This document shows, piece after piece, positions 1-64,000 of a DNA stretch of 64,000 nucleotides. The notes below the pieces were generated by a model. That model saw only the letters and a list, made by a program, of their open reading frames with translations. It ran no database searches and had not been told where the DNA came from. Both the position numbers and the translations under genes were made by a program. Source of the stretch: Novosphingobium sp. (GTDB lineage: Bacteria > Pseudomonadota > Alphaproteobacteria > Sphingomonadales > Sphingomonadaceae); the NCBI RefSeq assembly GCF_037133355.1, contig NZ_JBAXOI010000017.1:22012-86011 (forward strand), given 5' to 3'. Position 1 is the stretch's first letter. Every line of letters begins with the position of its first letter.

Positions 1-1
1 A

Positions 2-1477
2 AGCTATGACTCGAAGAACGGCGTCGCGACGGTTTGGGTCAGCCTGCCGGTGCTGAACGGCGGCGAGAAGAAGCAGATCTGGCTCTATTTCGGCAACAAA
101 ACCGCACCGGTGGGCGAGGACGTCAAGGGTACGTTCGATCCCGACTACACGCTGGTCTATCACTTCTCCGAAGGCCCCGGTCAGCCGACCGAAGACAAGA
201 CCGCCAACGGCAATACTGCGGCGAATGCCCCCGCCGGCAGCGAAGACAGCGCGATCATCGGCCACGGCGGGCACTTCGTTGGCCAGGGCGGCGTTACCGT
301 GAACGACAACCCTTCGCTGGCGATGACCCCGGGCGCGCCGTTCACATTCACGGCCTGGGTCAAGCCCGACAATCTCGGCGGCGATCAGCAGCTGTTTTCG
401 CGCGGGGGCATGGTGATCGGCGTCAACGCCGGCGTGCCCTATGTCGCGGTCGGCAGCGGCCGCGCGCAGGCGACCGCGCCGGTCAAGCAGGGTGACTGGA
501 CTCATCTCGGCGTCGTCGCCGATGGCACCACCCTGAAGATCTACGTCAATGGCATCGAGGCGGGCGCGGTTTCGGTCGCGCTGCCTGCGATTGCCGGTCC
601 GATCACGCTGGGCAGCACGCTGGTCGGCTCGCTCGACGAAGTGCGCCTGTCCAAGACCGCGCGGCCTGCAGCGATGCTCCTGGCCATGGCGAATGCCGAA
701 GGCCCCTCGACCAAGCTCGTCGGGGTTTCCGACACGGCCGAAAAGCAGGGCAACGGCGGCGGCGTGCTGTACTTCATCGTCAGCAAGCTTGAGCCGATCG
801 ATGCGGGCGTCATCGGCCTGTGCATGATCCTGCTGACCATGGCCGTCACGCTCATGGTCAACAAGATCCGCTACCTGAACGCCGCGGCCAAGGGCAACGG
901 GTTGTTCTTCAATCGCTTCAATGCGATGCATGAGAACCTTGTGCCGCTGGACCAGGCCGAAGGCATCTCGCCCGAGGAAGCGGCCTTCATCAAGAAGAGC
1001 TCGCCGATCGCGCGGCTTTACGAGATGGGCATCGCCGAGCTCGATGTACGCCGCAAATCGGCCGCAACGCGTCCGCTTTCGGGCGAGGCGGTCGAGGCGA
1101 TGCGCGCTGCTGTCGACGCGGTCTTCGTCGAAGAGAACCAGAAGCTCGACGCACTGATGGTCATCCTCACCATCGCGATCTCGGGCGGGCCGTTCATCGG
1201 GCTGCTCGGCACCGTGATCGGCGTCATGACCGTGTTCGGCGGCGTGGCCATGGCCGGCGACGTGAACGTGAACGCGATCGCGCCGGGTATCGCCGCAGCG
1301 CTGCTTGCGACCATCGCGGGCCTTGCCTGCGCCATCCCCGCACTGTTCGGCTACAACTATCTCAACGGGCGGATATCCGCACTGGCCGACCAGATGCGCG
1401 TGTTCATCGACCGCCTCATCACCCGCCTTGCGGAAATGCAGGCCGACGCGGCCTATGCCCGCGAAGCAGCAGAATAA
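2..1477 (+). CDS. ExbB/MotA/TolQ-family proton-channel protein with N-terminal DUF2341-like and LamG (concanavalin-like) domains; the 5' end lies upstream of the window
   Basis: Frame 2 is open from base 2 (SYDSKNGVATVWVSLPVLNGGEKKQIWLYFGN, a DUF2341-type motif), so the listed start at 50 is internal. LamG-like block: FTFTAWVKPD...WTHLGVVADGTTLKIYVNG...GSLDEVRLS. C-terminal MotA_ExbB module: ISGGPFIGLLGTVIGVM...AIAPGIAAALLATIAGLACAIPAL. Confidence 0.85.
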   Translation, partial: SYDSKNGVATVWVSLPVLNGGEKKQIWLYFGNKTAPVGEDVKGTFDPDYTLVYHFSEGPGQPTEDKTANGNTAANAPAGSEDSAIIGHGGHFVGQGGVTVNDNPSLAMTPGAPFTFTAWVKPDNLGGDQQLFSRGGMVIGVNAGVPYVAVGSGRAQATAPVKQGDWTHLGVVADGTTLKIYVNGIEAGAVSVALPAIAGPITLGSTLVGSLDEVRLSKTARPAAMLLAMANAEGPSTKLVGVSDTAEKQGNGGGVLYFIVSKLEPIDAGVIGLCMILLTMAVTLMVNKIRYLNAAAKGNGLFFNRFNAMHENLVPLDQAEGISPEEAAFIKKSSPIARLYEMGIAELDVRRKSAATRPLSGEAVEAMRAAVDAVFVEENQKLDALMVILTIAISGGPFIGLLGTVIGVMTVFGGVAMAGDVNVNAIAPGIAAALLATIAGLACAIPALFGYNYLNGRISALADQMRVFIDRLITRLAEMQADAAYAREAAE

Positions 1478-1489
1478 GGAGCGCGTGCG

Positions 1490-1897
1490 ATGCAGGTAGG
1501 TGGCGGCCGCAAGGCCTATGACGATATCAACATCACCCCGATGCTCGACCTTGCGTACGTGCTTCTGGTGATCTTCATCCTGATGGCGACGGCTTCGGTG
1601 CAGGGCATCAAGGTCGATCTGCCCAAGGCGAGCTCGGCCAAGAGCCTGGTCCAGCCCAAGACCATAGCCCTGACCGTGAACGATCAGGGCCAGATCTTCA
1701 TGGACGCCTTCCCGGTGACCCTGCCCGATCTCGAGACGCGCCTGCGCAATGCCAAGGCCTCGAACCCCGATGTGCCGATCGTGCTCAAGGGCGATACGAC
1801 GACGCAGTATGGCAAGATCATGGAAGTGCTCGATCTTTGCCGCCGGCTTGACCTTTCCAAGGTCGGACTGGTCACGGGCAAGCCGACCGGTACCTGA
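1490..1897 (+). CDS. exbD: ExbD/TolR-family biopolymer transport protein
   Basis: INITPMLDLAYVLLVIFILMA is a single N-terminal TM, followed by a periplasmic domain (PIVLKGDTTTQYGKIMEVLDLCRR). AAGGAG lies 8 nt upstream. The gap after the ExbB-like gene is 12 nt. Confidence 0.9.
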   Translation: MQVGGGRKAYDDINITPMLDLAYVLLVIFILMATASVQGIKVDLPKASSAKSLVQPKTIALTVNDQGQIFMDAFPVTLPDLETRLRNAKASNPDVPIVLKGDTTTQYGKIMEVLDLCRRLDLSKVGLVTGKPTGT

Positions 1898-1924
1898 GCC
1901 CGAAGGACCCTGAAGCCTAGCCCC

Positions 1925-2659
1925 ATGGCCAGCAAGCCCGCCTCTCCCAGCCCCGTGCCGCCTGCGTTCGATCCGAACGAGAAAGCGTCGGTGAAGCTGC
2001 GCCTTGTCCAGTTGGGCGCGGTGGTCCTTGTCATGCTCGCGGCCTGGTGGATCTATGGGCTCCTTACCGCTGTGCCGGGGGTGAAGGTGGAGCAAGCGCC
2101 ACCGCAGACGGTGGACATGCTGCCTCCTCCGCCGCCACCGCCGCCTCCGCCACCACCGCCACCGGATCAGCCGCCTCCGCCGGACGCCAAACCCGATCCG
2201 ATGCCCAATCCCGAACCCGCACCCGCGCCTGATCAGCCCGCGCCGATGAAGATCGACGGACCCGCGCAGGCCGGCACCGACGCCTTCGGCCTCAGTTCGG
2301 GCAAGGGCGGCGGCATGGGCGGCGGCGGCAGCAACGGTACTTGCCTCGCGCCCCCATGCGGCGGCGGCGGCTCGCCGATCAACAACGGTTTCTACATTCG
2401 CGGGATCCAGAGCGCGCTGCAGGAACTGGTCGACAGCAACGACAAGCTGAACCGGCAGATCTTCACCGCAGATTTCATGATCATCGCGAGCGCTGATGGC
2501 AAAAAGGTCGTGCGGGTCGATGTCGTGCGATCCAGCGGCAACAGCAAGCGCGACCAGTTGCTGGTCCAGACGCTCCTGCAGGGCCGCAACCTTGGCGCGC
2601 AGCCGACCGGCTTCAAGTTTCCTCAGAAGATAACCGTCCGGGGCAGCCGTGGTCTTTGA
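1925..2659 (+). CDS. TonB-architecture protein (N-terminal TM, poly-proline spacer, small C-terminal domain)
   Basis: TM is LGAVVLVMLAAWWIYGLL. It is followed by 14 consecutive Pro plus a PDxKP-rich spacer, a Gly/Cys-rich stretch (GGGMGGGGSNGTCLAPPCGGGG), and a C-terminal block VRVDVVRSSGNSKRDQLLVQTLL that resembles the TonB C-domain. The start codon is uncertain because the RBS is weak. Confidence 0.65.
   Translation: MASKPASPSPVPPAFDPNEKASVKLRLVQLGAVVLVMLAAWWIYGLLTAVPGVKVEQAPPQTVDMLPPPPPPPPPPPPPPDQPPPPDAKPDPMPNPEPAPAPDQPAPMKIDGPAQAGTDAFGLSSGKGGGMGGGGSNGTCLAPPCGGGGSPINNGFYIRGIQSALQELVDSNDKLNRQIFTADFMIIASADGKKVVRVDVVRSSGNSKRDQLLVQTLLQGRNLGAQPTGFKFPQKITVRGSRGL
2122..2163 (+). repeat. Low-complexity CCN run encoding 14 consecutive prolines inside the TonB-like gene
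   Basis: Read directly: cct cct ccg ccg cca ccg ccg cct ccg cca cca ccg cca ccg. Confidence 0.95.
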
Positions 2660-2713
2660 TCCGCGTCAGCCCGCCGCCCGCTACGGGGCCCTTTTCGAGC
2701 ATGGAGTTTCGTG

Positions 2714-4534
2714 ATGTCGGTGTGCAACCTTGATCGCCGGACCGGCTGGAAGCCGATGAAACGCGCGCTGGTGCTTTCGGCTGCGCTCGCCGGGCTGCTT
2801 GCTGGCGGGGGGGCATTTGCCCAGACCGCCGCAGTGCCCGACGCCGCACAGGCCGCCGCCGCACCTGCGGCCCAGGCTGCCGCGCCTTCGCCGGATGCGA
2901 TGACCAACCTCATCCGCCTGCTCGTCGCGCAGGGCACGATCACCAAGGAAAACGGCGAAGCGCTGCTCGCGCAGGCGCAGGCCGAAGCGGACAAGGCACG
3001 CATGGCCGCCGCCGCGCCGCCCCCGCCGCCGCCTCCGCCCGCAGGCGCTGTGCGTGTCGCCCGCGTACCCGAAGCGGTGCGCCAGCAAATCCGCGACGAG
3101 ATCCGCGGTGAAATCATGGCCCAGGCCGCGAGCGAGGGCTGGGTGACCAAGGATCAGGCCGCGCCTGAATGGACCAAGCGCATCCGCCTGTTCGGCGATG
3201 TGCGGGTGCGCTCGCAGAGTTCGCTCTATTCGAAGAACAACTCCGACCAGATCTTCGACTTTACCCGCATGACCGCAGCGGGCCAGCCGATCGATCTCGC
3301 GCGGCTCTCGTCCTACCAGTTCCTCAATACCCGCAAGGACCGCACCGACGCCCGCTACCGCGCGCGGCTTGGCATCGAGGCTCAGGTGGTCAAGGGCGTT
3401 TCGGCGACGCTCGTGCTCGGCACCGGCGACGACAACAGCCCGATCTCGGAGAACGCCAGCCTCGGTGGCGGCTTTGCCAAACGTCAGATTTTCGTCGACA
3501 CCGCCGAGATCAAGGTCAAGCCGACCGACTGGGCGACGCTCCATTTCGGCCGCTTCGAGAACCCGTTCAACACCACTCCGCTGCTCTACGACGAAGACCT
3601 CCGCTTCGACGGCGTTTCGGCAGCGCTCAAGTGGGCCGGGCTGTTTGGCAAGGATTCGGGCGTCACGCTGACCGGCGGCGCTTTCCCGCTCGACTATGGT
3701 GACGGCAACTTCCCGAGCGTCGCGGTCAACAAGCGTTCCTATCCCACCAAGTGGCTGTTTGCGGGTGAGCTCAAGCTCACTGCCCCGATAACCGATGGTC
3801 TGTCGGTCGATGCAAGCGCTGCCTATCACACCTTCAAGAACGTCCAGGGCCAGCTGTCCGAACCTTGCAACCTTGATCTGGGCGATTTCTGCTCGACCGA
3901 CGGGTTCCAGCCGCAGTTCCTGCGCAAGGGCAACACGCTGTTCACGATCCGCAATCTCGTGACCAACAGCACCGGCATCTACCCGCAGCTCTTCGGCCTC
4001 AAGTTCGACTACAACATCCTCGCTCTCAACCTCGCGCTGCGCCTGCCGGTTTCGGAGAACGTGACCGCGCGGCTGGGCGGCGAATATGTCAAGAACCTCG
4101 GCTTCAAGCGCAGCGACATCTGCTCCGGCCTCTATGACACCGCGCAGGCGTTCCTCGTCCAGCCGTACAACAATTACGGCAGCGACGGGAATGCGGCCCG
4201 CAACATCTGCACCAAGACCAATCCGACAAGTTTTGTCGGCGGCGATACCGGCTGGCTGGTCAATGCCTCGATCGGTTATCCCAAGGTGCTCAAGAAGGGC
4301 TCCTGGAACGCTTTTGCCGAGTATCGCTACCTCGAAAGCGATGCGGTGCTCGATGCCTATAGCGACAGCGATTTCCACCTCGGCGGCACCAACGCCAAGG
4401 GTTACGTGATCGGCGCCGAATATGGCGTGGCGGACCGCCTTTCGGTGCGTGCACGCTGGTTCAGCGCGAACGAGATCTCGGGTGAGCCGCTGGCGATCGA
4501 CGTGCTGCAAATCGATTTCATGGCGCGCTTCTGA
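2714..4534 (+). CDS. Porin-like outer-membrane beta-barrel protein with an N-terminal Ala-rich coiled-coil and a poly-Pro segment
   Basis: Signal peptide MKRALVLSAALAGLLAGGGAFAQ. Helical segment NLIRLLVAQGTITKENGEALLAQAQAEADKARMAAAAPPPPPPPP. Long region of alternating beta-strand-type sequence ending in the aromatic OMP terminus LQIDFMARF. Alternative starts are GTG 2711, ATG 2714 (GGAG 7 nt upstream) and ATG 2756, which sits directly before the signal peptide. Confidence 0.75.
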   Translation: MSVCNLDRRTGWKPMKRALVLSAALAGLLAGGGAFAQTAAVPDAAQAAAAPAAQAAAPSPDAMTNLIRLLVAQGTITKENGEALLAQAQAEADKARMAAAAPPPPPPPPAGAVRVARVPEAVRQQIRDEIRGEIMAQAASEGWVTKDQAAPEWTKRIRLFGDVRVRSQSSLYSKNNSDQIFDFTRMTAAGQPIDLARLSSYQFLNTRKDRTDARYRARLGIEAQVVKGVSATLVLGTGDDNSPISENASLGGGFAKRQIFVDTAEIKVKPTDWATLHFGRFENPFNTTPLLYDEDLRFDGVSAALKWAGLFGKDSGVTLTGGAFPLDYGDGNFPSVAVNKRSYPTKWLFAGELKLTAPITDGLSVDASAAYHTFKNVQGQLSEPCNLDLGDFCSTDGFQPQFLRKGNTLFTIRNLVTNSTGIYPQLFGLKFDYNILALNLALRLPVSENVTARLGGEYVKNLGFKRSDICSGLYDTAQAFLVQPYNNYGSDGNAARNICTKTNPTSFVGGDTGWLVNASIGYPKVLKKGSWNAFAEYRYLESDAVLDAYSDSDFHLGGTNAKGYVIGAEYGVADRLSVRARWFSANEISGEPLAIDVLQIDFMARF

Positions 4535-4543
4535 CGATTTCAT

Positions 4544-4563
4544 GGCCGGTCATGGGCCGGTCA
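4544..4563 (+). promoter_or_regulatory. Two copies of GGCCGGTCA spaced 11 bp apart in the 82-nt gap upstream of the giant gene (candidate regulator binding site)
   Basis: The sequence reads tcatGGCCGGTCAtgGGCCGGTCAcg. The copies lie at 4544-4552 and 4555-4563. Confidence 0.3.
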
Positions 4564-4616
4564 CGCACTCGCATTAACCTTTTCCCGAGCTCAGCACAGA
4601 CCCCAAAGGGACCGGC

Positions 4617-7600
4617 ATGAACAAGCGCAGCAACACCGTCACCGGCAAACGGCAGCGCCTTCTGGCGAGCGCCAGCGCGCTGGTGCTCGGCCTTGGCTGC
4701 ACCGTGGCACCGGCCCATGCTCAGATGGCGCGGCTGCAGGGTGCGGTCGGCGCTGTGCCGGTGATCACCGCATCGGGCGCCACCGCTCCGGTGCCGCACC
4801 GTTCGGTGCGCATGCAGGAAGCGCTGGCGCAGCAACAGGCCGCGCGCGACGCGGTCAAGGCGATGCGTGGCCTCGTCACTCAGGCGCGCGAAGCCGCGCT
4901 CGCCGCCACGCGTATCAGGCCGACCGAAGGCCTTTCGCTGAAGGGCCTCAATCCTGCGGTCACCAAGGTCACCGCCTCGGTCGATGATCCCACCGGGCTT
5001 GCAACCTGGCAGGGCGCGCTGCTTCCCACCCAGACCGAAGCAGACGGCAAGTTCACGGTCACGATCAAACAGACCGATTCACGCGCGCTGCTCTCGTGGA
5101 ACAACTTCGACGTGGGCGCGAAGACCTCGCTGGTGTTCGACCAGACGGTGGGCGGCAAGGCGCAGACCGACTGGGTGGTGCTGAACCGCGTGGTCGATCC
5201 GAACGCGCGGCCGACCACAATCCTGGGGTCGATCAAGGCGCCCGGAACTGTGTTCGTGCTCAACCGGTCGGGCGTGATCTTTGGCAACGGTGCGCAGGTC
5301 AATGTCCACTCGCTGCTCGCCAGCAGCCTCGAGATCGGCAACTTTGCCAAGGACTTCAGCCGCGACACTGCGGATTCCAACTTCTTCACCGGTCTCACCC
5401 TCAAGGAGCGCAACACCGCCTACCTCGAGAACGGCCTGCTTGGCCCCTCGGCGAGCCCGAGCAAGTATGCGGCGCTGATCACTTCGAGCCTCGCGGGCTC
5501 CGGCCGCTATGCGACAACGAATCCCACGCTCGCCTTCAGCGCGGCGCCAGAGGGCGACGTGGTGGTCGATCGCGGTGCCAGCATTGCGGCAAGTGGTGGC
5601 GGCTTCGTCATCCTCACTGCCCCCAATGTTTCCAACGATGGCCAGCTCAGCGCACCCGAAGGCCAGGTCAGCCTCCAGGCCGGCCGCGCGATCAGCTTCA
5701 CCGTCTCGACCGGCGATGCGAAGGGCGCCGATTCCGACATTCGCGGTCTGATCCTGCGCACGATCACCGAGGATGGCGGAGCGGTCGTCAACTCGGGCCT
5801 GATCGATGTGCCGCGAGGCTATATCTCGCTCGGCTCCGATCTGACCGGTTCGGTCGAAAACGCGGGCCTGCTCAGCTCGACTACTAGCGTTTCGCGCAAT
5901 GGTACGATCTCGCTGCTCGCAGGCACTGTGCGCATTGCGGGTGGCAGCGATACGACGCACGCGGGCGGCATCTCGATCCTCGACGATTCCAGCACCGAGA
6001 CCGTGCCGCAGGGCACTGCGGACGAACCGGCCGCGTTCAAGACCTCGCGCATCGACATCGGCGCGGCCTACGTGCCGCTGGTGGCCGGTAGTTCGACGCT
6101 CGGTCTGTTTGGTCCGGCCTCGGTTGAATTCGGGGCCAATACGCTGCTGCTCGCCCCTTCTGCCAATGTCTCGATCGGCACCCGCGCCTCGCAGGCCTTC
6201 GACCTCAACGCGTTTCTCTCGACTGGGCGCGTCGTCTCGAATGGCAGCGTCACTGTAGGCGAGGGCGTGCGCATCGATGTCAGCGGCATCAAGGATGTCA
6301 CGCTCGAGGCGAGCCGCAACGTTGTCACGATTTCGCCGCTCAAGGGCAACGAGCTGCGCGACACGCCGAACTACCGCGATGTGCGCACCGACGGCAGTTT
6401 CACGCTCAATGGCAGGACCGTCACCATCGATCCGCGGCGCAGCGGCGTGCGCGCCGACGGGGTCCGCTGGGTCGGTTCGCCGCTGATCGAGGCTGGTTCG
6501 GCAGCCAGCCAGATCGGCGTCGGCGCAGCCGAGCTGATGACCAAAGGCGGCACGGTGACGTTCGGCGTAGCCCTTCCGGACACCGTTCAACCCCTCGCCA
6601 CAACGCCGCAAGTCAAGATCGCCCGCAGCGCCTCAGTCGATTTCTCCGGCGGCTGGGTCCACTACAATCCGGGCTGGGTCTATTCCTCGCGCCTGATCCA
6701 GGCCGACGGCACGTTGGTCGACATCGCCGATGCCGATCCCAACGGGGTCTATATCGGCCTGGCCGACGGCTTCACCGATATCCAGAGCAAGTTCGGCATC
6801 GCCGATACCTTCACCAACCGATCGCTCGCGGGCCAGCGCTTCGATCCTGCCTACGATGAGGGCCGCGACGCGGGCGGCATGGTGGTGATCGCCTCGACCG
6901 CAGCGATTGACGGGACGCTGCATGGCGACGCATTTGCCGGCGAACGCCAGCTGCGCAGCGGCACCGTGGGCACAGCCCGGTCGGCCATCGCACTCGATCA
7001 GCGCCAGCTCCAGTCCTCCGTTTTGCAGCTGCCGTCGGGCGGCTTCTTCCGCGTCGGCTCGTTCAGCGGCAGCGACGGTGCCAGCTTTGGTGGCGACATT
7101 CTTGTCCATGCCGATGGGGCAACCGACCTGCCGACCGGGCAAGGCGTGTTCCTGTTTTCGGATCGCCAGCTCAGCGAGGCCGGTCTTTCCGCACTCACCC
7201 TGCAGACCAGCGGCGGGGTCACCTTCGGCGCGGGCACCAAGCTTGCGCTCGCGAATGGCGGCAAGCTAACCATCGATGCCGGCCGTACGATCAATTTCGA
7301 CGGTACAGTTACCGCGCGCGGCGGCGCGATTGTGGCGCGAACTTACGAGCTCGGCGGCACGGTTGACCAGTCCATCCTTGCTCAGACGGGCTCGGCCTTC
7401 ACCACGGCCGACGATACCAAGTCCATCTATGCCAAGGGTGAGGCGCTGCCCGCGCTGTTCGACATCAACGTGCGCGGCACGCTCGATGTAGCGGGGCTCT
7501 GGAGCAACGATTTCCTTGCAGTCGGTACCCTTCCGACGGGCCAGGCCTGGACCTCGGGCGGTTCGATCAGTCTTACGGTCGCGCCCAAGGTGGTGGTGTC

Positions 7601-10600
7601 CGAAGGAACGGACGTCCTCACCGCCAAGAGCGCTGTCGATCTCAGCGGCAGCATCCTGCTGGCGAAGGACGCGCTGCTCAACGTCGCTTCGGGCGGCTAT
7701 GTCGATCCCACTGGCGCGCTCCGGCTGACCGCGCGCGGCGGCAGCGTTTCGCTGATCAACGAGACCACCTACGCCTCGCTCTCGCGCACGGCGGCTGTAC
7801 TCGACGACCTCTCAACGCCCGATCTGACCTTTGGCGGCGAGAATCAGAGCGTTGCCTTCACGCCCTATGTGGTGAACGGCAAGACCGTGCGCGGCGGCCT
7901 TGTTCCGCTCGTGCAGCGGTCCGTCGTCAGCTTCGAGGCCGAAAACTTCAAGGGCTTCAGCTTCGGCGGGGGCGGCACGTTCACGCTGGTGGCGCCCGAA
8001 ATCGCTCTGGGCGGCACCCGTCCGGCTACCGGTTCCTGGCTTGGCCTCGATTTCCTGCAGAAGACCGGTTTCGGCGGCCTCGACCTCACGACATTCCGCT
8101 CGCGCGCTTACGACGATCTCCTCGCCGGAGGACCGGGCGGCACCTCGACATTTCTGGTGACCACGAAGTTTGTGATCGGTGAAGGCGAGACGCTGGATCT
8201 GAACCAGGCGCTGCTCCCCAACTACGTTGATCCGGCAACTTCGGCAAAGCTCGCAGCGCTTCAAAGCGGCAGCGACGTGACCAGCGTGGTTTCGGCCAGC
8301 GTGCCAACCGAAGCGTTCGACCAGCGCGCGGCGACCCTGACGCTCGGGGGCCTGACCGAGCTTACAGTGGCCAAGGGCGGCACGGTTACCGGCGCGGCCG
8401 GCGCCTCGATCACTGCGGCCAAGCTGCTCAACCAGGGCACAATCCGCATTGTTGGCGGCTCGATCCAGCAGCGCGCGGTATTGCCCGAGGTGCTGTTCGG
8501 CAATGCCATCGGTGTTCGCGACGAAGCCAACGGCGGCAACGGACTCGGCGACGTGCTGGGCGGCCGGATCGAGACCGGCGGTAAGGTCCAGTACACCGAG
8601 AATGCGGCCTCCAAGGTCCTGTTCGCCGGAACGCCGCTCACCAACGGAGAGCTTTTCTCCAAGTCCGGCGCGGACCGCGTGGTCTATTTCCTCGGCGCGC
8701 TCGACAAGGATACCGGGCTGCGTTTCGATGCAGGCAGCGTGACCGATCTTTCAGGCGGCGCGGTGTTCGATCCGCGCGCGCCGCTCACTGCCGATGGCCA
8801 CCGGGTTGCCCGCGGGCAACTCTTCGGCGGCGGCACAATCACGACCGCAAGCTCGCTCAACAACCCTGCGATCACCCTGTTCAGCCAGCCGGTCTACGGC
8901 AACGGGCGCAATCAGGTGACCGTCTCGGGCAGTTCGGTCACCTATGGCGGCCTTACCGCGGGGGCGAAAATCAGCACCGGGAACGGTGCGCAGATCGACT
9001 TGCGCGGCGCAACGGCCCGCTTCGACGAGCAGGATTCATCGGGCAATTTCGCGCTGGTCGACCAATGGAGCAACGGCGGCGCGATCCGCGTGCTCGCGGG
9101 CGGCTCGCTGGCCGGTGCGACGATCCGCGCGGGCGGTGGGGCGGCGAATGCCGAAGGCGGCACGCTCGAATGGTTCGCGCCCATAGTGGTGCAGGCTTAT
9201 GGCGCAGACGCGGGCGCAAACAGCCTGCTTGCGGCCGACCAGATCACGGCCTCGGGCTTTACGACTTTCGTCGCGCGCGGCTCGGTCAATCTGGCGGGCG
9301 GGGTCGATCTCAAGCTCGACAAGGCTTTCATTCTCTCTTCGGCCAATCTGCCGACCGGGGCGATCACCGAACGCGACCTGCAGGTTCGTGCCGCGCTGGT
9401 CAGCAACGGCGATGCGACGATCGAGGCGCCCTATATCCTGCTCTCGAGCCAGTCGCAGACCGCGACGGGCGATTTGGCGACGAGCGCGACGGCCGGTTCG
9501 CTCACGTTCAGCGGCAAGTCGATCGACCTTGTCGGCGGGCTCGGTTTCGCGGTGCCCGACGCGGGCAGCGTCCACTTCGATTCCAGCGGTGATGTGCGCC
9601 TGATCGGCGTCAAGCAGCCGGAACCCAATCCGACCGTGCTCACCGGCGTCACCGGGGCGATCGTCTCCAGCGGCGACATCGCGTTCAGCGCGCGGCAGGT
9701 CTACACAACGACCGGCACCGGCAATCTCCAGAGGCTGCTCGAGGATCGTCGCAATGGCACGACGACGAGCACGGCGCGGCCGTATCTGATCGCCACAGTT
9801 GCTGCAAACGGCACGGTCTCGTTCGATTCGGTCGGCGGCGCGTTGCCCGATTCGCCGCTCTCGGCGGGAAGCTGGCTGCGAGTGCTTGGCGCGCATATCC
9901 GTCAGGACGGCGTGCTGCGCGCGCCGCTCGGCCTGATCGAGCTCGGCTCGTCGACACCGCAGATTGTGCCCGGCTCGCTCACCAGCGCAGTCGCGACCAG
10001 CAGCATCACCTTCGGCGAAGGCAGCGTGACCTCGGTCACCGGCACGGGCCTCAATGTGCCCTATGGCCAGACTACCGATCTTACCGAATACTATTTCGCC
10101 CCCAACGTCAGCGCCGCGCTGACCACCGCGCCTACCGGCCAGCTTGTGCTTTCGGGCGAAGATATCACCATCGATACCGGCGCCAAGATCGACGGTCGCG
10201 GCGGCGGCGATGTCTTCGCGTTCGAGTTTGTCTCTGGCACTGGCGGCTCGCGCGATTTGCTGTCGCGCCTCAACGCGGACGCCTTCAGCAGCAACGACGG
10301 ACTGCAGTTCGCCGACGGCCGTCAGGTCTATGCGATCCTGCCGGTCGAGAAGGCTGGTCTCGTTGCCACGTACGACCCGATCTATTCAGCGGACTACGGC
10401 GCAGGCACCGGCGATCTTTATGGTGCGGCGGCGGGCCGCACGGTGCATCTCGATGGCGCGCCGGGCATTCCCGCTGGCGATTATCTGCTCCTGCCTGCCC
10501 ACTACGCGCTGCTCCCTGGCGCGATGCGCCTTGTCGAGAACACCAGCGCAGCCGCGCCTTACGTCGGTGCCTCGAATACACTGCTTGATGGCAGCGTACA

Positions 10601-13600
10601 GGTGGGCGGCACCTTCGGCACCGCCGGCACCGACTTCCGCGAATCGCAGCGCCGCTCCTTCACGGTGCAGAGCGCCAGCACGTTCAAGAAGTATTCCAAG
10701 ATCCAGGTCACCTCGGGCACGGACAACTTCAACAAGCTGGCCGAGAAGCAGGGCCGCGTCGCGCCGCGTTCGCCGCTCGATGCGGCCCGTTTCGTGGTCA
10801 ATCCCGGCCAGTCGTTCACCGTGAATGGCACTTTTGATGTCGCCACCACCGGCTCCGGGCGCGGCGCGCAGTTCGACATTGCTGCCAACGCCATTGCCAT
10901 ACGCTCGGTCGCGGGCGCCGAAACGCCCGGCGTACTTACCCTGACCACCGGCACGCTGACCAATCTCAATGCCAACAGCCTGCTTCTGGGCGGCGTGCGG
11001 CAGGACAACGCCGACGGCACGACGCGCATCGACGTGACGGCGAACACGATTTCGGTGGCGGGCGGCGTTTCGCTCACCTTGCCCGAGCTGGTGATGGCTG
11101 TGGCCGGCCAGGATTCGCGCATCTCGGTCGGGTCAGGCGCCTCTCTCACCGCCAGCGGGACACTCGCCGACTCGCGCGCCGGCAACTATGTGGTCGGCTA
11201 TCAGGCCGACGGCTCGAGCTTCGACAATACCGGCATTGGCGCGGTGTTGCGGCTTTCCAGCGGACCGGACCGACTTGTCACGCGCGACATCGATCCCGCG
11301 CTTGGCAGCGCCGAACTCGCCCGCGCCTCGCTTCGCATAAGCAGCGGGGCTTCGCTCAAGGGCAATTCCATAGCGCTCAATGCCAGCGGCACCGTCAAGT
11401 TCGCCAGCGAGGCGAGCATCACGGCGAGCAACATCAGCCTCGGCAGCGCCGCGATCAGCTTCGGTAGCGACGGCATCGATCCCGATTTCGCCGCCAAGCT
11501 TGCCAGCGCCGACCGCCTGACCTTGCAATCGCGCCGGGTGATCACACTGGGCAGCTCACTTCCGGAGCGCTTTAACACGCTGGCGATCGATGCGCCCGGC
11601 CTTGCCTCGGATGGCGGCGACGTCACGATCCGCGCCAAGGCGGTCGAGTTCGGCAATTCCGGTGCCGACCGGGTCAGCTGCGCTACCGCGGGGCTTGGCG
11701 CCTGCGGGGCGGACGCGGCGCTTACCGTGAAGGCTGACGAGATCACTTTCGGAAACGGCACATTCCGGCTCTACGGCTTCGACGGCGGGGTCGCGCTTGA
11801 TGCTGCCAAGGGCATCTACGTAGCCGGCAAGGGCGCGTTCGCGATCGACGACGGGGCCGGTTCCAGCCCGGTTCGCCTAACCATGAAGACGCCGGTCCTG
11901 GCCGATCGATCGGCCACTGCTACGGCTGATATCAAGTCCGGCGGCGCCGACTATACCTTCCTCACACGCGGACGCGTGATCATCGATGGCACCGGCCGCA
12001 CTGCGCCGGCGAGCCTGCCAGCCGTCTCCGCCGGTTCGATCATTGCCTTCGGTTCGAGCGAGGCGGCTGTGGCCGCGCTTACGATCAACAACGCGACCGT
12101 CCGGGCTACCTCCGGGATCGTGCAAGCCTACGCGCGGGGCAACATTGTTGTCACCGGCAATAGCGTCATCGCCGCGCCCGGCTTCACCACGCGCATCGGC
12201 GCAACCGAGGACGCGCTCGTCGCGACTGCCGGCGGCGGCACGATCACGCTGCAGTCGAACCTTGGCGATGTGACGCTGGCCAAGACCGTCGGGCTTGTTG
12301 TGGACAGTGGTGTTGGCAATGCCGGCCATCTCAACCTTGTCGCGGCACATGGCACGATCGACCTGGGCGCCGCGCTCAACAGCGGCATTGCCAGCGGCAC
12401 ATCGCGCGGTGCCTCGCTTCTGCTCGACGGCAACGCGATCACTGACGGTGCGGGCGGCACGTTCGATTTCAGCCGGTTCGTCACCGATAACGGTGCAAAG
12501 TTTCAGGGCACGCTCCAGATACACACCGGGACCGGCGATCTCGCGCTGGCCAGCGGGCAGACGGTCAAGGCGCGCAGCGTCACGTTGGCCACCGACAGCG
12601 GCCGCGTCACCATCGCCGGCACGATCGATACGTCGGGCGCCGATGTGTCGAAGCTCAAGCTCACTGACCCGGCCTATGGCGATGCCGAGGTGAGCGGCGG
12701 CGATATCGCCCTTTATGGCGCCGACGGGGTGACTCTTGCTGGCACCGCCAAGCTGCTCGCGCGCACTTCCGGCTATGGCGCGGGTGACAGCCGACAGGCG
12801 CGGGGCGGCAATGTCACGCTCGGGATCGCCAGCGACAGTGCCAATGTCACCGTCGCGGTCGGAAGCGTGATCGACGTTTCAGCCACCCGGCCAGGTGACC
12901 GCCTCGTGAGGATTGCGGTCAAGGATCCGCAGACGCTCACCCAGAGCTCCGCATACCGGCTCGCGGCGGGCGATCTCGGCGGCACGGTTACCTTCCGCGC
13001 TCCCGTTATCGAGAACGACAGCAAGGTGGACGTGCGCAGCAGCGGCACGATCACCGGTGCCCGTGAGGTGGCGATCGCGGCCTTCAAGCGCTTCGATCTC
13101 GATGCCATTGCCGCTGCCGGCGTGCTGGGCGGTGTGGTGCGCGACGGGCAAGGCAATATCCACCTCGATGCTGCGGCCACGGGCGAACCAAACTTCCTCG
13201 CCGATCTTACCGCCCCCGGCGCCTTGCCGCAGTTCGTGCGCGACTTCTCCGTCACGCTGAAGAACGGCGGCAGCCTCGCAGGCATCCGCGTGCGGCCGGA
13301 AATGGAGCTTTCCGCCGCGCGTGGGGTGATCCTCGACAGCAACATCAATCTCGGCGCGGGGCACATCACCGACTATGCCGGGGCGCTCGCCGACGGCTAC
13401 ATCGCTCCTTCCGAGCTCGGCCCCGATGCCGCCGGCAATCCGCGCTACCGCGTGGTTGCGGGCAAGGAAGCCGCACTGTTCGCCAAGTATGTCGACATGA
13501 CCTACCGGGTCGGCGGCAAGGTGACGGGCGAGGCGGGTGTGTTCACCCTGCGCGCTGGCGGTTCGGTGCAAGTGGCCAACAGTATAAGCGACGGCTTTTT

Positions 13601-16600
13601 CGCGTTCCACGACCGCACCGACCCCGATTACATCAATCACCAGCTTGGCGGCGGCGACCGGTCCTTCCACCCGGCTGTACAGCTGGACTGCGCCGCGGGC
13701 GGCCTGTGCGACGACAACCTGGCCTCCTACAGCGCGCGGATCGGCAAACGTCCGCCATCAGACGACCAGCTTGTCGTCATCGACCTGACGCTGCCGGTGC
13801 AGGGCGCGCAGAGCACGGCGATCTTCGTCAACTCGCCCTACAGTGCAAGCGCCAACAGCGTTGCCGCGAACGGCACGGGCAATGGCATCGGCGTGGGCGA
13901 ACTGTTCCCGCTGGTCGACGGCAAGCCGGTAGCATCGTCCGATATCCGCCTTGTTGCCGGAGCCTTGGCAGGTTCGGCCGATCCGACCCAGATCGATCGG
14001 GCCAGCAAGGGTGACGTCGTCATCGCTGGCGAAAAGTCCTACTCGGTCGTGGCGCGCGAGGGCAACTACACCATCGGCGGCGGCGTGCAGCTCGGCTTCC
14101 TCGACGACAGCACAGGCAACTATCTCTACGGCAATGCCTCGGGCGATTTCTTCACCCGGACCTTCGCTGATTTCGTCGATCCGACCACGGCGAAGGACTT
14201 CTATACCAAGCTTGTATGGGGATCCGACAGCCAGCTGTCAGACGAAGCGCTGGCCGCCGCGCAGACCTTCTTTGCCGGCAACCGCTTCATCAAGGAAGAC
14301 GGCGTCGTCACCGGTGTCTATGCCTCGCTGGGCCAGGTGGCGCAGTTCCTCGCCGGAGATTACGGCGACAAGTACCGCACCGTGGTCGCGCCCGATATCT
14401 CGATCGAGACAGGCGTCCCGGTCAGCTATCCCGGCACAAAGGTTTATTACCGTCCGCTGGTGCGCACCGGTAGCGGCGACATCAGGATCGCCGCGGCGCG
14501 GGACATCGATCTCGTGGGCACGAGCAAGGTCACCTACCGCGATGTCAACAGCCTTTCGCGGGACGAGGCGGGCGATCCGCTGGAGCCCAGCTTCGACAAC
14601 GCCCAGATCGGCGGCTCGGCGGTCTACACTGCAGGCACCCGTTTGGCGCAGCTTGGCTCGGTCGCACTCGATGCCGCACGCTTCGACAAGGGCACCGAAA
14701 AGCTCGACTATATCCCCTCAACCCAGGGCACGTTCGATTTCGGTTCGGCACTCACGGGCAACGGCGGCTCGGTGAGCCTCGTCGCGGGCCGCGATGTCGT
14801 CGGGCGCCGCGATGTCTGGTCCGAGGCCTTCCTGGGCACCGGGCTCGATATCACGACAACCCTGCCGGGCTACGAAGCAGCGACCTCGACGTTCGATTCC
14901 ACGCGTGTCGGTTCGGCGAACCAGCGCTGGCGGCTCGGCCAGGTCGGTCTCGATTCGGCGATTGCCATCGTTCCGCAGCTCTTCACCTCCGGTGTGGGCG
15001 CGCTGTCGGGCGGCAACGTCGCCATCAGCGCGGGCCGAGACCTGAGCGACCTTACGATTGCGCTCGACAACTCGGTCGTCACGCAGACCGATGGGCAGGG
15101 CCAGCGAGTGCTGGTCACCAGCGCCGCCGGTGATCTGGCGCTCAGCGTCGGGCGCGACCTTCTCGGCGGACAGATCGACCTTGCGCAAGGCACCGGGCGC
15201 GTCGATGTCGGCCGCAGTGTCAGCGCAGCGGGCGAGACGTTGACCCAGGGCAGCTACGATGAGCGCGCCGATGTGCCGGACCAGCGCAATCTCTTGCGTA
15301 TCCGCGTCAGCGATGCGGCGGTCAGCCTCACCGCGCGGGGCACGGTCGATATTGGCGGGGTAAGCGCTCTGGGCGCGAACGAGGCGGTGTCGACGCTCGC
15401 CCTTACGCTCAACAGCACCGGCTTCTTCAGCCCGATTGCCGCGGTCAGCGCTTCCACGATCGGTTCGCTCGATCTGGTCATCAACCGCCGCGAACAACGT
15501 GTCGGGTTCATGCCGCCGGTCAGTGAAATCGGCACTGTCTCGTTCCTGTTTGGCACCGTGCTGCCGCCGACATTGCAGCTGCGCTCGCTCTCGGGCGATC
15601 TGTCGATCGGCAACGGCTCGGCGATGCTCATGTATCCCAGCCAGTACGGTCAGCTGTCGCTTGTCGCGGGCGGCGATGTCGGCCGCTTCGCTCTGGCGAT
15701 GAGCGATGCCAACACGTCGGATCTGCCCGGTGCTTTCACCGTCACACGGATCGAAAGCGCCAACGGCGGGATTCAGCGCTTCACCGGTCTCGGCTACACG
15801 TTTGGCTCTGTCATCCAACCCACCGATGACCCGACCCTGCGCCTGCTGCACGACCGCAACATTCTGCATGCCGGCGATTCTCGTCCGGTCGATATCTTCG
15901 CCGGCGGCTCGATCAGCGATGTCCAGCTCAATCTGGCCAAGTCTGCGCGGATCAATGCCGGGCGCGATATCATCGATTTCTATTTCGAGGGGCAGAATCT
16001 TGCCGTCTCGGACATCACCAGCGTTGTGGCCGGGCGCGACATCACTGCGACCACGCAGCTGCCCCTGCTCGACAGTCCGGCGGCGGGTCGGCCCTTCACG
16101 CGGCTGACCAATTTCCTGCTTGGCGGGCCGGGTACGCTATCGGTCCAGGCGGGCCGCGATCTCGGGCCGTTCCTCAATTCGGCCACGGTCGGCGGTATCA
16201 GCTATGCTGGCGGCATTCGCACCATCGGCAACGAAGCAAATCCCTGGCTGCCGAGCCAGGGTGCCGACATCTTCGCGCTGTTCGGTGTGGTGGGCGGCGC
16301 GGACTATACCGCCCTGCGCACGACTTATCTCGATCCAGCCAACCTCGCCAAGCTCGACGGCGATCTCTTCGTCCAGAACGTGGATTCGGCGGGCAACAAG
16401 ACGCCTGACCGCAGCAGGCCGGTCTATGCGCCGAAGCTCGCCCTGTGGCTCCAGGCCAATGCGCCCGATGTCTTCGCCAGCGTGTTCGCCGATCGGCCGG
16501 GTATTTCCGGCGATGCCTTGACTGCGGCGGCCTATTCCCGCTTCGACAAGCTCTACGCCGCTTTCATCGGCCGGGTGCCCGAACCGCAGCAGCGCCAGTT

Positions 16601-17696
16601 CCTGATCAAGGAAGTCTACTTCGGCGAGATCGCGGCGCCTGCCGATCCCAACGGTCCGTCCTACCAGCAATATGTCCGCGGCTACCGCGCGATCCAGACC
16701 TTGTTCCCCACCACGCTTGGCTACACCGACAACCTCGCGACATTCGAGACTGATCCCGCGAGCGTTACGGCCGACCATCCGCTGGGCGAGGCGGTCAAGA
16801 AGCTGGTTGATGGCGAGCCGGCGCTGGCGACACGCATCATCACCGGCAATGTCGACTTGCGCCTCGCCACGATTCAGACCAGCCGCGGCGGCACGATCGA
16901 TATTCTCGGCCCGGGCGGCGATCTCATTGCCGGTTCGGTGGTGCGTACCTCCGAGCAGGCCGCGCGCAAGTCGTCCATGTTCGGCCCCGTCGGCGTGGAG
17001 TATCTGCGCACCGGCCTCGGCTTGCAGAGTTTCCCGCTTGGCATCGACGCGATCCCGATCGGCTACGAAGGCGTGCTCAGCCTGCGTGGCGGTACGATCC
17101 AGTCGTTCACCGATGGAGATTTCCGCCTCAACCAGAGCCGCCTGTTCACCCTGTCGGGCGGTGACATCACGATGTGGTCTTCGAACGGCGATCTCAACGC
17201 GGGTCAGGGACCGAAGTCGGCTTCCAACTTCCCGCCGATCGTGCTGCGCTTCACGCCGAACGGGGTGGGCGAGGTCGACTCTGCCGGCAGCGTCTCGGGC
17301 GCCGGTATTGCCGCGCTTCGGCCCAGCCTCGATGTGGCGCCCTCGCGCGTCACGCTCATCGCGCCGGTCGGCACGGTTGACGCAGGCGATGCCGGCGTGC
17401 GCGCTTCGGGTGACGTGTTCGTGGCCGCCGCGCGCGTTGCCAATGCCGACAACTTCAAGGTTGGCGGCGTTTCGGTCGGTGTGCCAACCACCGCTGTGGT
17501 GGCGGCGCCGGCAGCGCCTGCCAGCGCAGCGGCGGCGACTGCCGCGACGGCCGCGCAGGCCGGTGCGCAGCAGCGCAACGACAGCGCCGATCGCCGTTCG
17601 ATCATCCGCGTCGATGTGCTAGGCTTCTTCGGCGGCGGCGGCGGTGACAATTGCCCCAGCGGCCGCTTCGATTCCGAGGGCCGCTGCATCAATTGA
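4617..17696 (+). CDS. Giant (4359 aa) filamentous-haemagglutinin-family protein with an N-terminal TPS (haemagglutination activity) domain and a conserved C-terminal module
   Basis: Sec signal: KRQRLLASASALVLGLGCTVAPAHAQ. TPS-domain motifs at about nt 5088-5335: LLSWNNFDVGAKTSLVFDQ...VLNRVVDPNARPTTILGSIKAPGTVFVLNRSGVIFGNGAQVNVHSLLASSLEI. The remainder is thousands of residues of Gly/Ala/Ser/Thr/Val-rich beta-helix-type sequence. C-terminal motif GGDITMWSSNGDLNAGQGPKSASNFPP at about nt 17160-17230. AAAGGGA RBS lies 5 nt upstream. Confidence 0.9.
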   Translation: MNKRSNTVTGKRQRLLASASALVLGLGCTVAPAHAQMARLQGAVGAVPVITASGATAPVPHRSVRMQEALAQQQAARDAVKAMRGLVTQAREAALAATRIRPTEGLSLKGLNPAVTKVTASVDDPTGLATWQGALLPTQTEADGKFTVTIKQTDSRALLSWNNFDVGAKTSLVFDQTVGGKAQTDWVVLNRVVDPNARPTTILGSIKAPGTVFVLNRSGVIFGNGAQVNVHSLLASSLEIGNFAKDFSRDTADSNFFTGLTLKERNTAYLENGLLGPSASPSKYAALITSSLAGSGRYATTNPTLAFSAAPEGDVVVDRGASIAASGGGFVILTAPNVSNDGQLSAPEGQVSLQAGRAISFTVSTGDAKGADSDIRGLILRTITEDGGAVVNSGLIDVPRGYISLGSDLTGSVENAGLLSSTTSVSRNGTISLLAGTVRIAGGSDTTHAGGISILDDSSTETVPQGTADEPAAFKTSRIDIGAAYVPLVAGSSTLGLFGPASVEFGANTLLLAPSANVSIGTRASQAFDLNAFLSTGRVVSNGSVTVGEGVRIDVSGIKDVTLEASRNVVTISPLKGNELRDTPNYRDVRTDGSFTLNGRTVTIDPRRSGVRADGVRWVGSPLIEAGSAASQIGVGAAELMTKGGTVTFGVALPDTVQPLATTPQVKIARSASVDFSGGWVHYNPGWVYSSRLIQADGTLVDIADADPNGVYIGLADGFTDIQSKFGIADTFTNRSLAGQRFDPAYDEGRDAGGMVVIASTAAIDGTLHGDAFAGERQLRSGTVGTARSAIALDQRQLQSSVLQLPSGGFFRVGSFSGSDGASFGGDILVHADGATDLPTGQGVFLFSDRQLSEAGLSALTLQTSGGVTFGAGTKLALANGGKLTIDAGRTINFDGTVTARGGAIVARTYELGGTVDQSILAQTGSAFTTADDTKSIYAKGEALPALFDINVRGTLDVAGLWSNDFLAVGTLPTGQAWTSGGSISLTVAPKVVVSEGTDVLTAKSAVDLSGSILLAKDALLNVASGGYVDPTGALRLTARGGSVSLINETTYASLSRTAAVLDDLSTPDLTFGGENQSVAFTPYVVNGKTVRGGLVPLVQRSVVSFEAENFKGFSFGGGGTFTLVAPEIALGGTRPATGSWLGLDFLQKTGFGGLDLTTFRSRAYDDLLAGGPGGTSTFLVTTKFVIGEGETLDLNQALLPNYVDPATSAKLAALQSGSDVTSVVSASVPTEAFDQRAATLTLGGLTELTVAKGGTVTGAAGASITAAKLLNQGTIRIVGGSIQQRAVLPEVLFGNAIGVRDEANGGNGLGDVLGGRIETGGKVQYTENAASKVLFAGTPLTNGELFSKSGADRVVYFLGALDKDTGLRFDAGSVTDLSGGAVFDPRAPLTADGHRVARGQLFGGGTITTASSLNNPAITLFSQPVYGNGRNQVTVSGSSVTYGGLTAGAKISTGNGAQIDLRGATARFDEQDSSGNFALVDQWSNGGAIRVLAGGSLAGATIRAGGGAANAEGGTLEWFAPIVVQAYGADAGANSLLAADQITASGFTTFVARGSVNLAGGVDLKLDKAFILSSANLPTGAITERDLQVRAALVSNGDATIEAPYILLSSQSQTATGDLATSATAGSLTFSGKSIDLVGGLGFAVPDAGSVHFDSSGDVRLIGVKQPEPNPTVLTGVTGAIVSSGDIAFSARQVYTTTGTGNLQRLLEDRRNGTTTSTARPYLIATVAANGTVSFDSVGGALPDSPLSAGSWLRVLGAHIRQDGVLRAPLGLIELGSSTPQIVPGSLTSAVATSSITFGEGSVTSVTGTGLNVPYGQTTDLTEYYFAPNVSAALTTAPTGQLVLSGEDITIDTGAKIDGRGGGDVFAFEFVSGTGGSRDLLSRLNADAFSSNDGLQFADGRQVYAILPVEKAGLVATYDPIYSADYGAGTGDLYGAAAGRTVHLDGAPGIPAGDYLLLPAHYALLPGAMRLVENTSAAAPYVGASNTLLDGSVQVGGTFGTAGTDFRESQRRSFTVQSASTFKKYSKIQVTSGTDNFNKLAEKQGRVAPRSPLDAARFVVNPGQSFTVNGTFDVATTGSGRGAQFDIAANAIAIRSVAGAETPGVLTLTTGTLTNLNANSLLLGGVRQDNADGTTRIDVTANTISVAGGVSLTLPELVMAVAGQDSRISVGSGASLTASGTLADSRAGNYVVGYQADGSSFDNTGIGAVLRLSSGPDRLVTRDIDPALGSAELARASLRISSGASLKGNSIALNASGTVKFASEASITASNISLGSAAISFGSDGIDPDFAAKLASADRLTLQSRRVITLGSSLPERFNTLAIDAPGLASDGGDVTIRAKAVEFGNSGADRVSCATAGLGACGADAALTVKADEITFGNGTFRLYGFDGGVALDAAKGIYVAGKGAFAIDDGAGSSPVRLTMKTPVLADRSATATADIKSGGADYTFLTRGRVIIDGTGRTAPASLPAVSAGSIIAFGSSEAAVAALTINNATVRATSGIVQAYARGNIVVTGNSVIAAPGFTTRIGATEDALVATAGGGTITLQSNLGDVTLAKTVGLVVDSGVGNAGHLNLVAAHGTIDLGAALNSGIASGTSRGASLLLDGNAITDGAGGTFDFSRFVTDNGAKFQGTLQIHTGTGDLALASGQTVKARSVTLATDSGRVTIAGTIDTSGADVSKLKLTDPAYGDAEVSGGDIALYGADGVTLAGTAKLLARTSGYGAGDSRQARGGNVTLGIASDSANVTVAVGSVIDVSATRPGDRLVRIAVKDPQTLTQSSAYRLAAGDLGGTVTFRAPVIENDSKVDVRSSGTITGAREVAIAAFKRFDLDAIAAAGVLGGVVRDGQGNIHLDAAATGEPNFLADLTAPGALPQFVRDFSVTLKNGGSLAGIRVRPEMELSAARGVILDSNINLGAGHITDYAGALADGYIAPSELGPDAAGNPRYRVVAGKEAALFAKYVDMTYRVGGKVTGEAGVFTLRAGGSVQVANSISDGFFAFHDRTDPDYINHQLGGGDRSFHPAVQLDCAAGGLCDDNLASYSARIGKRPPSDDQLVVIDLTLPVQGAQSTAIFVNSPYSASANSVAANGTGNGIGVGELFPLVDGKPVASSDIRLVAGALAGSADPTQIDRASKGDVVIAGEKSYSVVAREGNYTIGGGVQLGFLDDSTGNYLYGNASGDFFTRTFADFVDPTTAKDFYTKLVWGSDSQLSDEALAAAQTFFAGNRFIKEDGVVTGVYASLGQVAQFLAGDYGDKYRTVVAPDISIETGVPVSYPGTKVYYRPLVRTGSGDIRIAAARDIDLVGTSKVTYRDVNSLSRDEAGDPLEPSFDNAQIGGSAVYTAGTRLAQLGSVALDAARFDKGTEKLDYIPSTQGTFDFGSALTGNGGSVSLVAGRDVVGRRDVWSEAFLGTGLDITTTLPGYEAATSTFDSTRVGSANQRWRLGQVGLDSAIAIVPQLFTSGVGALSGGNVAISAGRDLSDLTIALDNSVVTQTDGQGQRVLVTSAAGDLALSVGRDLLGGQIDLAQGTGRVDVGRSVSAAGETLTQGSYDERADVPDQRNLLRIRVSDAAVSLTARGTVDIGGVSALGANEAVSTLALTLNSTGFFSPIAAVSASTIGSLDLVINRREQRVGFMPPVSEIGTVSFLFGTVLPPTLQLRSLSGDLSIGNGSAMLMYPSQYGQLSLVAGGDVGRFALAMSDANTSDLPGAFTVTRIESANGGIQRFTGLGYTFGSVIQPTDDPTLRLLHDRNILHAGDSRPVDIFAGGSISDVQLNLAKSARINAGRDIIDFYFEGQNLAVSDITSVVAGRDITATTQLPLLDSPAAGRPFTRLTNFLLGGPGTLSVQAGRDLGPFLNSATVGGISYAGGIRTIGNEANPWLPSQGADIFALFGVVGGADYTALRTTYLDPANLAKLDGDLFVQNVDSAGNKTPDRSRPVYAPKLALWLQANAPDVFASVFADRPGISGDALTAAAYSRFDKLYAAFIGRVPEPQQRQFLIKEVYFGEIAAPADPNGPSYQQYVRGYRAIQTLFPTTLGYTDNLATFETDPASVTADHPLGEAVKKLVDGEPALATRIITGNVDLRLATIQTSRGGTIDILGPGGDLIAGSVVRTSEQAARKSSMFGPVGVEYLRTGLGLQSFPLGIDAIPIGYEGVLSLRGGTIQSFTDGDFRLNQSRLFTLSGGDITMWSSNGDLNAGQGPKSASNFPPIVLRFTPNGVGEVDSAGSVSGAGIAALRPSLDVAPSRVTLIAPVGTVDAGDAGVRASGDVFVAAARVANADNFKVGGVSVGVPTTAVVAAPAAPASAAAATAATAAQAGAQQRNDSADRRSIIRVDVLGFFGGGGGDNCPSGRFDSEGRCIN

Positions 17697-17742
17697 TCCC
17701 TAGTGGCCTCTCGCATCCATGTGCTGAATCAGGACGATACCC

Positions 17743-18396
17743 ATGACCAATGCCTTCCGTTTCCCAGTGGCCGCAGCGGCCATGCTTGCGTTCGTGATGG
17801 CCGACCCGCTTGCCGCGCAGTCGGCGCCCCCGCCGGTTGCCACTCCGGCACCTGCACCTGCGCCTGCTGCGCCCACGCTCGGCGGGCCGCTTATCGCCGG
17901 CGTGTGCCTCCTCTCGCGCGAGGCTGTGCTGGCCAACAGCAAAGTCGGCATTTATGCCTCGCAGCGTATCCGTCAGCTAACCGAAGAGGCGCAGGCCGAG
18001 GTCAATGCCGATCGCAAGCCGATCGAGGCCGATCTGGCCGCGCTGCGCGCCCAGGCTGCCAAGCTGACCCCGGAGCAGCGTGCCGCGCAGGAAAAGGCGC
18101 TCGCCGCCCGTTTCCCACCCGTCCAGACTAAAGCCGAGCAGCGCACGCGCGAGATCGAGAAGACCCGCGCCAAGGCGATCGACGCGATCAGCCAGCAGCT
18201 CCAGCCGGTAATCGGGGTGGTCTATACCCAGAAGGGCTGCGGCCTGTTGCTCGACCGCAACAGCGTGCTTGGGGGCAATATGGGCAACGATCTGACCCCC
18301 GCAGTGGTAGCCGGTCTAGATGCGCGGCTCACCGCGCTGCCAATCCAGCGCGAAAATCTCTCCGGCGCGGCACCGGCACCGGCACAAGCACGGTAA
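17743..18396 (+). CDS. OmpH/Skp-family periplasmic chaperone
   Basis: Signal peptide AAAAMLAFVMADPLAAQ, then coiled-coil Skp-type sequence: VLANSKVGIYASQRIRQLTEEAQAEVNADRKPIEADLAALRAQAAKLTPEQRAAQEKAL...LQPVIGVVYTQKGCGLLLDRNSVL. Confidence 0.8.
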   Translation: MTNAFRFPVAAAAMLAFVMADPLAAQSAPPPVATPAPAPAPAAPTLGGPLIAGVCLLSREAVLANSKVGIYASQRIRQLTEEAQAEVNADRKPIEADLAALRAQAAKLTPEQRAAQEKALAARFPPVQTKAEQRTREIEKTRAKAIDAISQQLQPVIGVVYTQKGCGLLLDRNSVLGGNMGNDLTPAVVAGLDARLTALPIQRENLSGAAPAPAQAR

Positions 18397-18445
18397 ACCA
18401 TCCGGCTGGCGGGCTGGCGGAGGCCCGCCGGCCCGCGCGGGGCCA

Positions 18446-18468
18446 GGAATGGTCCATTCCCGTTTTTG
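18446..18468 (+). terminator. Candidate intrinsic terminator after the Skp-like gene
   Basis: GGAATG-gtc-CATTCC followed by CGTTTTTG, preceded by GC-rich hairpins at 18400-18444. The stem is short, so confidence is moderate. Confidence 0.5.
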
Positions 18469-18827
18469 CCGACCGAGTCTTTCGAAAGCTCCGTCAGAGG
18501 AATTTTGTCCCTATTTTTCGGCTGTTTGCTGCGCAGTTGTGCTGCGCATGTGCGCCACAATGGTGCGCTTGTGCGGGGCATACGGCGATTGATGTAATGA
18601 ACATCACAAAAATGTCATTGCCCAAAAATAGAGGGGGGTTGGGCGCGAATCAAAACCCCCGTCCGCTTAACCAAGCCTGCCCGGTTCGGTTTCGCATCGG
18701 GGGTCTTCCTGCCCGGCCAAGCCCACAAGGAAAATGGGTAGAAAACAGTTCAACACGATCAGGGCCAACCCTCTTTCGCCAGCCATCGGAGGGAGCGGGG
18801 GGCAACTGACATGAAAAGGGATATGAA

Positions 18828-20840
18828 ATGTCTAACAAGCTGAAAACGCAGCTGTTCGTGGCGACTGCCATGTTCGCCGTGTCGAGCACTGCCGCCTTCG
18901 CGCAGCAGACCACGCTGACCTACCCCGCTGCCGAGCTTCACGGCGTCGGCGCCTCGTCGATTCAGATCACCCTCCAGCGCGAACTGAACTGCTTCGGTCC
19001 TTCGACGGCTGGTGCCACCGGCAACCCGCGCGGCGCCAACACTCCTGCCATCACGGCAGTTACCGCAGGCAAGGGTGCGGATACTACGGCTGCGTTCCAG
19101 TGCGGCAGCGACTTCATCCAGCCGAACATCGGTGGCCTCTTCATCGCGACGGGTTCGAGCGACGGCAAGACCGCTTTCAAGAACAAGACCGTGACCGGCG
19201 TGCTCACCAATGCCAAGTGGCCGGGCGCCATGACTACCGGGGCATTTGCCGCTACCGCCGCCACCATCTACGGCGGCACCACTTCTGCTGCTTGGGGCAA
19301 CGCGCACTTTGCTCTCAGCGACGCTCCGCTTTCCGCCGCTGAACTCTCCACCTATGGCAATACCACACAGGGCGGCGCTGCGATCCAGTTCCCGCTCTAC
19401 GTGATCCCGGTCGCGCTGGCCTATAACCAGACCTATGGCTTGAAGTATGCCGACGCCACCCTCGCGGGCACGCCGACTGCCCTGAAGTTCAAGGTCGCCC
19501 AGCCGGTTCCCGCCGTGGGCGGCGCGAACGGTGGTCTGCGTCTGTCGAAGAAGGTCTACTGCCGCATCTTCAACGGCTACATCACCAACTGGAACAGCTC
19601 GGAAATCACCGCGCTGAACACCCCGGCCAAGGGTGCGGCCTACTCGCTGAAGGCCGACGCCGACTCGACGACCCGCTGGGACCAGGATGGCGTTCCGATC
19701 CGTCTCGTCGGCCGCTTCGACGGTTCGGGCACGACCGACATCTTCACGCACCACCTCAAGGACACCTGCACCAGCGGTCTCATGGGTTCGGGCACCACCA
19801 ACGTGTACACCCGCTATGCCGAAGGTCTGCCTTGGGATCCCACTCAGGCTACGCTGGTTCGCGAAAGCAGCAACGCTTCCACCAAGTACGTCAACGGTAA
19901 GCCGACCACCGATTTCGCCGGCGATGTCAACATGATTGCTGCGGTCTACCACTCGACCACAGGTGCGATCGTCACCGGTACCGAAACGCTTGGCAAGTTC
20001 GGCGTGGTCAACGGCTCTTCGGGCGTTTCCGCCATCATCAACCTCGCGGCTGAGAAGCCGTCGGCGAATGAACCCTCGGTCCTCCTGAACGGCAAGCTCG
20101 GCTACATCAGCGCCGACTTCGTGGTTCCGGCGCCCGACGCGGTTCTGTCCTCGGCTGCGCTCGAGATCGGCACTTCGACTGCGACCAAGAAGCCGCTGTT
20201 CGCCATGCCGACCGCTCTCAACGCGACGGCTGCTTTCGGCACCAAGATCCTTCCGCCGGAATCGGACAAGGGCGGCAAGTACGTCAAGGGTGGCAGCTTC
20301 AGCCGTTCGGCCCCGCTTGACTGGGTCAAGGCGCTTTATGACGGTGACTCGCAGCTGTCGAACCCGCCGGTTGGTTATCCGATCACGGGCACGACTCAGA
20401 TCCTGACCGGCACCTGCTTCGCCAGCCCGGCAGTACGCAATGCGCTGGTGACCGTCCTGACCGCCAAGGTTGGCAAGCTCACCTTCGACAACAAGTTCGG
20501 CAGCAAGAAGGCGCTGGCGAACCTTTTCACGAGCACTGCAACCAAGACCCTGGGCATTCCGTCTCAGGCTGGTCTCGCTACGCTTCCGAAGGCTTGGAAC
20601 ACGGCGATCTACGAAACCTTCCTGATCCGCTCGAAGCAGAAGAACGCTGCTGACGGCGCGCTTCTGGTCGATCGCAACCTCTACATCCAGGCTGGTATCC
20701 CGACCAAGGCGGGCATCGGCAAGAACAAGAACACCATGGTTGTTGGGGATCTGCCGACCACTTCGGCTCCGCTGGTGAGTGGCAAGACGGTGTACGAAGC
20801 TGCGCCGAACAGCACCTGCGCCACCGTCACGGGTCTCTGA
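18828..20840 (+). CDS. Secreted PstS-like (phosphate-binding-protein-fold, PBP-like) protein, about twice the usual length
   Basis: Signal peptide LFVATAMFAVSSTAAFAQ. PstS-family motifs: LHGVGASSIQ, FALSDAPLSAAEL...GAAIQFPLYVIPVALAYN, and SKKVYCRIFNGYITNWNSSEITALN. It is 670 aa, against roughly 340 aa for classical PstS. Confidence 0.7.
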   Translation: MSNKLKTQLFVATAMFAVSSTAAFAQQTTLTYPAAELHGVGASSIQITLQRELNCFGPSTAGATGNPRGANTPAITAVTAGKGADTTAAFQCGSDFIQPNIGGLFIATGSSDGKTAFKNKTVTGVLTNAKWPGAMTTGAFAATAATIYGGTTSAAWGNAHFALSDAPLSAAELSTYGNTTQGGAAIQFPLYVIPVALAYNQTYGLKYADATLAGTPTALKFKVAQPVPAVGGANGGLRLSKKVYCRIFNGYITNWNSSEITALNTPAKGAAYSLKADADSTTRWDQDGVPIRLVGRFDGSGTTDIFTHHLKDTCTSGLMGSGTTNVYTRYAEGLPWDPTQATLVRESSNASTKYVNGKPTTDFAGDVNMIAAVYHSTTGAIVTGTETLGKFGVVNGSSGVSAIINLAAEKPSANEPSVLLNGKLGYISADFVVPAPDAVLSSAALEIGTSTATKKPLFAMPTALNATAAFGTKILPPESDKGGKYVKGGSFSRSAPLDWVKALYDGDSQLSNPPVGYPITGTTQILTGTCFASPAVRNALVTVLTAKVGKLTFDNKFGSKKALANLFTSTATKTLGIPSQAGLATLPKAWNTAIYETFLIRSKQKNAADGALLVDRNLYIQAGIPTKAGIGKNKNTMVVGDLPTTSAPLVSGKTVYEAAPNSTCATVTGL

Positions 20841-20873
20841 TCCAGACGTTCCGGCAACGGTAACGCAAGAAAA

Positions 20874-20909
20874 GGGGCGGCTCCGGGAAACCGGGGCCGC
20901 CTTCTTTTT
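20874..20909 (+). terminator. Intrinsic terminator of the PstS-like gene
   Basis: GGGGCGGCTCCGG-gaaa-CCGGGGCCGCC followed by TTCTTTTT. Confidence 0.85.
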
Positions 20910-21172
20910 GGTCTCGCCGATCTCAGCCCAAAACAGGCGCAGGAACGCGCGCCAAGTGCTTCGTTTGCCAGAAAAGTGTTATGTTTCAGTATTTTTATTG
21001 GTTGGGAAGATCGGCCCCAGCCCATCGACACGCGCGCACCGCGCATGGCCGGCAGCTGCGTGGAGATTTCAGTGCACGGAAACCGCAAATTAACTATAAA
21101 TTCAGGGTTTGACGCTATGTAGAATACCTGTCACTTTCCACTTAGGTAGGTGAACGTTTATATCCCTTTACT

Positions 21173-21209
21173 GGCGACGGTGGCTTCGGCCTCCGTCGCC
21201 GTTTTTCTT
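21173..21209 (+). terminator. Orphan plus-strand intrinsic terminator (12-bp stem, UUCG loop, U-tract) with no annotated gene upstream
   Basis: GGCGACGGTGGC-ttcg-GCCTCCGTCGCC (one mismatch) followed by GTTTTTCTT. It lies about 260 nt after the previous terminator. The U-tract is on the plus strand only, so it does not serve the minus-strand dsbA-like gene. Confidence 0.7.
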
Positions 21210-21231
21210 CATAGCCCCCGCGCCGCTCTGC

Positions 21232-21975
21232 TCAGTTGGTCGTGCGGGCCACCAGCAGCCGGATCACCCGCTCGATTTCTTCCGCTTCGATCGCGCCTTC
21301 GGCCATGGCGACGAGCCCGTTGCGATTGTCGCGCACCACGATGGCCGGCGTTCCGGTCACCCCCGCGGTGTTGGCGGCGTCAAAACCCTGGCCAAGCTGG
21401 CGGATCGTTTCGGGTGCGTGGACACAAGCATCGAGCGCGCCCATGTCGCGCACCCCGGCCTCACGCGCGAGCGCTTCCACGCTGCTGCCCGACGCTGCGG
21501 GCAGGCCCGCGCCGTTTGTGCCGGTGAGCTCAAGATAGCGGTCGAGAAACTGATAATAGCCCATAGCTGAAGCCTGCTTGTTCACGCAGATCGCGGTCGC
21601 CGAAGCAAGGATTGCTGCCCGGCCATGCATCGGCAAAGGCAGCAGCCGCACCGCCAGGTTGACCCGGCCTTTGCTTGCATCGACCACCGCTTCCGGGGTC
21701 CGGCCAAACGCCTTGCAATAGGGGCACTCGGGATCGATCCACACGATCAGGCTGAAGTCGCTTATGGGTTGGCCATAGACCGGCTCGATCGTCGCATCGA
21801 CCGGAGCGACGGTGCCCGCGCCATGCCACAGCGCCTGATCGTCGGCCTGCGCGATGGCTGCGGCAGGCAGCACAGAGGCTGCGGCGACCACGGCGAGCGA
21901 ACAAGCCGAAAGCAGCGGAAGGGCGAAAAGGCGGCCGGGGCGGCGACCGGGGCGATTGGGGGCAAAGATGGGCAT
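21232..21975 (-). CDS. DsbA-family thiol:disulfide oxidoreductase (thioredoxin fold)
   Basis: CPYC active-site motif in IVWIDPECPYCKAF; GVTGTPAIVV cis-Pro loop; signal peptide [25 protein letters not shown]. The start was moved to the ATG at 21975 (MPIFAP). The upstream part of the listed ORF is Arg-rich and not protein-like. Confidence 0.8.
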   Translation of the reverse strand: MPIFAPNRPGRRPGRLFALPLLSACSLAVVAAASVLPAAAIAQADDQALWHGAGTVAPVDATIEPVYGQPISDFSLIVWIDPECPYCKAFGRTPEAVVDASKGRVNLAVRLLPLPMHGRAAILASATAICVNKQASAMGYYQFLDRYLELTGTNGAGLPAASGSSVEALAREAGVRDMGALDACVHAPETIRQLGQGFDAANTAGVTGTPAIVVRDNRNGLVAMAEGAIEAEEIERVIRLLVARTTN

Positions 21976-22078
21976 CGGCGGGCTTTCGACTGAATGTATG
22001 TCAGGGCCAAGACAGCGCCGGCGCCCGGGCAGCCGCCATAGGCCGCTAATTGGCTCTAGGCAATTTGCCTTGGCACTG

Positions 22079-22094
22079 TATACCGCAGGATATA
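22079..22094 (+). promoter_or_regulatory. Mo-box-like inverted repeat TATAC-N6-ATATA just upstream of modA (candidate ModE/MopA-type operator)
   Basis: ctgTATACcgcaggATATAgcc lies 18-33 nt before the proposed modA start in otherwise GC-rich DNA. A second palindrome, AGGCAAtTTGCCT, lies at 22058-22070. Confidence 0.35.
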
Positions 22095-22111
22095 GCCTCC
22101 TGGAGCTTCCC

Positions 22112-22885
22112 GTGCCCCGCTTCCTCCGCCTGGTTTTCGCGCTTTGTGTACTGGTTCTCACTACGCTGCCACTGGCAGCGCATCCCCAGCCGCGCGGGCC
22201 GCTCGTGCTTGCCGCCGCCAGCCTGCAGGAAGCGCTGACCGCCGCAGCTGACAGCTGGGCGAAGAAGGGCCATGCCCGCCCCGTCCTGTCCTTCGCCGCT
22301 TCCTCCGCGCTTGCCCGCCAGATCGAAGCGAAAGCCCCCGCCGACCTTTTCGTCTCGGCCGACGAGGAGTGGATGGACTATCTCGCCGCGCGCAAACTCA
22401 TCGTATCCGCCAGCCGCGCCGACTTCGTCACCAACCGCCTCGTGATTATTGCCCCGGCAGCGAGCCGCGCCAGCTTTGCGGTGCGCCCCGGCTTCCCGCT
22501 TGCCGCTGCGCTGGGCAGCGGCCGTCTGGCGCTTGCCGACCCTGATGCGGTTCCCGCCGGGCGCTATACGCGGGAAGCGCTCACCAACCTCAAGGTCTGG
22601 CCCGCAGTGCAGGGCAGCCTCGCCCGCGCCGAAAACGTGCGCGCCGCGCTCGCGCTCGTCGTACGTGGGGCCGCACCGCTGGGGATCGTCTACGCCACCG
22701 ATGCTCGCGCCGAAGGCGCGGTGCGCGTCGCCGGGTGGATCCCGGCCAATGTGCACAAGCCGATCACCTATCCGCTCGCCCGCCTCGCCGCCGCAACGCA
22801 TCCGGAGGCCGAAGGTTTCCGCCGCTTCCTGCTTTCGGACGAAGGCAAGGCGCTCTTTCGCCGCTACGGCTTCGGCACGCGTTGA
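22112..22885 (+). CDS. modA: Molybdate ABC transporter periplasmic substrate-binding protein
   Basis: LVLAAASLQEALTAAADSWAKKG...LFVSADEEWMDYL...DPDAVPAGRYTREAL...ENVRAALALVVRGAAPLGIVYATDA. The proposed GTG start at 22112 is preceded by GGAG and followed by a signal peptide. The listed ORF start at 21854 overlaps the divergent dsbA-like gene. Confidence 0.85.
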   Translation: MPRFLRLVFALCVLVLTTLPLAAHPQPRGPLVLAAASLQEALTAAADSWAKKGHARPVLSFAASSALARQIEAKAPADLFVSADEEWMDYLAARKLIVSASRADFVTNRLVIIAPAASRASFAVRPGFPLAAALGSGRLALADPDAVPAGRYTREALTNLKVWPAVQGSLARAENVRAALALVVRGAAPLGIVYATDARAEGAVRVAGWIPANVHKPITYPLARLAAATHPEAEGFRRFLLSDEGKALFRRYGFGTR

Positions 22886-22893
22886 GCGCAGTC

Positions 22894-23589
22894 ATGGGCC
22901 TGACCGCGGAAGAATGGGGCATCGTCGTGCTCTCGCTTGAGGTCAGCCTAGCGGCGGTGCTCGGCGCGCTGCCTGTGGCCTTCGCTCTCGCCTGGGTGCT
23001 GGCGCGGCTGCGCTTCCCGGGCAAGCTCCTGCTCGACGGCCTTGTCCACCTGCCGCTGGTCCTGCCGCCGGTGGTGATCGGCTGGCTGCTTCTCGTCGCC
23101 TTCGCGCCCGAAGGACCGGCGGGCCGGCTGCTCGGCCTTGTCGGGATCAGCGTGCTGTTCCGCTGGAGCGGCGCCGCCATCGCCGCCGCCGTCATGGCCC
23201 TGCCGCTTATGGTCCGCGCAATCCGGCTCAGCCTCGAAGCCGTCGATCCCCGGCTTGAGGCTGCGGCGCGCACCCTGGGCGCAGGCCCCTGGCGCACCTT
23301 CCGCACAGTGACGCTGCCGCTCGCCGCACCCGGCGTGCTCGCGGGCGCAGTGCTCGGCTTCGCGCGCTCGCTGGGCGAGTTCGGCGCGACGATCACCTTC
23401 GTCTCCAACATTCCCGACGAAACGCGCACCCTTCCATTGGCCATCTACGCCGCGCTCCAACTCCCCGGCGGAGACAGTACGGTCTGGCGCCTCGCCGCAC
23501 TCGCGGTCGCGCTTTCGCTTGCCGCGCTCGTTGCGTCCGAAGCGCTCACGCGGGCGTCCGGAAACGGCCGGGGCAGCCATGTCCTTTGA
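22894..23589 (+). CDS. modB: Molybdate ABC transporter permease
   Basis: MGLTAEEWGIVVLSLEVS..., multi-TM, with the EAA-type loop LEAAARTLGAGPWRTFRTVTLPLAAPG. It follows modA by 8 nt. Confidence 0.9.
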   Translation: MGLTAEEWGIVVLSLEVSLAAVLGALPVAFALAWVLARLRFPGKLLLDGLVHLPLVLPPVVIGWLLLVAFAPEGPAGRLLGLVGISVLFRWSGAAIAAAVMALPLMVRAIRLSLEAVDPRLEAAARTLGAGPWRTFRTVTLPLAAPGVLAGAVLGFARSLGEFGATITFVSNIPDETRTLPLAIYAALQLPGGDSTVWRLAALAVALSLAALVASEALTRASGNGRGSHVL

Positions 23590-24217
23590 TATCGACGTGA
23601 CCGTGCGGCGAGGTGGGCGAGACATCGCCTGCCAGATCGCGAGCTCCGGCGGCATAACGGCGATCGTCGGCCCTTCGGGCGCCGGCAAGTCGAGCGTGCT
23701 GGAAGCGGTCGCCGGCCTCTTGCGCCCCGTGTCCGGGCGCATTGCCGTCGGCGGCGCCGTGCTCTTCGACAGCGCCGCGCACATCGACCTCGCGCCCGAG
23801 GCCCGCGCCTGCGGCATGGTGTTTCAGGACCTGCGCCTCTTTCCCCATCTGCGGGTGCGTGAGAACCTGACCTACGGGCAGAATCTCGCGCCGCCCGAAC
23901 GCCGCTTCTTCACGCTGGTCGAGGCTGCCGCCTTCCTTGACATCACCCCGCTGCTGGGACGCCGCCCGCGCACGCTGTCAGGTGGGGAGGCGCAGCGCGT
24001 CGCGATCGGCCGCGCGCTGCTTGCGGGCCCTCGTTTCCTCCTTATGGACGAGCCGCTCACCGCGCTCGACGACGCGCGGCGCGAGGCGATCCTTGCGGTG
24101 ATCGAGCGCATCCGCGACGAACTCGGTCTCCCGATTCTCCTCGTCAGCCACGACCGCGCCGATGTCGCGCGCCTGGCGGATCAGGTGGTCGAGCTTGGCC
24201 GGCAGCAGGATCGATAG
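23579..24217 (+). CDS. modC: Molybdate ABC transporter ATP-binding protein, short form (212 aa, no C-terminal TOBE/Mop domain)
   Basis: Walker A GPSGAGKS, signature LSGGEAQRV, Walker B FLLMDEP. It overlaps the modB stop by 11 nt and ends shortly after the H-loop (LVSHD). Confidence 0.85.
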   Translation: MSFDIDVTVRRGGRDIACQIASSGGITAIVGPSGAGKSSVLEAVAGLLRPVSGRIAVGGAVLFDSAAHIDLAPEARACGMVFQDLRLFPHLRVRENLTYGQNLAPPERRFFTLVEAAAFLDITPLLGRRPRTLSGGEAQRVAIGRALLAGPRFLLMDEPLTALDDARREAILAVIERIRDELGLPILLVSHDRADVARLADQVVELGRQQDR

Positions 24218-24281
24218 ATCACGCAGAGAGCGCAATGAAGCAGTAGAGTGCTCCGCTTAGAAACGCCTCTATCGCGTGCCC

Positions 24282-26318
24282 TCAGATCTCCAGCTGGCTT
24301 CCCAGCTCGATCACCCGGTTCGTCGGCAGGCGGAAGAACACCATCGCGCTTTCCGCATTGCGCACCATCCACGCGAAGAGCTTCTCGCGCCAGATCGCCA
24401 TGCCCGGCCGTTTGGATGCGATCAGCGTCTGGCGGGCGAGGAAGTAGCTCGTCTCCATCGGCTTGAACGGTCCGCCCGCGCGCTTCTCCGCGTCGAGCTC
24501 GGCGGGCACGTTGGCCTCGTCCATGAAGCCGATGCGGATGATCATGCGGTAGAAGCCGTGACCCAGATCTTCCACCTCGCGCCGCCGCTCGGGCGGTACG
24601 TGGGGCACGTTCTGCGTCTCCACCGTCAGCACCACCACCCGGTCGTGCAGGATGTGGTTGTGCTTGAGGTTGTGGAGGAGCGCCGGCGGAATGCCCTCGG
24701 CATTGGAGGCGAGGAACACCGACGTCCCGGCCACACGCCGCACCTTGTGGCAGACCGAATTGAGGAACACGTCGAAGGGCATCGAATCCTCGGCCAGTCG
24801 CTCGCGCAGGATGCGCCGGCCGGTGGCCCAGGTTGTCAACATTGTGAAGGCAATCGCTGCAACCAGCAGCGGGAACCAGCCGCCATCGGGGATCTTGGTG
24901 ACGTTCGAGGCGAAGTAGGCGCCATCGACCAGCAGAAACAGCACTGTGAAGAAGCCAGCGACGAGCGGCGGCCACTTCCACACCATGAAGGCGATCACAC
25001 CGAACATGCACGCAGTGATAAACATCGTTCCCGTCACCGCGATGCCGTAGGCCGAGGCGAGATTGCCCGAAGTCTTGAAGCCCAGCACAAGCAGCACCAC
25101 GAGCGCCAGCAGCGCCCAATTGACAATGGGCACATAGACCTGCCCGGCCGCACTTGCGCTCGTGTGGCGGATGCGGATGCGCGGCAGATACCCCAACTGC
25201 ACCGCCTGCTGCGATACCGAGAACGCGCCCGAAATCACCGCCTGGCTGGCAATGATCGTCGCCATTGTCGCGAGCAGCACCAGCGGCAGGCGCATGCTTT
25301 CGGGCGCGAGCAGGAAGAAGGGGTTTGCAACTGTTTCGGGATGCCGCAGCATCATCGCCGACTGGCCGAGATAGTTCAGCAGCAGGCACGGGAAAGCCAT
25401 ATAGAGCCACGCGACCATGATCGCGCGGCGGCCGAAATGGCCCATGTCGGCATAGAGTGCCTCGGCCCCCGTAACCGCCAGCACGATCGAACCAAGCGCG
25501 AGGAACGCCAGCATCGGATCGAGCGCGAAGAACTGGAAGCCGAAGACCGGATTGAGCGCGCCGAGAATTTCCGGCGCTTGCACGATCCCGCTCACGCCGA
25601 GCACAGCGATCGTCAGGAAATAGAACACCATGATCGGGCCGAACAGTTTGCCCACCGCTGCCGTCCCGCGCGACTGGATCGCGAAGAGGCCGATCAGGAT
25701 CGCGATCGAGATCGGCAGGACCAGATCTTCGAACGCGGGATGGACCACGGTCAGCCCCTCGACTGCAGAAAGCACCGAGACCGCAGGCGTGATGATTGCA
25801 TCGCCGAAGAACAGCGCCGTGGCGATGAGCCCCAGCATGACCATTACATAAGTCCAGCGCGCATCGACCATGCAGCGGCTGACGAGCGCAAGAAGCGCCA
25901 GGCTGCCGCCTTCGCCCTTGTTGTCCGCGCGCAGAATCATGAACACGTATTTCAGCGTCACGATCACGATCATCGTCCAGAACACGAGGCTCAGCACGCC
26001 AAAGATATGCGCCTGGTCCACCCGCAGTGGATGATGGCCGATGAAGCTTTCCTTCAGCGAATAGAGCGGCGAAGTGCCGATATCGCCAAACACCACGCCG
26101 ATTGCACCCATGGCGAGGGTGGACAGGCTTTCGCTATGGCCATGGCCCGTATGGCCGTGCCCGTCATGGTCCCCGCCCGGGGGCGAGGCTGCCTCGGAAT
26201 TCGGGCCGGATGCGGGGCTGGCGGCGGCTGCGGCGGAACCGTCGTCGCTGAATTCGGAGCTGCTGCCCTGAGTCGCGTTGCTGTCCATTGGCGCGCCGCT
26301 ACTCCTCCCGCTTCGCAC
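24282..26318 (-). CDS. kup: KUP/HAK/KT-family potassium uptake transporter
   Basis: GAIGVVFGDIGTSPLYSLKESF, about 12 TM segments, and a cytosolic C-terminal domain. The listed start at 26318 is GTG. An alternative ATG at 26288 (MDSNAT) is preceded by GGGAGGAG. Confidence 0.92.
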   Translation of the reverse strand: MRSGRSSGAPMDSNATQGSSSEFSDDGSAAAAASPASGPNSEAASPPGGDHDGHGHTGHGHSESLSTLAMGAIGVVFGDIGTSPLYSLKESFIGHHPLRVDQAHIFGVLSLVFWTMIVIVTLKYVFMILRADNKGEGGSLALLALVSRCMVDARWTYVMVMLGLIATALFFGDAIITPAVSVLSAVEGLTVVHPAFEDLVLPISIAILIGLFAIQSRGTAAVGKLFGPIMVFYFLTIAVLGVSGIVQAPEILGALNPVFGFQFFALDPMLAFLALGSIVLAVTGAEALYADMGHFGRRAIMVAWLYMAFPCLLLNYLGQSAMMLRHPETVANPFFLLAPESMRLPLVLLATMATIIASQAVISGAFSVSQQAVQLGYLPRIRIRHTSASAAGQVYVPIVNWALLALVVLLVLGFKTSGNLASAYGIAVTGTMFITACMFGVIAFMVWKWPPLVAGFFTVLFLLVDGAYFASNVTKIPDGGWFPLLVAAIAFTMLTTWATGRRILRERLAEDSMPFDVFLNSVCHKVRRVAGTSVFLASNAEGIPPALLHNLKHNHILHDRVVVLTVETQNVPHVPPERRREVEDLGHGFYRMIIRIGFMDEANVPAELDAEKRAGGPFKPMETSYFLARQTLIASKRPGMAIWREKLFAWMVRNAESAMVFFRLPTNRVIELGSQLEI

Positions 26319-26365
26319 TTGCGAGTACTATTTTCTCATGGCCTCGGGCGGCCGGATTTCTGCCG

Positions 26366-28174
26366 TCATTTCGGGGGATTGGCAGGGGGCGGGCTGGCAG
26401 GAGAAAGGGCCGGTGCGACCAGCTTGTCGGCTGGCAGGATCACGATGGGCGCCGCGGTGCGCGTGCCCGCCGGATCGCGCACCGGGCGCGGTCCCGTCCC
26501 GCCGATCGCTGCCGCGCGATCGAGGCTGCGCACCACCGGGGTCAGCACCGGCATGTCGCCGTTGTGAAGCACTTTGCCAAGGTGGCGCCCGGCGTCGTAG
26601 CGCGCGGCATTGGGCATGAGCCAGGCCTGTTCCAGCGCGCCCGCTGCCGCCAGTACGCGCGCCTTGGCGATGTAGGCGTTGGCAATCGCGGTGTTTGAGT
26701 TGCTGCGTGCCACAAGGAGTTCGCGCGCCAGATCGAGCACATCGAGCGTGGTGATGAGCCCGGCGCGCTGCTGCAGGATTGCGCCTTCATAGGCCTTGCG
26801 CGCAGATCCTTCCGCATCGCGGTAGCTGGCGATCGCGGCCTGCTGCGCCTGCCAGTCGTTCCACGAGGCAGCAAGGCTGGCACGGCTTTCGCGCAGCGAG
26901 GCATCGAGCAGGCGCCAGTCGGCATCGTTGGCGGCCATCGCCTCGCTCACCCGAGCGCGGCGCAGACCGCTTTCGAAGATCGGCCCTGAAATGATGAACT
27001 GCCCGCGCCATTCCTTGGTGCGAAGGTTGTCGTTATAGGCGCTCTGTGTTCCGTAATTGCCGCTGCCCTGAAAATCGATGCGCGGCATGAGATCGGCCTT
27101 GGCCGCTGCCACGCTGGCACGCGAAACCTTCTCCCGCGCTTGGGCTGCCAGCACCACCGGGCTGTGCGTTTCGGAAAAGGCATAAGCCTCCTCGAGCTGG
27201 CGCACCGGCAGCTGGAGCGGATTGGGCGGGACAAGCTCGCCCGCAGGAACGCCGACCATGCGAAGGAAGGTCGCCTCGCTCGAGGCGGCGTCGCGCTGCG
27301 CTGAATAGACCTGCGCCTGCCCGAGCGAGACGCGCGTGGCGATCTGCTGCACGTCGGTTGCGGTTACCTCGCGTACCGCCAGCCTCGCCTTGTTGTCCGA
27401 GAGCTGCCGTTCAAGCGCGGCGAGGTTGTCCTTGGCGATCGTGACCGAGGCCCGGTCGCGCAGCACGCCGATATAGGCGGCAATGGCGTCAAGCAGCGCC
27501 TGCTGTTCGGTCGAGCGCAGCACTTGCCGCTGGAATTCGAGCTGCGCCGCCGAGTTTCGTTCCTGCGACGCGTTGCGTCCGAAGGTGAACAGCGGCTGGG
27601 TCAAGATGGCGGAGGCCGTCGTGGTCCACCCCTGGGCGATCGTCGAACCGCCACGAAACCGCTCGAAGCTGTCACGCTGCCAGGTTGTGGCCAGGCTGTA
27701 GTTCAGTTTCGGGCCGTAACCCGCGCGCGCCTGCGCCACGCGGTAATCATAGCTCCGCACCGTTGACCGCTGCGCCAGCAGCGAGGGGGAGGTCCAGTAC
27801 GCGAGGCGCAGCGCATCGGTCAGCGAGGTGACGGGGGTGCCGCTTTCCGCGAGCTCGGCCACGTCTGCCGGAGTTTCGTCGGGCAGATCCGGGCGCACCG
27901 CGATGCGGTCGGCATCGTCAACAGCGGCATCGTCTTCACCCCCGCCGTCGGCTCGGGCATCGCCCCGGTCGCGTGCGCTGTCTGGATCGTCGGTGCCATA
28001 ACTGCCGGTCTGGGGGGTGCTATCGAGCGGACCTTGCATCGGCGCGGCGGCGGACTGCGGATCGGCCAGCCTGTCCTGTGCAAGAACCGGCGGTGCCGCA
28101 ATGCAGGCGGCGCAAGCGGCCAGCAGGCATGAGCGCAAAGACATCTTTGTGTGCAGGGGCAGGGCGGGGGGCAT
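26366..28174 (-). CDS. TolC-family type I secretion outer-membrane protein with an acidic N-terminal extension and a Pro-rich C-terminal extension
   Basis: Signal peptide MSLRSCLLAACAACIAAPPVLAQ. TolC-type repeats: LTDALRLAYWTSPSLLAQR...YGPKLNYS and ADLMPRIDFQGSGNYGTQS. The listed 841-aa ORF runs into the hlyD-type gene. Start was set at ATG 28174 (alternative ATG 28144). Confidence 0.85.
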   Translation of the reverse strand: MPPALPLHTKMSLRSCLLAACAACIAAPPVLAQDRLADPQSAAAPMQGPLDSTPQTGSYGTDDPDSARDRGDARADGGGEDDAAVDDADRIAVRPDLPDETPADVAELAESGTPVTSLTDALRLAYWTSPSLLAQRSTVRSYDYRVAQARAGYGPKLNYSLATTWQRDSFERFRGGSTIAQGWTTTASAILTQPLFTFGRNASQERNSAAQLEFQRQVLRSTEQQALLDAIAAYIGVLRDRASVTIAKDNLAALERQLSDNKARLAVREVTATDVQQIATRVSLGQAQVYSAQRDAASSEATFLRMVGVPAGELVPPNPLQLPVRQLEEAYAFSETHSPVVLAAQAREKVSRASVAAAKADLMPRIDFQGSGNYGTQSAYNDNLRTKEWRGQFIISGPIFESGLRRARVSEAMAANDADWRLLDASLRESRASLAASWNDWQAQQAAIASYRDAEGSARKAYEGAILQQRAGLITTLDVLDLARELLVARSNSNTAIANAYIAKARVLAAAGALEQAWLMPNAARYDAGRHLGKVLHNGDMPVLTPVVRSLDRAAAIGGTGPRPVRDPAGTRTAAPIVILPADKLVAPALSPASPPPANPPK

Positions 28175-28185
28175 CACCGGGCCGC

Positions 28186-29535
28186 TCAGTTGTCGCGGAA
28201 CGAGCGCATGAACTGGTCCATCAGCGGCTTCGTCAGGTAGGAGAGCATCGAGCGGTTGCCCGTCTCGATATAGACCTCGGCCGGCATGCCGCTGCGCAGC
28301 GCCAGGCCCTCCTTCTTCACCGCTGCCAGATCGACCTCGATCCGCACCATGTAGAAGGCCTGCCTGGCTTCGGCATTCTCGCTCCGGTCGGTCGCGACAT
28401 AGGTCACGTGGCCGAGGATTTCCGGCGTGGTCGGCCGGTTGAATGAACTGAAGCGCACGCGTGCAGGTTGGCCCTTCATCACCTGATCGATGTCGGTCGG
28501 GCTGATCATCGCCTCGACCACGAAGACATCGCGGTCCGGAACGATTTCCATGATCGGTTCGGCCGGGCGCACCACGTCGCCGATTGCGGCGAAGGCGATC
28601 TTCTCGATCGTGCCGGTATAGGGCGCGCGGATTTCGCTGCGGTCCTGCTGGTCCGAGGCGGCAACGCTGCGCAGTTGCTGCTGATTGAGCGCGGTGTTGA
28701 CCTGCGCCAGCTCGGTCCCCGCCTGCACGCGCCGTGTCTGGCCGAGCTGGATCGACTGTTCCTGCGCCTCGGTGATCCGGGCGCGGGCCTGCGCGATCTG
28801 CGCCTGCAGCGAGCCGACATTGCCATCGAGATCTACTGCGGTGCGTTCCAGCTGATTCAGCCGGTTGATCGTAACGAGCTGCTTGTCCCACAAGTCCTTC
28901 ACACCCTGCCGCTCGGGCTCGATCAGCTTGCGCTGCTGCTTGAGCGCGGCCATCTGGCTTTCCAGCCCGCGGATTTCCTCGTTGTATTGCAGGACACGCG
29001 CGGCCAGCTGGGCGCGAAGGCCCGCTTCCTCGCTCTGGCGGATCGAGAACAGGCGCGCTTCGTCGGCCATGGCCTTGGCCGCGCTGGGATTGGCCGAGCC
29101 GGTCAGCTGCGCCGGGAACACGATCTTGCCCGAACCCAGCCGCTCCGCTTCCAGCCGCGCCTTCTGCGCGAGGAGCTGTTCGACCGTGAGGTTGGAATAT
29201 GTCGCGTCCGCGCCGGTCACCCGGTCGTCGAGCCGCATCAGCAATTGGCCCTGCTTCACGTGCTCGCCGTTGCGCACAAAGATCGCCTTGATCACGCCGC
29301 CGGTGGGATGCGCGATTCGCTTGACCCGCGATTCCACGCCGACCGAGCCGCCGCCGATGACGGCGCCGCCCATTGGCAGGACCGCAGCGAGCACCAGGAG
29401 CAGCAGAAACAGTCCGCCGACCGTCATCAGCAGCCGCCGCAGCAGGACCGGTGCCTTGGCCTTGTCCCCGCCTTCCTCGCCGAACGCCGGCAGCAGCTGG
29501 CGCGCGCTATCGGGAATGGTGGTCGGCATGTTCAT
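28186..29535 (-). CDS. HlyD-family type I secretion membrane-fusion (periplasmic adaptor) protein
   Basis: N-terminal TM LLMTVGGLFLLLLVLAAVL; HPTGGVIKAIFVRNGEHVKQGQLLMRLDD lipoyl-like hairpin; long coiled coil; RAPYTGTIEKI...GMPAEVYI. The start overlaps the ABC gene stop by 4 nt. Confidence 0.9.
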   Translation of the reverse strand: MNMPTTIPDSARQLLPAFGEEGGDKAKAPVLLRRLLMTVGGLFLLLLVLAAVLPMGGAVIGGGSVGVESRVKRIAHPTGGVIKAIFVRNGEHVKQGQLLMRLDDRVTGADATYSNLTVEQLLAQKARLEAERLGSGKIVFPAQLTGSANPSAAKAMADEARLFSIRQSEEAGLRAQLAARVLQYNEEIRGLESQMAALKQQRKLIEPERQGVKDLWDKQLVTINRLNQLERTAVDLDGNVGSLQAQIAQARARITEAQEQSIQLGQTRRVQAGTELAQVNTALNQQQLRSVAASDQQDRSEIRAPYTGTIEKIAFAAIGDVVRPAEPIMEIVPDRDVFVVEAMISPTDIDQVMKGQPARVRFSSFNRPTTPEILGHVTYVATDRSENAEARQAFYMVRIEVDLAAVKKEGLALRSGMPAEVYIETGNRSMLSYLTKPLMDQFMRSFRDN

Positions 29536-31331
29536 GCGTTTGCTTCCCTGTTGCCCTGCGGCGTACCCGGCTTGCCGCCCGCCGCGCGCGCTGCGGCTTC
29601 AGCCTGCGCCTGAGCTGTCGGTGTGTTGGGCGGCTGGACTTGCGGGTTCTGCGCCTGCATCCGCTGCATTACCTCGTCACGCGGACCAAAATCCGAAAGA
29701 CGACCACCGTTGATGACGGCAAGGTGGGTTGAAGGGCCGAGCGTGGCCGGGCGATGCGTGATCATGATGACAATGCCGCCGCGAGCGCGAACCCCGGCAA
29801 CGGCGTTTGCCAGCGCGGCATCGCCCGCCGCGTCGAGATTGGAGTTGGCCTCGTCGAGCACGAGCAGGAAGGGATCGCCATAAAGCGCGCGAGCGAGGCC
29901 GACACGTTGGCGCTGCCCGGCCGAAAGCTCGACCGCACCGGCCGAGACCGGCGTTTCATAGCCGTCCGGAAGCGCAAGGATCACTTCGTGCATGCCCGCA
30001 GCCTTGGCCGCAGCCATGATAGCGTCCGATGTTGCCTCGGGATCGAAGCGCGCGATGTTCTGGCCGATCGTGCCGTCCACCAGATCGACCGTCTGGGGCA
30101 CGTAGCCGAAATAGCTGCCCAGCGTTTCCGGTTCCCACTGGTCGAGAGTCGCGCCGTCGAGCCGCACTTCGCCGCGGTTGGGTTTCCAGATGCCGAGGAT
30201 CGCTCGCACCAGTGTCGTCTTGCCCGCCGCGCTCGGCCCGATCACCGCCAGCACTTGCCCCGGGGTCAGCGTCAACGACACGCCCGAGAGTGTGAAGCGC
30301 TGGGTACCCGGCGGCGCGACCCAAATGTCGCGGATCGAAAGCTCGGCCGATGGGCGCTCAAGTGTCACGCCGCGGGCCTGCGGCTTGCGGAAGGTCGACA
30401 CGGCTTGCGCGATGCGGCCCCAGCCGTTGCGCGCCGCAACGAGGCCCTTCCAGTTCGCGATGGCCTGATCGACCGGCGCCAACGCGCGGCCCGAGAGCAC
30501 CGACGAGGCAAGGATCACGCCGCCGCTGGCCTGACCGTCGATCACGAGGAGCGCACCGACCGAGAGAATCAGCGACTGCAGCAGCATGCGGAACGCCTTG
30601 CTCGCCCCGCCGAGCCGCGAAACAGTGCGCGAAAGATAGGACTGCGCCTCGATGAAGTTGGTTTCCCAACCGGCGGTGCGTGCCACCAGCCGCTCCTGCA
30701 TGCCCATGGCGAGCGCGCTTTCGGCGAAGCGGATTTCCGATAGCGCGGCGGCCGAGCGGCGGCCGGTGATATTGGCAAGCTCGCGCGATCCTGCCTGTGT
30801 GCGCCGGTTCGAGATGATCGCTATGGCCGCCATCACGAACACCCCGGCCAGCGCGGTCAGCCCCAGCCACCAGTGCAGTGCGAAGAGCACGATTAGGAAC
30901 ATGATCACCCATGGCAGATCGATCAGGGCGACCGGTCCTTGCCCGGCGAGGAAGGTGTGAACGGAATCGAGGTCACGCGTGAACTGAAGGCCGTCGCCCT
31001 TGTCCGCTCCGGCGCGCAAGGGGCGGGTCACGGTGGCATAGTGCACCGCCTCGAACAGGTCGTCGTGCACGCCGTTGGCGATGCCCAGCAGCGCTTCGGC
31101 ACGGATCGCCTCGAAAACCGACTGGAAAGCATAGATGAGCAGCAGCATGCCGAACAGGCCGATCAGCGTCGGCACACTTTTGCTTGGCAACACCGAATCG
31201 TAGACCAACAGCATGTAGGCCGAGCCGGCGAATACCAGCACGTTGAGCATCACGCTGGCGATTGCGACAAGGATAAGCCCGCTGCGATAACGCCGCGTGA
31301 AAAGCTGCAAGAATTGACGATCGATGCTCAT
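29532..31331 (-). CDS. Type I secretion system ABC permease/ATPase (PrtD/AprD type, no C39 peptidase domain)
   Basis: N-terminal six-TM domain, Walker A GPSAAGKTT, signature LSAGQRQRVGLARAL, Walker B LLVLDEANSNLD. Confidence 0.9.
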   Translation of the reverse strand: MSIDRQFLQLFTRRYRSGLILVAIASVMLNVLVFAGSAYMLLVYDSVLPSKSVPTLIGLFGMLLLIYAFQSVFEAIRAEALLGIANGVHDDLFEAVHYATVTRPLRAGADKGDGLQFTRDLDSVHTFLAGQGPVALIDLPWVIMFLIVLFALHWWLGLTALAGVFVMAAIAIISNRRTQAGSRELANITGRRSAAALSEIRFAESALAMGMQERLVARTAGWETNFIEAQSYLSRTVSRLGGASKAFRMLLQSLILSVGALLVIDGQASGGVILASSVLSGRALAPVDQAIANWKGLVAARNGWGRIAQAVSTFRKPQARGVTLERPSAELSIRDIWVAPPGTQRFTLSGVSLTLTPGQVLAVIGPSAAGKTTLVRAILGIWKPNRGEVRLDGATLDQWEPETLGSYFGYVPQTVDLVDGTIGQNIARFDPEATSDAIMAAAKAAGMHEVILALPDGYETPVSAGAVELSAGQRQRVGLARALYGDPFLLVLDEANSNLDAAGDAALANAVAGVRARGGIVIMITHRPATLGPSTHLAVINGGRLSDFGPRDEVMQRMQAQNPQVQPPNTPTAQAQAEAAARAAGGKPGTPQGNREANA

Positions 31332-31568
31332 ACCACTCCTGACGGCCGGCGGTTAACCGATCGGACCCGTCCCATCAAGAGCGAATGCATGCTCAAACCT
31401 CCAGGATGGGGATAGTCCACTCTTTTCAAACACCCTGGTAAAAAACTCCATTAAGACAGTGCTTAAGGAGTATGCTGTGATCGACGCTGAAACCAAACTG
31501 GATCGCCCGGTGCGCCTATGCCAAGCCCTACCCAGGCACACACCCAGAGCTTGAAGCCAATCACCGCT

Positions 31569-31979
31569 TCAGACGGGACGAGGCGCGTCCCGGATTGGCT
31601 GCGCCTCAACAGGAGAAGCAGGAGGCAAAAGTTGGCGGTGCGGAGCGAGGCGCAGCGCGTCGGACAGCTCGATCACGACCGTGATGGCCCGCGCCTCTTC
31701 CGGGGTGAGGCCGGCAAAATCGGGGAGGAAGGCGCGTGCCGCCTGGATTAGATTGCCCGGACTTCGCTCCAGTTCGGAGCGGTATTGCGCAAGGCTCATG
31801 CAGCCGTCGATCGCTGCCCAGTCGATGCCGCCCGGCCCCGGGCGCTGATGGAACGCCCAGAGCGCCTGGATCGCCTGCTCCACCGCCAGGCGGGCAAGTT
31901 CGCCCGCCGCACCGGGCGAGGCGCGTGCCTTGAGTTTCTGGCGATAGCGGCGTTGCCGCTCGGCGTTGGATAGGGCCAT
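31569..31979 (-). CDS. Hypothetical protein (136 aa)
   Basis: ORF with GC-rich third positions starting MALSNAERQRRYRQKLKAR. No family was recognised. The start was taken as the ATG at 31979. Confidence 0.45.
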   Translation of the reverse strand: MALSNAERQRRYRQKLKARASPGAAGELARLAVEQAIQALWAFHQRPGPGGIDWAAIDGCMSLAQYRSELERSPGNLIQAARAFLPDFAGLTPEEARAITVVIELSDALRLAPHRQLLPPASPVEAQPIRDAPRPV

Positions 31980-32160
31980 GCCGGGGCCTATCACCCCGCG
32001 CATCGCCGCCGTGCAATCCGCAACACCCCGTTACGTAACCTTGCGTAGCGGCGCGGTCAGGGTCTGGAAGTGTATTGACCTCGGTCAATTTCGCGGCCCA
32101 GGGCGCATGCTAGGCCCATAATGCCGGGGCCGTTCCGGCGGTGTTGCGGGAGACGAGGCC

Positions 32161-32601
32161 ATGGCGCCGGTGCCAAACACGCAGGCGGACCGCCGCGCGC
32201 TGCGGCGCGCGATACCCGGTACCGCTCTGTTCGACGGGGAGCTTGCCCAGCGCGGCTTCGCACTCAACGCGATGTGCTATTCGTTCAACGACGCGGCCAA
32301 CCGCGCGGCTTTCCTTGCCGACGAGGAGGGCTATTGCCGCAGCTTCGGCCTTGGTTCCGAGCAGCGCGCCGCAGTCGCTGCGCGCGATGTCCCGGCCATG
32401 CTCGCTGCAGGCGGCAACGTCTATTATCTCGCCAAACTGGCCGGCATTTTCGGGCTAAACGTGCAGGATCTCGGCGCGCTCCAGACCGGGCGCAGCGTGG
32501 CGGATTTCAAAGCTATGCTGCTGGCGGCACGCAGCGGAGTCGATCCCGCGCTTGGAGGGCTGCATCTCGGCTTAGCGGCGCGCCGACGGGAGCATGCGTG
32601 A
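32161..32601 (+). CDS. ligA: LigA-type alpha subunit of a class III extradiol dioxygenase (protocatechuate 4,5-dioxygenase-like)
   Basis: IPGTALFDGELAQRGFALNAMCYSFNDAANRAAFLADEEGY...GGNVYYLAKLAGIFG parallels Sphingobium LigA (IPGTRVFTAQRARKGYNLNQF...GGNVYFLSKL). The stop overlaps the ligB start (gTGATGg). Confidence 0.8.
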   Translation: MAPVPNTQADRRALRRAIPGTALFDGELAQRGFALNAMCYSFNDAANRAAFLADEEGYCRSFGLGSEQRAAVAARDVPAMLAAGGNVYYLAKLAGIFGLNVQDLGALQTGRSVADFKAMLLAARSGVDPALGGLHLGLAARRREHA

Positions 32602-33443
32602 TGGCTGATATTGTCGGCGGATATTTCACCAGCCACGTCCCCGCGATCGGCGGGGCGATCCAGCGCGGCGAGCAGGAGGCGGACTACTGGAAGCCCTTCT
32701 TCGACGGCTTCCCGCCGGTGCGCCGCTGGCTTGCCGATGCCGCCCCGGATGTCGCAGTCGTGTTCTACAACGATCACGGGCTCAACTTCTTTCTCGATGC
32801 CATGCCGACCTTCGCGGTGGGCGCCGCAGCGGCGTACCACAATGCTGACGAGGGCTGGGGTTTGCCGGTCTACAAGAGCTTCACCGGCCATCCCAACCTT
32901 TCATGGCACCTGATCGAGGCGCTGGTGGAGGCCGAATTCGACATCACGACATGCCAGAAGATGCAGGTCGATCACGCGCTCTCGATTCCCTTTGAACTGG
33001 CCTGGCCGGACGTCGAAGCCTGGCCGGTGAAGCTTGTGCCGGTTGCGATCAACACCGTGCAGTTCCCGCTCCCTTCGCCGCCCCGCTGCCTCGCGCTGGG
33101 GCGGGCGGTGGGCGCGGCGCTGCGCAGCTGGCCGGGGACCGAGCGCATCGTGGTCATGGGCACGGGTGGGCTTTCGCACCAGCTCGAAGGCAGTCGTGCC
33201 GGGTTCATCAATCCCGATTACGACCGCTTCTGCCTCGATCACCTTGCCGCCGACCCTGCCGCGCTTACTGCGCATTCGGCCGAGGAAGTGGCCGAACTCG
33301 CCGGCACGCAGGGGGTGGAGATCCTCAACTGGATCGCCGCTCGCGGGGCACTGGGCGATGCGCCGCTAGCCATGGTCATGCGCAACTACCATGTGCCGAT
33401 CAGCAACACGGCGGCCGCAACGGTGGTGCTGGAGCCGGCCTGA
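32601..33443 (+). CDS. ligB: LigB-type catalytic beta subunit of a class III extradiol dioxygenase
   Basis: MADIVGGYFTSHVPAIGGAIQ...VVFYNDHGLNFFLDAMPTFAVG...DEGWG...MQVDHALSIPF...GTGGLSHQLEGSRAGFIN...YHVPISNTA. The listed 440-aa ORF includes an out-of-context N-terminal extension that overlaps ligA. Confidence 0.88.
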   Translation: MADIVGGYFTSHVPAIGGAIQRGEQEADYWKPFFDGFPPVRRWLADAAPDVAVVFYNDHGLNFFLDAMPTFAVGAAAAYHNADEGWGLPVYKSFTGHPNLSWHLIEALVEAEFDITTCQKMQVDHALSIPFELAWPDVEAWPVKLVPVAINTVQFPLPSPPRCLALGRAVGAALRSWPGTERIVVMGTGGLSHQLEGSRAGFINPDYDRFCLDHLAADPAALTAHSAEEVAELAGTQGVEILNWIAARGALGDAPLAMVMRNYHVPISNTAAATVVLEPA

Positions 33444-33467
33444 GCCTGTGTGGCCCGGCGCGCAGGC

Positions 33468-34094
33468 TCAGTCGGCCGGATCGTTCACCGCGAGGAGCGC
33501 GAGCTCCGTCCGGTTCTCGATGCCCAGCTTCTGATACATCGCGTGGAGGTAGACCTTCACCGTGCCTTCGCCGATGCCGAGTTCGCCGCCGATATCCCGG
33601 TTGCGCATGCCGCGCGCCACAAGCCGGGCGATGCGCCGCTCGCGCTGGTTGAGCCGCTCGAGCGGCCCGCCGGTCTCGGCGCTGAGCGAGAGGTCGAGCG
33701 CGCGCTGTAGCAGCGCGGCATCGACTGCCTTGCCACCGGCATGCACTTTTTCCAGCACGTCGATCAGCTCGCCCTCGGCGCCGTCCTTGCAGACGATCCC
33801 CTCGACCCCGGCGCGCATTACCGCCAGCAGCTGGCGATCGCTGATCCCCGCCGTCAGCAGCACAATCGCCCGCCGGTCGCCTCTCGCGCGGAGCGCTTCC
33901 AGCGTCTGCACGCCGTTCATGCCGGGCATATTGATGTCGAGCAGCACGATCGCAGGATCATGCATGGCGATGGCGGCAAGCGTCTCCTCGCCGCTCGCCG
34001 TTGCGGCGACAATCTGGAAGCGGCTGCCTCTGAGCACCGCTTCTACGCCCGCACGGATGAAGCCGTGGTCGTCGGCTACCAGGACAGGAATCAT
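33468..34094 (-). CDS. NarL/FixJ-family response regulator (REC plus LuxR-type HTH)
   Basis: VLVADDHGFIR...IVLLDINMPGMNG...LLTA and C-terminal LNQRERRIARLVARGMRNRDIGGELGIGEGTVKVYLHAMYQKLG. The start overlaps the kinase stop by 1 nt (TGATG). Confidence 0.92.
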   Translation of the reverse strand: MIPVLVADDHGFIRAGVEAVLRGSRFQIVAATASGEETLAAIAMHDPAIVLLDINMPGMNGVQTLEALRARGDRRAIVLLTAGISDRQLLAVMRAGVEGIVCKDGAEGELIDVLEKVHAGGKAVDAALLQRALDLSLSAETGGPLERLNQRERRIARLVARGMRNRDIGGELGIGEGTVKVYLHAMYQKLGIENRTELALLAVNDPAD

Positions 34095-35737
34095 CAGGCA
34101 ATCCTATTCGGGAGGGCGATCTCGAGCAAGACGCCAGGGTCGCTATGGCAGATCGAAAGCGTGCCGCCCAGAGCCTCTACACGCTCGCTGATCGATCGGG
34201 GGCGGGGGGCCGGATCGGCCTTGGGAAAGCCGTTGCCGTCGTCGGCGATGCGCAAGGACAGCGCGGCGCCTTGACGGCCTACCGAGACGACGACCTCGCG
34301 GCATTGTCCGTGCCGGGCGGCATTGGCCACGGCCTCGCGCAGCACTTGCCGCAGTTCGTAGGCAAGGCCGATCGAGATAGGCAGCGGCCTAACCTGGCAA
34401 TCGAGCCGCACCGCGATATGCCAGTGCTGGCCCATCTCGCCGAGCAGCGTTTCGATCTCTTCGGCTAGGTCGGTTCGCCGGTCGCCCTCCTCGCCGCGGC
34501 GCAAGCGCTGGATCATCGCGCGCAGTTCGCCCTGCTCGCGGCGCAAGGCCGACTTGAGGTCGTTGATCTCGTCGGTGGGGTCGAGCCCCTCGCGGATCCA
34601 GCGGGTCAGCGCCTCGAGCCGGAACAGCGTACCGGCGAGGAACTGGGCCACGCTGTCGTGCAGGTCGCGCGCGAGCGTGTCGCGCAGCGATGCCGCCGAG
34701 GCGGCCTGGGCCAGTTCGGCTAGGCCCTCGCGGTCGAGTTCGCTGCTGAGGTGCCGGCCAATGGCCTCGACCATCGGCAAGTCGTCGGTGCACATGTCGG
34801 GAATGCCCCAGATCAGCAGCTGTCCCGGCCCGGCGGCGGTCTCGAAGGTGACCAGGATGCCTTCCTCTACGCCGCAGTGCACCGCCAGCGGCGCCTCCAC
34901 CGGACCCGGCACGGCTATAGGGTGGGCACTGGCGCGACTCACGATCCGGCGTCCGCGCCGCAGATCGATCAGCGCGGCCCGGTCCGGCTCAGCCTGCCCG
35001 TCCTCGAGCGCATCGGGGCCAAGCCGGTCCATGATCACGGCATAACCGGAATCGCGCAGAACCTCGGTCCAGGGCTCTTCCGCGCGCGCCACCGCAATCG
35101 CCGCCCCGCTTGCCTGAAGCGTGGCGCGTGCGAATGTCAGCGTGTCGACGAGAATGGCGGTGCGCCGCTCGCCCGGTGTGCCGGGGGTGCGCGGCATCGG
35201 CACAGCGCGTGCGGTGCGCTGTTCGCCGCTGAGCCAGACCATCATGATCGAGAGCACACCGAGGTACATCAGCCGCCGCCCGTAGCGGTAGGGCTCGATC
35301 GGCATGCCCAGTGCGAACAGGCCCGCGCCCACGATCAGGTTGAGCGCGACCAGCGCGATCGAAGTCCAGGCTACCGCCGACCAGCCCCAGCGCAAGGTTG
35401 CGCTGATCAGCAGGAAGGCAGTGAGCGACATGAAGGGGCTGTTGAAATCGCCCTTGCTCGCCACGGAGAAGTAGGCCGCGCCGACCAGGGCGACCGTGTC
35501 GATCACATGGACCGTCGGGGCGAGGCGGAATTCCCACCACCAGCTGCGCCAGGCCACCACGATCATCGCGGTCGCGCCCGCAAGGTAGATGGCGAGCGCG
35601 AGGTAGATCGCGCTGAAGGGCGGCCGAGGGGCCGACGGATCGATCAGAAGAGCGAGGATGAAGACGAGAGCCATAGCGGCACGGCTGGTCGCGAGAACCT
35701 TACCTGTTCGCCTTGCGAACATTCTCCGCCGCTTCAC
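34094..35737 (-). CDS. Membrane sensor histidine kinase (HisKA_3/NarX-DesK type)
   Basis: Five to six N-terminal TM helices; H-box LARDLHDSVAQFLAG; HATPase motifs LREAVANAARHG and ADDGNGF. Confidence 0.88.
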   Translation of the reverse strand: MKRRRMFARRTGKVLATSRAAMALVFILALLIDPSAPRPPFSAIYLALAIYLAGATAMIVVAWRSWWWEFRLAPTVHVIDTVALVGAAYFSVASKGDFNSPFMSLTAFLLISATLRWGWSAVAWTSIALVALNLIVGAGLFALGMPIEPYRYGRRLMYLGVLSIMMVWLSGEQRTARAVPMPRTPGTPGERRTAILVDTLTFARATLQASGAAIAVARAEEPWTEVLRDSGYAVIMDRLGPDALEDGQAEPDRAALIDLRRGRRIVSRASAHPIAVPGPVEAPLAVHCGVEEGILVTFETAAGPGQLLIWGIPDMCTDDLPMVEAIGRHLSSELDREGLAELAQAASAASLRDTLARDLHDSVAQFLAGTLFRLEALTRWIREGLDPTDEINDLKSALRREQGELRAMIQRLRRGEEGDRRTDLAEEIETLLGEMGQHWHIAVRLDCQVRPLPISIGLAYELRQVLREAVANAARHGQCREVVVSVGRQGAALSLRIADDGNGFPKADPAPRPRSISERVEALGGTLSICHSDPGVLLEIALPNRIA

Positions 35738-35915
35738 GTGCCTTCTCTCCGCGTAAATGCGTGTTTAACCAATGTTAGGAAATGTGTGACTTTTCTTGTC
35801 TCGCGCCATTCCGGATCGCACCAGACTTCGGATGATCACTTGTCCTTGCGGAGAATGCATTATTCCTCCACTTTTACCGCCGCAATGGCGTTTTCAAGCT
35901 TTCCGGTAGGACAAC

Positions 35916-36527
35916 ATGGATGAATCGGACCAATCTGTCGCATCGCTGCCCGCAAGGGCGGCCGATTCGGCATTGCAAAAGGCCGGTTCCGCCGCAGCGC
36001 TACTCGCTTCGCTGACCGCGAAGCAGCGCGCCGTGCTCGACCTTCTGATCGACCATCGGACCTCCAAGGAGATTTCCCGCATCCTAGGGATATCCCATCA
36101 CACGGTGGACCAGCGCATCATGCTGGCCCGCGCCAAGTTCGGCGTCGCCACCCGCGCGGAGGTGGCGCAAGCCTATCGTCGCCTCATCGCAGCGCACTCA
36201 GAAAACGCCTCCATATACGCACAACCCGTATACGACTTTTCCGACGTCGCGCCGTTGCCGGTTTTCCCGCACGATCTAGGCCGGGAAGACGCTGCGGTTT
36301 GGAGCCGGTCTTTGCCCGCCCGCCGTGAAGCCCTGGCAAGGGCTGTGCTTCACAGCGACGAGGCCTTGACCGAACCCTACCACCGTGTCCTCCCGGAGAT
36401 GTTCGACGGGTCGTACGGAACAATTGTAAGGCTGGGCACGATAGCGATCCTGGCCATGTTCCTGATACTGGTTGTGATGGGCGGGCTGGCGTTGTTCACG
36501 CAGCTTTCGCAGATCATCGCGCACTGA
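35916..36527 (+). CDS. LuxR/GerE-type HTH protein with a C-terminal transmembrane anchor
   Basis: LTAKQRAVLDLLIDHRTSKEISRILGISHHTVDQRIMLARAKFG (GerE HTH) near the N-terminus. C-terminal TM IVRLGTIAILAMFLILVVMGGLALF. Confidence 0.75.
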   Translation: MDESDQSVASLPARAADSALQKAGSAAALLASLTAKQRAVLDLLIDHRTSKEISRILGISHHTVDQRIMLARAKFGVATRAEVAQAYRRLIAAHSENASIYAQPVYDFSDVAPLPVFPHDLGREDAAVWSRSLPARREALARAVLHSDEALTEPYHRVLPEMFDGSYGTIVRLGTIAILAMFLILVVMGGLALFTQLSQIIAH

Positions 36528-36599
36528 CTCGGCGCGACCTCTCCTCGTACTTGCTTCAAGTTGAGCCCGTGGGGGGGCTCGAGGGTAGGAGACACTGCA

Positions 36600-36974
36600 A
36601 TGACCGCTTTCACCGACACGCCCACACCCGACATGCCGATTTCGGTGGCGCAGCAGCGCATCGCGCGCGATCTGCACCTGGCCGAGGCCGCACTGGATGA
36701 GGCGTTGGTGAGACAGGCTCGGCTTCTTGAGACGATGGTCGGTGCCCGGCGTGGAACCGGGGTAGCCCCGTTCCTTGGCCAGGATGCCCTGATGCGCCTC
36801 GTCAAGAGCCAGCAGGCCATGCTCGATGCCGGCGGCGAACTGGCCCGTGTCCACGGCCGACTCAGTGGGATCGCGGCCGAGACCTGCGGCGGCAACGATG
36901 CCTGTCCGCCTGCGGCGATCATTGCCGGTGACGACAGGACCGCAATGGACGAGCCGGCGGCGCGGGCGGCCTGA
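36600..36974 (+). CDS. Hypothetical soluble protein (124 aa)
   Basis: ATG at 36600 with GGAGA 7 nt upstream (the listed start at 36561 is TTG). Predicted helical; no family was recognised. Confidence 0.5.
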   Translation: MTAFTDTPTPDMPISVAQQRIARDLHLAEAALDEALVRQARLLETMVGARRGTGVAPFLGQDALMRLVKSQQAMLDAGGELARVHGRLSGIAAETCGGNDACPPAAIIAGDDRTAMDEPAARAA

Positions 36975-36994
36975 GGCCGGCCACGGCCGCATGA

Positions 36995-37459
36995 ATGGGA
37001 TCCCGACGTGCCATGACCTGGCTCTGGATTCTTCGCATCGCGCTGATCGCCACCGTGTTGTTCGCGGCCCGCAAGGGAGACGAGCCCGAGCGGCTGGTGG
37101 CAATAGTGCTGCTCTCCACATTCCTGCTGGATGTGGGCAATCATATGCTGTTCGGCGATCCGGCCTGGTACACGGTCAACCCGGGACACCTGGTGATCGA
37201 CAGCTGGGCTTTCTTCACTCTGCTTTGGGTGGCGCTCTACGCCAATCGCGGCTGGCCGCTGTGGGTTTCGGCCTCGCAGGTGCTGGTCGTGATGGGCCAC
37301 GTCGCCAAGCTGGGGGAAGTGGAGATGGTTCGCCGCGCCTATTGGACAATGACGCAAATGCCATTTCTGTTTCAACTTGTCGTTCTGGCGATCGGTACGG
37401 GCGCGCATGTCGAGCGCCAACGGCGGATCGGCCGCTATCACTCGTGGCGGCTCGCATGA
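36995..37459 (+). CDS. Hypothetical integral membrane protein (4-5 TM helices)
   Basis: Hydrophobic segments WLWILRIALIATVLFAA, LVAIVLLSTFLLDVG, VIDSWAFFTLLWVALYA, LWVSASQVLVVMGHV and MPFLFQLVVLAIGTG. Alternative start at ATG 37013. Confidence 0.6.
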   Translation: MGSRRAMTWLWILRIALIATVLFAARKGDEPERLVAIVLLSTFLLDVGNHMLFGDPAWYTVNPGHLVIDSWAFFTLLWVALYANRGWPLWVSASQVLVVMGHVAKLGEVEMVRRAYWTMTQMPFLFQLVVLAIGTGAHVERQRRIGRYHSWRLA

Positions 37460-38037
37460 GCGGGCGAACAATCCGCCGCGCCGAGCGCGGCCGGCGCCGC
37501 GCTTCGCTTCGCCGCATCGCCGTCAGCACGCCGGGCGAACCACTCGCCGGGCCCGATCCAGTCGCCATCGCTGGACCACTTTCCCAGCCGGAGGGCGCTG
37601 CCGTCCTCGATCCGAAGCGGGTCCCTGCGCGGATCCCGTCCGATGCGCTCCTCACGTTCGCGCGGGAAAGCTATGCGATCCGCCGCCGGCGCGGGCGCTA
37701 CCTGCCTGCGGACTTGTTTGGCGAGCCCACCTGGGACATCCTGCTCGATCTCTACGTGGCAACGCGGGAAAACCGGCCGGTGCCAACCACCAGTGCCTGT
37801 ATCGGTGCGCATGTGCCGCCGACCACTGCGCTGCGCTGGCTGCGCATTCTTGAAGCGCGCGGTCTTGTCGAGCGCGAGGAGGACGGCCGCGACGGGCGGC
37901 GGACTTTCGTTCGGCTGACCGGCCGCGGGCTGACGGCGATGGAGGACTGGCTCCAGATGGCGATCGCTACGCTGGGCAATACCTTCGGTGCGATCCTGCA
38001 GCACGCGGCGCCGCCGATGGCCGAGGCCGCCGAATAG
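37456..38037 (+). CDS. Winged-helix (MarR-like) DNA-binding protein with an Arg-rich N-terminal region
   Basis: FGEPTWDILLDLYVATRENRPVPTTSACIGAHVPPTTALRWLRILEARGLVEREEDGRDGRRTFVRLTGRG. The ATG overlaps the previous stop (ATGA). The listed 403-aa ORF is a frame-extended artefact. Confidence 0.7.
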   Translation: MSGRTIRRAERGRRRASLRRIAVSTPGEPLAGPDPVAIAGPLSQPEGAAVLDPKRVPARIPSDALLTFARESYAIRRRRGRYLPADLFGEPTWDILLDLYVATRENRPVPTTSACIGAHVPPTTALRWLRILEARGLVEREEDGRDGRRTFVRLTGRGLTAMEDWLQMAIATLGNTFGAILQHAAPPMAEAAE

Positions 38038-38069
38038 TCCGGGCTCGAGGCCCGTCGGCGGCATGATGC

Positions 38070-38098
38070 TTGACCGGCGGGCCGATCCGGCATAAGGG
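38070..38098 (+). promoter_or_regulatory. Candidate promoter of the rpsL-rpsG-fusA-tuf unit (TTGACC-N17-TAAGGG)
   Basis: cTTGACCggcgggccgatccggcaTAAGGGcg. The same hexamer-N17-TAAGGG geometry recurs upstream of rplO at 59528-59556. Confidence 0.4.
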
Positions 38099-38378
38099 CG
38101 CCCCAACCGGAGCGGCCCAACCGCCCTTCGGCCCATTAGAGCTGAACATTGCCGGTGCGAGGCAAGGTGGGCCCGGAATGGCGGAAATGTCCGTCGTTCC
38201 AAGGGTCCCTCTTGTGTTTGGCCCAGTCTCCCGAATCGCGGGGTCAGGGCCGGGCAGTCCCGTCAGCCGTCAAAGTAACCCGGTGGCGTCTTGCCCCGGG
38301 TGGAGCGTTTTCAGCTCATGCAGCGCTGCGGTGCGGCCCTCTTCGCGGGCCCGCCCTTTGCTGGATGAGATGCAAAGC

Positions 38379-38417
38379 CTTCACCTTGGACCGGCCGCGC
38401 CCGCAAACAAGGTGAAG
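38379..38417 (+). promoter_or_regulatory. Leader hairpin whose 3' arm covers the rpsL Shine-Dalgarno region
   Basis: CTTCACCTT (38379-38387) pairs perfectly with AAGGTGAAG (38409-38417). The ATG is at 38426. Confidence 0.4.
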
Positions 38418-38425
38418 AGTCCTTC

Positions 38426-38797
38426 ATGCCGACAATCAACCAGCTGGTCCGCAAGGGCCGCGAACCGCAGAAGACCAAGTCCAAGGTCCCTGCGATGGAG
38501 CAGAACCCGCAGAAGCGCGGCGTTTGCACCCGCGTCTACACGACGACCCCGAAGAAGCCCAACTCGGCGCTGCGCAAGGTGGCCAAGATCCGCCTGACCA
38601 ACAGCCGCGAGGTCATCTCGTACATCCCGGGCGAAGGACACAACCTGCAGGAGCACTCGGTGGTGCTGATCCGTGGCGGCCGCGTTCGCGACCTTCCCGG
38701 CGTTCGCTACCATGTGCTGCGCGGCGTGCTCGATACCCAGGGTGTCAAGGACCGCAAGCAGTCGCGTTCGAAGTACGGCGCCAAGCGTCCGAAGTAA
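38426..38797 (+). CDS. rpsL: 30S ribosomal protein S12
   Basis: [24 protein letters not shown]...[19 protein letters not shown]. Confidence 0.98.
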
Positions 38798-38866
38798 GTT
38801 TCATCTGGGATCGGAGCCGAACGGCTGGCCCTGAAGTGGCCGCCGCGCTCCGAAGGAGTACAAGCT

Positions 38867-39337
38867 ATGTCTCGTCGTCGTCGTCCCGAGAAGCGGGAGA
38901 TCCTGCCGGATCCGAAGTTCAACGATCAGATTCTCTCGAAGTTCATGAACAACCTCATGCTCGATGGGAAGAAGTCGGTCGCGGAAAGCATCGTCTATGG
39001 TGCCATGGAAACCATGCAGACCCGCGCCAAGTCGGATCCGATTCAGCTGTTCCATGATGCGCTCAACAACGTTAAGCCGCAGATTGAAGTCCGCAGCCGC
39101 CGTGTTGGTGGTGCGACTTATCAGGTCCCCGTCGAAGTGCGCCCCGAGCGCGCCCAGGCGCTTGCGATCCGCTGGCTGATCACTGCTGCGCGCAACCGCA
39201 GCGAGACCACGATGTCGGCGCGCCTTTCGGCCGAGCTGCTCGATGCCGCCAACAACCGCGGCAACGCGGTCAAGAAGCGGGAAGATACGCATCGCATGGC
39301 CGACGCCAACCGCGCCTTCAGCCACTATCGCTGGTAA
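38867..39337 (+). CDS. rpsG: 30S ribosomal protein S7
   Basis: [40 protein letters not shown]... Confidence 0.98.
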
Positions 39338-39493
39338 TCCGGCGCCAATATCCAGCGCTGGCAATCCGGCACTGGTGAGGGGCGCTGCCCAAGGGGGCGG
39401 CTGGTCAAGCTGCCGTCTTGAAACGGTCACCTAAAGAACACTATGGGGCGGGCCGAAACCTTTCGGCCCCTCCCCGAACTCAAGGAACCTCCC

Positions 39494-41587
<2,094 letters not shown>

Positions 41588-41688
41588 TCGTTTCGATCCG
41601 GCTAGGGGCGGCGCCTGATTTTCTGGCGCGATACCGGATGGTGCCGTCCACCCAGCAATCAACATTCAGCGAAAAGAAGGTTTGAGCA

Positions 41689-42879
41689 ATGGCTAAGGCT
41701 AAGTTTGAGCGGACCAAGCCGCACTGCAACATTGGCACCATCGGTCACGTCGACCATGGCAAGACCACCCTGACCGCGGCGATCACCAAGGTCCTCGCCG
41801 AAACCGGCGGCGCGACGTTCACGGACTACGCGAACATCGACAAGGCTCCGGAAGAGCGCGAGCGCGGTATCACGATCTCGACCGCACACGTCGAATACGA
41901 GACCGCCAACCGCCACTACGCGCACGTCGACTGCCCGGGCCACGCCGACTACGTGAAGAACATGATCACCGGTGCCGCCCAGATGGACGGCGCGATCCTG
42001 GTCGTGAACTCGGCTGACGGCCCGATGCCGCAGACCCGCGAGCACATCCTGCTTGCGCGTCAGGTCGGCGTTCCCGCTCTGGTCGTGTACATGAACAAGG
42101 TCGACCAGGTTGACGACGAGGAAATCCTCGAGCTCGTCGAACTGGAAATGCGCGAGCTTCTGAGCTCGTACGGCTTCGAAGGCGACGATATTCCGTTCGT
42201 CAAGGGTTCGGCTCTCGCCGCGCTCGAAGGCCGCGACGACGCCATCGGCCGCGATTCGATCAACGCTCTTATGGCTGCCGTTGACTCGTGGATCCCGCAG
42301 CCCCCGCGTCCGACCGACAAGCCGTTCCTGATGCCGGTGGAAGACGTGTTCTCGATCTCGGGCCGTGGTACCGTCGTGACCGGCCGCGTCGAGACCGGCA
42401 TCGTCAAGGTGGGCGAGGAAGTCGAGATCGTCGGCCTCAAGAACACCCAGAAGACCGTCGTCACCGGCGTCGAAATGTTCCGCAAGCTGCTCGATCAGGG
42501 CGAAGCCGGCGACAACATCGGCGCGCTGGTTCGCGGTGTGAAGCGTGAAGACGTCGAGCGCGGCCAGGTGCTGTGCAAGCCCGGTTCGGTCACGCCGCAC
42601 ACCGAGTTCACGGCCGAGGTCTACGTGCTGTCGAAGGACGAAGGTGGCCGTCACACGCCGTTCTTCGCCAACTACCGTCCGCAGTTCTACTTCCGCACCA
42701 CTGACGTGACCGGCGAAGTGATCCTCCCCGAGGGCACCGAGATGGTCATGCCTGGCGACAACCTGACCCTGTCGGTCAAGCTGATCGCTCCGATCGCGAT
42801 GGATCCGGGTCTGCGCTTCGCAATTCGCGAAGGTGGCCGTACCGTCGGTTCGGGGGTTGTCAGCACGATCACGAAGTAA
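41689..42879 (+). CDS. tuf: Elongation factor Tu
   Basis: [34 protein letters not shown]... Confidence 0.98.
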
Positions 42880-42892
42880 TATAGGCCGCGCT

Positions 42893-42940
42893 CCGACGGG
42901 GGATACCAGATTCGTCCTGGTCCCCGTCGGCCGGTTTTTT
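42893..42940 (+). terminator. Intrinsic terminator after tuf
   Basis: CCGACGGGG...CCCCGTCGG long hairpin followed by CCGGTTTTTTGG. Confidence 0.75.
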
Positions 42941-43042
42941 GGATCAGCGGCCCGCTTTCTCCTCGCTTCACCAGCTGGGGCAGGGTGAGAGGGCGGAGCG
43001 GCTGGTCTTTTTGGTTTAGCTCTTTCGCATCGGTAAACGGAC

Positions 43043-43354
<312 letters not shown>

Positions 43355-43624
43355 GCGAGCTTATCCTGCCCCCGCGAAAGCGGGGGTCGCGTAGAAAGTT
43401 CTGCTTCTGCTTCGGCAGGGGCACCAGAGTTTAAGAGGCCATACGCCTCTCGGACAATGGGATACCTCCGGCGCCGCCTTTCACGAGGCACTTAGCCGGG
43501 CAAGCGTCCCCCGTTCGCTCCTGCTCATGCAGGGGCACTCAGCCCGGACGGGGCGCGTTTCACATACGGGCTGAACACGCCTCGCGGGGATGGTCCTCGC
43601 AAGGCCTCTGTAAGGAGTATGGTC

Positions 43625-44386
43625 ATGCGCACCGGCGTGATCGTTAAAAAGCTCGGGATGACCCGAGTGTTCCAGGACGACGGACGGCACGTGCCGGTAA
43701 CCGTTCTGGCGCTTGAAAATTGCCAGGTGGTTTCGGTCCGCACCGAGGAACGCGACGGCTACGTTGCGGTCCAGCTCGGCGCCGGTCAGGCCAAGCAGAA
43801 GAATGTCGCCAAGCCGCAGCGCGAGCACTTCGCCAAGGCTGAAGTCGAACTCAAGATGGAAGTCGCCGAGTTCCGCGTCGCTGAAGACGCGCTGCTCGAA
43901 GTCGGCTCGACCATCGCAGCCTCGCACTTCGTGCCCGGCCAGTATGTCGACATCACCGGTCACACGCAGGGCAAGGGCTTTGCCGGCGCGATGAAGCGCT
44001 GGGGCTTCGGCGGTATGCGCGCCACCCACGGTGTGTCGATCTCGCACCGTGCGCACGGTTCGACGGGTAACCGCCAGGATCCGGGCCGCGTGTTCAAGAA
44101 CAAGAAGATGGCCGGCCACATGGGCGACCGTCAGCGCACCCAGCAGAACCTCGAAGTTGTCCGCACGGATGACGAGCGCGGCCTGATATTCGTCAAGGGC
44201 TCCGTCCCTGGTTCGAAGAACGGCTGGTTGCTCGTGCGCGATGCGGTCAAGATCGACCGTCACGCCGAGGCTCCCTATCCCGCTGGCCTGAAACAGGCCG
44301 CCAACATGAATGACACGGCTGCGGCCGACACCCCGGCGGAAGACGTCGCGGCTGTCGAGACCACGACCGATGGTCAGGAGGGCTAA
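43625..44386 (+). CDS. rplC: 50S ribosomal protein L3
   Basis: [34 protein letters not shown] lies 7 nt before ATG 43625; the listed ATG at 43619 is only 1 nt from the SD. Confidence 0.96.
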
Positions 44387-44389
44387 GTC

Positions 44390-45010
44390 GTGAAGGTTCA
44401 GGTCCTCAATCTCGATGGCACCGCAGCTGGCGAAGCCGAGCTGTCGGATGCCGTGTTCGGGCTCGCCCCGCGTGCTGACATCCTCCACCGCATCGTCACC
44501 TGGCAGCTCGAAAAGCGTCGTGGTACCGCCCGCGGAGCGCGTGAGCGTTCGGATGTGGCGCGCACCGGCAAGAAGCTTGGCAACCAGAAGGGTGGCGGCG
44601 GAGCCCGTCACGGCGATCGTGCAGCTCCGATCTTCATCGGCGGCGGCAAGGCTCACGGTCCGCGTGTCCGTGATTTCAACCCCTCGCTCAACAAGAAGAT
44701 CCGCGCGCTGGGTCTGAAGATGGCGCTCTCGTCGAAGGCCCAGGCCGGGCTCGTCGTTGTCGACACGCTCGACACCGACGGCAAGACCGCAACCCTCGCG
44801 GCGACGCTGGCCAAGGCCGGCTTCGGCAAGAAGGTCCTCGTGATCGACGGCGAAGCGGTGAACGACAACTTCGCTCGTGCCGCGCGCAACATCATCGGGG
44901 TCAACGTGCTCCCGGCGATCGGCGCGAACGTCTACGACATCCTGAAGCATGATACGCTGGTGCTGACGCGCTCCGCGATCGAAAAGCTGGAGGCGCGTTT
45001 CAATGGCTAA
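44390..45010 (+). CDS. rplD: 50S ribosomal protein L4
   Basis: GTG start; [24 protein letters not shown]...[15 protein letters not shown]. Confidence 0.97.
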
Positions 45011-45308
45011 GGAAGGCATCGACACGCGGCACTACGACGTGATCGTGGCTCCCCACATCACCGAAAAGGCGACGCTGCTCAGCGAGCACAACGCCGTTGT
45101 GTTCAAGGTTGCCGACAAGGCCACCAAGCCGCAGATCAAGGCGGCTGTGGAAGCCCTGTTCGGCGTCAAGGTGACCAAGGTGAACACCTTGAACCAGGAC
45201 GGCAAGACCAAGCGCTGGAAGGGCAAGCCCTACAAGCGTTCCGACTTCAAGAAGGCTGTCGTCACGCTGGCTGCTGGCCAGTCGATCGACGTCACTAGCG
45301 GGATCTGA
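45003..45308 (+). CDS. rplW: 50S ribosomal protein L23
   Basis: [48 protein letters not shown]. Confidence 0.97.
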
Positions 45309-45318
45309 GGGCAGAACG

Positions 45319-46155
45319 ATGGCACTCAAGAATTACAACCCGACCAGCCCCGCACGGCGCGGCCTGATCCTCGTCGACAAGTCGTCGCTGTGGAAGGGCA
45401 AGCCGCTCAAGGCGCTGACCGAGGGCAAGAGCAAGACCGGTGGCCGCAACAACAAGGGCCATGTGACCAGCCGCGGTATCGCGGGCGGCCACAAGCAGAG
45501 CTACCGGTTCATCGACTTCAAGCGCCGCAAGTGGGACATGCCCGCGACCGTCGAGCGCCTGGAATATGATCCCAACCGCACCGCGTTCATCGCACTCGTC
45601 AAGTACGAGGACGGTGAGCAGACCTACATCCTCGCGCCGCAGCGTCTTGCGGTCGGTGATCTGGTTGTCGCTGGTGAGAAGACCGACGTGAAGCCGGGCA
45701 ACGCGATGCTGCTCAGCCAGATGCCGGTCGGCACGATCATCCACAACGTGGAGATGAAGCCGGGCAAGGGTGGCCAGATTGCCCGCTCGGCCGGGACGTA
45801 CGTCCAGCTCGTTGGCCGTGACCGCGGCATGGTCATCGTCCGCCTCAACTCGGGCGAGCAGCGCTACCTGCGTGGCGATTGCATGGGCACGGTTGGCGCG
45901 GTCTCGAACCCCGACAACTCGAACCAGAACCTTGCCAAGGCCGGTCGCGGTCGCTGGCTCGGCCGTCGTCCGCTTACACGCGGTGTTGCAAAGAACCCGG
46001 TCGATCACCCGCACGGTGGTGGTGAAGGCCGCACCTCGGGTGGCCGTCATCCGGTCACGCCGTGGGGCAAGCCGACCAAGGGCGCCCGCACCCGTCACAA
46101 CAAGCAGACGGACAAGATGATCATCCGTTCGCGTCACGCGAAGAAGAAGAGGTAA
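45319..46155 (+). CDS. rplB: 50S ribosomal protein L2
   Basis: [27 protein letters not shown]...[21 protein letters not shown]. Confidence 0.98.
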
Positions 46156-46161
46156 CACCCC

Positions 46162-46440
46162 ATGGCACGTTCCGTCTGGAAGGGACCCTTCGTCGACCTG
46201 CACCTCCTGAAGAAGGCCGAAGTGGCCCAGGACGTCGGTTCGCGTGCAGGTCCGATCAAGACCTGGTCGCGGCGTTCGACCATTCTGCCGCAGTTCGTTG
46301 GCCTGACGTTCAGCGTCTACAACGGGCACAAGTTCATCCCCGTCTCCGTCAACGAGGAGATGGTCGGCCACAAACTCGGCGAGTTTGCGCCCACGCGCAC
46401 TTTCCCGGGCCACGCCGCTGACAAGAAGGGCAAGCGCTGA
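46162..46440 (+). CDS. rpsS: 30S ribosomal protein S19
   Basis: [18 protein letters not shown]...[28 protein letters not shown]. Confidence 0.98.
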
Positions 46441-46829
46441 TGGGCAAGCCTAAATCCCCTCGCCGCGTTGCTGACAACGAGGCACTCTCGGTGGGTACGC
46501 AGATCCGCGGCTCGGCCCAGAAGTTGAACCTCGTTGCCAGCCTCATTCGCGGCAAGCGCGCCGAAGACGCCATGAACATCCTCTCCTTCTCGAAGAAGGC
46601 GATGGCGGTTGATGCGCGCAAGGTGCTCGCCTCGGCGATCGCCAATGCCGAGAACAACCACAACCTCGATGTCGACGCGCTCGTCGTCGCCGAGGCTTCG
46701 GTCGGCAAGTCGATCACGATGAAGCGCTTCCACACCCGTGGTCGCGGCAAGTCCACCCGCATTCTCAAGCCCATCTCGCGTCTGCGGATCGTGGTGCGTG
46801 AGGCTGCGGCCACTGGTGAGGAGGCCTGA
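46440..46829 (+). CDS. rplV: 50S ribosomal protein L22
   Basis: [35 protein letters not shown]...[26 protein letters not shown]. Confidence 0.97.
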
Positions 46830-46831
46830 TC

Positions 46832-47527
46832 ATGGGTCACAAGTCGAACCCCATCGGTCTGCGCCTGCAGATCAACCGCACCTGGGACAGCCGCTGGTAT
46901 GCGGAAGGCCGCAACTACCAGACGCTGCTTCGTGAAGACCTTGCCATGCGCAAGTTCATCATGGAGCACCTGCCGCAGGCCGCCATCTCGAAGGTGGTGA
47001 TCGAGCGTCCCGCCAAGCTGTGCCGCGTCTCGATCTATGCCGCCCGCCCGGGTGTCATCATCGGCAAGAAGGGTGCGGACATTGAAAAGCTGCGCAGCCA
47101 GCTTGCCAAGATGACCGCGAGCGACGTGAAGCTCAACATCGTCGAGATCCGCAAGCCGGAAATCGATTCCAAGCTCGTTGCGCAGGGCATTGCCGACCAG
47201 CTGGTTCGCCGCGTGGCTTTCCGCCGGGCGATGAAGCGCGCGGTACAGTCGGCGCTCCGTCTCGGTGCCGAAGGCATCAAGATCACTTGCGGCGGCCGTC
47301 TCGGCGGTGCGGAAATCGCCCGTGTCGAGTGGTACCGCGAGGGCCGCGTGCCGCTCCACACGCTGCGCGCGAACATCGATTATGCCGAAGCCGTCGCGCA
47401 CACCGCCTATGGCGTGATCGGCATCAAGACCTGGATCTTCAAGGGTGAAATCCTTGGTCACGATCCCATGGCGCAGGACCGGCTGATGATGGAGGCTCAA
47501 ACCTCCGGCGTCCGTCCGGCTCGCTAA
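46832..47527 (+). CDS. rpsC: 30S ribosomal protein S3
   Basis: [26 protein letters not shown]... Confidence 0.98.
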
Positions 47528-47542
47528 GGTAGAGTAAGCACC

Positions 47543-47977
47543 ATGTTGCAACCGAAAAAGACCAAGTTCCGCAAGGCCTTCAAGGGTCGGATCAAGGGCG
47601 ACGCCAAGGGCGGCACGGACCTGAACTTCGGTTCGTACGGCCTCAAGGCTCTCGAGCCGGAGCGCGTTACCGCTCGCCAGATCGAGGCCGCCCGCCGTGC
47701 GATCACGCGCCACATCAAGCGCCAGGGGCGTCTGTGGATCCGCGTGTTCCCCGATGTGCCGGTGTCGAAGAAGCCTGCCGAAGTCCGTCAGGGCAAGGGC
47801 AAGGGTTCGATCGAATACTGGGCAGCCCGCGTGAAGCCGGGTCGCATCCTGTTCGAGCTCGACGGCGTTGCCGGTCCGCTCGCGGCCGAAGCGTTCAGCC
47901 GCGCGGCGATGAAGCTGCCGATCAAGACCAAGGTCGTTGCCCGCCTCGGCGACACCTCGCATCTCGGAGGCGAATGA
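47543..47977 (+). CDS. rplP: 50S ribosomal protein L16
   Basis: [19 protein letters not shown]...[21 protein letters not shown]. Confidence 0.98.
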
Positions 47978-48180
47978 TGGCCAAGTTCGAAGACATCCGC
48001 GTCAAGTCTGACGATCAGCTTCTGGCGGATCTCGCCGAGCTGAAGCGTGAGCAGTTCAACCTGCGCTTCCAGGCGGCCACCAACCAGCTCGAGCGTCCGG
48101 CGCGGATCCGCGAAGTGCGCCGCGATATCGCCCGTATCAAGACGCTGCAGACCGAGCGCAGCTCGGCCGCCAAGGCGTAA
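47974..48180 (+). CDS. rpmC: 50S ribosomal protein L29
   Basis: [57 protein letters not shown]. The ATG overlaps the rplP stop. The listed ORF from 47734 is a frame extension. Confidence 0.95.
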
Positions 48181-48190
48181 GGAACCAACT

Positions 48191-48460
48191 ATGCCCAAGC
48201 GTATCCTGATCGGGACGATCGTCTCCGACAAGACCGACAAGACCGTCGTGGTGAAGGTCGAGCGCAAGGTGAAGCACCCGCTCTACGGGAAGATCATCCG
48301 CCGTTCGAAGAAGTACCACGCCCACGACGAGAGCAACTCGTTCAAGGCCGGCGAGACTGTGCGCATCGAAGAGACCGCGCCGATTTCCAAGCTGAAGACG
48401 TGGAAGGTTATCGACCGCGTGCAGGCCGGCAAGGCCGCTGCGATCGAAGCCGACGTCTAA
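48191..48460 (+). CDS. rpsQ: 30S ribosomal protein S17
   Basis: [47 protein letters not shown]. Confidence 0.97.
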
Positions 48461-48523
48461 GACGCCATCAATTTTGGAACTGCCGGACTGGTTCCGGCAA
48501 GCCAGTGAGAAGGAACCGGATCA

Positions 48524-48892
48524 ATGATCCAGATGCAGTCCAATCTCGAAGTCGCTGACAACAGCGGCGCGAAGCGCGTCCAGTGCATCAAGGTGCTGGG
48601 CGGGTCGAAGCGCCGTTTTGCCGGCGTCGGCGACGTGATCGTCGTGTCGATCAAGGAAGCGCAGCCCCGTGCTCGCGTCAAGAAGGGCGACGTGCACCGT
48701 GCGGTGATCGTTCGCACCCGCAAGGACGTGCGCCGCGCCGATGGCAGCGTGATCCGCTTCGACACCAATGCCGCTGTGCTCGTCGGCAAGAACGAAGAGC
48801 CGATCGGCACGCGTATCTTTGGCCCCGTGGTTCGCGAATTGCGTGCACGCGGCTTCATGAAGATCATCAGCCTTGCGCCGGAGGTGCTGTGA
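48524..48892 (+). CDS. rplN: 50S ribosomal protein L14
   Basis: [46 protein letters not shown]. Confidence 0.98.
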
Positions 48893-49209
48893 TGGGTGCC
48901 GCTAAGATCAAGAAGGGCGACTCAGTCGTCGTCCGCTCGGGCAAGGACAAGGGCCGCACCGGCACGGTGCTGCAGGTCATGCCCAAGGACGACAAGGTTG
49001 TGGTCGCCGGCGTGAATATCGCTGCGCGCCACCGCAAGCCCACCCAGGAGAACCCGCAGGGCGGTATCGACCGCCGTGAGGCTCCGCTGCACATCTCGAA
49101 GGTGGGCATTGCCGGCGCTGACGGCAAGCCGACCCGCGTGCGCTTCGAAACGAAGGACGGCAAGAAGGTCCGTGTGGCCGTCAAGTCCGGGGAGACGATC
49201 GATGGCTGA
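48892..49209 (+). CDS. rplX: 50S ribosomal protein L24
   Basis: [42 protein letters not shown]. The ATG overlaps the rplN stop. Confidence 0.96.
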
Positions 49210-49783
49210 TAAATACGTGCCCCGCATGAAGGCGAAGTACGAGGCCGAGGTCGCTGCCGCGATGCAGGCCAAGTTCGGCTACGCCAACCACATGGAGATC
49301 CCCCGGATCGACAAGATCACGCTCAACATGGGCGTGGGCGAGGCGAGCCAGGACAAGAAGAAGGTCACCACTGCGGCTGCCGAGATGGAACTCATCGCGG
49401 GCCAGAAGCCGGTGATCACCAAGGCGAAGAAGTCGATCGCGCAGTTCAAGCTGCGTGAGGGCATGCCGATCGGTTGCAAGGTTACCCTGCGCCGCGAGCG
49501 GATGTACGAATTCCTCGACCGTCTCATCACTATCGCGATGCCCCGCATCCGCGACTTCCGGGGCCTCAACCCCAAGTCGTTCGACGGGCGCGGCAACTAC
49601 GCGATGGGTCTGAAAGAGCAGATCATCTTCCCGGAGATCAGCTACGACCAGATCGAGAAGGTGCGCGGGCTCGACATCATCGTCACCACCACCGCCAAGA
49701 CCGACGACGAAGCGCGCGAGCTGCTCCGCCTCTTCGGTTTCCCGTTCCCGCGCGAAGCTGCTGAAGAGCAGCAGGCCGCCTGA
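49202..49783 (+). CDS. rplE: 50S ribosomal protein L5
   Basis: [48 protein letters not shown]. Confidence 0.97.
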
Positions 49784-49843
49784 GGATGTCCCGGCTCGAG
49801 CCCGAACGGCTCGCCAAGGTTTTGAAGAAGAGAGCTTAAGTCC

Positions 49844-50149
49844 ATGGCGAAACTGAGTTCCATCAACAAGAATGAGCGCCGCAAGAAGCTCGTTCAAAAG
49901 TATGCGGCCAAGTATGCCGCGCTCAAGGCCGTTGCGGCCGATGAGAAGCTCGACGAAACCGAGCGCCTTATCGCCCGCCTCAAGATGGCCGAGCTGCCGC
50001 GCAATGCGAACCCGACCCGGGTGCGCAACCGCTGCAACACCACCGGTCGTCCGCGCGGCTACTACCGCAAGTTCGGCCTCTGCCGCATCGAGCTGCGCGA
50101 TCTCGCCAACAAGGGGATGATCCCCGGCGTGACCAAGTCGAGCTGGTAA
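49844..50149 (+). CDS. rpsN: 30S ribosomal protein S14 (long, 101-aa form)
   Basis: [28 protein letters not shown]...[25 protein letters not shown]. Confidence 0.97.
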
Positions 50150-50160
50150 GGATCCGATAG

Positions 50161-50556
50161 ATGGCATTGACCGATCCCCTGGGTGATATGCTCACCCGCA
50201 TCCGCAACGGCCAGCAGGCGAAGAAGGACTCTGTCGTTTCGCCCGCGTCCAAGCTGCGGCTCCACGTGCTCGAGGTTCTCCAGCGCGAGGGCTACATTCG
50301 CGGTTTCAGCGAGGACGCCACCGGCGCCCATCCGCAGCTGCGCATCGAGCTGAAGTATTTCGAGGGCCAGCCGGCGATCAAGCACGTGGCCCGCGTCTCG
50401 AAGCCGGGCCGCCGCGTCTACTCGGGTTCCAAGGAACTCCCGGTGGTGCGCAACGGCCTTGGCATCACCATCGTCTCGACGCCGAAGGGCGTGCTCTCGG
50501 ATGCCGAGGCACGCGCCGCGAACGTCGGTGGCGAAGTGCTGGCGGAGGTGTTCTGA
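50161..50556 (+). CDS. rpsH: 30S ribosomal protein S8
   Basis: [25 protein letters not shown]... Confidence 0.98.
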
Positions 50557-51089
50557 TGAGCCGCATCGGCAAAAAGCCGGTGACGATCCCGAGCGGCGTC
50601 ACCGCGGATATCGCGAACGGCGTGATCACCGTGAAGGGCCCCAAGGGCACCCTCACGCTGAGCATGCGCGAAGAGATCAGCTACACGGTCGATGGCGACG
50701 CCATCATCGTGAAGCCGGCAAACGACACCAAGGCCGCACGGGCGTTCTGGGGCATGCAGCGCACGCTCGTGGACAACCTCGTGACCGGCGTGACCGAGGG
50801 CTACACCAAGACCCTCAACATCACCGGCGTCGGTTACCGCGCGGCGGCTCAGGGCACTAACCTGAAGCTGCAGCTTGGCTACAGCCACGATGTCGATTTC
50901 GCGATCCCCGAGGGTATCGAGATCAAGACCCCCGACAACACCACGGTGCTGATTTCGGGTATCGACAAGCAGAAGGTCGGCCAGGTGGCCGCCGAGATCC
51001 GTCGCTGGCGCAAGCCCGAGCCCTACAAGGGCAAGGGTATCAAGTACGCCGGCGAGTTCATCTTCCGCAAGGAAGGGAAGAAGAAGTAA
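50556..51089 (+). CDS. rplF: 50S ribosomal protein L6
   Basis: [33 protein letters not shown]... Confidence 0.98.
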
Positions 51090-51439
51090 TGGCCAAGCTC
51101 TCGCTCTTCGATCGCCGCCGCCAGCGCGTCCGCACTGCGCTCAAGGCTCGTTCCGGTGGCCGTCCGCGGCTGTCGGTGCACCGTTCCGGCCGTCACATCT
51201 ACGCGCAGATCATCGACGATGCCGCGGGCAAGACGCTCGCTGCCGCTTCGACCCTGGTCAAGGGCCAGAAGGCCATCGGCGCCACGGTTGATGCCGCTGC
51301 GCAGGTGGGCAAGGACATTGCCGAGCGCGCCAAGGCTGCCGGCATCACCACTGTCGTGTTTGATCGCGGCGGCTTCCTGTTCCACGGCCGCGTCAAGGCG
51401 CTGGCCGACGCTGCCCGCGAAAACGGGCTGGAGTTCTAA
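51089..51439 (+). CDS. rplR: 50S ribosomal protein L18
   Basis: [36 protein letters not shown]...[28 protein letters not shown]. Confidence 0.97.
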
Positions 51440-51440
51440 G

Positions 51441-52172
51441 ATGGCTGATGAAACCAACCTGGATGGCGCCCCCGTCGCCGATGTCGCCACCGACGCGCCC
51501 CGCGAAGGGCGTGGTCCTCGCGGCGATCGTGGCGGCGGTCGTGGCCGTGGCGGCAATGACCGTGGCGGCGGCGAGCGTGGTGGCCGTGGTCGCCGTGACG
51601 ATCGTGGTGGCCGTGGCGGCCGCGATGAGGAAGGCGGCGAGGAGCTGATCGAAAAGCTCGTTCACATCAACCGCGTCTCCAAGACCGTGAAGGGCGGCAA
51701 GCGCTTCGGTTTCGCCGCGCTCGTCGTGGTGGGCGATGGCAAGGGCCGTGTCGGCTTCGGCCATGGCAAGGCTCGCGAAGTGCCGGAAGCGATCACCAAG
51801 GCGACCGCTTCTGCCAAGAAGACCATGGTCCGCATCCCGCTCAAGGAAGGCCGCACTCTGCACCACGACGGCAAGGGCCGTTTCGGAGCCGGCAAGGTCA
51901 ACCTCCGCTCGGCTCCTGCCGGTACCGGCATCATCGCCGGTGGCCCGATGCGCGCTGTGTTCGAGAGCCTCGGTGTTGCCGACGTGGTGACCAAGTCGGT
52001 CGGCACCTCGAACCCCTACAACATGATCCGCGCGACGTTCGACGCGCTCACCGATCAGACTTCGCCGAAGTCGGTTGCGCAGCGTCGCGGCAAGAAGATT
52101 GCCGACCTGCTCGGCCGTGGCGGCGCGGCACCGGTTGAGGCTGAGGCCGAAGCCGCGGCTATCGTGGAGTAA
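51441..52172 (+). CDS. rpsE: 30S ribosomal protein S5 with an N-terminal Arg/Gly-rich extension of about 65 aa
   Basis: The core is [50 protein letters not shown]. It is preceded by [44 protein letters not shown]. The ATG at 51441 lies 1 nt after the rplR stop. Confidence 0.95.
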
Positions 52173-52177
52173 TCGAG

Positions 52178-52354
52178 ATGGCAAAGATCAAGCTGAAGCA
52201 GATCGGTTCGCCGATCCGTCGCCCGGAAAGCCAGAAGCAGATCCTCATCGGTCTGGGTCTGGGCAAGATGCACCGCGTGGTCGAGGTGGAAGACACCGCC
52301 GAAGTCCGCGGCGCGCTCGCCAAGCTTCCGCACATGGTGGCCGTGGTCGACTGA
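52178..52354 (+). CDS. rpmD: 50S ribosomal protein L30 (58 aa; below the ORF-track length cutoff)
   Basis: Translated by hand: [58 protein letters not shown], stop TGA at 52352-52354. Confidence 0.93.
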
Positions 52355-52381
52355 CTGCGCGCTTCCGGTGCGAACCAAAAG

Positions 52382-52415
52382 GGCCTCGGCAGCAATGCCG
52401 GGGCCTTTCTGGTTT
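52382..52415 (+). terminator. Intrinsic terminator directly after rpmD
   Basis: GGCCTCGGC-agcaat-GCCGGGGCC (one G-U pair) followed by TTTCTGGTTT. Confidence 0.7.
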
Positions 52416-52443
52416 GGCGGCCGGCAGCTCGCCCCGATTGCCA

Positions 52444-53370
52444 ATGACGATGCCAGTTGTAGTGTCGGCCCCTGCGTGTGGGTTCGTTGCAGGGGTACTC
52501 GCGGTGGCAAAATCTGGAATGCATTCGATCGCTGGGCTTGGTCTGGCCGGAGCCATGGTCCTAATGCTGGCGGGCGCCGCACCGCCGCCCGAGGCCGATG
52601 ATATTGCCGCCATCACCAGAGGCGAGGATGCCTTCGGCGGCGCGTTCGTGAGCGGAGATGCCGCGGCGCTCGACCGCCTGCTCGATGACGGTTTCGTCGG
52701 CGCCCAGCCGGATGGCACGCTCTATAACAAGCAGGAGGCCCTGACCTGGGCGCGCACCGGGCCAAACAACACCTTCGACCATGTCGATGATCTGCGAGTG
52801 CGCTTCTTCGGCGATACCGCCATCGCGCAGGGGCACGAAAGCGAGCGTGGCCCCGCGCCCGAATTGAAGCCGCTGCGCCGGGTGTTCACCGACACTTGGG
52901 TGAAGCGAAACGGGATCTGGCGGATTGCCGCAGCATCGGACCTCGATCCCGGGGCGGCGACGGCATCCGCCTTTGCCGCCGATGCCGATACCATCCGCGC
53001 CCTGCGCGCCCGCAGCAACGCGGCCATACGCGCGCACGACATGGCGGGTTTCCTGCCCGTGTTCGCCGATGATGCGGTCTTCGTCTGGAGCAATGGCACC
53101 TCGTCGGTGGGCAAGGCAGGGCTGCAGACCTTCTTCGCGCGTGATTTTGCCGATCCCGCGTTCGGCACCTACATCCGCACCCCGGCGCGCGTCAGCGTCT
53201 CCGAAACCGGGCAGCGGGCGGTGGAGCACGGTACATGGACCGCGCTCAAGCGCGACACCCGCTATGGCGGCGACTATCTCGCGCACTGGTTCAAGGCCCC
53301 GACGGGCTGGCAGATCCGCGGGGAGGTCTATGTGAAGCTGTACTGCACCGGCCCCTTGTGCACGCCTTGA
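52444..53370 (+). CDS. Secreted protein with two tandem NTF2-like (SnoaL/DUF4440-type) domains
   Basis: Two repeats of about 130 aa: ITRGEDAFGGAFVSGDAAALDRLLDDGFVG...DTWVKRNGIWRIAA and IRALRARSNAAIRAHDMAGFLPVFADDAVFVWSNG...YLAHWFKAPTGWQIRGE. A hydrophobic leader is present. Alternative start at ATG 52519. Confidence 0.6.
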   Translation: MTMPVVVSAPACGFVAGVLAVAKSGMHSIAGLGLAGAMVLMLAGAAPPPEADDIAAITRGEDAFGGAFVSGDAAALDRLLDDGFVGAQPDGTLYNKQEALTWARTGPNNTFDHVDDLRVRFFGDTAIAQGHESERGPAPELKPLRRVFTDTWVKRNGIWRIAAASDLDPGAATASAFAADADTIRALRARSNAAIRAHDMAGFLPVFADDAVFVWSNGTSSVGKAGLQTFFARDFADPAFGTYIRTPARVSVSETGQRAVEHGTWTALKRDTRYGGDYLAHWFKAPTGWQIRGEVYVKLYCTGPLCTP

Positions 53371-53486
53371 GGATCGCTGCTGGCCGCAAGCGCATCGGAG
53401 CGTGCACGCGCTGAGGTGGCGATGGGATCGCCCGAGGCAGTGCCCAACGGTCCGGCGGCGGCGCTGATCGGCGGGAAGCGGCCGGC

Positions 53487-55052
53487 TCAGTCGGGATCGA
53501 CGATGCGGTAGCGCAGCTTGGCCTCGCCATTGGCGGGCACGGTCGCGTTCCAGGTGGGGCGGCCGAACTTGCGGGTGAGGCGCACCGAGGGGCGCTCGAG
53601 TTTCTGCCCGTCGTTGATCATGATCGTGCCCTCAAAGCTGATCGGCCAGGGGTTGGCATTGGTCACGGTGGCCTCGAGATCGTCGGCCTTCTCGCCGTTC
53701 TTCAGCGTCTCGACTTTGATGTTCACCCCCGGCGAGAGGCCGAGCCGCATATCGACGTCCTCATTCACGGCATTGTCGGCCATGCCGCCTTCGCCGACCA
53801 GCAGCATCTCGCTGCCATGCGGCTCGAACACGGCGACCGGGCCGCCCGGCAGCGCGACGCCGAGCCCGTCTTCCTTGCGGTTGCGCGTGCGCAGCCGGAT
53901 CTGGGGATTGCCCTCGGTGCCGAGCCAGAGATTGGCGGTGTGGACGGTCTTGAACTTCACGCCCCTCAGATCATGCATCGCCACCTGCTTCTGTGCGTTG
54001 GATGCAACGGTGGTCGGCATGGGCACGCGGTAGAGCTTGAGGTCGCCGAGGGCTTCCTCTGCGACCGTCACTGCGAGGGGCGCGGCCTGCATCGCGCTGT
54101 CCATGCGCTTTGCGGTGACGATGATCTCGTCCAGAGCCGGAGCGGACATGGCCATCGGCGGAGGGGCAGGGGGCATGAAGCCCGCCATCATGTCGTTCCG
54201 CCGCCCGAGATAACACTGCAGCACGAGATCGCCGTCCTGCGCAGCCTGCGCCTCGCGCGCATCCTCCCGGTCCAGCTTACCCCCCACAACCGCCGTCGCC
54301 GCATCGGTGAAGCTCGTCGGATCGCTGCTGGCGAGCGTCACCCACGCCAGCATGTCCGCCCTGCCGGTCTCTGGGTTGAGCCGGACGACATAGTTGGTCT
54401 GCCAGTCGAAGCCCCAGGCGAGATAGGACAGCGAAACCGCCGCGCGCCGCGCTTCCTTGCTTTCCGTCCGCACCGAAAGCGTGGGCTTGGCCGAAAGCCC
54501 CTCGGGCATTTCGGTATAGACCAACGCATCCGAAATCCCGCGCCCGCAATCGGCGACTTCAAAGCCGTTCTTCGTCTGGAGGATCGCCGCGCCGTCCGGG
54601 CCGGAGCGGATCACCGCGCGCTCCTCGGTTACCTTGCCTTTGCCGTCCTTGCCGCTGTGGCGGCGCAGGATCACCGGGCGGCCGAAAGCGCGGGCATAGA
54701 GATTGCGCGCCGAAAGCAGATCGGCATCGAGGTTCTTCTCACGCACCCCGGATGGAAAGCCCGTGACCAGCGCGGATTCGGGGAGGATGCCGCCCGCCAC
54801 GCCTTCAAAGCGGATCGTCGCTGCGCCGGCCGGGATATCCACCGTCCGCGTCTCGGTGATCAGCGCGTAGCCTTCGAGCCAGCCCAGATCCATTGCGTCA
54901 TTGGGCGAGCGGTTCGGCGCACGGTAGATCGTCACCGCCACCGTATCGGGCTTGGCCGAAAGCACCGTGCGCGCTTCTTCGGCGGCAGCGGGCAGGGACA
55001 GGCCCAGCGGCAGCGCCGCGACCGAAGCGGCCAGCAGGGAAAGGGCGCGCAC
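53487..55052 (-). CDS. DUF4139-family (MuiA-like) secreted protein, paralog A
   Basis: VAVTIYRAPN...GYALITETRTVDIPAGAATIRFEGVAGGILPESALV (DUF4140-like N-terminus) and SLSYLAWGFDWQTNYVVRLNPETGRADMLAWVTLASS (DUF4139 core). Proposed GTG start at 55052 gives the signal peptide RALSLLAASVAALPLGLSLPAAA. Confidence 0.7.
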   Translation of the reverse strand: MRALSLLAASVAALPLGLSLPAAAEEARTVLSAKPDTVAVTIYRAPNRSPNDAMDLGWLEGYALITETRTVDIPAGAATIRFEGVAGGILPESALVTGFPSGVREKNLDADLLSARNLYARAFGRPVILRRHSGKDGKGKVTEERAVIRSGPDGAAILQTKNGFEVADCGRGISDALVYTEMPEGLSAKPTLSVRTESKEARRAAVSLSYLAWGFDWQTNYVVRLNPETGRADMLAWVTLASSDPTSFTDAATAVVGGKLDREDAREAQAAQDGDLVLQCYLGRRNDMMAGFMPPAPPPMAMSAPALDEIIVTAKRMDSAMQAAPLAVTVAEEALGDLKLYRVPMPTTVASNAQKQVAMHDLRGVKFKTVHTANLWLGTEGNPQIRLRTRNRKEDGLGVALPGGPVAVFEPHGSEMLLVGEGGMADNAVNEDVDMRLGLSPGVNIKVETLKNGEKADDLEATVTNANPWPISFEGTIMINDGQKLERPSVRLTRKFGRPTWNATVPANGEAKLRYRIVDPD

Positions 55053-55066
55053 CGCCGGTGTCCCGG

Positions 55067-56581
55067 TCAGTAGCGCGTGTCGAACTGGACGGTGAGGGTG
55101 GTCTCGCCGTTTGCGGGCACATCCAGCGTCCAGCTGCGCTCGTCGAGCGTGCGCTGCGTGCCCTTGACCGTCTCCGAAGGCACCCGCGTGTCGCTCCACC
55201 AGTTGTCGAGCCCGGCCTGCACCACCTCGACCTTGACCGGTGTGGGCCGCGCATTGGTCACCTTGTAGGTCATCGTCGTGCGCCAGTAGACCTTTTGCCG
55301 CTCCACGGTCACGTCATCGGTCTTGCCGTTCACGGTCACGCGCCAGCGCCCCGTTTTCTCCCATTCATCCGAGGTGATGGTCTCGCGCTTCTCGACCGTC
55401 GGCTGCACTTTCACGTCGAACGCCTCGCCGGTGCGAAGCGAGAGCGTCGAGCCCATCGGGGTGTGATCGATCGCCTTCTCGCCGATGAACTGCGGCTGCC
55501 CGCGCGCATCGCGCATGTAGACGCGCACCGTCCCCGCCGGGAGCGCATCGCCCACGCCGCTGCCCTTTGCGGTCGACAGGTTGAGCACGGTGGCAAAGCT
55601 CTGCGCTTCGTCCGAACGGCCGAGCCAGTCGTTGCGGAAGTAGTAGCCCTTGCTCGCGGGGGCGCCCGCCACATCGAGGAAGCTCACCTGCTTCTGCTGT
55701 GCATTGGCGACGGTCGTGCGTCCGGCGATCGGGTAGACATAGTAGTCGCCCAACCGCTCCCGGTCGGCGCTCTGGGTACCCGGCTTGAAGGCGATCTGCG
55801 GGGCAACACGGCCCCGGTTCCAGCCGCCGCGGTTGCCGCCGTTGTCGTCCCCGGGCTGCCCCGCCACGAGCAGCACGCGCGCATTGGGGAAGCTCGTGCC
55901 GGTGTTGTTCGTCAGCGTGATCCAGCCCTGCAGGTCCATCTTGCCCGCCGCCTCGTCGAACAGCGCGACATAGTCCGCCTTCCAGCCGAAGCCTGTCGAG
56001 AGATAGCTCAGCGTGACCGGGCGAGGGCCGGGCGTTGCGGCATTTAGGGTGATCGAAAGCGTCGGCCGCGCGCGCAGGTTTGGCGGCAGGCCGGGAAACA
56101 CGATGCGCGCGCCCATCTGTTCGAGCACCTCGATCCGCTCGCCGATCCGCACGATCGTCCCGCCGTTGTTGGCGAGCACCAGCGCCTGCTCGCGCGTTTC
56201 CGCACCGGTCGCGGGATTGGTTCGCACCACAGTCACCGTCTGGCCCACGGCCTTGTCGAGCAGCTTGTCGGGCGAGAGCAGGTCGTAGTCGAAGTTCTGC
56301 TCGACGATCCCGGCGCCTTCCCCCGAGAGCGTCACCGTTTCGGGCCGGATCGCGGCGGAAACGTCGGGAAACTCCTGCCGCGTACGGCCCTTGGGCAGAG
56401 TCAGCTGGCGCATGTCCTGCACCAGCGCCAGATTGTTGTTGTAGATGGTGAGCGAGACATCGCCCTGCGCCGAACCGGAAGGAGCGGGGGACGGCGCAGG
56501 CGCCGGCTGTGCGGCCAGCGCGGCGGGCAGGGCCGCGCCGATGCACAGCATCGCGATACGGGCATGGCTGGTCTGGATCAT
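55067..56581 (-). CDS. DUF4139-family (MuiA-like) secreted protein, paralog B
   Basis: VSLTIYNNNLALVQDMRQLTLPKGRTRQEFPDVSAAIRPETVTL and LSYLSTGFGWKADYVALFDEAAGKMDLQGWITLTNNTGTSFPNARVLLVAG. ATG at 56581 with a GGAGAGGAA RBS and the signal peptide IAMLCIGAALPAALAAQ. Confidence 0.75.
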   Translation of the reverse strand: MIQTSHARIAMLCIGAALPAALAAQPAPAPSPAPSGSAQGDVSLTIYNNNLALVQDMRQLTLPKGRTRQEFPDVSAAIRPETVTLSGEGAGIVEQNFDYDLLSPDKLLDKAVGQTVTVVRTNPATGAETREQALVLANNGGTIVRIGERIEVLEQMGARIVFPGLPPNLRARPTLSITLNAATPGPRPVTLSYLSTGFGWKADYVALFDEAAGKMDLQGWITLTNNTGTSFPNARVLLVAGQPGDDNGGNRGGWNRGRVAPQIAFKPGTQSADRERLGDYYVYPIAGRTTVANAQQKQVSFLDVAGAPASKGYYFRNDWLGRSDEAQSFATVLNLSTAKGSGVGDALPAGTVRVYMRDARGQPQFIGEKAIDHTPMGSTLSLRTGEAFDVKVQPTVEKRETITSDEWEKTGRWRVTVNGKTDDVTVERQKVYWRTTMTYKVTNARPTPVKVEVVQAGLDNWWSDTRVPSETVKGTQRTLDERSWTLDVPANGETTLTVQFDTRY

Positions 56582-56857
56582 CGGTTCCTCTCCCCTCACT
56601 GGGCCCGTTGCCGGATAGCCTGAAGGTCTATCCGAGGTCCCAGGTCTTGGAAAGCGGATGCTGGAGCCGCCCCAAGGCGAGCCATACTCCACGATCCGTC
56701 CTTGCCCGTTCCTGAACCGGCAGACCGGCGCAACCGGGTGGTTCCGGGCGTCGATTGGGGCGCAATTCCTAGAACAAGTAGCAGGGTGTATTCCCGCGCG
56801 GCGCGGCCTACGCCGGGGCCGGAACAAGCGCTGAGCAAGGCTGAAGCCGATGGGGTG

Positions 56858-58537
56858 ATGCATGCGCTTGATGACGGGAGACAGGCAGTGCCTCAGGGGA
56901 ATGCGTGGGATCGCGAAGCGGATGTCGTCGTGCTCGGCTCAGGCGGCGCGGCGCTTGCTGCGGCTGCTTCGGCCCACGATCACGGCGCGCGTGACGTGCT
57001 GATCATCGAGCGCAGCGGCATGGTTGGCGGCACCACGGCGATGTCGGGCGGGATGCTGTGGATCCCGGGCAACCATCATCAGCTCGCCGCCGGTGTGACC
57101 GAGGCTGACGAGGACGTTGTCGCCTATCTTGATGCGCTTGCCCCCGGCCAGCTCGATCCCGATACGCTCTGGGCCTTCATGGAGGGCGGGCGCGAAATGG
57201 TCCGCTATCTCGAGGAGAAGACACCGGTACGGCTTCACGCCTTCACTGATTTTCCCGATTATCAGCCCTATGCGCCGGGCGCCAAGCCTGATGGGGGGCG
57301 CAGTCTCGACAATGCCGCGTTCTCGTTCGAGCGGCTTGGCAAGTGGGCCGCGCGGGTCAACCCCAGCAAGATGGCCTATCCGCTGCGCGCCAGCCTCAAG
57401 GAAGCGGTCGAGGGTTCGCTGGGCGAGGCCGAACTCGCCGAGCGCGAGCGCGGCGACTACCGCGCGCTCGGTCAGGCGCTGGTCGGCGCGCTGTTCTGCG
57501 CGGTGGTCGAGCGGGGCATCCCGGTCGCGTTCGAAACCCGCGCCCGCAAGCTCGTCAAGGATGGCGACCGCATCATCGGCGTGGTGGCCGAGGAAGCCGA
57601 CGGGCGGGAAATCCGCGTCCGCGCGCGGCGCGGTGTGGTGATCGCGACCGGCGGGTTCGAATGGAACCCGGCGCTGGTCAAGGCGTTCCTGCGCGGGCCG
57701 ATGACGGGCCCGGTCAGCGTGCCGGAAAACGAGGGCGACGGCCTCCTCATGGCGATCGAGGCGGGCGCGCAGCTCGGCAACATGCAGAACGCATTCTGGA
57801 TGCAGAGCGCGCTCGAGATGAAGCCGCAGCGCGGCGCGCGGCCGAACTACATGCTCGGTTCGGACGAGCGAGCGCGCCCCGGTGCGATCCTCGTCAACCG
57901 GGCGGGCAAGCGCTTCGTCAACGAGGCGGTCAACTACAACGCGCTGGGCAAGGCGATCATTGCCTTCGACGCCGCGACCCACAGCTATCCCAACGTGCCC
58001 TACTGGCTGATCATCGACCAGCGCTACAAGGACAAGTACCCCACGTTCAACTCGCCGCCCGGCTCGCCGATCCCCTCCTACATGATGCAGGCCGAAACGC
58101 TCGAAGGCCTTGCCGAAATCGCGGGCATCGATCCGGCGGGCCTTTCAGCCACCGTCGCGCGCTTCAACACGATGGTCCGCGCCGGCCACGACGATGATTT
58201 CCAGCGCGGCGACAACACATACGACAACTTCTACATGTGGGGCGATCCTGCGTTCGATCCGCCCTACCGCACGCTGGGCCTGATCGATCAGGGGCCGTTC
58301 TACGCGGTGCAGATGGAATCGGGCGTGCTGGGCACCTGCGGCGGGCCCAAGACCAATGCGGACGCGCAAGTGGTCGATTGGGACGGCAACCCCATCCCGG
58401 GGCTCTATGCGGCGGGCAATGCCATGGCGGCGGTGCTGGGCGAGGCCTATGGCGGCGCGGGCGGGACGCTGGGGCCGGGGCTCACGTTCGGCTATCTTGC
58501 GGGCAAGCACCTCGGTTCGCACCTGCCCAACGCCTGA
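56858..58537 (+). CDS. FAD-dependent oxidoreductase (FAD_binding_2 family, 3-ketosteroid dehydrogenase/fumarate reductase flavoprotein-like)
   Basis: Dinucleotide-binding motif DVVVLGSGGAALAAAASA...IIERSGMVGGTTAMSGG. C-terminal LYAAGNAMAAVLGEAYGGAGGTLGPGLTFGYLAGKH. Start taken at ATG 56858. Confidence 0.8.
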   Translation: MHALDDGRQAVPQGNAWDREADVVVLGSGGAALAAAASAHDHGARDVLIIERSGMVGGTTAMSGGMLWIPGNHHQLAAGVTEADEDVVAYLDALAPGQLDPDTLWAFMEGGREMVRYLEEKTPVRLHAFTDFPDYQPYAPGAKPDGGRSLDNAAFSFERLGKWAARVNPSKMAYPLRASLKEAVEGSLGEAELAERERGDYRALGQALVGALFCAVVERGIPVAFETRARKLVKDGDRIIGVVAEEADGREIRVRARRGVVIATGGFEWNPALVKAFLRGPMTGPVSVPENEGDGLLMAIEAGAQLGNMQNAFWMQSALEMKPQRGARPNYMLGSDERARPGAILVNRAGKRFVNEAVNYNALGKAIIAFDAATHSYPNVPYWLIIDQRYKDKYPTFNSPPGSPIPSYMMQAETLEGLAEIAGIDPAGLSATVARFNTMVRAGHDDDFQRGDNTYDNFYMWGDPAFDPPYRTLGLIDQGPFYAVQMESGVLGTCGGPKTNADAQVVDWDGNPIPGLYAAGNAMAAVLGEAYGGAGGTLGPGLTFGYLAGKHLGSHLPNA

Positions 58538-58550
58538 GCGGCGCGAGGGG

Positions 58551-59414
58551 TCAGCGGCCGCCTTTCTCCGCGATCCGCCACTGCCCGTCGCGGAGCCGGT
58601 AGATGTGTGGGGAGATGCAGCGCTCCTGCTGGGCGCAGTCCTTGCGAACTGTGTCGGCAAAGCCTTCGAGCGCCAGGCCATCGGGGAGGGCCGCCACGAA
58701 GACGAAGCGGTCCGACACCACGGTGACGAACAGGTCTGGCCCGACTACCGCTGCGATCTTCTCGAAGACGTCGCGCTGGGTCAGCAGACTGCCGAGGTAG
58801 TCGTAGTCGGCAAAGGCTGTCGGCTGCTTCAGCAACGCGTCCGGCGCGGGCAGGGGAGGCAGCTTCGCCCGGGTCTGGCGGTCGGCAATGTCCCAGGCCT
58901 CCGCCACCGAAAGCCCCAGCTTTGTCAGCGTCTCGGGGTTGGCAATTGCCGTCGTCTCCGGGCTGTCCACCGCAAGGATGGCATAGAGATCATCGCCGAT
59001 CTGCCTGATGGCTGCTGCGTAGGGTTTGTCCGCCGTCGCGACCGAGCGCACGTAATCCACATAGACCTGATCTCGCACGATCAGCCGCAGATCCTCTCGC
59101 CGCGCTGGCGGAGGCGTTTCCGTCAAGGCCCTGACGAAGCGAGCCTTGGCCTCATCACATTCCTTGGCAGATGCATTCTGGCAATAGGACCAGATGCGGC
59201 CGACATTGATGAACATGTTCTTGTCCGGCCCGCCGCGATCGACGTTCAATTGCTGCCAGTCGTCCCCTGAGGCTTCGACCTTGCTGCCGGTGGCCTTGGC
59301 GATGCGCTGGATCATTTCGCGCTGGAACGCGTTCTGGCTTGGCGCTGCAAGGCTGGCGACCGGGGTTAGGCAGCAGCCGACGAGCGTGGCGATCAATAAG
59401 GAGCTACGGCGCAT
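58551..59414 (-). CDS. Hypothetical periplasmic protein (287 aa)
   Basis: Signal peptide MRRSSLLIATLVGCCLTPVASLAAP. No family was recognised. The upstream part of the listed ORF is Arg-rich and unlikely to be translated. Confidence 0.55.
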   Translation of the reverse strand: MRRSSLLIATLVGCCLTPVASLAAPSQNAFQREMIQRIAKATGSKVEASGDDWQQLNVDRGGPDKNMFINVGRIWSYCQNASAKECDEAKARFVRALTETPPPARREDLRLIVRDQVYVDYVRSVATADKPYAAAIRQIGDDLYAILAVDSPETTAIANPETLTKLGLSVAEAWDIADRQTRAKLPPLPAPDALLKQPTAFADYDYLGSLLTQRDVFEKIAAVVGPDLFVTVVSDRFVFVAALPDGLALEGFADTVRKDCAQQERCISPHIYRLRDGQWRIAEKGGR

Positions 59415-59527
59415 GGGCGCTCTCCGGTTCGGTCTGATATCCAGCCTGCGACCAGCGCAGCAGCGGCGCAAGACCCGTGCGGTCCGGAATGGAGGGGTTG
59501 CCCTCTGGTTCCGAGGTCGATCCGGGC

Positions 59528-59556
59528 GTGACATTCGCCACCGCTTCGCCTAAGGG
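59528..59556 (+). promoter_or_regulatory. Candidate promoter for rplO (GTGACA-N17-TAAGGG)
   Basis: cGTGACAttcgccaccgcttcgccTAAGGGcc lies 47 nt upstream of the rplO ATG. It has the same spacing and the same downstream hexamer as the rpsL candidate promoter. Confidence 0.4.
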
Positions 59557-59602
59557 CCCGCCTTCCATCAGCGCGACTCAAAGCGAAAGCGAGTGCTACA
59601 CC

Positions 59603-60136
59603 ATGACCAAGCTTAACGAACTCTCCGACAATTATGGCGCCCGCAAGGGCCGCATGCGCGTGGGCCGCGGCATCGGCTCGGGCAAGGGCAAGACCGCCGG
59701 ACGCGGCCAGAAGGGCGCAAAGGCGCGCTCGGGCGTGTCGGTCAACGGGTTCGAAGGCGGCCAGATGCCGCTTCACATGCGCATCCCGAAGCGCGGCTTC
59801 AACAACATCTTCGCCAAGGACTTCGCTGAAGTGAACCTCGGCATGATCCAAAAGGCGATCGATTCGGGCAAGCTTGCCACCGACGGCGTGGTTGACCATG
59901 CCGCGCTCAAGGCCGCCGGCCTTGCTCGCGGCGGCAAGGACGGCGTGCGCCTCCTCGCCAAGGGTGAACTCACCACCAAGGTCAGCTTCGCGGTCGAAGG
60001 CGTCAGCAAGGGCGCCCGTGCGGCGGTCGAGGCGCTCGGCGGCTCGGTCACCCTGCCCGAGGCACAGCCCAGCGAGCACGAGAAGAAGACCGGCCGCCGC
60101 GAGGCCAACAAGGCCGCGGCCAAGGCAGCGAAGTAA
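59603..60136 (+). CDS. rplO: 50S ribosomal protein L15
   Basis: [44 protein letters not shown]... Confidence 0.97.
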
Positions 60137-60146
60137 GGCAAAAGCG

Positions 60147-60184
60147 GGCGGGGGCAGGGCTAGCGCCGCCCCCGCCGGTTTTTT
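60147..60184 (+). terminator. Intrinsic terminator between rplO and secY
   Basis: GGCGGGGGC-(12-nt loop)-GCCCCCGCC followed by GGTTTTTTCG. Confidence 0.8.
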
Positions 60185-60220
60185 CGTCTCCCATCATGCC
60201 GTGAAATGGCTGGCGGGGGG

Positions 60221-60248
60221 TTCGACATTGCCGAACCCTCCCTATATG
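60221..60248 (+). promoter_or_regulatory. Weak candidate promoter for secY-adk (TTCGAC-N16-TATATG)
   Basis: Hexamers read directly from the 129-nt rplO-secY spacer. The match to consensus is poor. Confidence 0.25.
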
Positions 60249-60313
60249 GGCTAGCCAAGAAGGCCATGCGGAACTTTCGCAGTCGGCCCAGCAGCAAGGC
60301 TTGAAACCCCACA

Positions 60314-61681
60314 ATGGCATCCCGCGCCGACAACATCGCCAGCACGCTCAATCTGGCCAACTTCTCCAAGGCGACCGAGCTCAAGTCGCGCATCTGGTTT
60401 ACGGTCGGCGCGCTGATCGTGTTCCGGTTCTTGAGCTTTGTGCCGCTGCCGGGCGTCAACCCGATGATCCTGGAGGAGCTCTACAAGCGCACCCAGGGCG
60501 GCATCCTCGATGTTTTCAATGCTTTCTCGGGCGGTTCGCTCCAGCGCATGAGCCTTATCGCGCTCGGCGTGATGCCCTACATCACGGCCTCGATCGTGGT
60601 GCAGCTTGCCGCCTCGCTTCACCCGGCGCTCACCGCGCTCAAGAAGGAAGGCGAGAGCGGGCGCAAGAAGCTCAACCAGTACACACGCTACGGCGCGGTG
60701 TTCCTCACTGCGATCCAGGGGTATTTCCTCGCCGTCGGGCTTGAGGCGTTCAGCGCATCGAGCGGGCTGCAGGCGGTGGTCGATCCGGGCTATATCTTCC
60801 GCATCGGCGCGGTGATCAGCCTTATCGGCGGCACCATGTTCCTGCTCTGGCTGGGCGAGCAGATCACCAGCCGCGGCATCGGCAATGGCGTCTCGCTGAT
60901 CATCATGGCGGGCATTGTCGCCCAGATGCCGACGTTCTTCGGCAACATGTTCGAACAGGGCCGCACCGGTGCGCTCAGCCCGTTCCTGATCTTCGGCGTG
61001 TTCGCGATGCTGGTCGCGGTTGTCATCTTCATCTGCTTCTTCGAGCGCGCCTCGCGCCGCCTGCTGATCCAGTATCCCAAGCGCGTCACCCAGCGCGGGA
61101 CGATGGCGGCAGACCGCAGCCACTTGCCCTTGAAGCTCAACACCGCGGGCGTGATCCCGCCGATCTTCGCAAGCTCGCTGCTGCTGCTGCCGCTTACCAT
61201 CACGCAGTTTGCCGGCCGCTCGGTGTCTCCCGATTCCACCTGGGGTCAGGTCATCGTCGGGCTGAACCAGTATCTGGGCCACGGCAAGCCGGTCTACATG
61301 GTGCTCTACGCCCTGGGGATCGTGTTCTTCAGCTTCTTCTACACCGCGATCGTGTTCAATCCGGAAGAGACGGCCGACAATCTCAAGCGCAACGGCGGCT
61401 TCATTCCGGGCATCCGTCCGGGCAAGAACACCGAGAAGTATCTCGATTACGTTCTGACGCGCATCACCGTGCTGGGCGCAGCCTACATCACCGTAGTCTG
61501 CGTGGTCCCCGAGGCGATCATGGCCGAAACCGGCATGGGTTCGCTGTTCTTCGGCGGCACCAGCCTGCTCATCGTGGTCAACGTAACGGTCGATACGATT
61601 ACCCAGATTCAGTCGCATCTGCTGGCGCACCAGTATGGCGACCTGATCAAGAAGGCCAAGCTGAAAGGCCGCATGCGCTGA
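60314..61681 (+). CDS. secY: Preprotein translocase subunit SecY
   Basis: ELKSRIWFTVGALIVFRFLSFVPLPGVN...LFLLWLGEQITSRGIGNGVSLII. Confidence 0.98.
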   Translation: MASRADNIASTLNLANFSKATELKSRIWFTVGALIVFRFLSFVPLPGVNPMILEELYKRTQGGILDVFNAFSGGSLQRMSLIALGVMPYITASIVVQLAASLHPALTALKKEGESGRKKLNQYTRYGAVFLTAIQGYFLAVGLEAFSASSGLQAVVDPGYIFRIGAVISLIGGTMFLLWLGEQITSRGIGNGVSLIIMAGIVAQMPTFFGNMFEQGRTGALSPFLIFGVFAMLVAVVIFICFFERASRRLLIQYPKRVTQRGTMAADRSHLPLKLNTAGVIPPIFASSLLLLPLTITQFAGRSVSPDSTWGQVIVGLNQYLGHGKPVYMVLYALGIVFFSFFYTAIVFNPEETADNLKRNGGFIPGIRPGKNTEKYLDYVLTRITVLGAAYITVVCVVPEAIMAETGMGSLFFGGTSLLIVVNVTVDTITQIQSHLLAHQYGDLIKKAKLKGRMR

Positions 61682-61747
61682 GCGGGTCGCCCGGGGGTCG
61701 GGCGGCACAGCTCGAAACCGGCGGGCGGTAAAGAGGGGATTGCAGGC

Positions 61748-62392
61748 GTGAACATCATCCTGTTGGGGCCGCCGGGGGCGGGCAAGGGTACCCAGGCACA
61801 GCGGCTCGTCGAGCGGCATGGCATGAAGCAGCTTTCCACCGGCGACATGCTGCGCGCCGCGGTGAAGGCGGGCACGCCCGTCGGGCTGAAGGCCAAGGCG
61901 GTGATGGAAGCGGGCGAACTCGTGTCGGACGAGATCGTGTCGGCGCTCATCGGCGATGAACTCGATGCCATGCCCGAAGGCATGGGCGCGATCTTTGATG
62001 GTTATCCGCGTACCGCGCCTCAGGCAGAATCCCTCGATGCCATTCTCACCTCGCGCGGCCGCGCGCTTGATCATGTGATCGAGCTCGAGGTCAACGAGGA
62101 CGCGCTCGTCGAGCGGATCACCGGGCGCTACACCTGCGCCACCTGCGGCAAGGGCTATCACGACACCTTCGAGAAGCCGGCGGTGGAGGGCACCTGCGAC
62201 AAGTGCGGTGGCCACGAATTCAAGCGCCGCCCCGACGACAACGAGGAAACCGTGCGCACGCGCATGGCCGAATACCGCGCAAAGACCGCGCCGATCCTTC
62301 CCATCTACGAAGCGCGCGGCATTGTCAGCCGCGTTGACGGTATGGCCGATATGGACGCCGTGACGGGTGCCATCGAGGCCATTCTAGTATAA
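61748..62392 (+). CDS. adk: Adenylate kinase (Cys4 zinc-lid type)
   Basis: GTG start; NIILLGPPGAGKGTQAQRL...; lid CATCGKGYH...CDKCGG. Confidence 0.97.
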   Translation: MNIILLGPPGAGKGTQAQRLVERHGMKQLSTGDMLRAAVKAGTPVGLKAKAVMEAGELVSDEIVSALIGDELDAMPEGMGAIFDGYPRTAPQAESLDAILTSRGRALDHVIELEVNEDALVERITGRYTCATCGKGYHDTFEKPAVEGTCDKCGGHEFKRRPDDNEETVRTRMAEYRAKTAPILPIYEARGIVSRVDGMADMDAVTGAIEAILV

Positions 62393-62435
62393 ACCCGCAG
62401 CGGCGCCGCACCGGCGCTGCGGCGGGAGACGGGTG

Positions 62436-63422
62436 ATGCGGTCAGGTTCGAGCAGGCGCAGGGGCGCCATGCTGCTGCTGGCGGCACTCCCCTTCATCGC
62501 CCAACCGGCCCGCGCTGATGTTGTCACCCGCAGCGAAACCGGCTTCGTCGTGCGCATCGCCAGCGAAGTCACGGCCAGTCCGGCCGATGCGTGGAAGGCC
62601 ATCCTCACCCCCGCGTATTGGTGGCAGGGCCAGCACACCTTTTCGGGTGACGCCGCCAATCTCACGCTCGATCCGCAAGTCGGCGGCTGTTTCTGCGAGG
62701 TCTTGCCGCGCCCCGAAGGCGCACCGCTCACGCAGAAGCCGGGCGGCGTGCAGCATATGCGCGTCCTCTACATCGAACCGCCGCGTGCGCTGCGTCTCGC
62801 AGGGGCGCTCGGGCCGCTGCAGAGCGAGGCACTCGCCGCGACGATGACGATCACGGTCAAGCCGACCGAGAAGGGCTCGCGCATCCTGTTCGAGTACGTT
62901 GTCGGTGGCTTCATGCGCTACAAGGTCGATGAAATCGCACCAGCGGTGGACCGCATGCTCACGGCCCAGCTTGGCAGCCTCGCCAGCAAACTCGGGCCTG
63001 TGGCCGAGGTCCCCGCGCCCAAGCCCGAAGCCGGTACGCCAGCCCCCGATGCCGAACTCCCGCCAGCGCAAAAGACTGTCGGGCCGCTCGGCAGCGCGGT
63101 GAACTACAGTCTGCCGCCCGCTCGCGGCGCCGCGCCTGCAGCAAAGCCTTCACCAAAACCAGCCGCCAAGCCCGCGCCCGAGGCAAATCCGGCCGCAGCC
63201 GCGCCGCCTCCCGCTGCCGCGGTGAAAGTCGCAGCAAAGCCTGCAGCAAAGCCGGCCGCCAAACAGGTGGCCAAAACGCCTGCCAAGCTTGCCCCGGTCA
63301 AGGCCCCGGTCAAGCCTGCTGCCAGACCACCCGCTCCCAAGGCCCCCGATCCCGAGGACGAAGCGCACCGCGATGCCAATGCCGCCTTCGATGCGGCGCT
63401 TGGCGGCCCGCCTTCGCCCTGA
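62436..63422 (+). CDS. Secreted SRPBCC/AHSA1-like domain protein with a Lys/Ala/Pro-rich repetitive C-terminal tail
   Basis: Signal peptide MLLLAALPFIAQPARA. Core: FVVRIASEVTASPADAWKAILTPAYWWQGQHTFSGD...GGCFCE...ILFEYVVGG. Tail: KPSPKPAAKPAPE...VAAKPAAKPAAKQVAKTPAKLAPVKAPVKPAARPP. ATG 62436 has GGAGA 6 nt upstream. Confidence 0.6.
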   Translation: MRSGSSRRRGAMLLLAALPFIAQPARADVVTRSETGFVVRIASEVTASPADAWKAILTPAYWWQGQHTFSGDAANLTLDPQVGGCFCEVLPRPEGAPLTQKPGGVQHMRVLYIEPPRALRLAGALGPLQSEALAATMTITVKPTEKGSRILFEYVVGGFMRYKVDEIAPAVDRMLTAQLGSLASKLGPVAEVPAPKPEAGTPAPDAELPPAQKTVGPLGSAVNYSLPPARGAAPAAKPSPKPAAKPAPEANPAAAAPPPAAAVKVAAKPAAKPAAKQVAKTPAKLAPVKAPVKPAARPPAPKAPDPEDEAHRDANAAFDAALGGPPSP

Positions 63423-63584
63423 TCGGCGCAGCATGTGCGCCACTGCACTGGCGCGGGTAACAAAACCGGGTAGTCTCCCCAGGATAAAAAGCGACTCGCC
63501 GGGCCAGACCGGACGGGCGACTTGACAAGTGGTCGCATAAAAATCGCGACGCCGATTTCCGGCCTCGCAAAGGGGGAGAATGCT

Positions 63585-64000
63585 GTGGCCGTTTCCGATC
63601 ACGTCGACCTGCCGACCTTCATGGAAGGCGTCAAGAAGCGCAACCCGTACCAGCCGGAATTTGTCCAGGCCGTGCAGGAAGTTGCCGAAGACATCTTCGA
63701 ATTCATGGAAGACAAGGAGCAATATCACTCGCAGCAGATCCTGCGCCGCATTGCGGAGCCGGACCGTGTCGTCTCGTTCCGCGTGTGCTGGGAGGACGAT
63801 GCCGGCAACATCCGCGTCCAGCGCGGCTGGCGCGTGCAGAACAACAATGCGATCGGCCCCTACAAGGGCGGCATCCGCTTCCACCCCAGCGTCACCGAAA
63901 GCGTATTGAAGTTCCTCGCCTTCGAGCAGACTTTCAAGAACGCGCTGACCGGCCTGCCGATGGGCGGCGGCAAGGGCGGCTCGAACTTCAACCCCAAGGG
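63585..64000 (+). CDS. gdhA: NADP-specific glutamate dehydrogenase, 5' part (continues beyond the window)
   Basis: Hand translation from GTG 63585: [33 protein letters not shown]...[86 protein letters not shown] RBS is present. The listed ORF 63580-63909 is in a different, non-homologous frame. Confidence 0.93.
   Translation, partial: [138 protein letters not shown]

What the first reader, a model, noticed from the sequence alone, without database searches (positions are those of the whole stretch)
2..18396. ExbB(DUF2341-LamG)-ExbD-TonB-like-porin-like OMP-giant TPS-domain protein-Skp cluster, with no TpsB and no TonB-dependent receptor in view
Seen: six co-directional genes are separated by only 12, 27, 54 (or 96), 82 and 46 nt. 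They encode an ExbB channel with large ectodomains, ExbD, a TonB-architecture protein, a 606-aa beta-barrel-type OMP, a 4359-aa protein with an N-terminal TPS domain, and an OmpH/Skp chaperone. Terminator-like hairpins appear only after the last gene. Established: TPS-domain exoproteins are normally exported by an adjacent Omp85-type TpsB (POTRA domains plus barrel). ExbBD-TonB normally energises import through plug-containing TonB-dependent receptors. Neither partner type is present here. Inference: this may be a proton-motive-force-driven envelope machine that exports, anchors, tensions or moves a giant beta-helical surface fibre. The idea parallels GldLM-SprB and AglRQS-Glt gliding machineries, or Oar-type TonB-dependent protein export. 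I do not recall this arrangement being functionally characterised.
Basis: partly seen in the sequence, partly recalled or inferred. Interest (0 to 1): 0.8.

Follow-up and report, generated by a model that had tools for sequence, protein, structure and literature searches.

The report
Known giant-fibre secretion cluster, edge-truncated
This is the Novosphingobium copy of a gene cluster already known from Pseudomonas aeruginosa, in which a giant surface protein and its exporter are encoded with a proton-powered TonB-like motor and a special porin; the exporter looked absent only because the window starts in mid-cluster, and what the motor does is still unknown.

Summary
The six genes, their spacing and their domain assignments are all confirmed. 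The headline "no TpsB" is a window-edge artefact. The first gene (ExbB) is cut by base 1. In 61 of 63 related loci with enough upstream DNA, a canonical ShlB/POTRA_2 TpsB lies directly upstream. In the nearest relative its stop overlaps the ExbB start codon.

The conserved unit is TpsB, ExbB(DUF2341-LamG), ExbD, TonB-like and Porin_5, plus a giant TpsA ending in DUF3739. It occurs across Alpha-, Beta- and Gammaproteobacteria. Gene for gene it matches the P. aeruginosa pdtA/pdtB-exbB2-exbD2-tonB4-PA0696 locus. That locus is induced by phosphate starvation, its conservation was noted in 2009, and its Ton-like part was still called uncharacterised in 2020.

Skp is a lineage-specific addition. The porin models as a 16-strand OmpM/OmpF-like barrel with a periplasmic N-terminal extension. 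It has no plug and no POTRA domain, so it is not the exporter.

A secreted PstS-like protein gene (18828-20840), and T2SS genes in relatives, travel with the cluster as hxc-lapA/DING does in pseudomonads.

Verdict: a new member of a known but mechanistically unsolved kind. The linkage of the motor to the giant gene is real.

The parts
2..1477 (+). ExbB-family proton-channel subunit. A periplasmic DUF2341 + LamG (Laminin_G_3) domain precedes the MotA_ExbB membrane domain. The 5' end (about 99 codons, including the signal peptide) is cut off by the window edge.
   Evidence: Pfam hits. 451 of 491 residues are identical to residues 100-590 of the 590-aa N. fuchskuhlense protein. Alignment to TolQ/ExbB structures shows the Thr148 and Thr181 equivalents kept and the Glu176 equivalent replaced by Ala.
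1490..1897 (+). ExbD/TolR-family subunit with the transmembrane Asp (D20, equivalent to E. coli ExbD D25).
   Evidence: Pfam ExbD, E 1e-30. Alignment to ExbD structures 7ajq and 6tyi. Asp is present at this position in 78 of 79 cluster homologues.
1925..2659 (+). TonB-architecture protein: N-terminal membrane helix, poly-Pro/Pro-rich spacer, Gly-rich segment, and a C-terminal domain of about 85 aa of TonB/TolA type.
   Evidence: Translation. TonB_2 scores 21.4 bits here and 29.3 bits in the Cupriavidus orthologue. A family profile hits the C-terminal domains of HasB, TolA and TonB in the PDB at E 0.002-0.1.
2756..4534 (+). Porin_5 (PF16930) outer-membrane protein: signal peptide, periplasmic helical N-terminal extension with a Pro-rich linker, then a 16-strand barrel. 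An alternative start lies at 2714.
   Evidence: Pfam E 3e-147. AlphaFold2 model pLDDT 84.4, pTM 0.75. Best PDB fold matches are OmpM1 (E 2e-16) followed by OmpF/OmpC porins.
3044..3073 (+). Conserved short motif G-A-V-R-V-A-R-V-P-E (family consensus G-x-[IV]-R-V-P-Y-V-P-E) in the flexible linker of the porin's periplasmic extension. It is a candidate TonB-box-like docking strand (inference).
   Evidence: G98, R101, V102 and P106 are invariant in 124 sequences. The consensus is kept in distant Gamma- and Alphaproteobacteria. The segment is low-confidence coil in the model. Sequence read.
4617..17696 (+). Giant TpsA exoprotein (4359 aa): signal peptide, TPS secretion domain (residues 144-309, nt 5046-5543), about 3,700 residues with no Pfam family, and C-terminal DUF3739 (residues 4181-4291, nt 17157-17489).
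   Evidence: TPS-domain matches to EtpA, HxuA and HMW1 structures.
17743..18396 (+). Skp/OmpH-family periplasmic chaperone. A lineage-specific member of the cluster.
   Evidence: Pfam OmpH 62.7 bits. It follows TpsA only in close relatives (10 metagenome loci with a TpsA C-terminus at least 73% identical) and occurs in the Steroidobacter cluster.
18409..18470 (+). Two stem-loops and a U-run after Skp. Likely end of the transcription unit.
   Evidence: -45 kcal/mol, z = -2.1.
18604..18617 (+). Motif TCACAAAAATGTCA, about 210 nt upstream of the PstS-like gene. The same core precedes the TpsB operon in relatives. It looks Pho-box-like, but this is unproven.
   Evidence: A single match in the window against 0.00 expected. 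In 153 loci it is found only upstream of TpsB (7 loci) or between Skp and the PstS-like gene (2 loci).
18828..20840 (+). 670-aa secreted PstS-like (PBP_like_2) protein. It is a recurrent neighbour of the cluster and probably part of the same functional island.
   Evidence: Pfam PBP_like_2, E 3e-18. Partial PstS match. Homologues lie beside the cluster in 19 of 67 metagenome loci and 10 of 80 genome loci.

Best explanation
The region is the downstream six-sevenths of a Pdt-type two-partner-secretion (type Vb) island. It is the Novosphingobium counterpart of P. aeruginosa pdtA / pdtB-exbB2-exbD2-tonB4-PA0696.

Step 1 (shown in relatives, inferred for this genome; p about 0.9). A ShlB/FhaC-type TpsB is encoded just upstream of base 1, in the same operon as ExbB. 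It exports the 4359-aa TpsA through recognition of the TpsA N-terminal TPS domain. Skp chaperones the unfolded giant protein or the barrels in the periplasm.

Step 2 (parts shown, coupling inferred; p about 0.5). ExbB and ExbD form a proton-driven stator. The ExbD Asp and the ExbB Thr residues are kept, and the family has a signature Glu176-to-Ala change. The ExbB subunits carry periplasmic DUF2341-LamG domains. The stator energises the TonB-like protein, whose C-terminal domain docks on the invariant G-x-x-R-V-x-x-x-P strand in the periplasmic extension of Porin_5. Porin_5 is a 16-strand porin-like channel with a conserved arginine cluster opposite an acidic loop 3.

Step 3 (inference; p about 0.4). 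This energised porin acts as an uptake or hand-over gate. It serves what the surface fibre and the co-encoded secreted PstS-like protein capture, as part of a phosphate-starvation scavenging island. The logic is that of HxuA/HxuB/HxuC, but with a porin in place of a plug-barrel receptor.

The next most likely role (p about 0.3) is help with secretion, retention or release of the giant TpsA. It is listed as the first rival.
For: Conserved gene order TpsB-ExbB-ExbD-TonB-like-Porin_5, same strand:
- 61 of 63 loci have TpsB, 60 of 63 have ExbB, and 62 of 66 have TpsA downstream.
- Pfam confirms it in Novosphingobium, Cupriavidus, Xanthomonas and Lysobacter.
- PGAP annotation confirms it on a Klebsiella plasmid. 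All seven proteins there are homologous to the window or L002 proteins.
- That plasmid repeats the published PA0674-PA0701 order, including the porin, YbjN, PPIase and LysR genes.
- In PAO1, phdA-pdtB-exbB2D2-tonB4-PA0696-PA0701 is one transcription unit, induced by Pi starvation.

Motor residues. TonB/TolA-type C-terminal domain. Porin fold and N-terminal extension. Invariant motif and charged residues.

Phosphate link:
- The PstS-like gene recurs beside the cluster.
- T2SS E/F genes lie divergently upstream of TpsB in 20 loci, including all the nearest relatives.
- A shared cis motif precedes both the TpsB operon and the PstS-like gene.
- The same trio, hxc T2SS, DING/LapA and a 4083-aa haemagglutinin, is found in P. 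fluorescens. There both exoproteins are abundant in Pi-deplete cultures.
Against: - The DNA upstream of base 1 of this genome was not available, so TpsB is inferred here rather than seen.
- I had no P. aeruginosa sequence. PA0696 = Porin_5 rests on synteny through the Klebsiella and Cupriavidus loci and on the published label 'putative outer membrane porin'.
- No experiment links the Ton-like module to any phenotype. PA0695 and PA0696 transposon mutants showed no virulence change in zebrafish.
- TonB partners known so far are 22-strand plug barrels, not porins.
- The TonB-like membrane helix lacks the Ser-x3-His motif of E. coli TonB (the motif is recalled from memory).
- ExbB lacks Glu176, which is reported as essential in E. 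coli.
- The very tight TpsB-ExbB coupling, the sharing of one module by several TpsA genes and the cluster-encoded chaperones and proteases fit a secretion role at least as well as an uptake role.
- Inorganic phosphate normally crosses the outer membrane without energy.
- The Pho-box reading of the motif is only a resemblance.
Confidence: 0.5

Rival explanations
1. Secretion or retention accessory. The ExbBD-TonB-like motor and Porin_5 serve the TPS pathway itself. They would use proton-motive force to start, sustain, arrest, anchor, release or retract the 4,000-aa TpsA. One route is gripping its C-terminal DUF3739 region or the TpsB in the periplasm, with Porin_5 as the outer-membrane anchor.
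For: - The five-gene unit always starts with TpsB, and TpsB and ExbB are translationally coupled.
- The TpsA position varies, and several TpsA(DUF3739) genes can share one unit.
- Every TpsA linked to the unit carries DUF3739.
- Periplasmic chaperones or proteases are cluster-encoded. They are Skp here, a PPIase in Klebsiella and P. aeruginosa, and a retropepsin-like protease after TpsA in 10 other lineages.
- The porin's best fold match is an outer-membrane attachment porin, OmpM1.
Against: - Established TPS systems (FhaB/FhaC, HMW1, ShlA) need no inner-membrane energy source.
- The invariant arginine cluster and acidic loop 3 of Porin_5 suggest selection for a solute channel, which a mere anchor would not need.
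- No contact between DUF3739 and any module protein has been tested. My structure model of the C-terminus failed.
Confidence: 0.3
2. Cell-surface signalling device. The Ton-like module and porin are the outer-membrane sensing end of a PUMA3/VreA-VreI-VreR-type pathway that switches on the TpsA genes. They would have no direct transport or secretion role.
For: - STN-domain protein, ECF sigma and FecR anti-sigma genes sit inside or beside the cluster in Cupriavidus, Klebsiella, Methylosinus and P. aeruginosa.
- The Cupriavidus VreA-like protein has an STN domain plus a TonB_2-like C-terminal domain.
- TonB energises signalling in classical FecA-type systems.
Against: - No STN, ECF sigma or FecR gene is in the window or in the 10 kb upstream of the Sphingomonadales, Xanthomonas or Lysobacter clusters.
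- The five-gene unit is nevertheless fully conserved there.
Confidence: 0.1
3. First reader's version. There is no TpsB, and the giant TPS-domain protein is exported through the porin-like OMP by a TonB-like, proton-driven mechanism.
For: No TpsB in the 64-kb window. The motor and OMP genes are tightly linked to the giant gene.
Against: - TpsB lies immediately upstream in 61 of 63 relatives, including the nearest one.
- The window cuts the first gene.
- Porin_5 has no POTRA or Omp85 features and folds as a 16-strand porin.
Confidence: 0.03
4. Unrelated neighbours. An ordinary Ton or Tol paralogue and a porin that merely happen to lie beside a TPS gene.
For: None beyond the generic family names.
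Against: Synteny is conserved across three proteobacterial classes and on a conjugative plasmid. The genes form a single operon in PAO1. ExbB carries family-specific features in all 76 homologues (DUF2341-LamG, Glu176 to Ala).
Confidence: 0.02

Closest known systems
P. aeruginosa Pdt locus: pdtA (PA0690), phdA, pdtB (PA0692), exbB2, exbD2, tonB4 (PA0695), PA0696-PA0701; PUMA3/VreI and PhoB regulon
   Same: The parts and the order of the core unit match: TpsB, ExbB, ExbD, TonB homologue, putative porin, plus a TpsA of about 4,100-4,400 aa. This was shown through the Klebsiella plasmid and Cupriavidus loci, which repeat the PAO1 gene list and are homologous to the window proteins. There is also linkage to a T2SS and a PstS-like exoprotein.
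   Different: Here TpsA follows the porin rather than preceding TpsB. Skp replaces PA0697, YbjN and the PpiC-type PPIase. No VreA/VreI/VreR genes and no phdA are in view. Direct sequence comparison with PAO1 proteins was not possible.
H. influenzae HxuA/HxuB/HxuC (TPS pair plus TonB-dependent receptor in one operon)
   Same: A TpsA, its TpsB and a TonB-energised outer-membrane protein are encoded together. The window TPS domain matches the HxuA structure. The TpsA captures a ligand at the surface for energised uptake.
   Different: HxuC is a 22-strand plug-containing receptor that uses the housekeeping TonB. Here the partner is a 16-strand porin-like protein with its own ExbB, ExbD and TonB-like set. 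TpsA is about 4.5 times larger than HxuA.
Classical TPS systems (FhaB/FhaC, HMW1A/B, EtpA/B, ShlA/B)
   Same: N-terminal TPS domain. ShlB/POTRA_2 partner in relatives.
   Different: Classical operons have no ExbBD-TonB-porin module. DUF3739 replaces FhaB-type C-terminal regions. The relative's TpsB goes from signal peptide to POTRA1 within about 12 residues, so an FhaC-like H1 plug helix seems absent (inspection only).
TonB-ExbB-ExbD with TonB-dependent transporters; TolQRA-Pal
   Same: MotA_ExbB and ExbD families with the key Thr and Asp residues. A TonB-like protein with membrane helix, Pro-rich spacer and TonB/TolA-type C-terminal domain.
   Different: ExbB has a periplasmic DUF2341-LamG domain of about 330 aa and Ala in place of Glu176. 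No plug-barrel receptor and no Pal/TolB. The TonB-like helix lacks Ser-x3-His.
OmpM1 of Veillonella parvula (outer-membrane attachment porin) and OmpF/OmpC general porins
   Same: A 16-strand barrel with a periplasmic N-terminal helical extension. Best Foldseek match E 2e-16, TM 0.77 on the target.
   Different: No SLH domain. About 15% sequence identity. Trimer formation is untested. Porin_5 has long extracellular loops with four invariant Cys.
P. fluorescens SBW25 hxc T2SS - psp (DING) - pflu2428 (4083-aa haemagglutinin)
   Same: A T2SS, a secreted PstS-like phosphate-binding protein and a giant TpsA are adjacent. Both exoproteins are abundant in Pi-deplete cultures.
   Different: The window protein is 670 aa, roughly twice the size of a DING protein, and has no detectable match to solved PstS or DING structures by sequence. 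T2SS genes are seen only in relatives.
GldLM-SprB and AglRQS-Glt gliding motors
   Same: A MotA/ExbB-type stator coupled to outer-membrane and surface adhesin components.
   Different: No homology beyond the stator superfamily. No gliding-track, T9SS or Glt components are present. The resemblance is conceptual only and was not tested.

Membership tests
Two-partner secretion (type Vb) | TpsA with N-terminal TPS secretion domain after a Sec signal peptide | tested here: met
   TIGR01901 57.9 bits (cut-off 29.1). PF05860 65.9 bits (cut-off 33.5). PDB matches to EtpA, HxuA and HMW1. The signal-peptide-like N-terminus was read.
Two-partner secretion (type Vb) | Cognate TpsB (two POTRA domains plus Omp85-type barrel) encoded with TpsA | tested here: inconclusive
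   Absent from the 64-kb window, but the window starts inside the cluster. Present directly upstream of ExbB in 61 of 63 related loci. Confirmed by Pfam. The upstream DNA of this genome was not obtainable.
Two-partner secretion (type Vb) | Beta-helical passenger | tested here: inconclusive
   No Pfam repeats between residues 450 and 4180. The single-sequence AlphaFold2 model of the C-terminus has pLDDT 34.9.
Pdt-type locus (P. aeruginosa PA0690-PA0699) | Unit TpsB-ExbB-ExbD-TonB homologue-putative porin, in that order | tested here: met
   The last four genes are in the window in that order. All five are in relatives. The order matches the published PAO1 list and the annotated Klebsiella plasmid.
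Pdt-type locus (P. aeruginosa PA0690-PA0699) | Giant TpsA (about 4,000 aa) of the DUF3739 type | tested here: met
   4359 aa, DUF3739 E 1e-30. The same architecture is seen in Cupriavidus, Xanthomonas and Lysobacter. DUF3739 in PdtA itself was not checked.
Pdt-type locus (P. aeruginosa PA0690-PA0699) | Direct sequence homology to the PAO1 proteins PA0690 and PA0692-PA0696 | not tested
The link is by synteny and product descriptions through L083 and L153.
Pdt-type locus (P. aeruginosa PA0690-PA0699) | Accessory genes PA0697-like, YbjN, PpiC-type PPIase; VreA/VreI/VreR regulators | tested here: not met
   None are in the window. Skp occupies the post-TpsA position. The Cupriavidus 232-aa PA0697-like protein is unrelated to Skp.
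Pdt-type locus (P. aeruginosa PA0690-PA0699) | Induction by phosphate starvation (PhoB, sigma-VreI) | not testable with these tools
   Indirect only: the PstS-like neighbour, a shared Pho-box-like motif and T2SS genes in relatives.
Ton system (ExbB-ExbD-TonB plus TonB-dependent transporter) | ExbB/ExbD stator with proton-pathway residues (ExbD Asp25; ExbB Thr148, Thr181, Glu176) | tested here: inconclusive
   The Asp and both Thr residues are kept. Glu176 is Ala in all 76 cluster homologues. Glu176 is described as essential in E. coli in PMC8599685.
Ton system (ExbB-ExbD-TonB plus TonB-dependent transporter) | TonB: membrane helix with Ser-x3-His, Pro-rich spacer, C-terminal TonB domain | tested here: inconclusive
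   The helix, spacer and C-terminal domain are present. TonB_2 scores 21.4 bits here (below the cut-off of 22) and 29.3 bits in an orthologue. The family profile hits HasB, TolA and TonB C-terminal domains. There is no Ser-x3-His in the helix.
Ton system (ExbB-ExbD-TonB plus TonB-dependent transporter) | Partner is a 22-strand barrel with plug domain and TonB box | tested here: not met
   No Plug or TonB_dep_Rec family is in the window. The linked OMP is a 16-strand porin-like barrel. Only a candidate TonB-box-like motif is present.
Porin_5 (PF16930) / general porin fold | Full-length match to PF16930; 16-strand barrel | tested here: met
   492 bits, profile positions 3-535 of 535. The model has 16 long strands and pLDDT 84.4. 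Fold matches are OmpM1 and OmpF/OmpC.
OmpM-type attachment porin | N-terminal SLH domain binding peptidoglycan; trimeric coiled-coil stalk | tested here: not met
   No SLH family hit. N-terminal helices are present, but oligomer state and peptidoglycan binding are not testable here.
Skp/OmpH chaperone | Match to the OmpH family with signal peptide | tested here: met
   PF03938 62.7 bits (cut-off 32.4). The signal-peptide-like N-terminus was read.

The most novel reading that the evidence does not exclude
The TonB-like motor with its DUF2341-LamG ExbB drives a 16-strand porin rather than a plug barrel. That would be a new class of energised outer-membrane gate. Together with the giant TpsA fibre and a T2SS-secreted PstS-like protein it would form a 'phosphophore' relay. 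In that relay, phosphate (or the loaded binding protein) is captured on the fibre, stripped and passed inward at the expense of proton-motive force. The fibre could also be the unidentified scaffold of the Pi-starvation-induced, Hxc-dependent PstS/DING-rich appendages seen on P. aeruginosa.
Probability: 0.15. Interest if true: 0.8.

Novelty: new member of a known kind. Interest (0 to 1): 0.38.

Why it matters
Two-partner secretion is taught as a self-sufficient, energy-independent pathway. TonB systems are taught as importers that act on plug barrels. This widespread cluster ties the two together with a porin as the third party, and nobody has shown why.

The cluster occurs in at least 223 of 185,579 species genomes by one marker and has thousands of protein relatives. 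In P. aeruginosa it belongs to the phosphate-starvation virulence regulon.

The comparative picture assembled here turns a 15-year-old annotation curiosity into a set of testable hypotheses. Its elements are:
- an invariant five-gene unit;
- a family-wide ExbB Glu176-to-Ala change;
- an OmpM-like porin with an invariant periplasmic motif;
- lineage-specific chaperones and proteases;
- linkage to a T2SS and a PstS-like exoprotein in both Pseudomonas and sphingomonads.

For the scan itself, the lesson is that an 'absent partner' next to a window edge should not be scored as a finding.

Tried and rejected
1. A second protein search with a 19-sequence Porin_5 profile returned the same Sphingomonadales set and added nothing. 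A profile of distant loci was needed to reach Beta- and Gammaproteobacteria.
2. Sequence search of the PDB found nothing useful for Porin_5, for the PstS-like protein or for the single TonB-like sequence. Only the family profile gave TonB/TolA/HasB hits.
The single-sequence run gave pLDDT 34.9 and was discarded, so the DUF3739 fold is unknown.
4. Literature: 'DUF3739' has no relevant paper. 'DUF2341' appears only as an unexplained appendage in MotAB evolution papers. Searches on TpsA/TpsB/ExbB terms, on 'tonB4', 'PA0696' and 'Porin_5', and on exbB2/PdtA/vreI since 2020 found no functional study of the module. Faure et al. 2014, on PdtA/PdtB, is not held.
5. I considered that Sphingobium SYK-6 exbB3, which also lacks Glu176 and whose mutant has no growth phenotype, is a member of this family. 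That could not be shown, so it is not claimed.
6. I tested whether the Cupriavidus 232-aa gene after the porin is a divergent Skp. It is not.
7. Porin_5 genes without the cluster (Sphingomicrobium L042 and L045) have uninformative neighbours.
8. The 21-nt promoter-region motif of relatives has no match in the window at up to 3 mismatches. Only the 14-nt core does. The longer upstream motif TTTATGCGC-N3-ATGTGACA was considered as a Pho box and not accepted, because the half-site spacing is 10 nt rather than 11.
9. Rfam found nothing in the window.
10. The generic terminator scan is at chance level.

Full report
**What is in the window**

ORF listing and a third-codon-position G+C filter give six co-directional + strand genes:
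- 2-1477, open at the 5' end;
- 1490-1897;
- 1925-2659;
- 2714 or 2756-4534;
- 4617-17696;
- 17743-18396.

The start at 2756 places a typical signal peptide at the N-terminus.

Family scans confirm every assignment:
- ExbB: MotA_ExbB preceded by Laminin_G_3 and a partial DUF2341.
- ExbD: clear match.
- TonB-like: a TonB-architecture protein whose TonB_2 score (21.4 bits) is just under Pfam's cut-off of 22.
- OMP: a full-length Porin_5 (PF16930) match, E 3e-147.
- Giant protein: 4359 aa with a TPS domain (TIGR01901 57.9 bits; PF05860 65.9 bits at residues 144-309) and a C-terminal DUF3739.
- Skp: an OmpH family protein.

The TPS domain also matches the solved TPS domains of EtpA, HxuA and HMW1. 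Two hairpins and a U-run follow Skp. The generic terminator scan is no better than chance.

The window is from a Novosphingobium sp. MAG (100% match to P0001).

**The missing TpsB is an edge effect**

The rest of the window contains no TpsB (tblastn) and no TonB-dependent receptor (Pfam on all long ORFs). However, the first gene is cut by base 1. Compared with the 590-aa N. fuchskuhlense orthologue (451 of 491 residues identical), it lacks the first 99 residues, including the signal peptide. The only other assembly of this DNA begins 174 nt further upstream.

In Novosphingobium sp. MMS21-SN21R the homologous cluster has a POTRA_2/ShlB gene immediately before the DUF2341-ExbB gene.

I then scanned one genome per species (185,579 species) with a Porin_5 alignment. 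This gave 223 relatives, of which the best 80 loci were kept. tblastn with the window proteins and the MMS21 TpsB showed:
- 61 of 63 loci with at least 4.9 kb upstream have TpsB upstream on the same strand;
- 60 of 63 have ExbB;
- 62 of 66 loci with enough downstream DNA have the TpsA N-terminus downstream.

In the nearest relative (N. fuchskuhlense; Porin_5 87% identical), the TpsB scores above Pfam cut-offs for ShlB and POTRA_2. Its stop codon overlaps the ExbB ATG.

The exceptions are two Sphingomicrobium loci with a lone Porin_5, one locus with TpsB-Porin_5 but no motor genes, and Steroidobacter, where TpsA precedes TpsB.

The sample is biased towards relatives of the query porin. Independent look-ups give the same order, with Pfam labels or PGAP annotation, in Cupriavidus necator, Xanthomonas sacchari, Lysobacter enzymogenes and a conjugative Klebsiella plasmid.

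**It is the Pdt-type cluster of P. aeruginosa**

Llamas et al. 2009 list PA0690 (tpsA), PA0692 (tpsB), PA0693/4 (exbB2/exbD2), PA0695 (a tonB homologue) and PA0696 as one sigma-VreI-regulated block. They noted that TPS, ExbBD and PA0696 homologues are associated in other proteobacteria.

Later papers add the following:
- The genes are named pdtA, pdtB and tonB4. PA0696 is called a putative outer-membrane porin, PA0698 a YbjN protein and PA0699 a PpiC-type PPIase.
- The exbB2-exbD2-tonB4 system is 'still uncharacterized'.
- phdA-pdtB-exbB2D2-tonB4-PA0696-PA0701 is one transcription unit.
- PdtA, PA0696 and PA0698 are among the proteins most enriched under phosphate limitation.

I had no P. aeruginosa sequence to compare directly. 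Two loci bridge the gap:
- The Klebsiella plasmid locus reads VreA-like, sigma, FecR-like, TpsA (4121 aa), ShlB/FhaC, ExbB, ExbD, TonB, putative porin, hypothetical, YbjN, PPIase, hypothetical, LysR. That is the published PAO1 order. All seven core proteins there are homologous to the window or L002 proteins, with Porin_5 at 40% identity and E 2e-117.
- The Cupriavidus locus carries the same parts, including STN, ECF sigma, FecR and YbjN.

I therefore file the window as a member of this cluster type. The direct PAO1 comparison remains an untested row in the membership table.

TpsA(DUF3739) genes can also sit apart from the unit with their own regulators, as on the Methylosinus plasmid. Llamas et al. 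described the same for R. palustris.

**Anatomy of the accessory module**

ExbD keeps the membrane Asp (D20, equivalent to D25 of E. coli ExbD). This holds in 78 of 79 homologues.

ExbB keeps the Thr148 and Thr181 equivalents. It has Ala at the Glu176 position in all 76 cluster homologues. Glu176 is called essential in E. coli, so this is a family signature of unknown meaning. The full-length relative shows a cleavable signal peptide, so the DUF2341-LamG part of about 330 aa is periplasmic.

The TonB-like protein has a membrane helix, a poly-Pro spacer, a conserved AQAG-DAFG/Gly-rich stretch and a C-terminal domain. As a family profile, that domain hits the C-terminal domains of HasB (E 0.002), TolA (E 0.004) and TonB (E 0.04-0.1). 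The Cupriavidus orthologue passes the TonB_2 cut-off.

Porin_5 was modelled with 124 sequences (pLDDT 84.4, pTM 0.75). The model has three N-terminal helices and a Pro-rich linker followed by 16 long strands. Foldseek puts it nearest to OmpM1, the outer-membrane attachment porin of Veillonella (E 2e-16), and then to OmpF/OmpC-type porins. No Omp85 or plug-barrel protein appears among the 50 best matches listed.

From the strand order in the model and the invariant columns, two features stand out:
- Arg151, Arg153, Arg203 and Arg205 lie on strands 1-2.
- The invariant acidic D-x-D-L-x-F-D-G lies in the third extracellular loop.

This arrangement recalls the eyelet of classical porins. It is an inference; I could not inspect coordinates.

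In the flexible linker, G98, R101, V102 and P106 are invariant (consensus G-x-[IV]-R-V-P-Y-V-P-E). This is the kind of short strand a TonB-type domain could bind. The idea is untested.

**Skp and other add-ons**

I scanned metagenomes with the TpsA C-terminus, which gave 67 loci. Skp follows TpsA only in close relatives: 10 loci with a TpsA C-terminus at least 73% identical. It also occurs in the Steroidobacter cluster.

Elsewhere the gene right after TpsA encodes a retropepsin-like aspartyl protease (10 loci), an M23 peptidase (3 loci) or a Hint-domain protein (3 loci). P. aeruginosa and Klebsiella have a PPIase instead.

The core is therefore five genes plus TpsA, with chaperones and proteases swapped by lineage.

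**A wider island**

The next gene in the window (18828-20840) encodes a 670-aa secreted PstS-like protein. Its homologues lie beside the cluster in 19 of 67 metagenome loci and 10 of 80 genome loci. In several of those genome loci it sits between TpsB and a divergent pair of T2SS E/F genes. Such T2SS genes lie upstream of TpsB in 20 genome loci, including all nearest relatives.

A 14-nt core, TCWCAAAAATKTCA, occurs once in the window (0.00 expected), about 210 nt before the PstS-like gene. I chose the degenerate positions to include the window site, so that match is partly by construction. In 153 loci the core occurs only before TpsB (7 loci) or between Skp and the PstS-like gene (2 loci). The L088 and L093 sites are independent.

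Pseudomonads have the same trio. The hxc T2SS, the Pi-starvation-induced DING/LapA phosphate-binding exoprotein it secretes, and the giant haemagglutinin are adjacent in P. fluorescens SBW25. There both exoproteins are abundant in Pi-deplete cultures. Zaborina et al. described Pi-limitation-induced, Hxc-dependent PstS/DING-rich surface appendages whose scaffold was not identified.

**How it most likely works**

Shown:
- the parts, their families and the motor residues;
- the porin fold (as a model);
- the conserved order;
- the operon and phosphate regulation in P. aeruginosa (from the literature).

Inferred with high confidence: TpsB lies upstream here and exports TpsA.

Inferred with moderate confidence: ExbB/ExbD energise the TonB-like protein, which acts on the periplasmic extension of Porin_5.

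The purpose is open. I rank the options as follows:
- About 0.4: an energised gate serving phosphate-linked scavenging together with the fibre and the PstS-like exoprotein. In its favour are the canonical import role of TonB, the HxuCBA precedent, the conserved porin eyelet, and the Pho/T2SS/PstS linkage seen in two distant clades.
- About 0.3: a secretion, retention or release aid for the giant TpsA. In its favour are the TpsB-ExbB coupling, one unit serving several TpsA genes, the universal DUF3739, and the cluster-encoded chaperones and proteases.
- About 0.1: a signalling role, because sphingomonad and xanthomonad clusters lack VreAIR genes.

**Novelty and score**

The arrangement is not new. 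It was described and noted as conserved in 2009. This is a further member with a lineage-specific Skp.

What remains is a real, long-standing and unsolved question about a TonB-like motor and a porin inside a TPS operon. Several observations made here sharpen that question. Interest is moderate at 0.38.

Noticed in passing
window 18828-20840 (+): A 670-aa secreted PstS-like (PBP_like_2) protein gene lies 430 nt after Skp. Its homologues recur next to the TPS/ExbBD/Porin_5 cluster in many Alphaproteobacteria (29 of 147 loci). This parallels DING/LapA next to pdtA in pseudomonads. No solved structure matches it by sequence.
   Followed up: partly
window 18604-18617 (+); L003 5204, L006 5281, L007 5235, L009 5140, L010 5265, L011 5007, L018 5237; L088 3158, L093 2065: The core TCWCAAAAATKTCA is found only upstream of the TpsB operon or upstream of the PstS-like gene. 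It is a shared promoter or operator element. It has two TGTCA-like half-sites 11 bp apart with an A-tract, which looks like a Pho box. The regulator is unknown.
   Followed up: partly
L003 2079-5042 (-) and 19 other genome loci: Type II secretion E (with MshEN domain) and F genes lie divergently upstream of TpsB in the Novosphingobium clade nearest the window. This echoes the hxc T2SS beside pdtA in Pseudomonas. A second conserved motif, TTTATGCGC-N3-ATGTGACA-N-AAT-N-ATTTC, lies in the shared intergenic region.
   Followed up: partly
window 1200-1400 (ExbB TM3) and all 76 cluster ExbB homologues in the loci: The position of E. coli ExbB Glu176 / TolQ Glu173 is Ala throughout this ExbB subfamily (motif APG[IM][AS]AAL), while the Thr148/Thr181 equivalents and the ExbD Asp are kept.
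   Followed up: yes
L109 7242-7724, L111 4787-5365, L112 7291-7854, L114 7267-7827, L117 2322-2879, L126-L129 and others: In other lineages the gene 65-97 nt after the DUF3739 TpsA encodes a retropepsin-like aspartyl protease of about 190 aa (PF13975/PF13650; 10 of 32 scanned). It may be a dedicated TpsA maturation protease. Three others encode M23 peptidases and three encode Hint-domain proteins.
   Followed up: partly
L083 13274-13939 (Cupriavidus necator): The VreA-like protein has an STN domain followed by a TonB_2-like C-terminal domain (23.6 bits). The signalling protein may therefore compete for the same docking strand as the TonB-like protein.
   Followed up: no
L060 5511-11254: A variant cluster has TpsB directly followed by Porin_5, with no ExbB, ExbD or TonB-like genes, and a convergent TpsA C-terminus downstream. 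The porin stays with TpsB even without the dedicated motor.
   Followed up: no
L003 5277-6932 (TpsB of the nearest relative): Only about 12 residues separate the predicted signal-peptide end from POTRA1. The N-terminal H1 plug helix and linker known from FhaC seem to be missing in this TpsB clade.
   Followed up: no
window 26366-31352 (-): A type I secretion set: an outer-membrane efflux protein (OEP), a HlyD-family adaptor and an ABC exporter.
   Followed up: no
window 21854-24217 (+) and 24282-26327 (-): Molybdate ABC transporter genes (modA and a modC-like gene) and a Kup potassium transporter lie between the island and the T1SS genes.
   Followed up: no
window 39443-62400 (+): The second half of the window holds part of the conserved ribosomal-protein region. 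Pfam confirmed ribosomal protein S5 at 51156-52172 and SecY at 60314-61681. The long ORFs at 39443-41587 and 41689-42879 look like EF-G and EF-Tu by position but were not scanned. The ribosomal region is interrupted around 52-58.5 kb by genes on both strands, including DUF4440/SnoaL, DUF4139 and FAD-binding proteins.
   Followed up: no
window 2753-4534 (Porin_5), residues C372, C380, C457, C486 of the 593-aa query: Four cysteines are invariant in 124 family members. They lie in long extracellular loops, which suggests two conserved disulfides.
   Followed up: no
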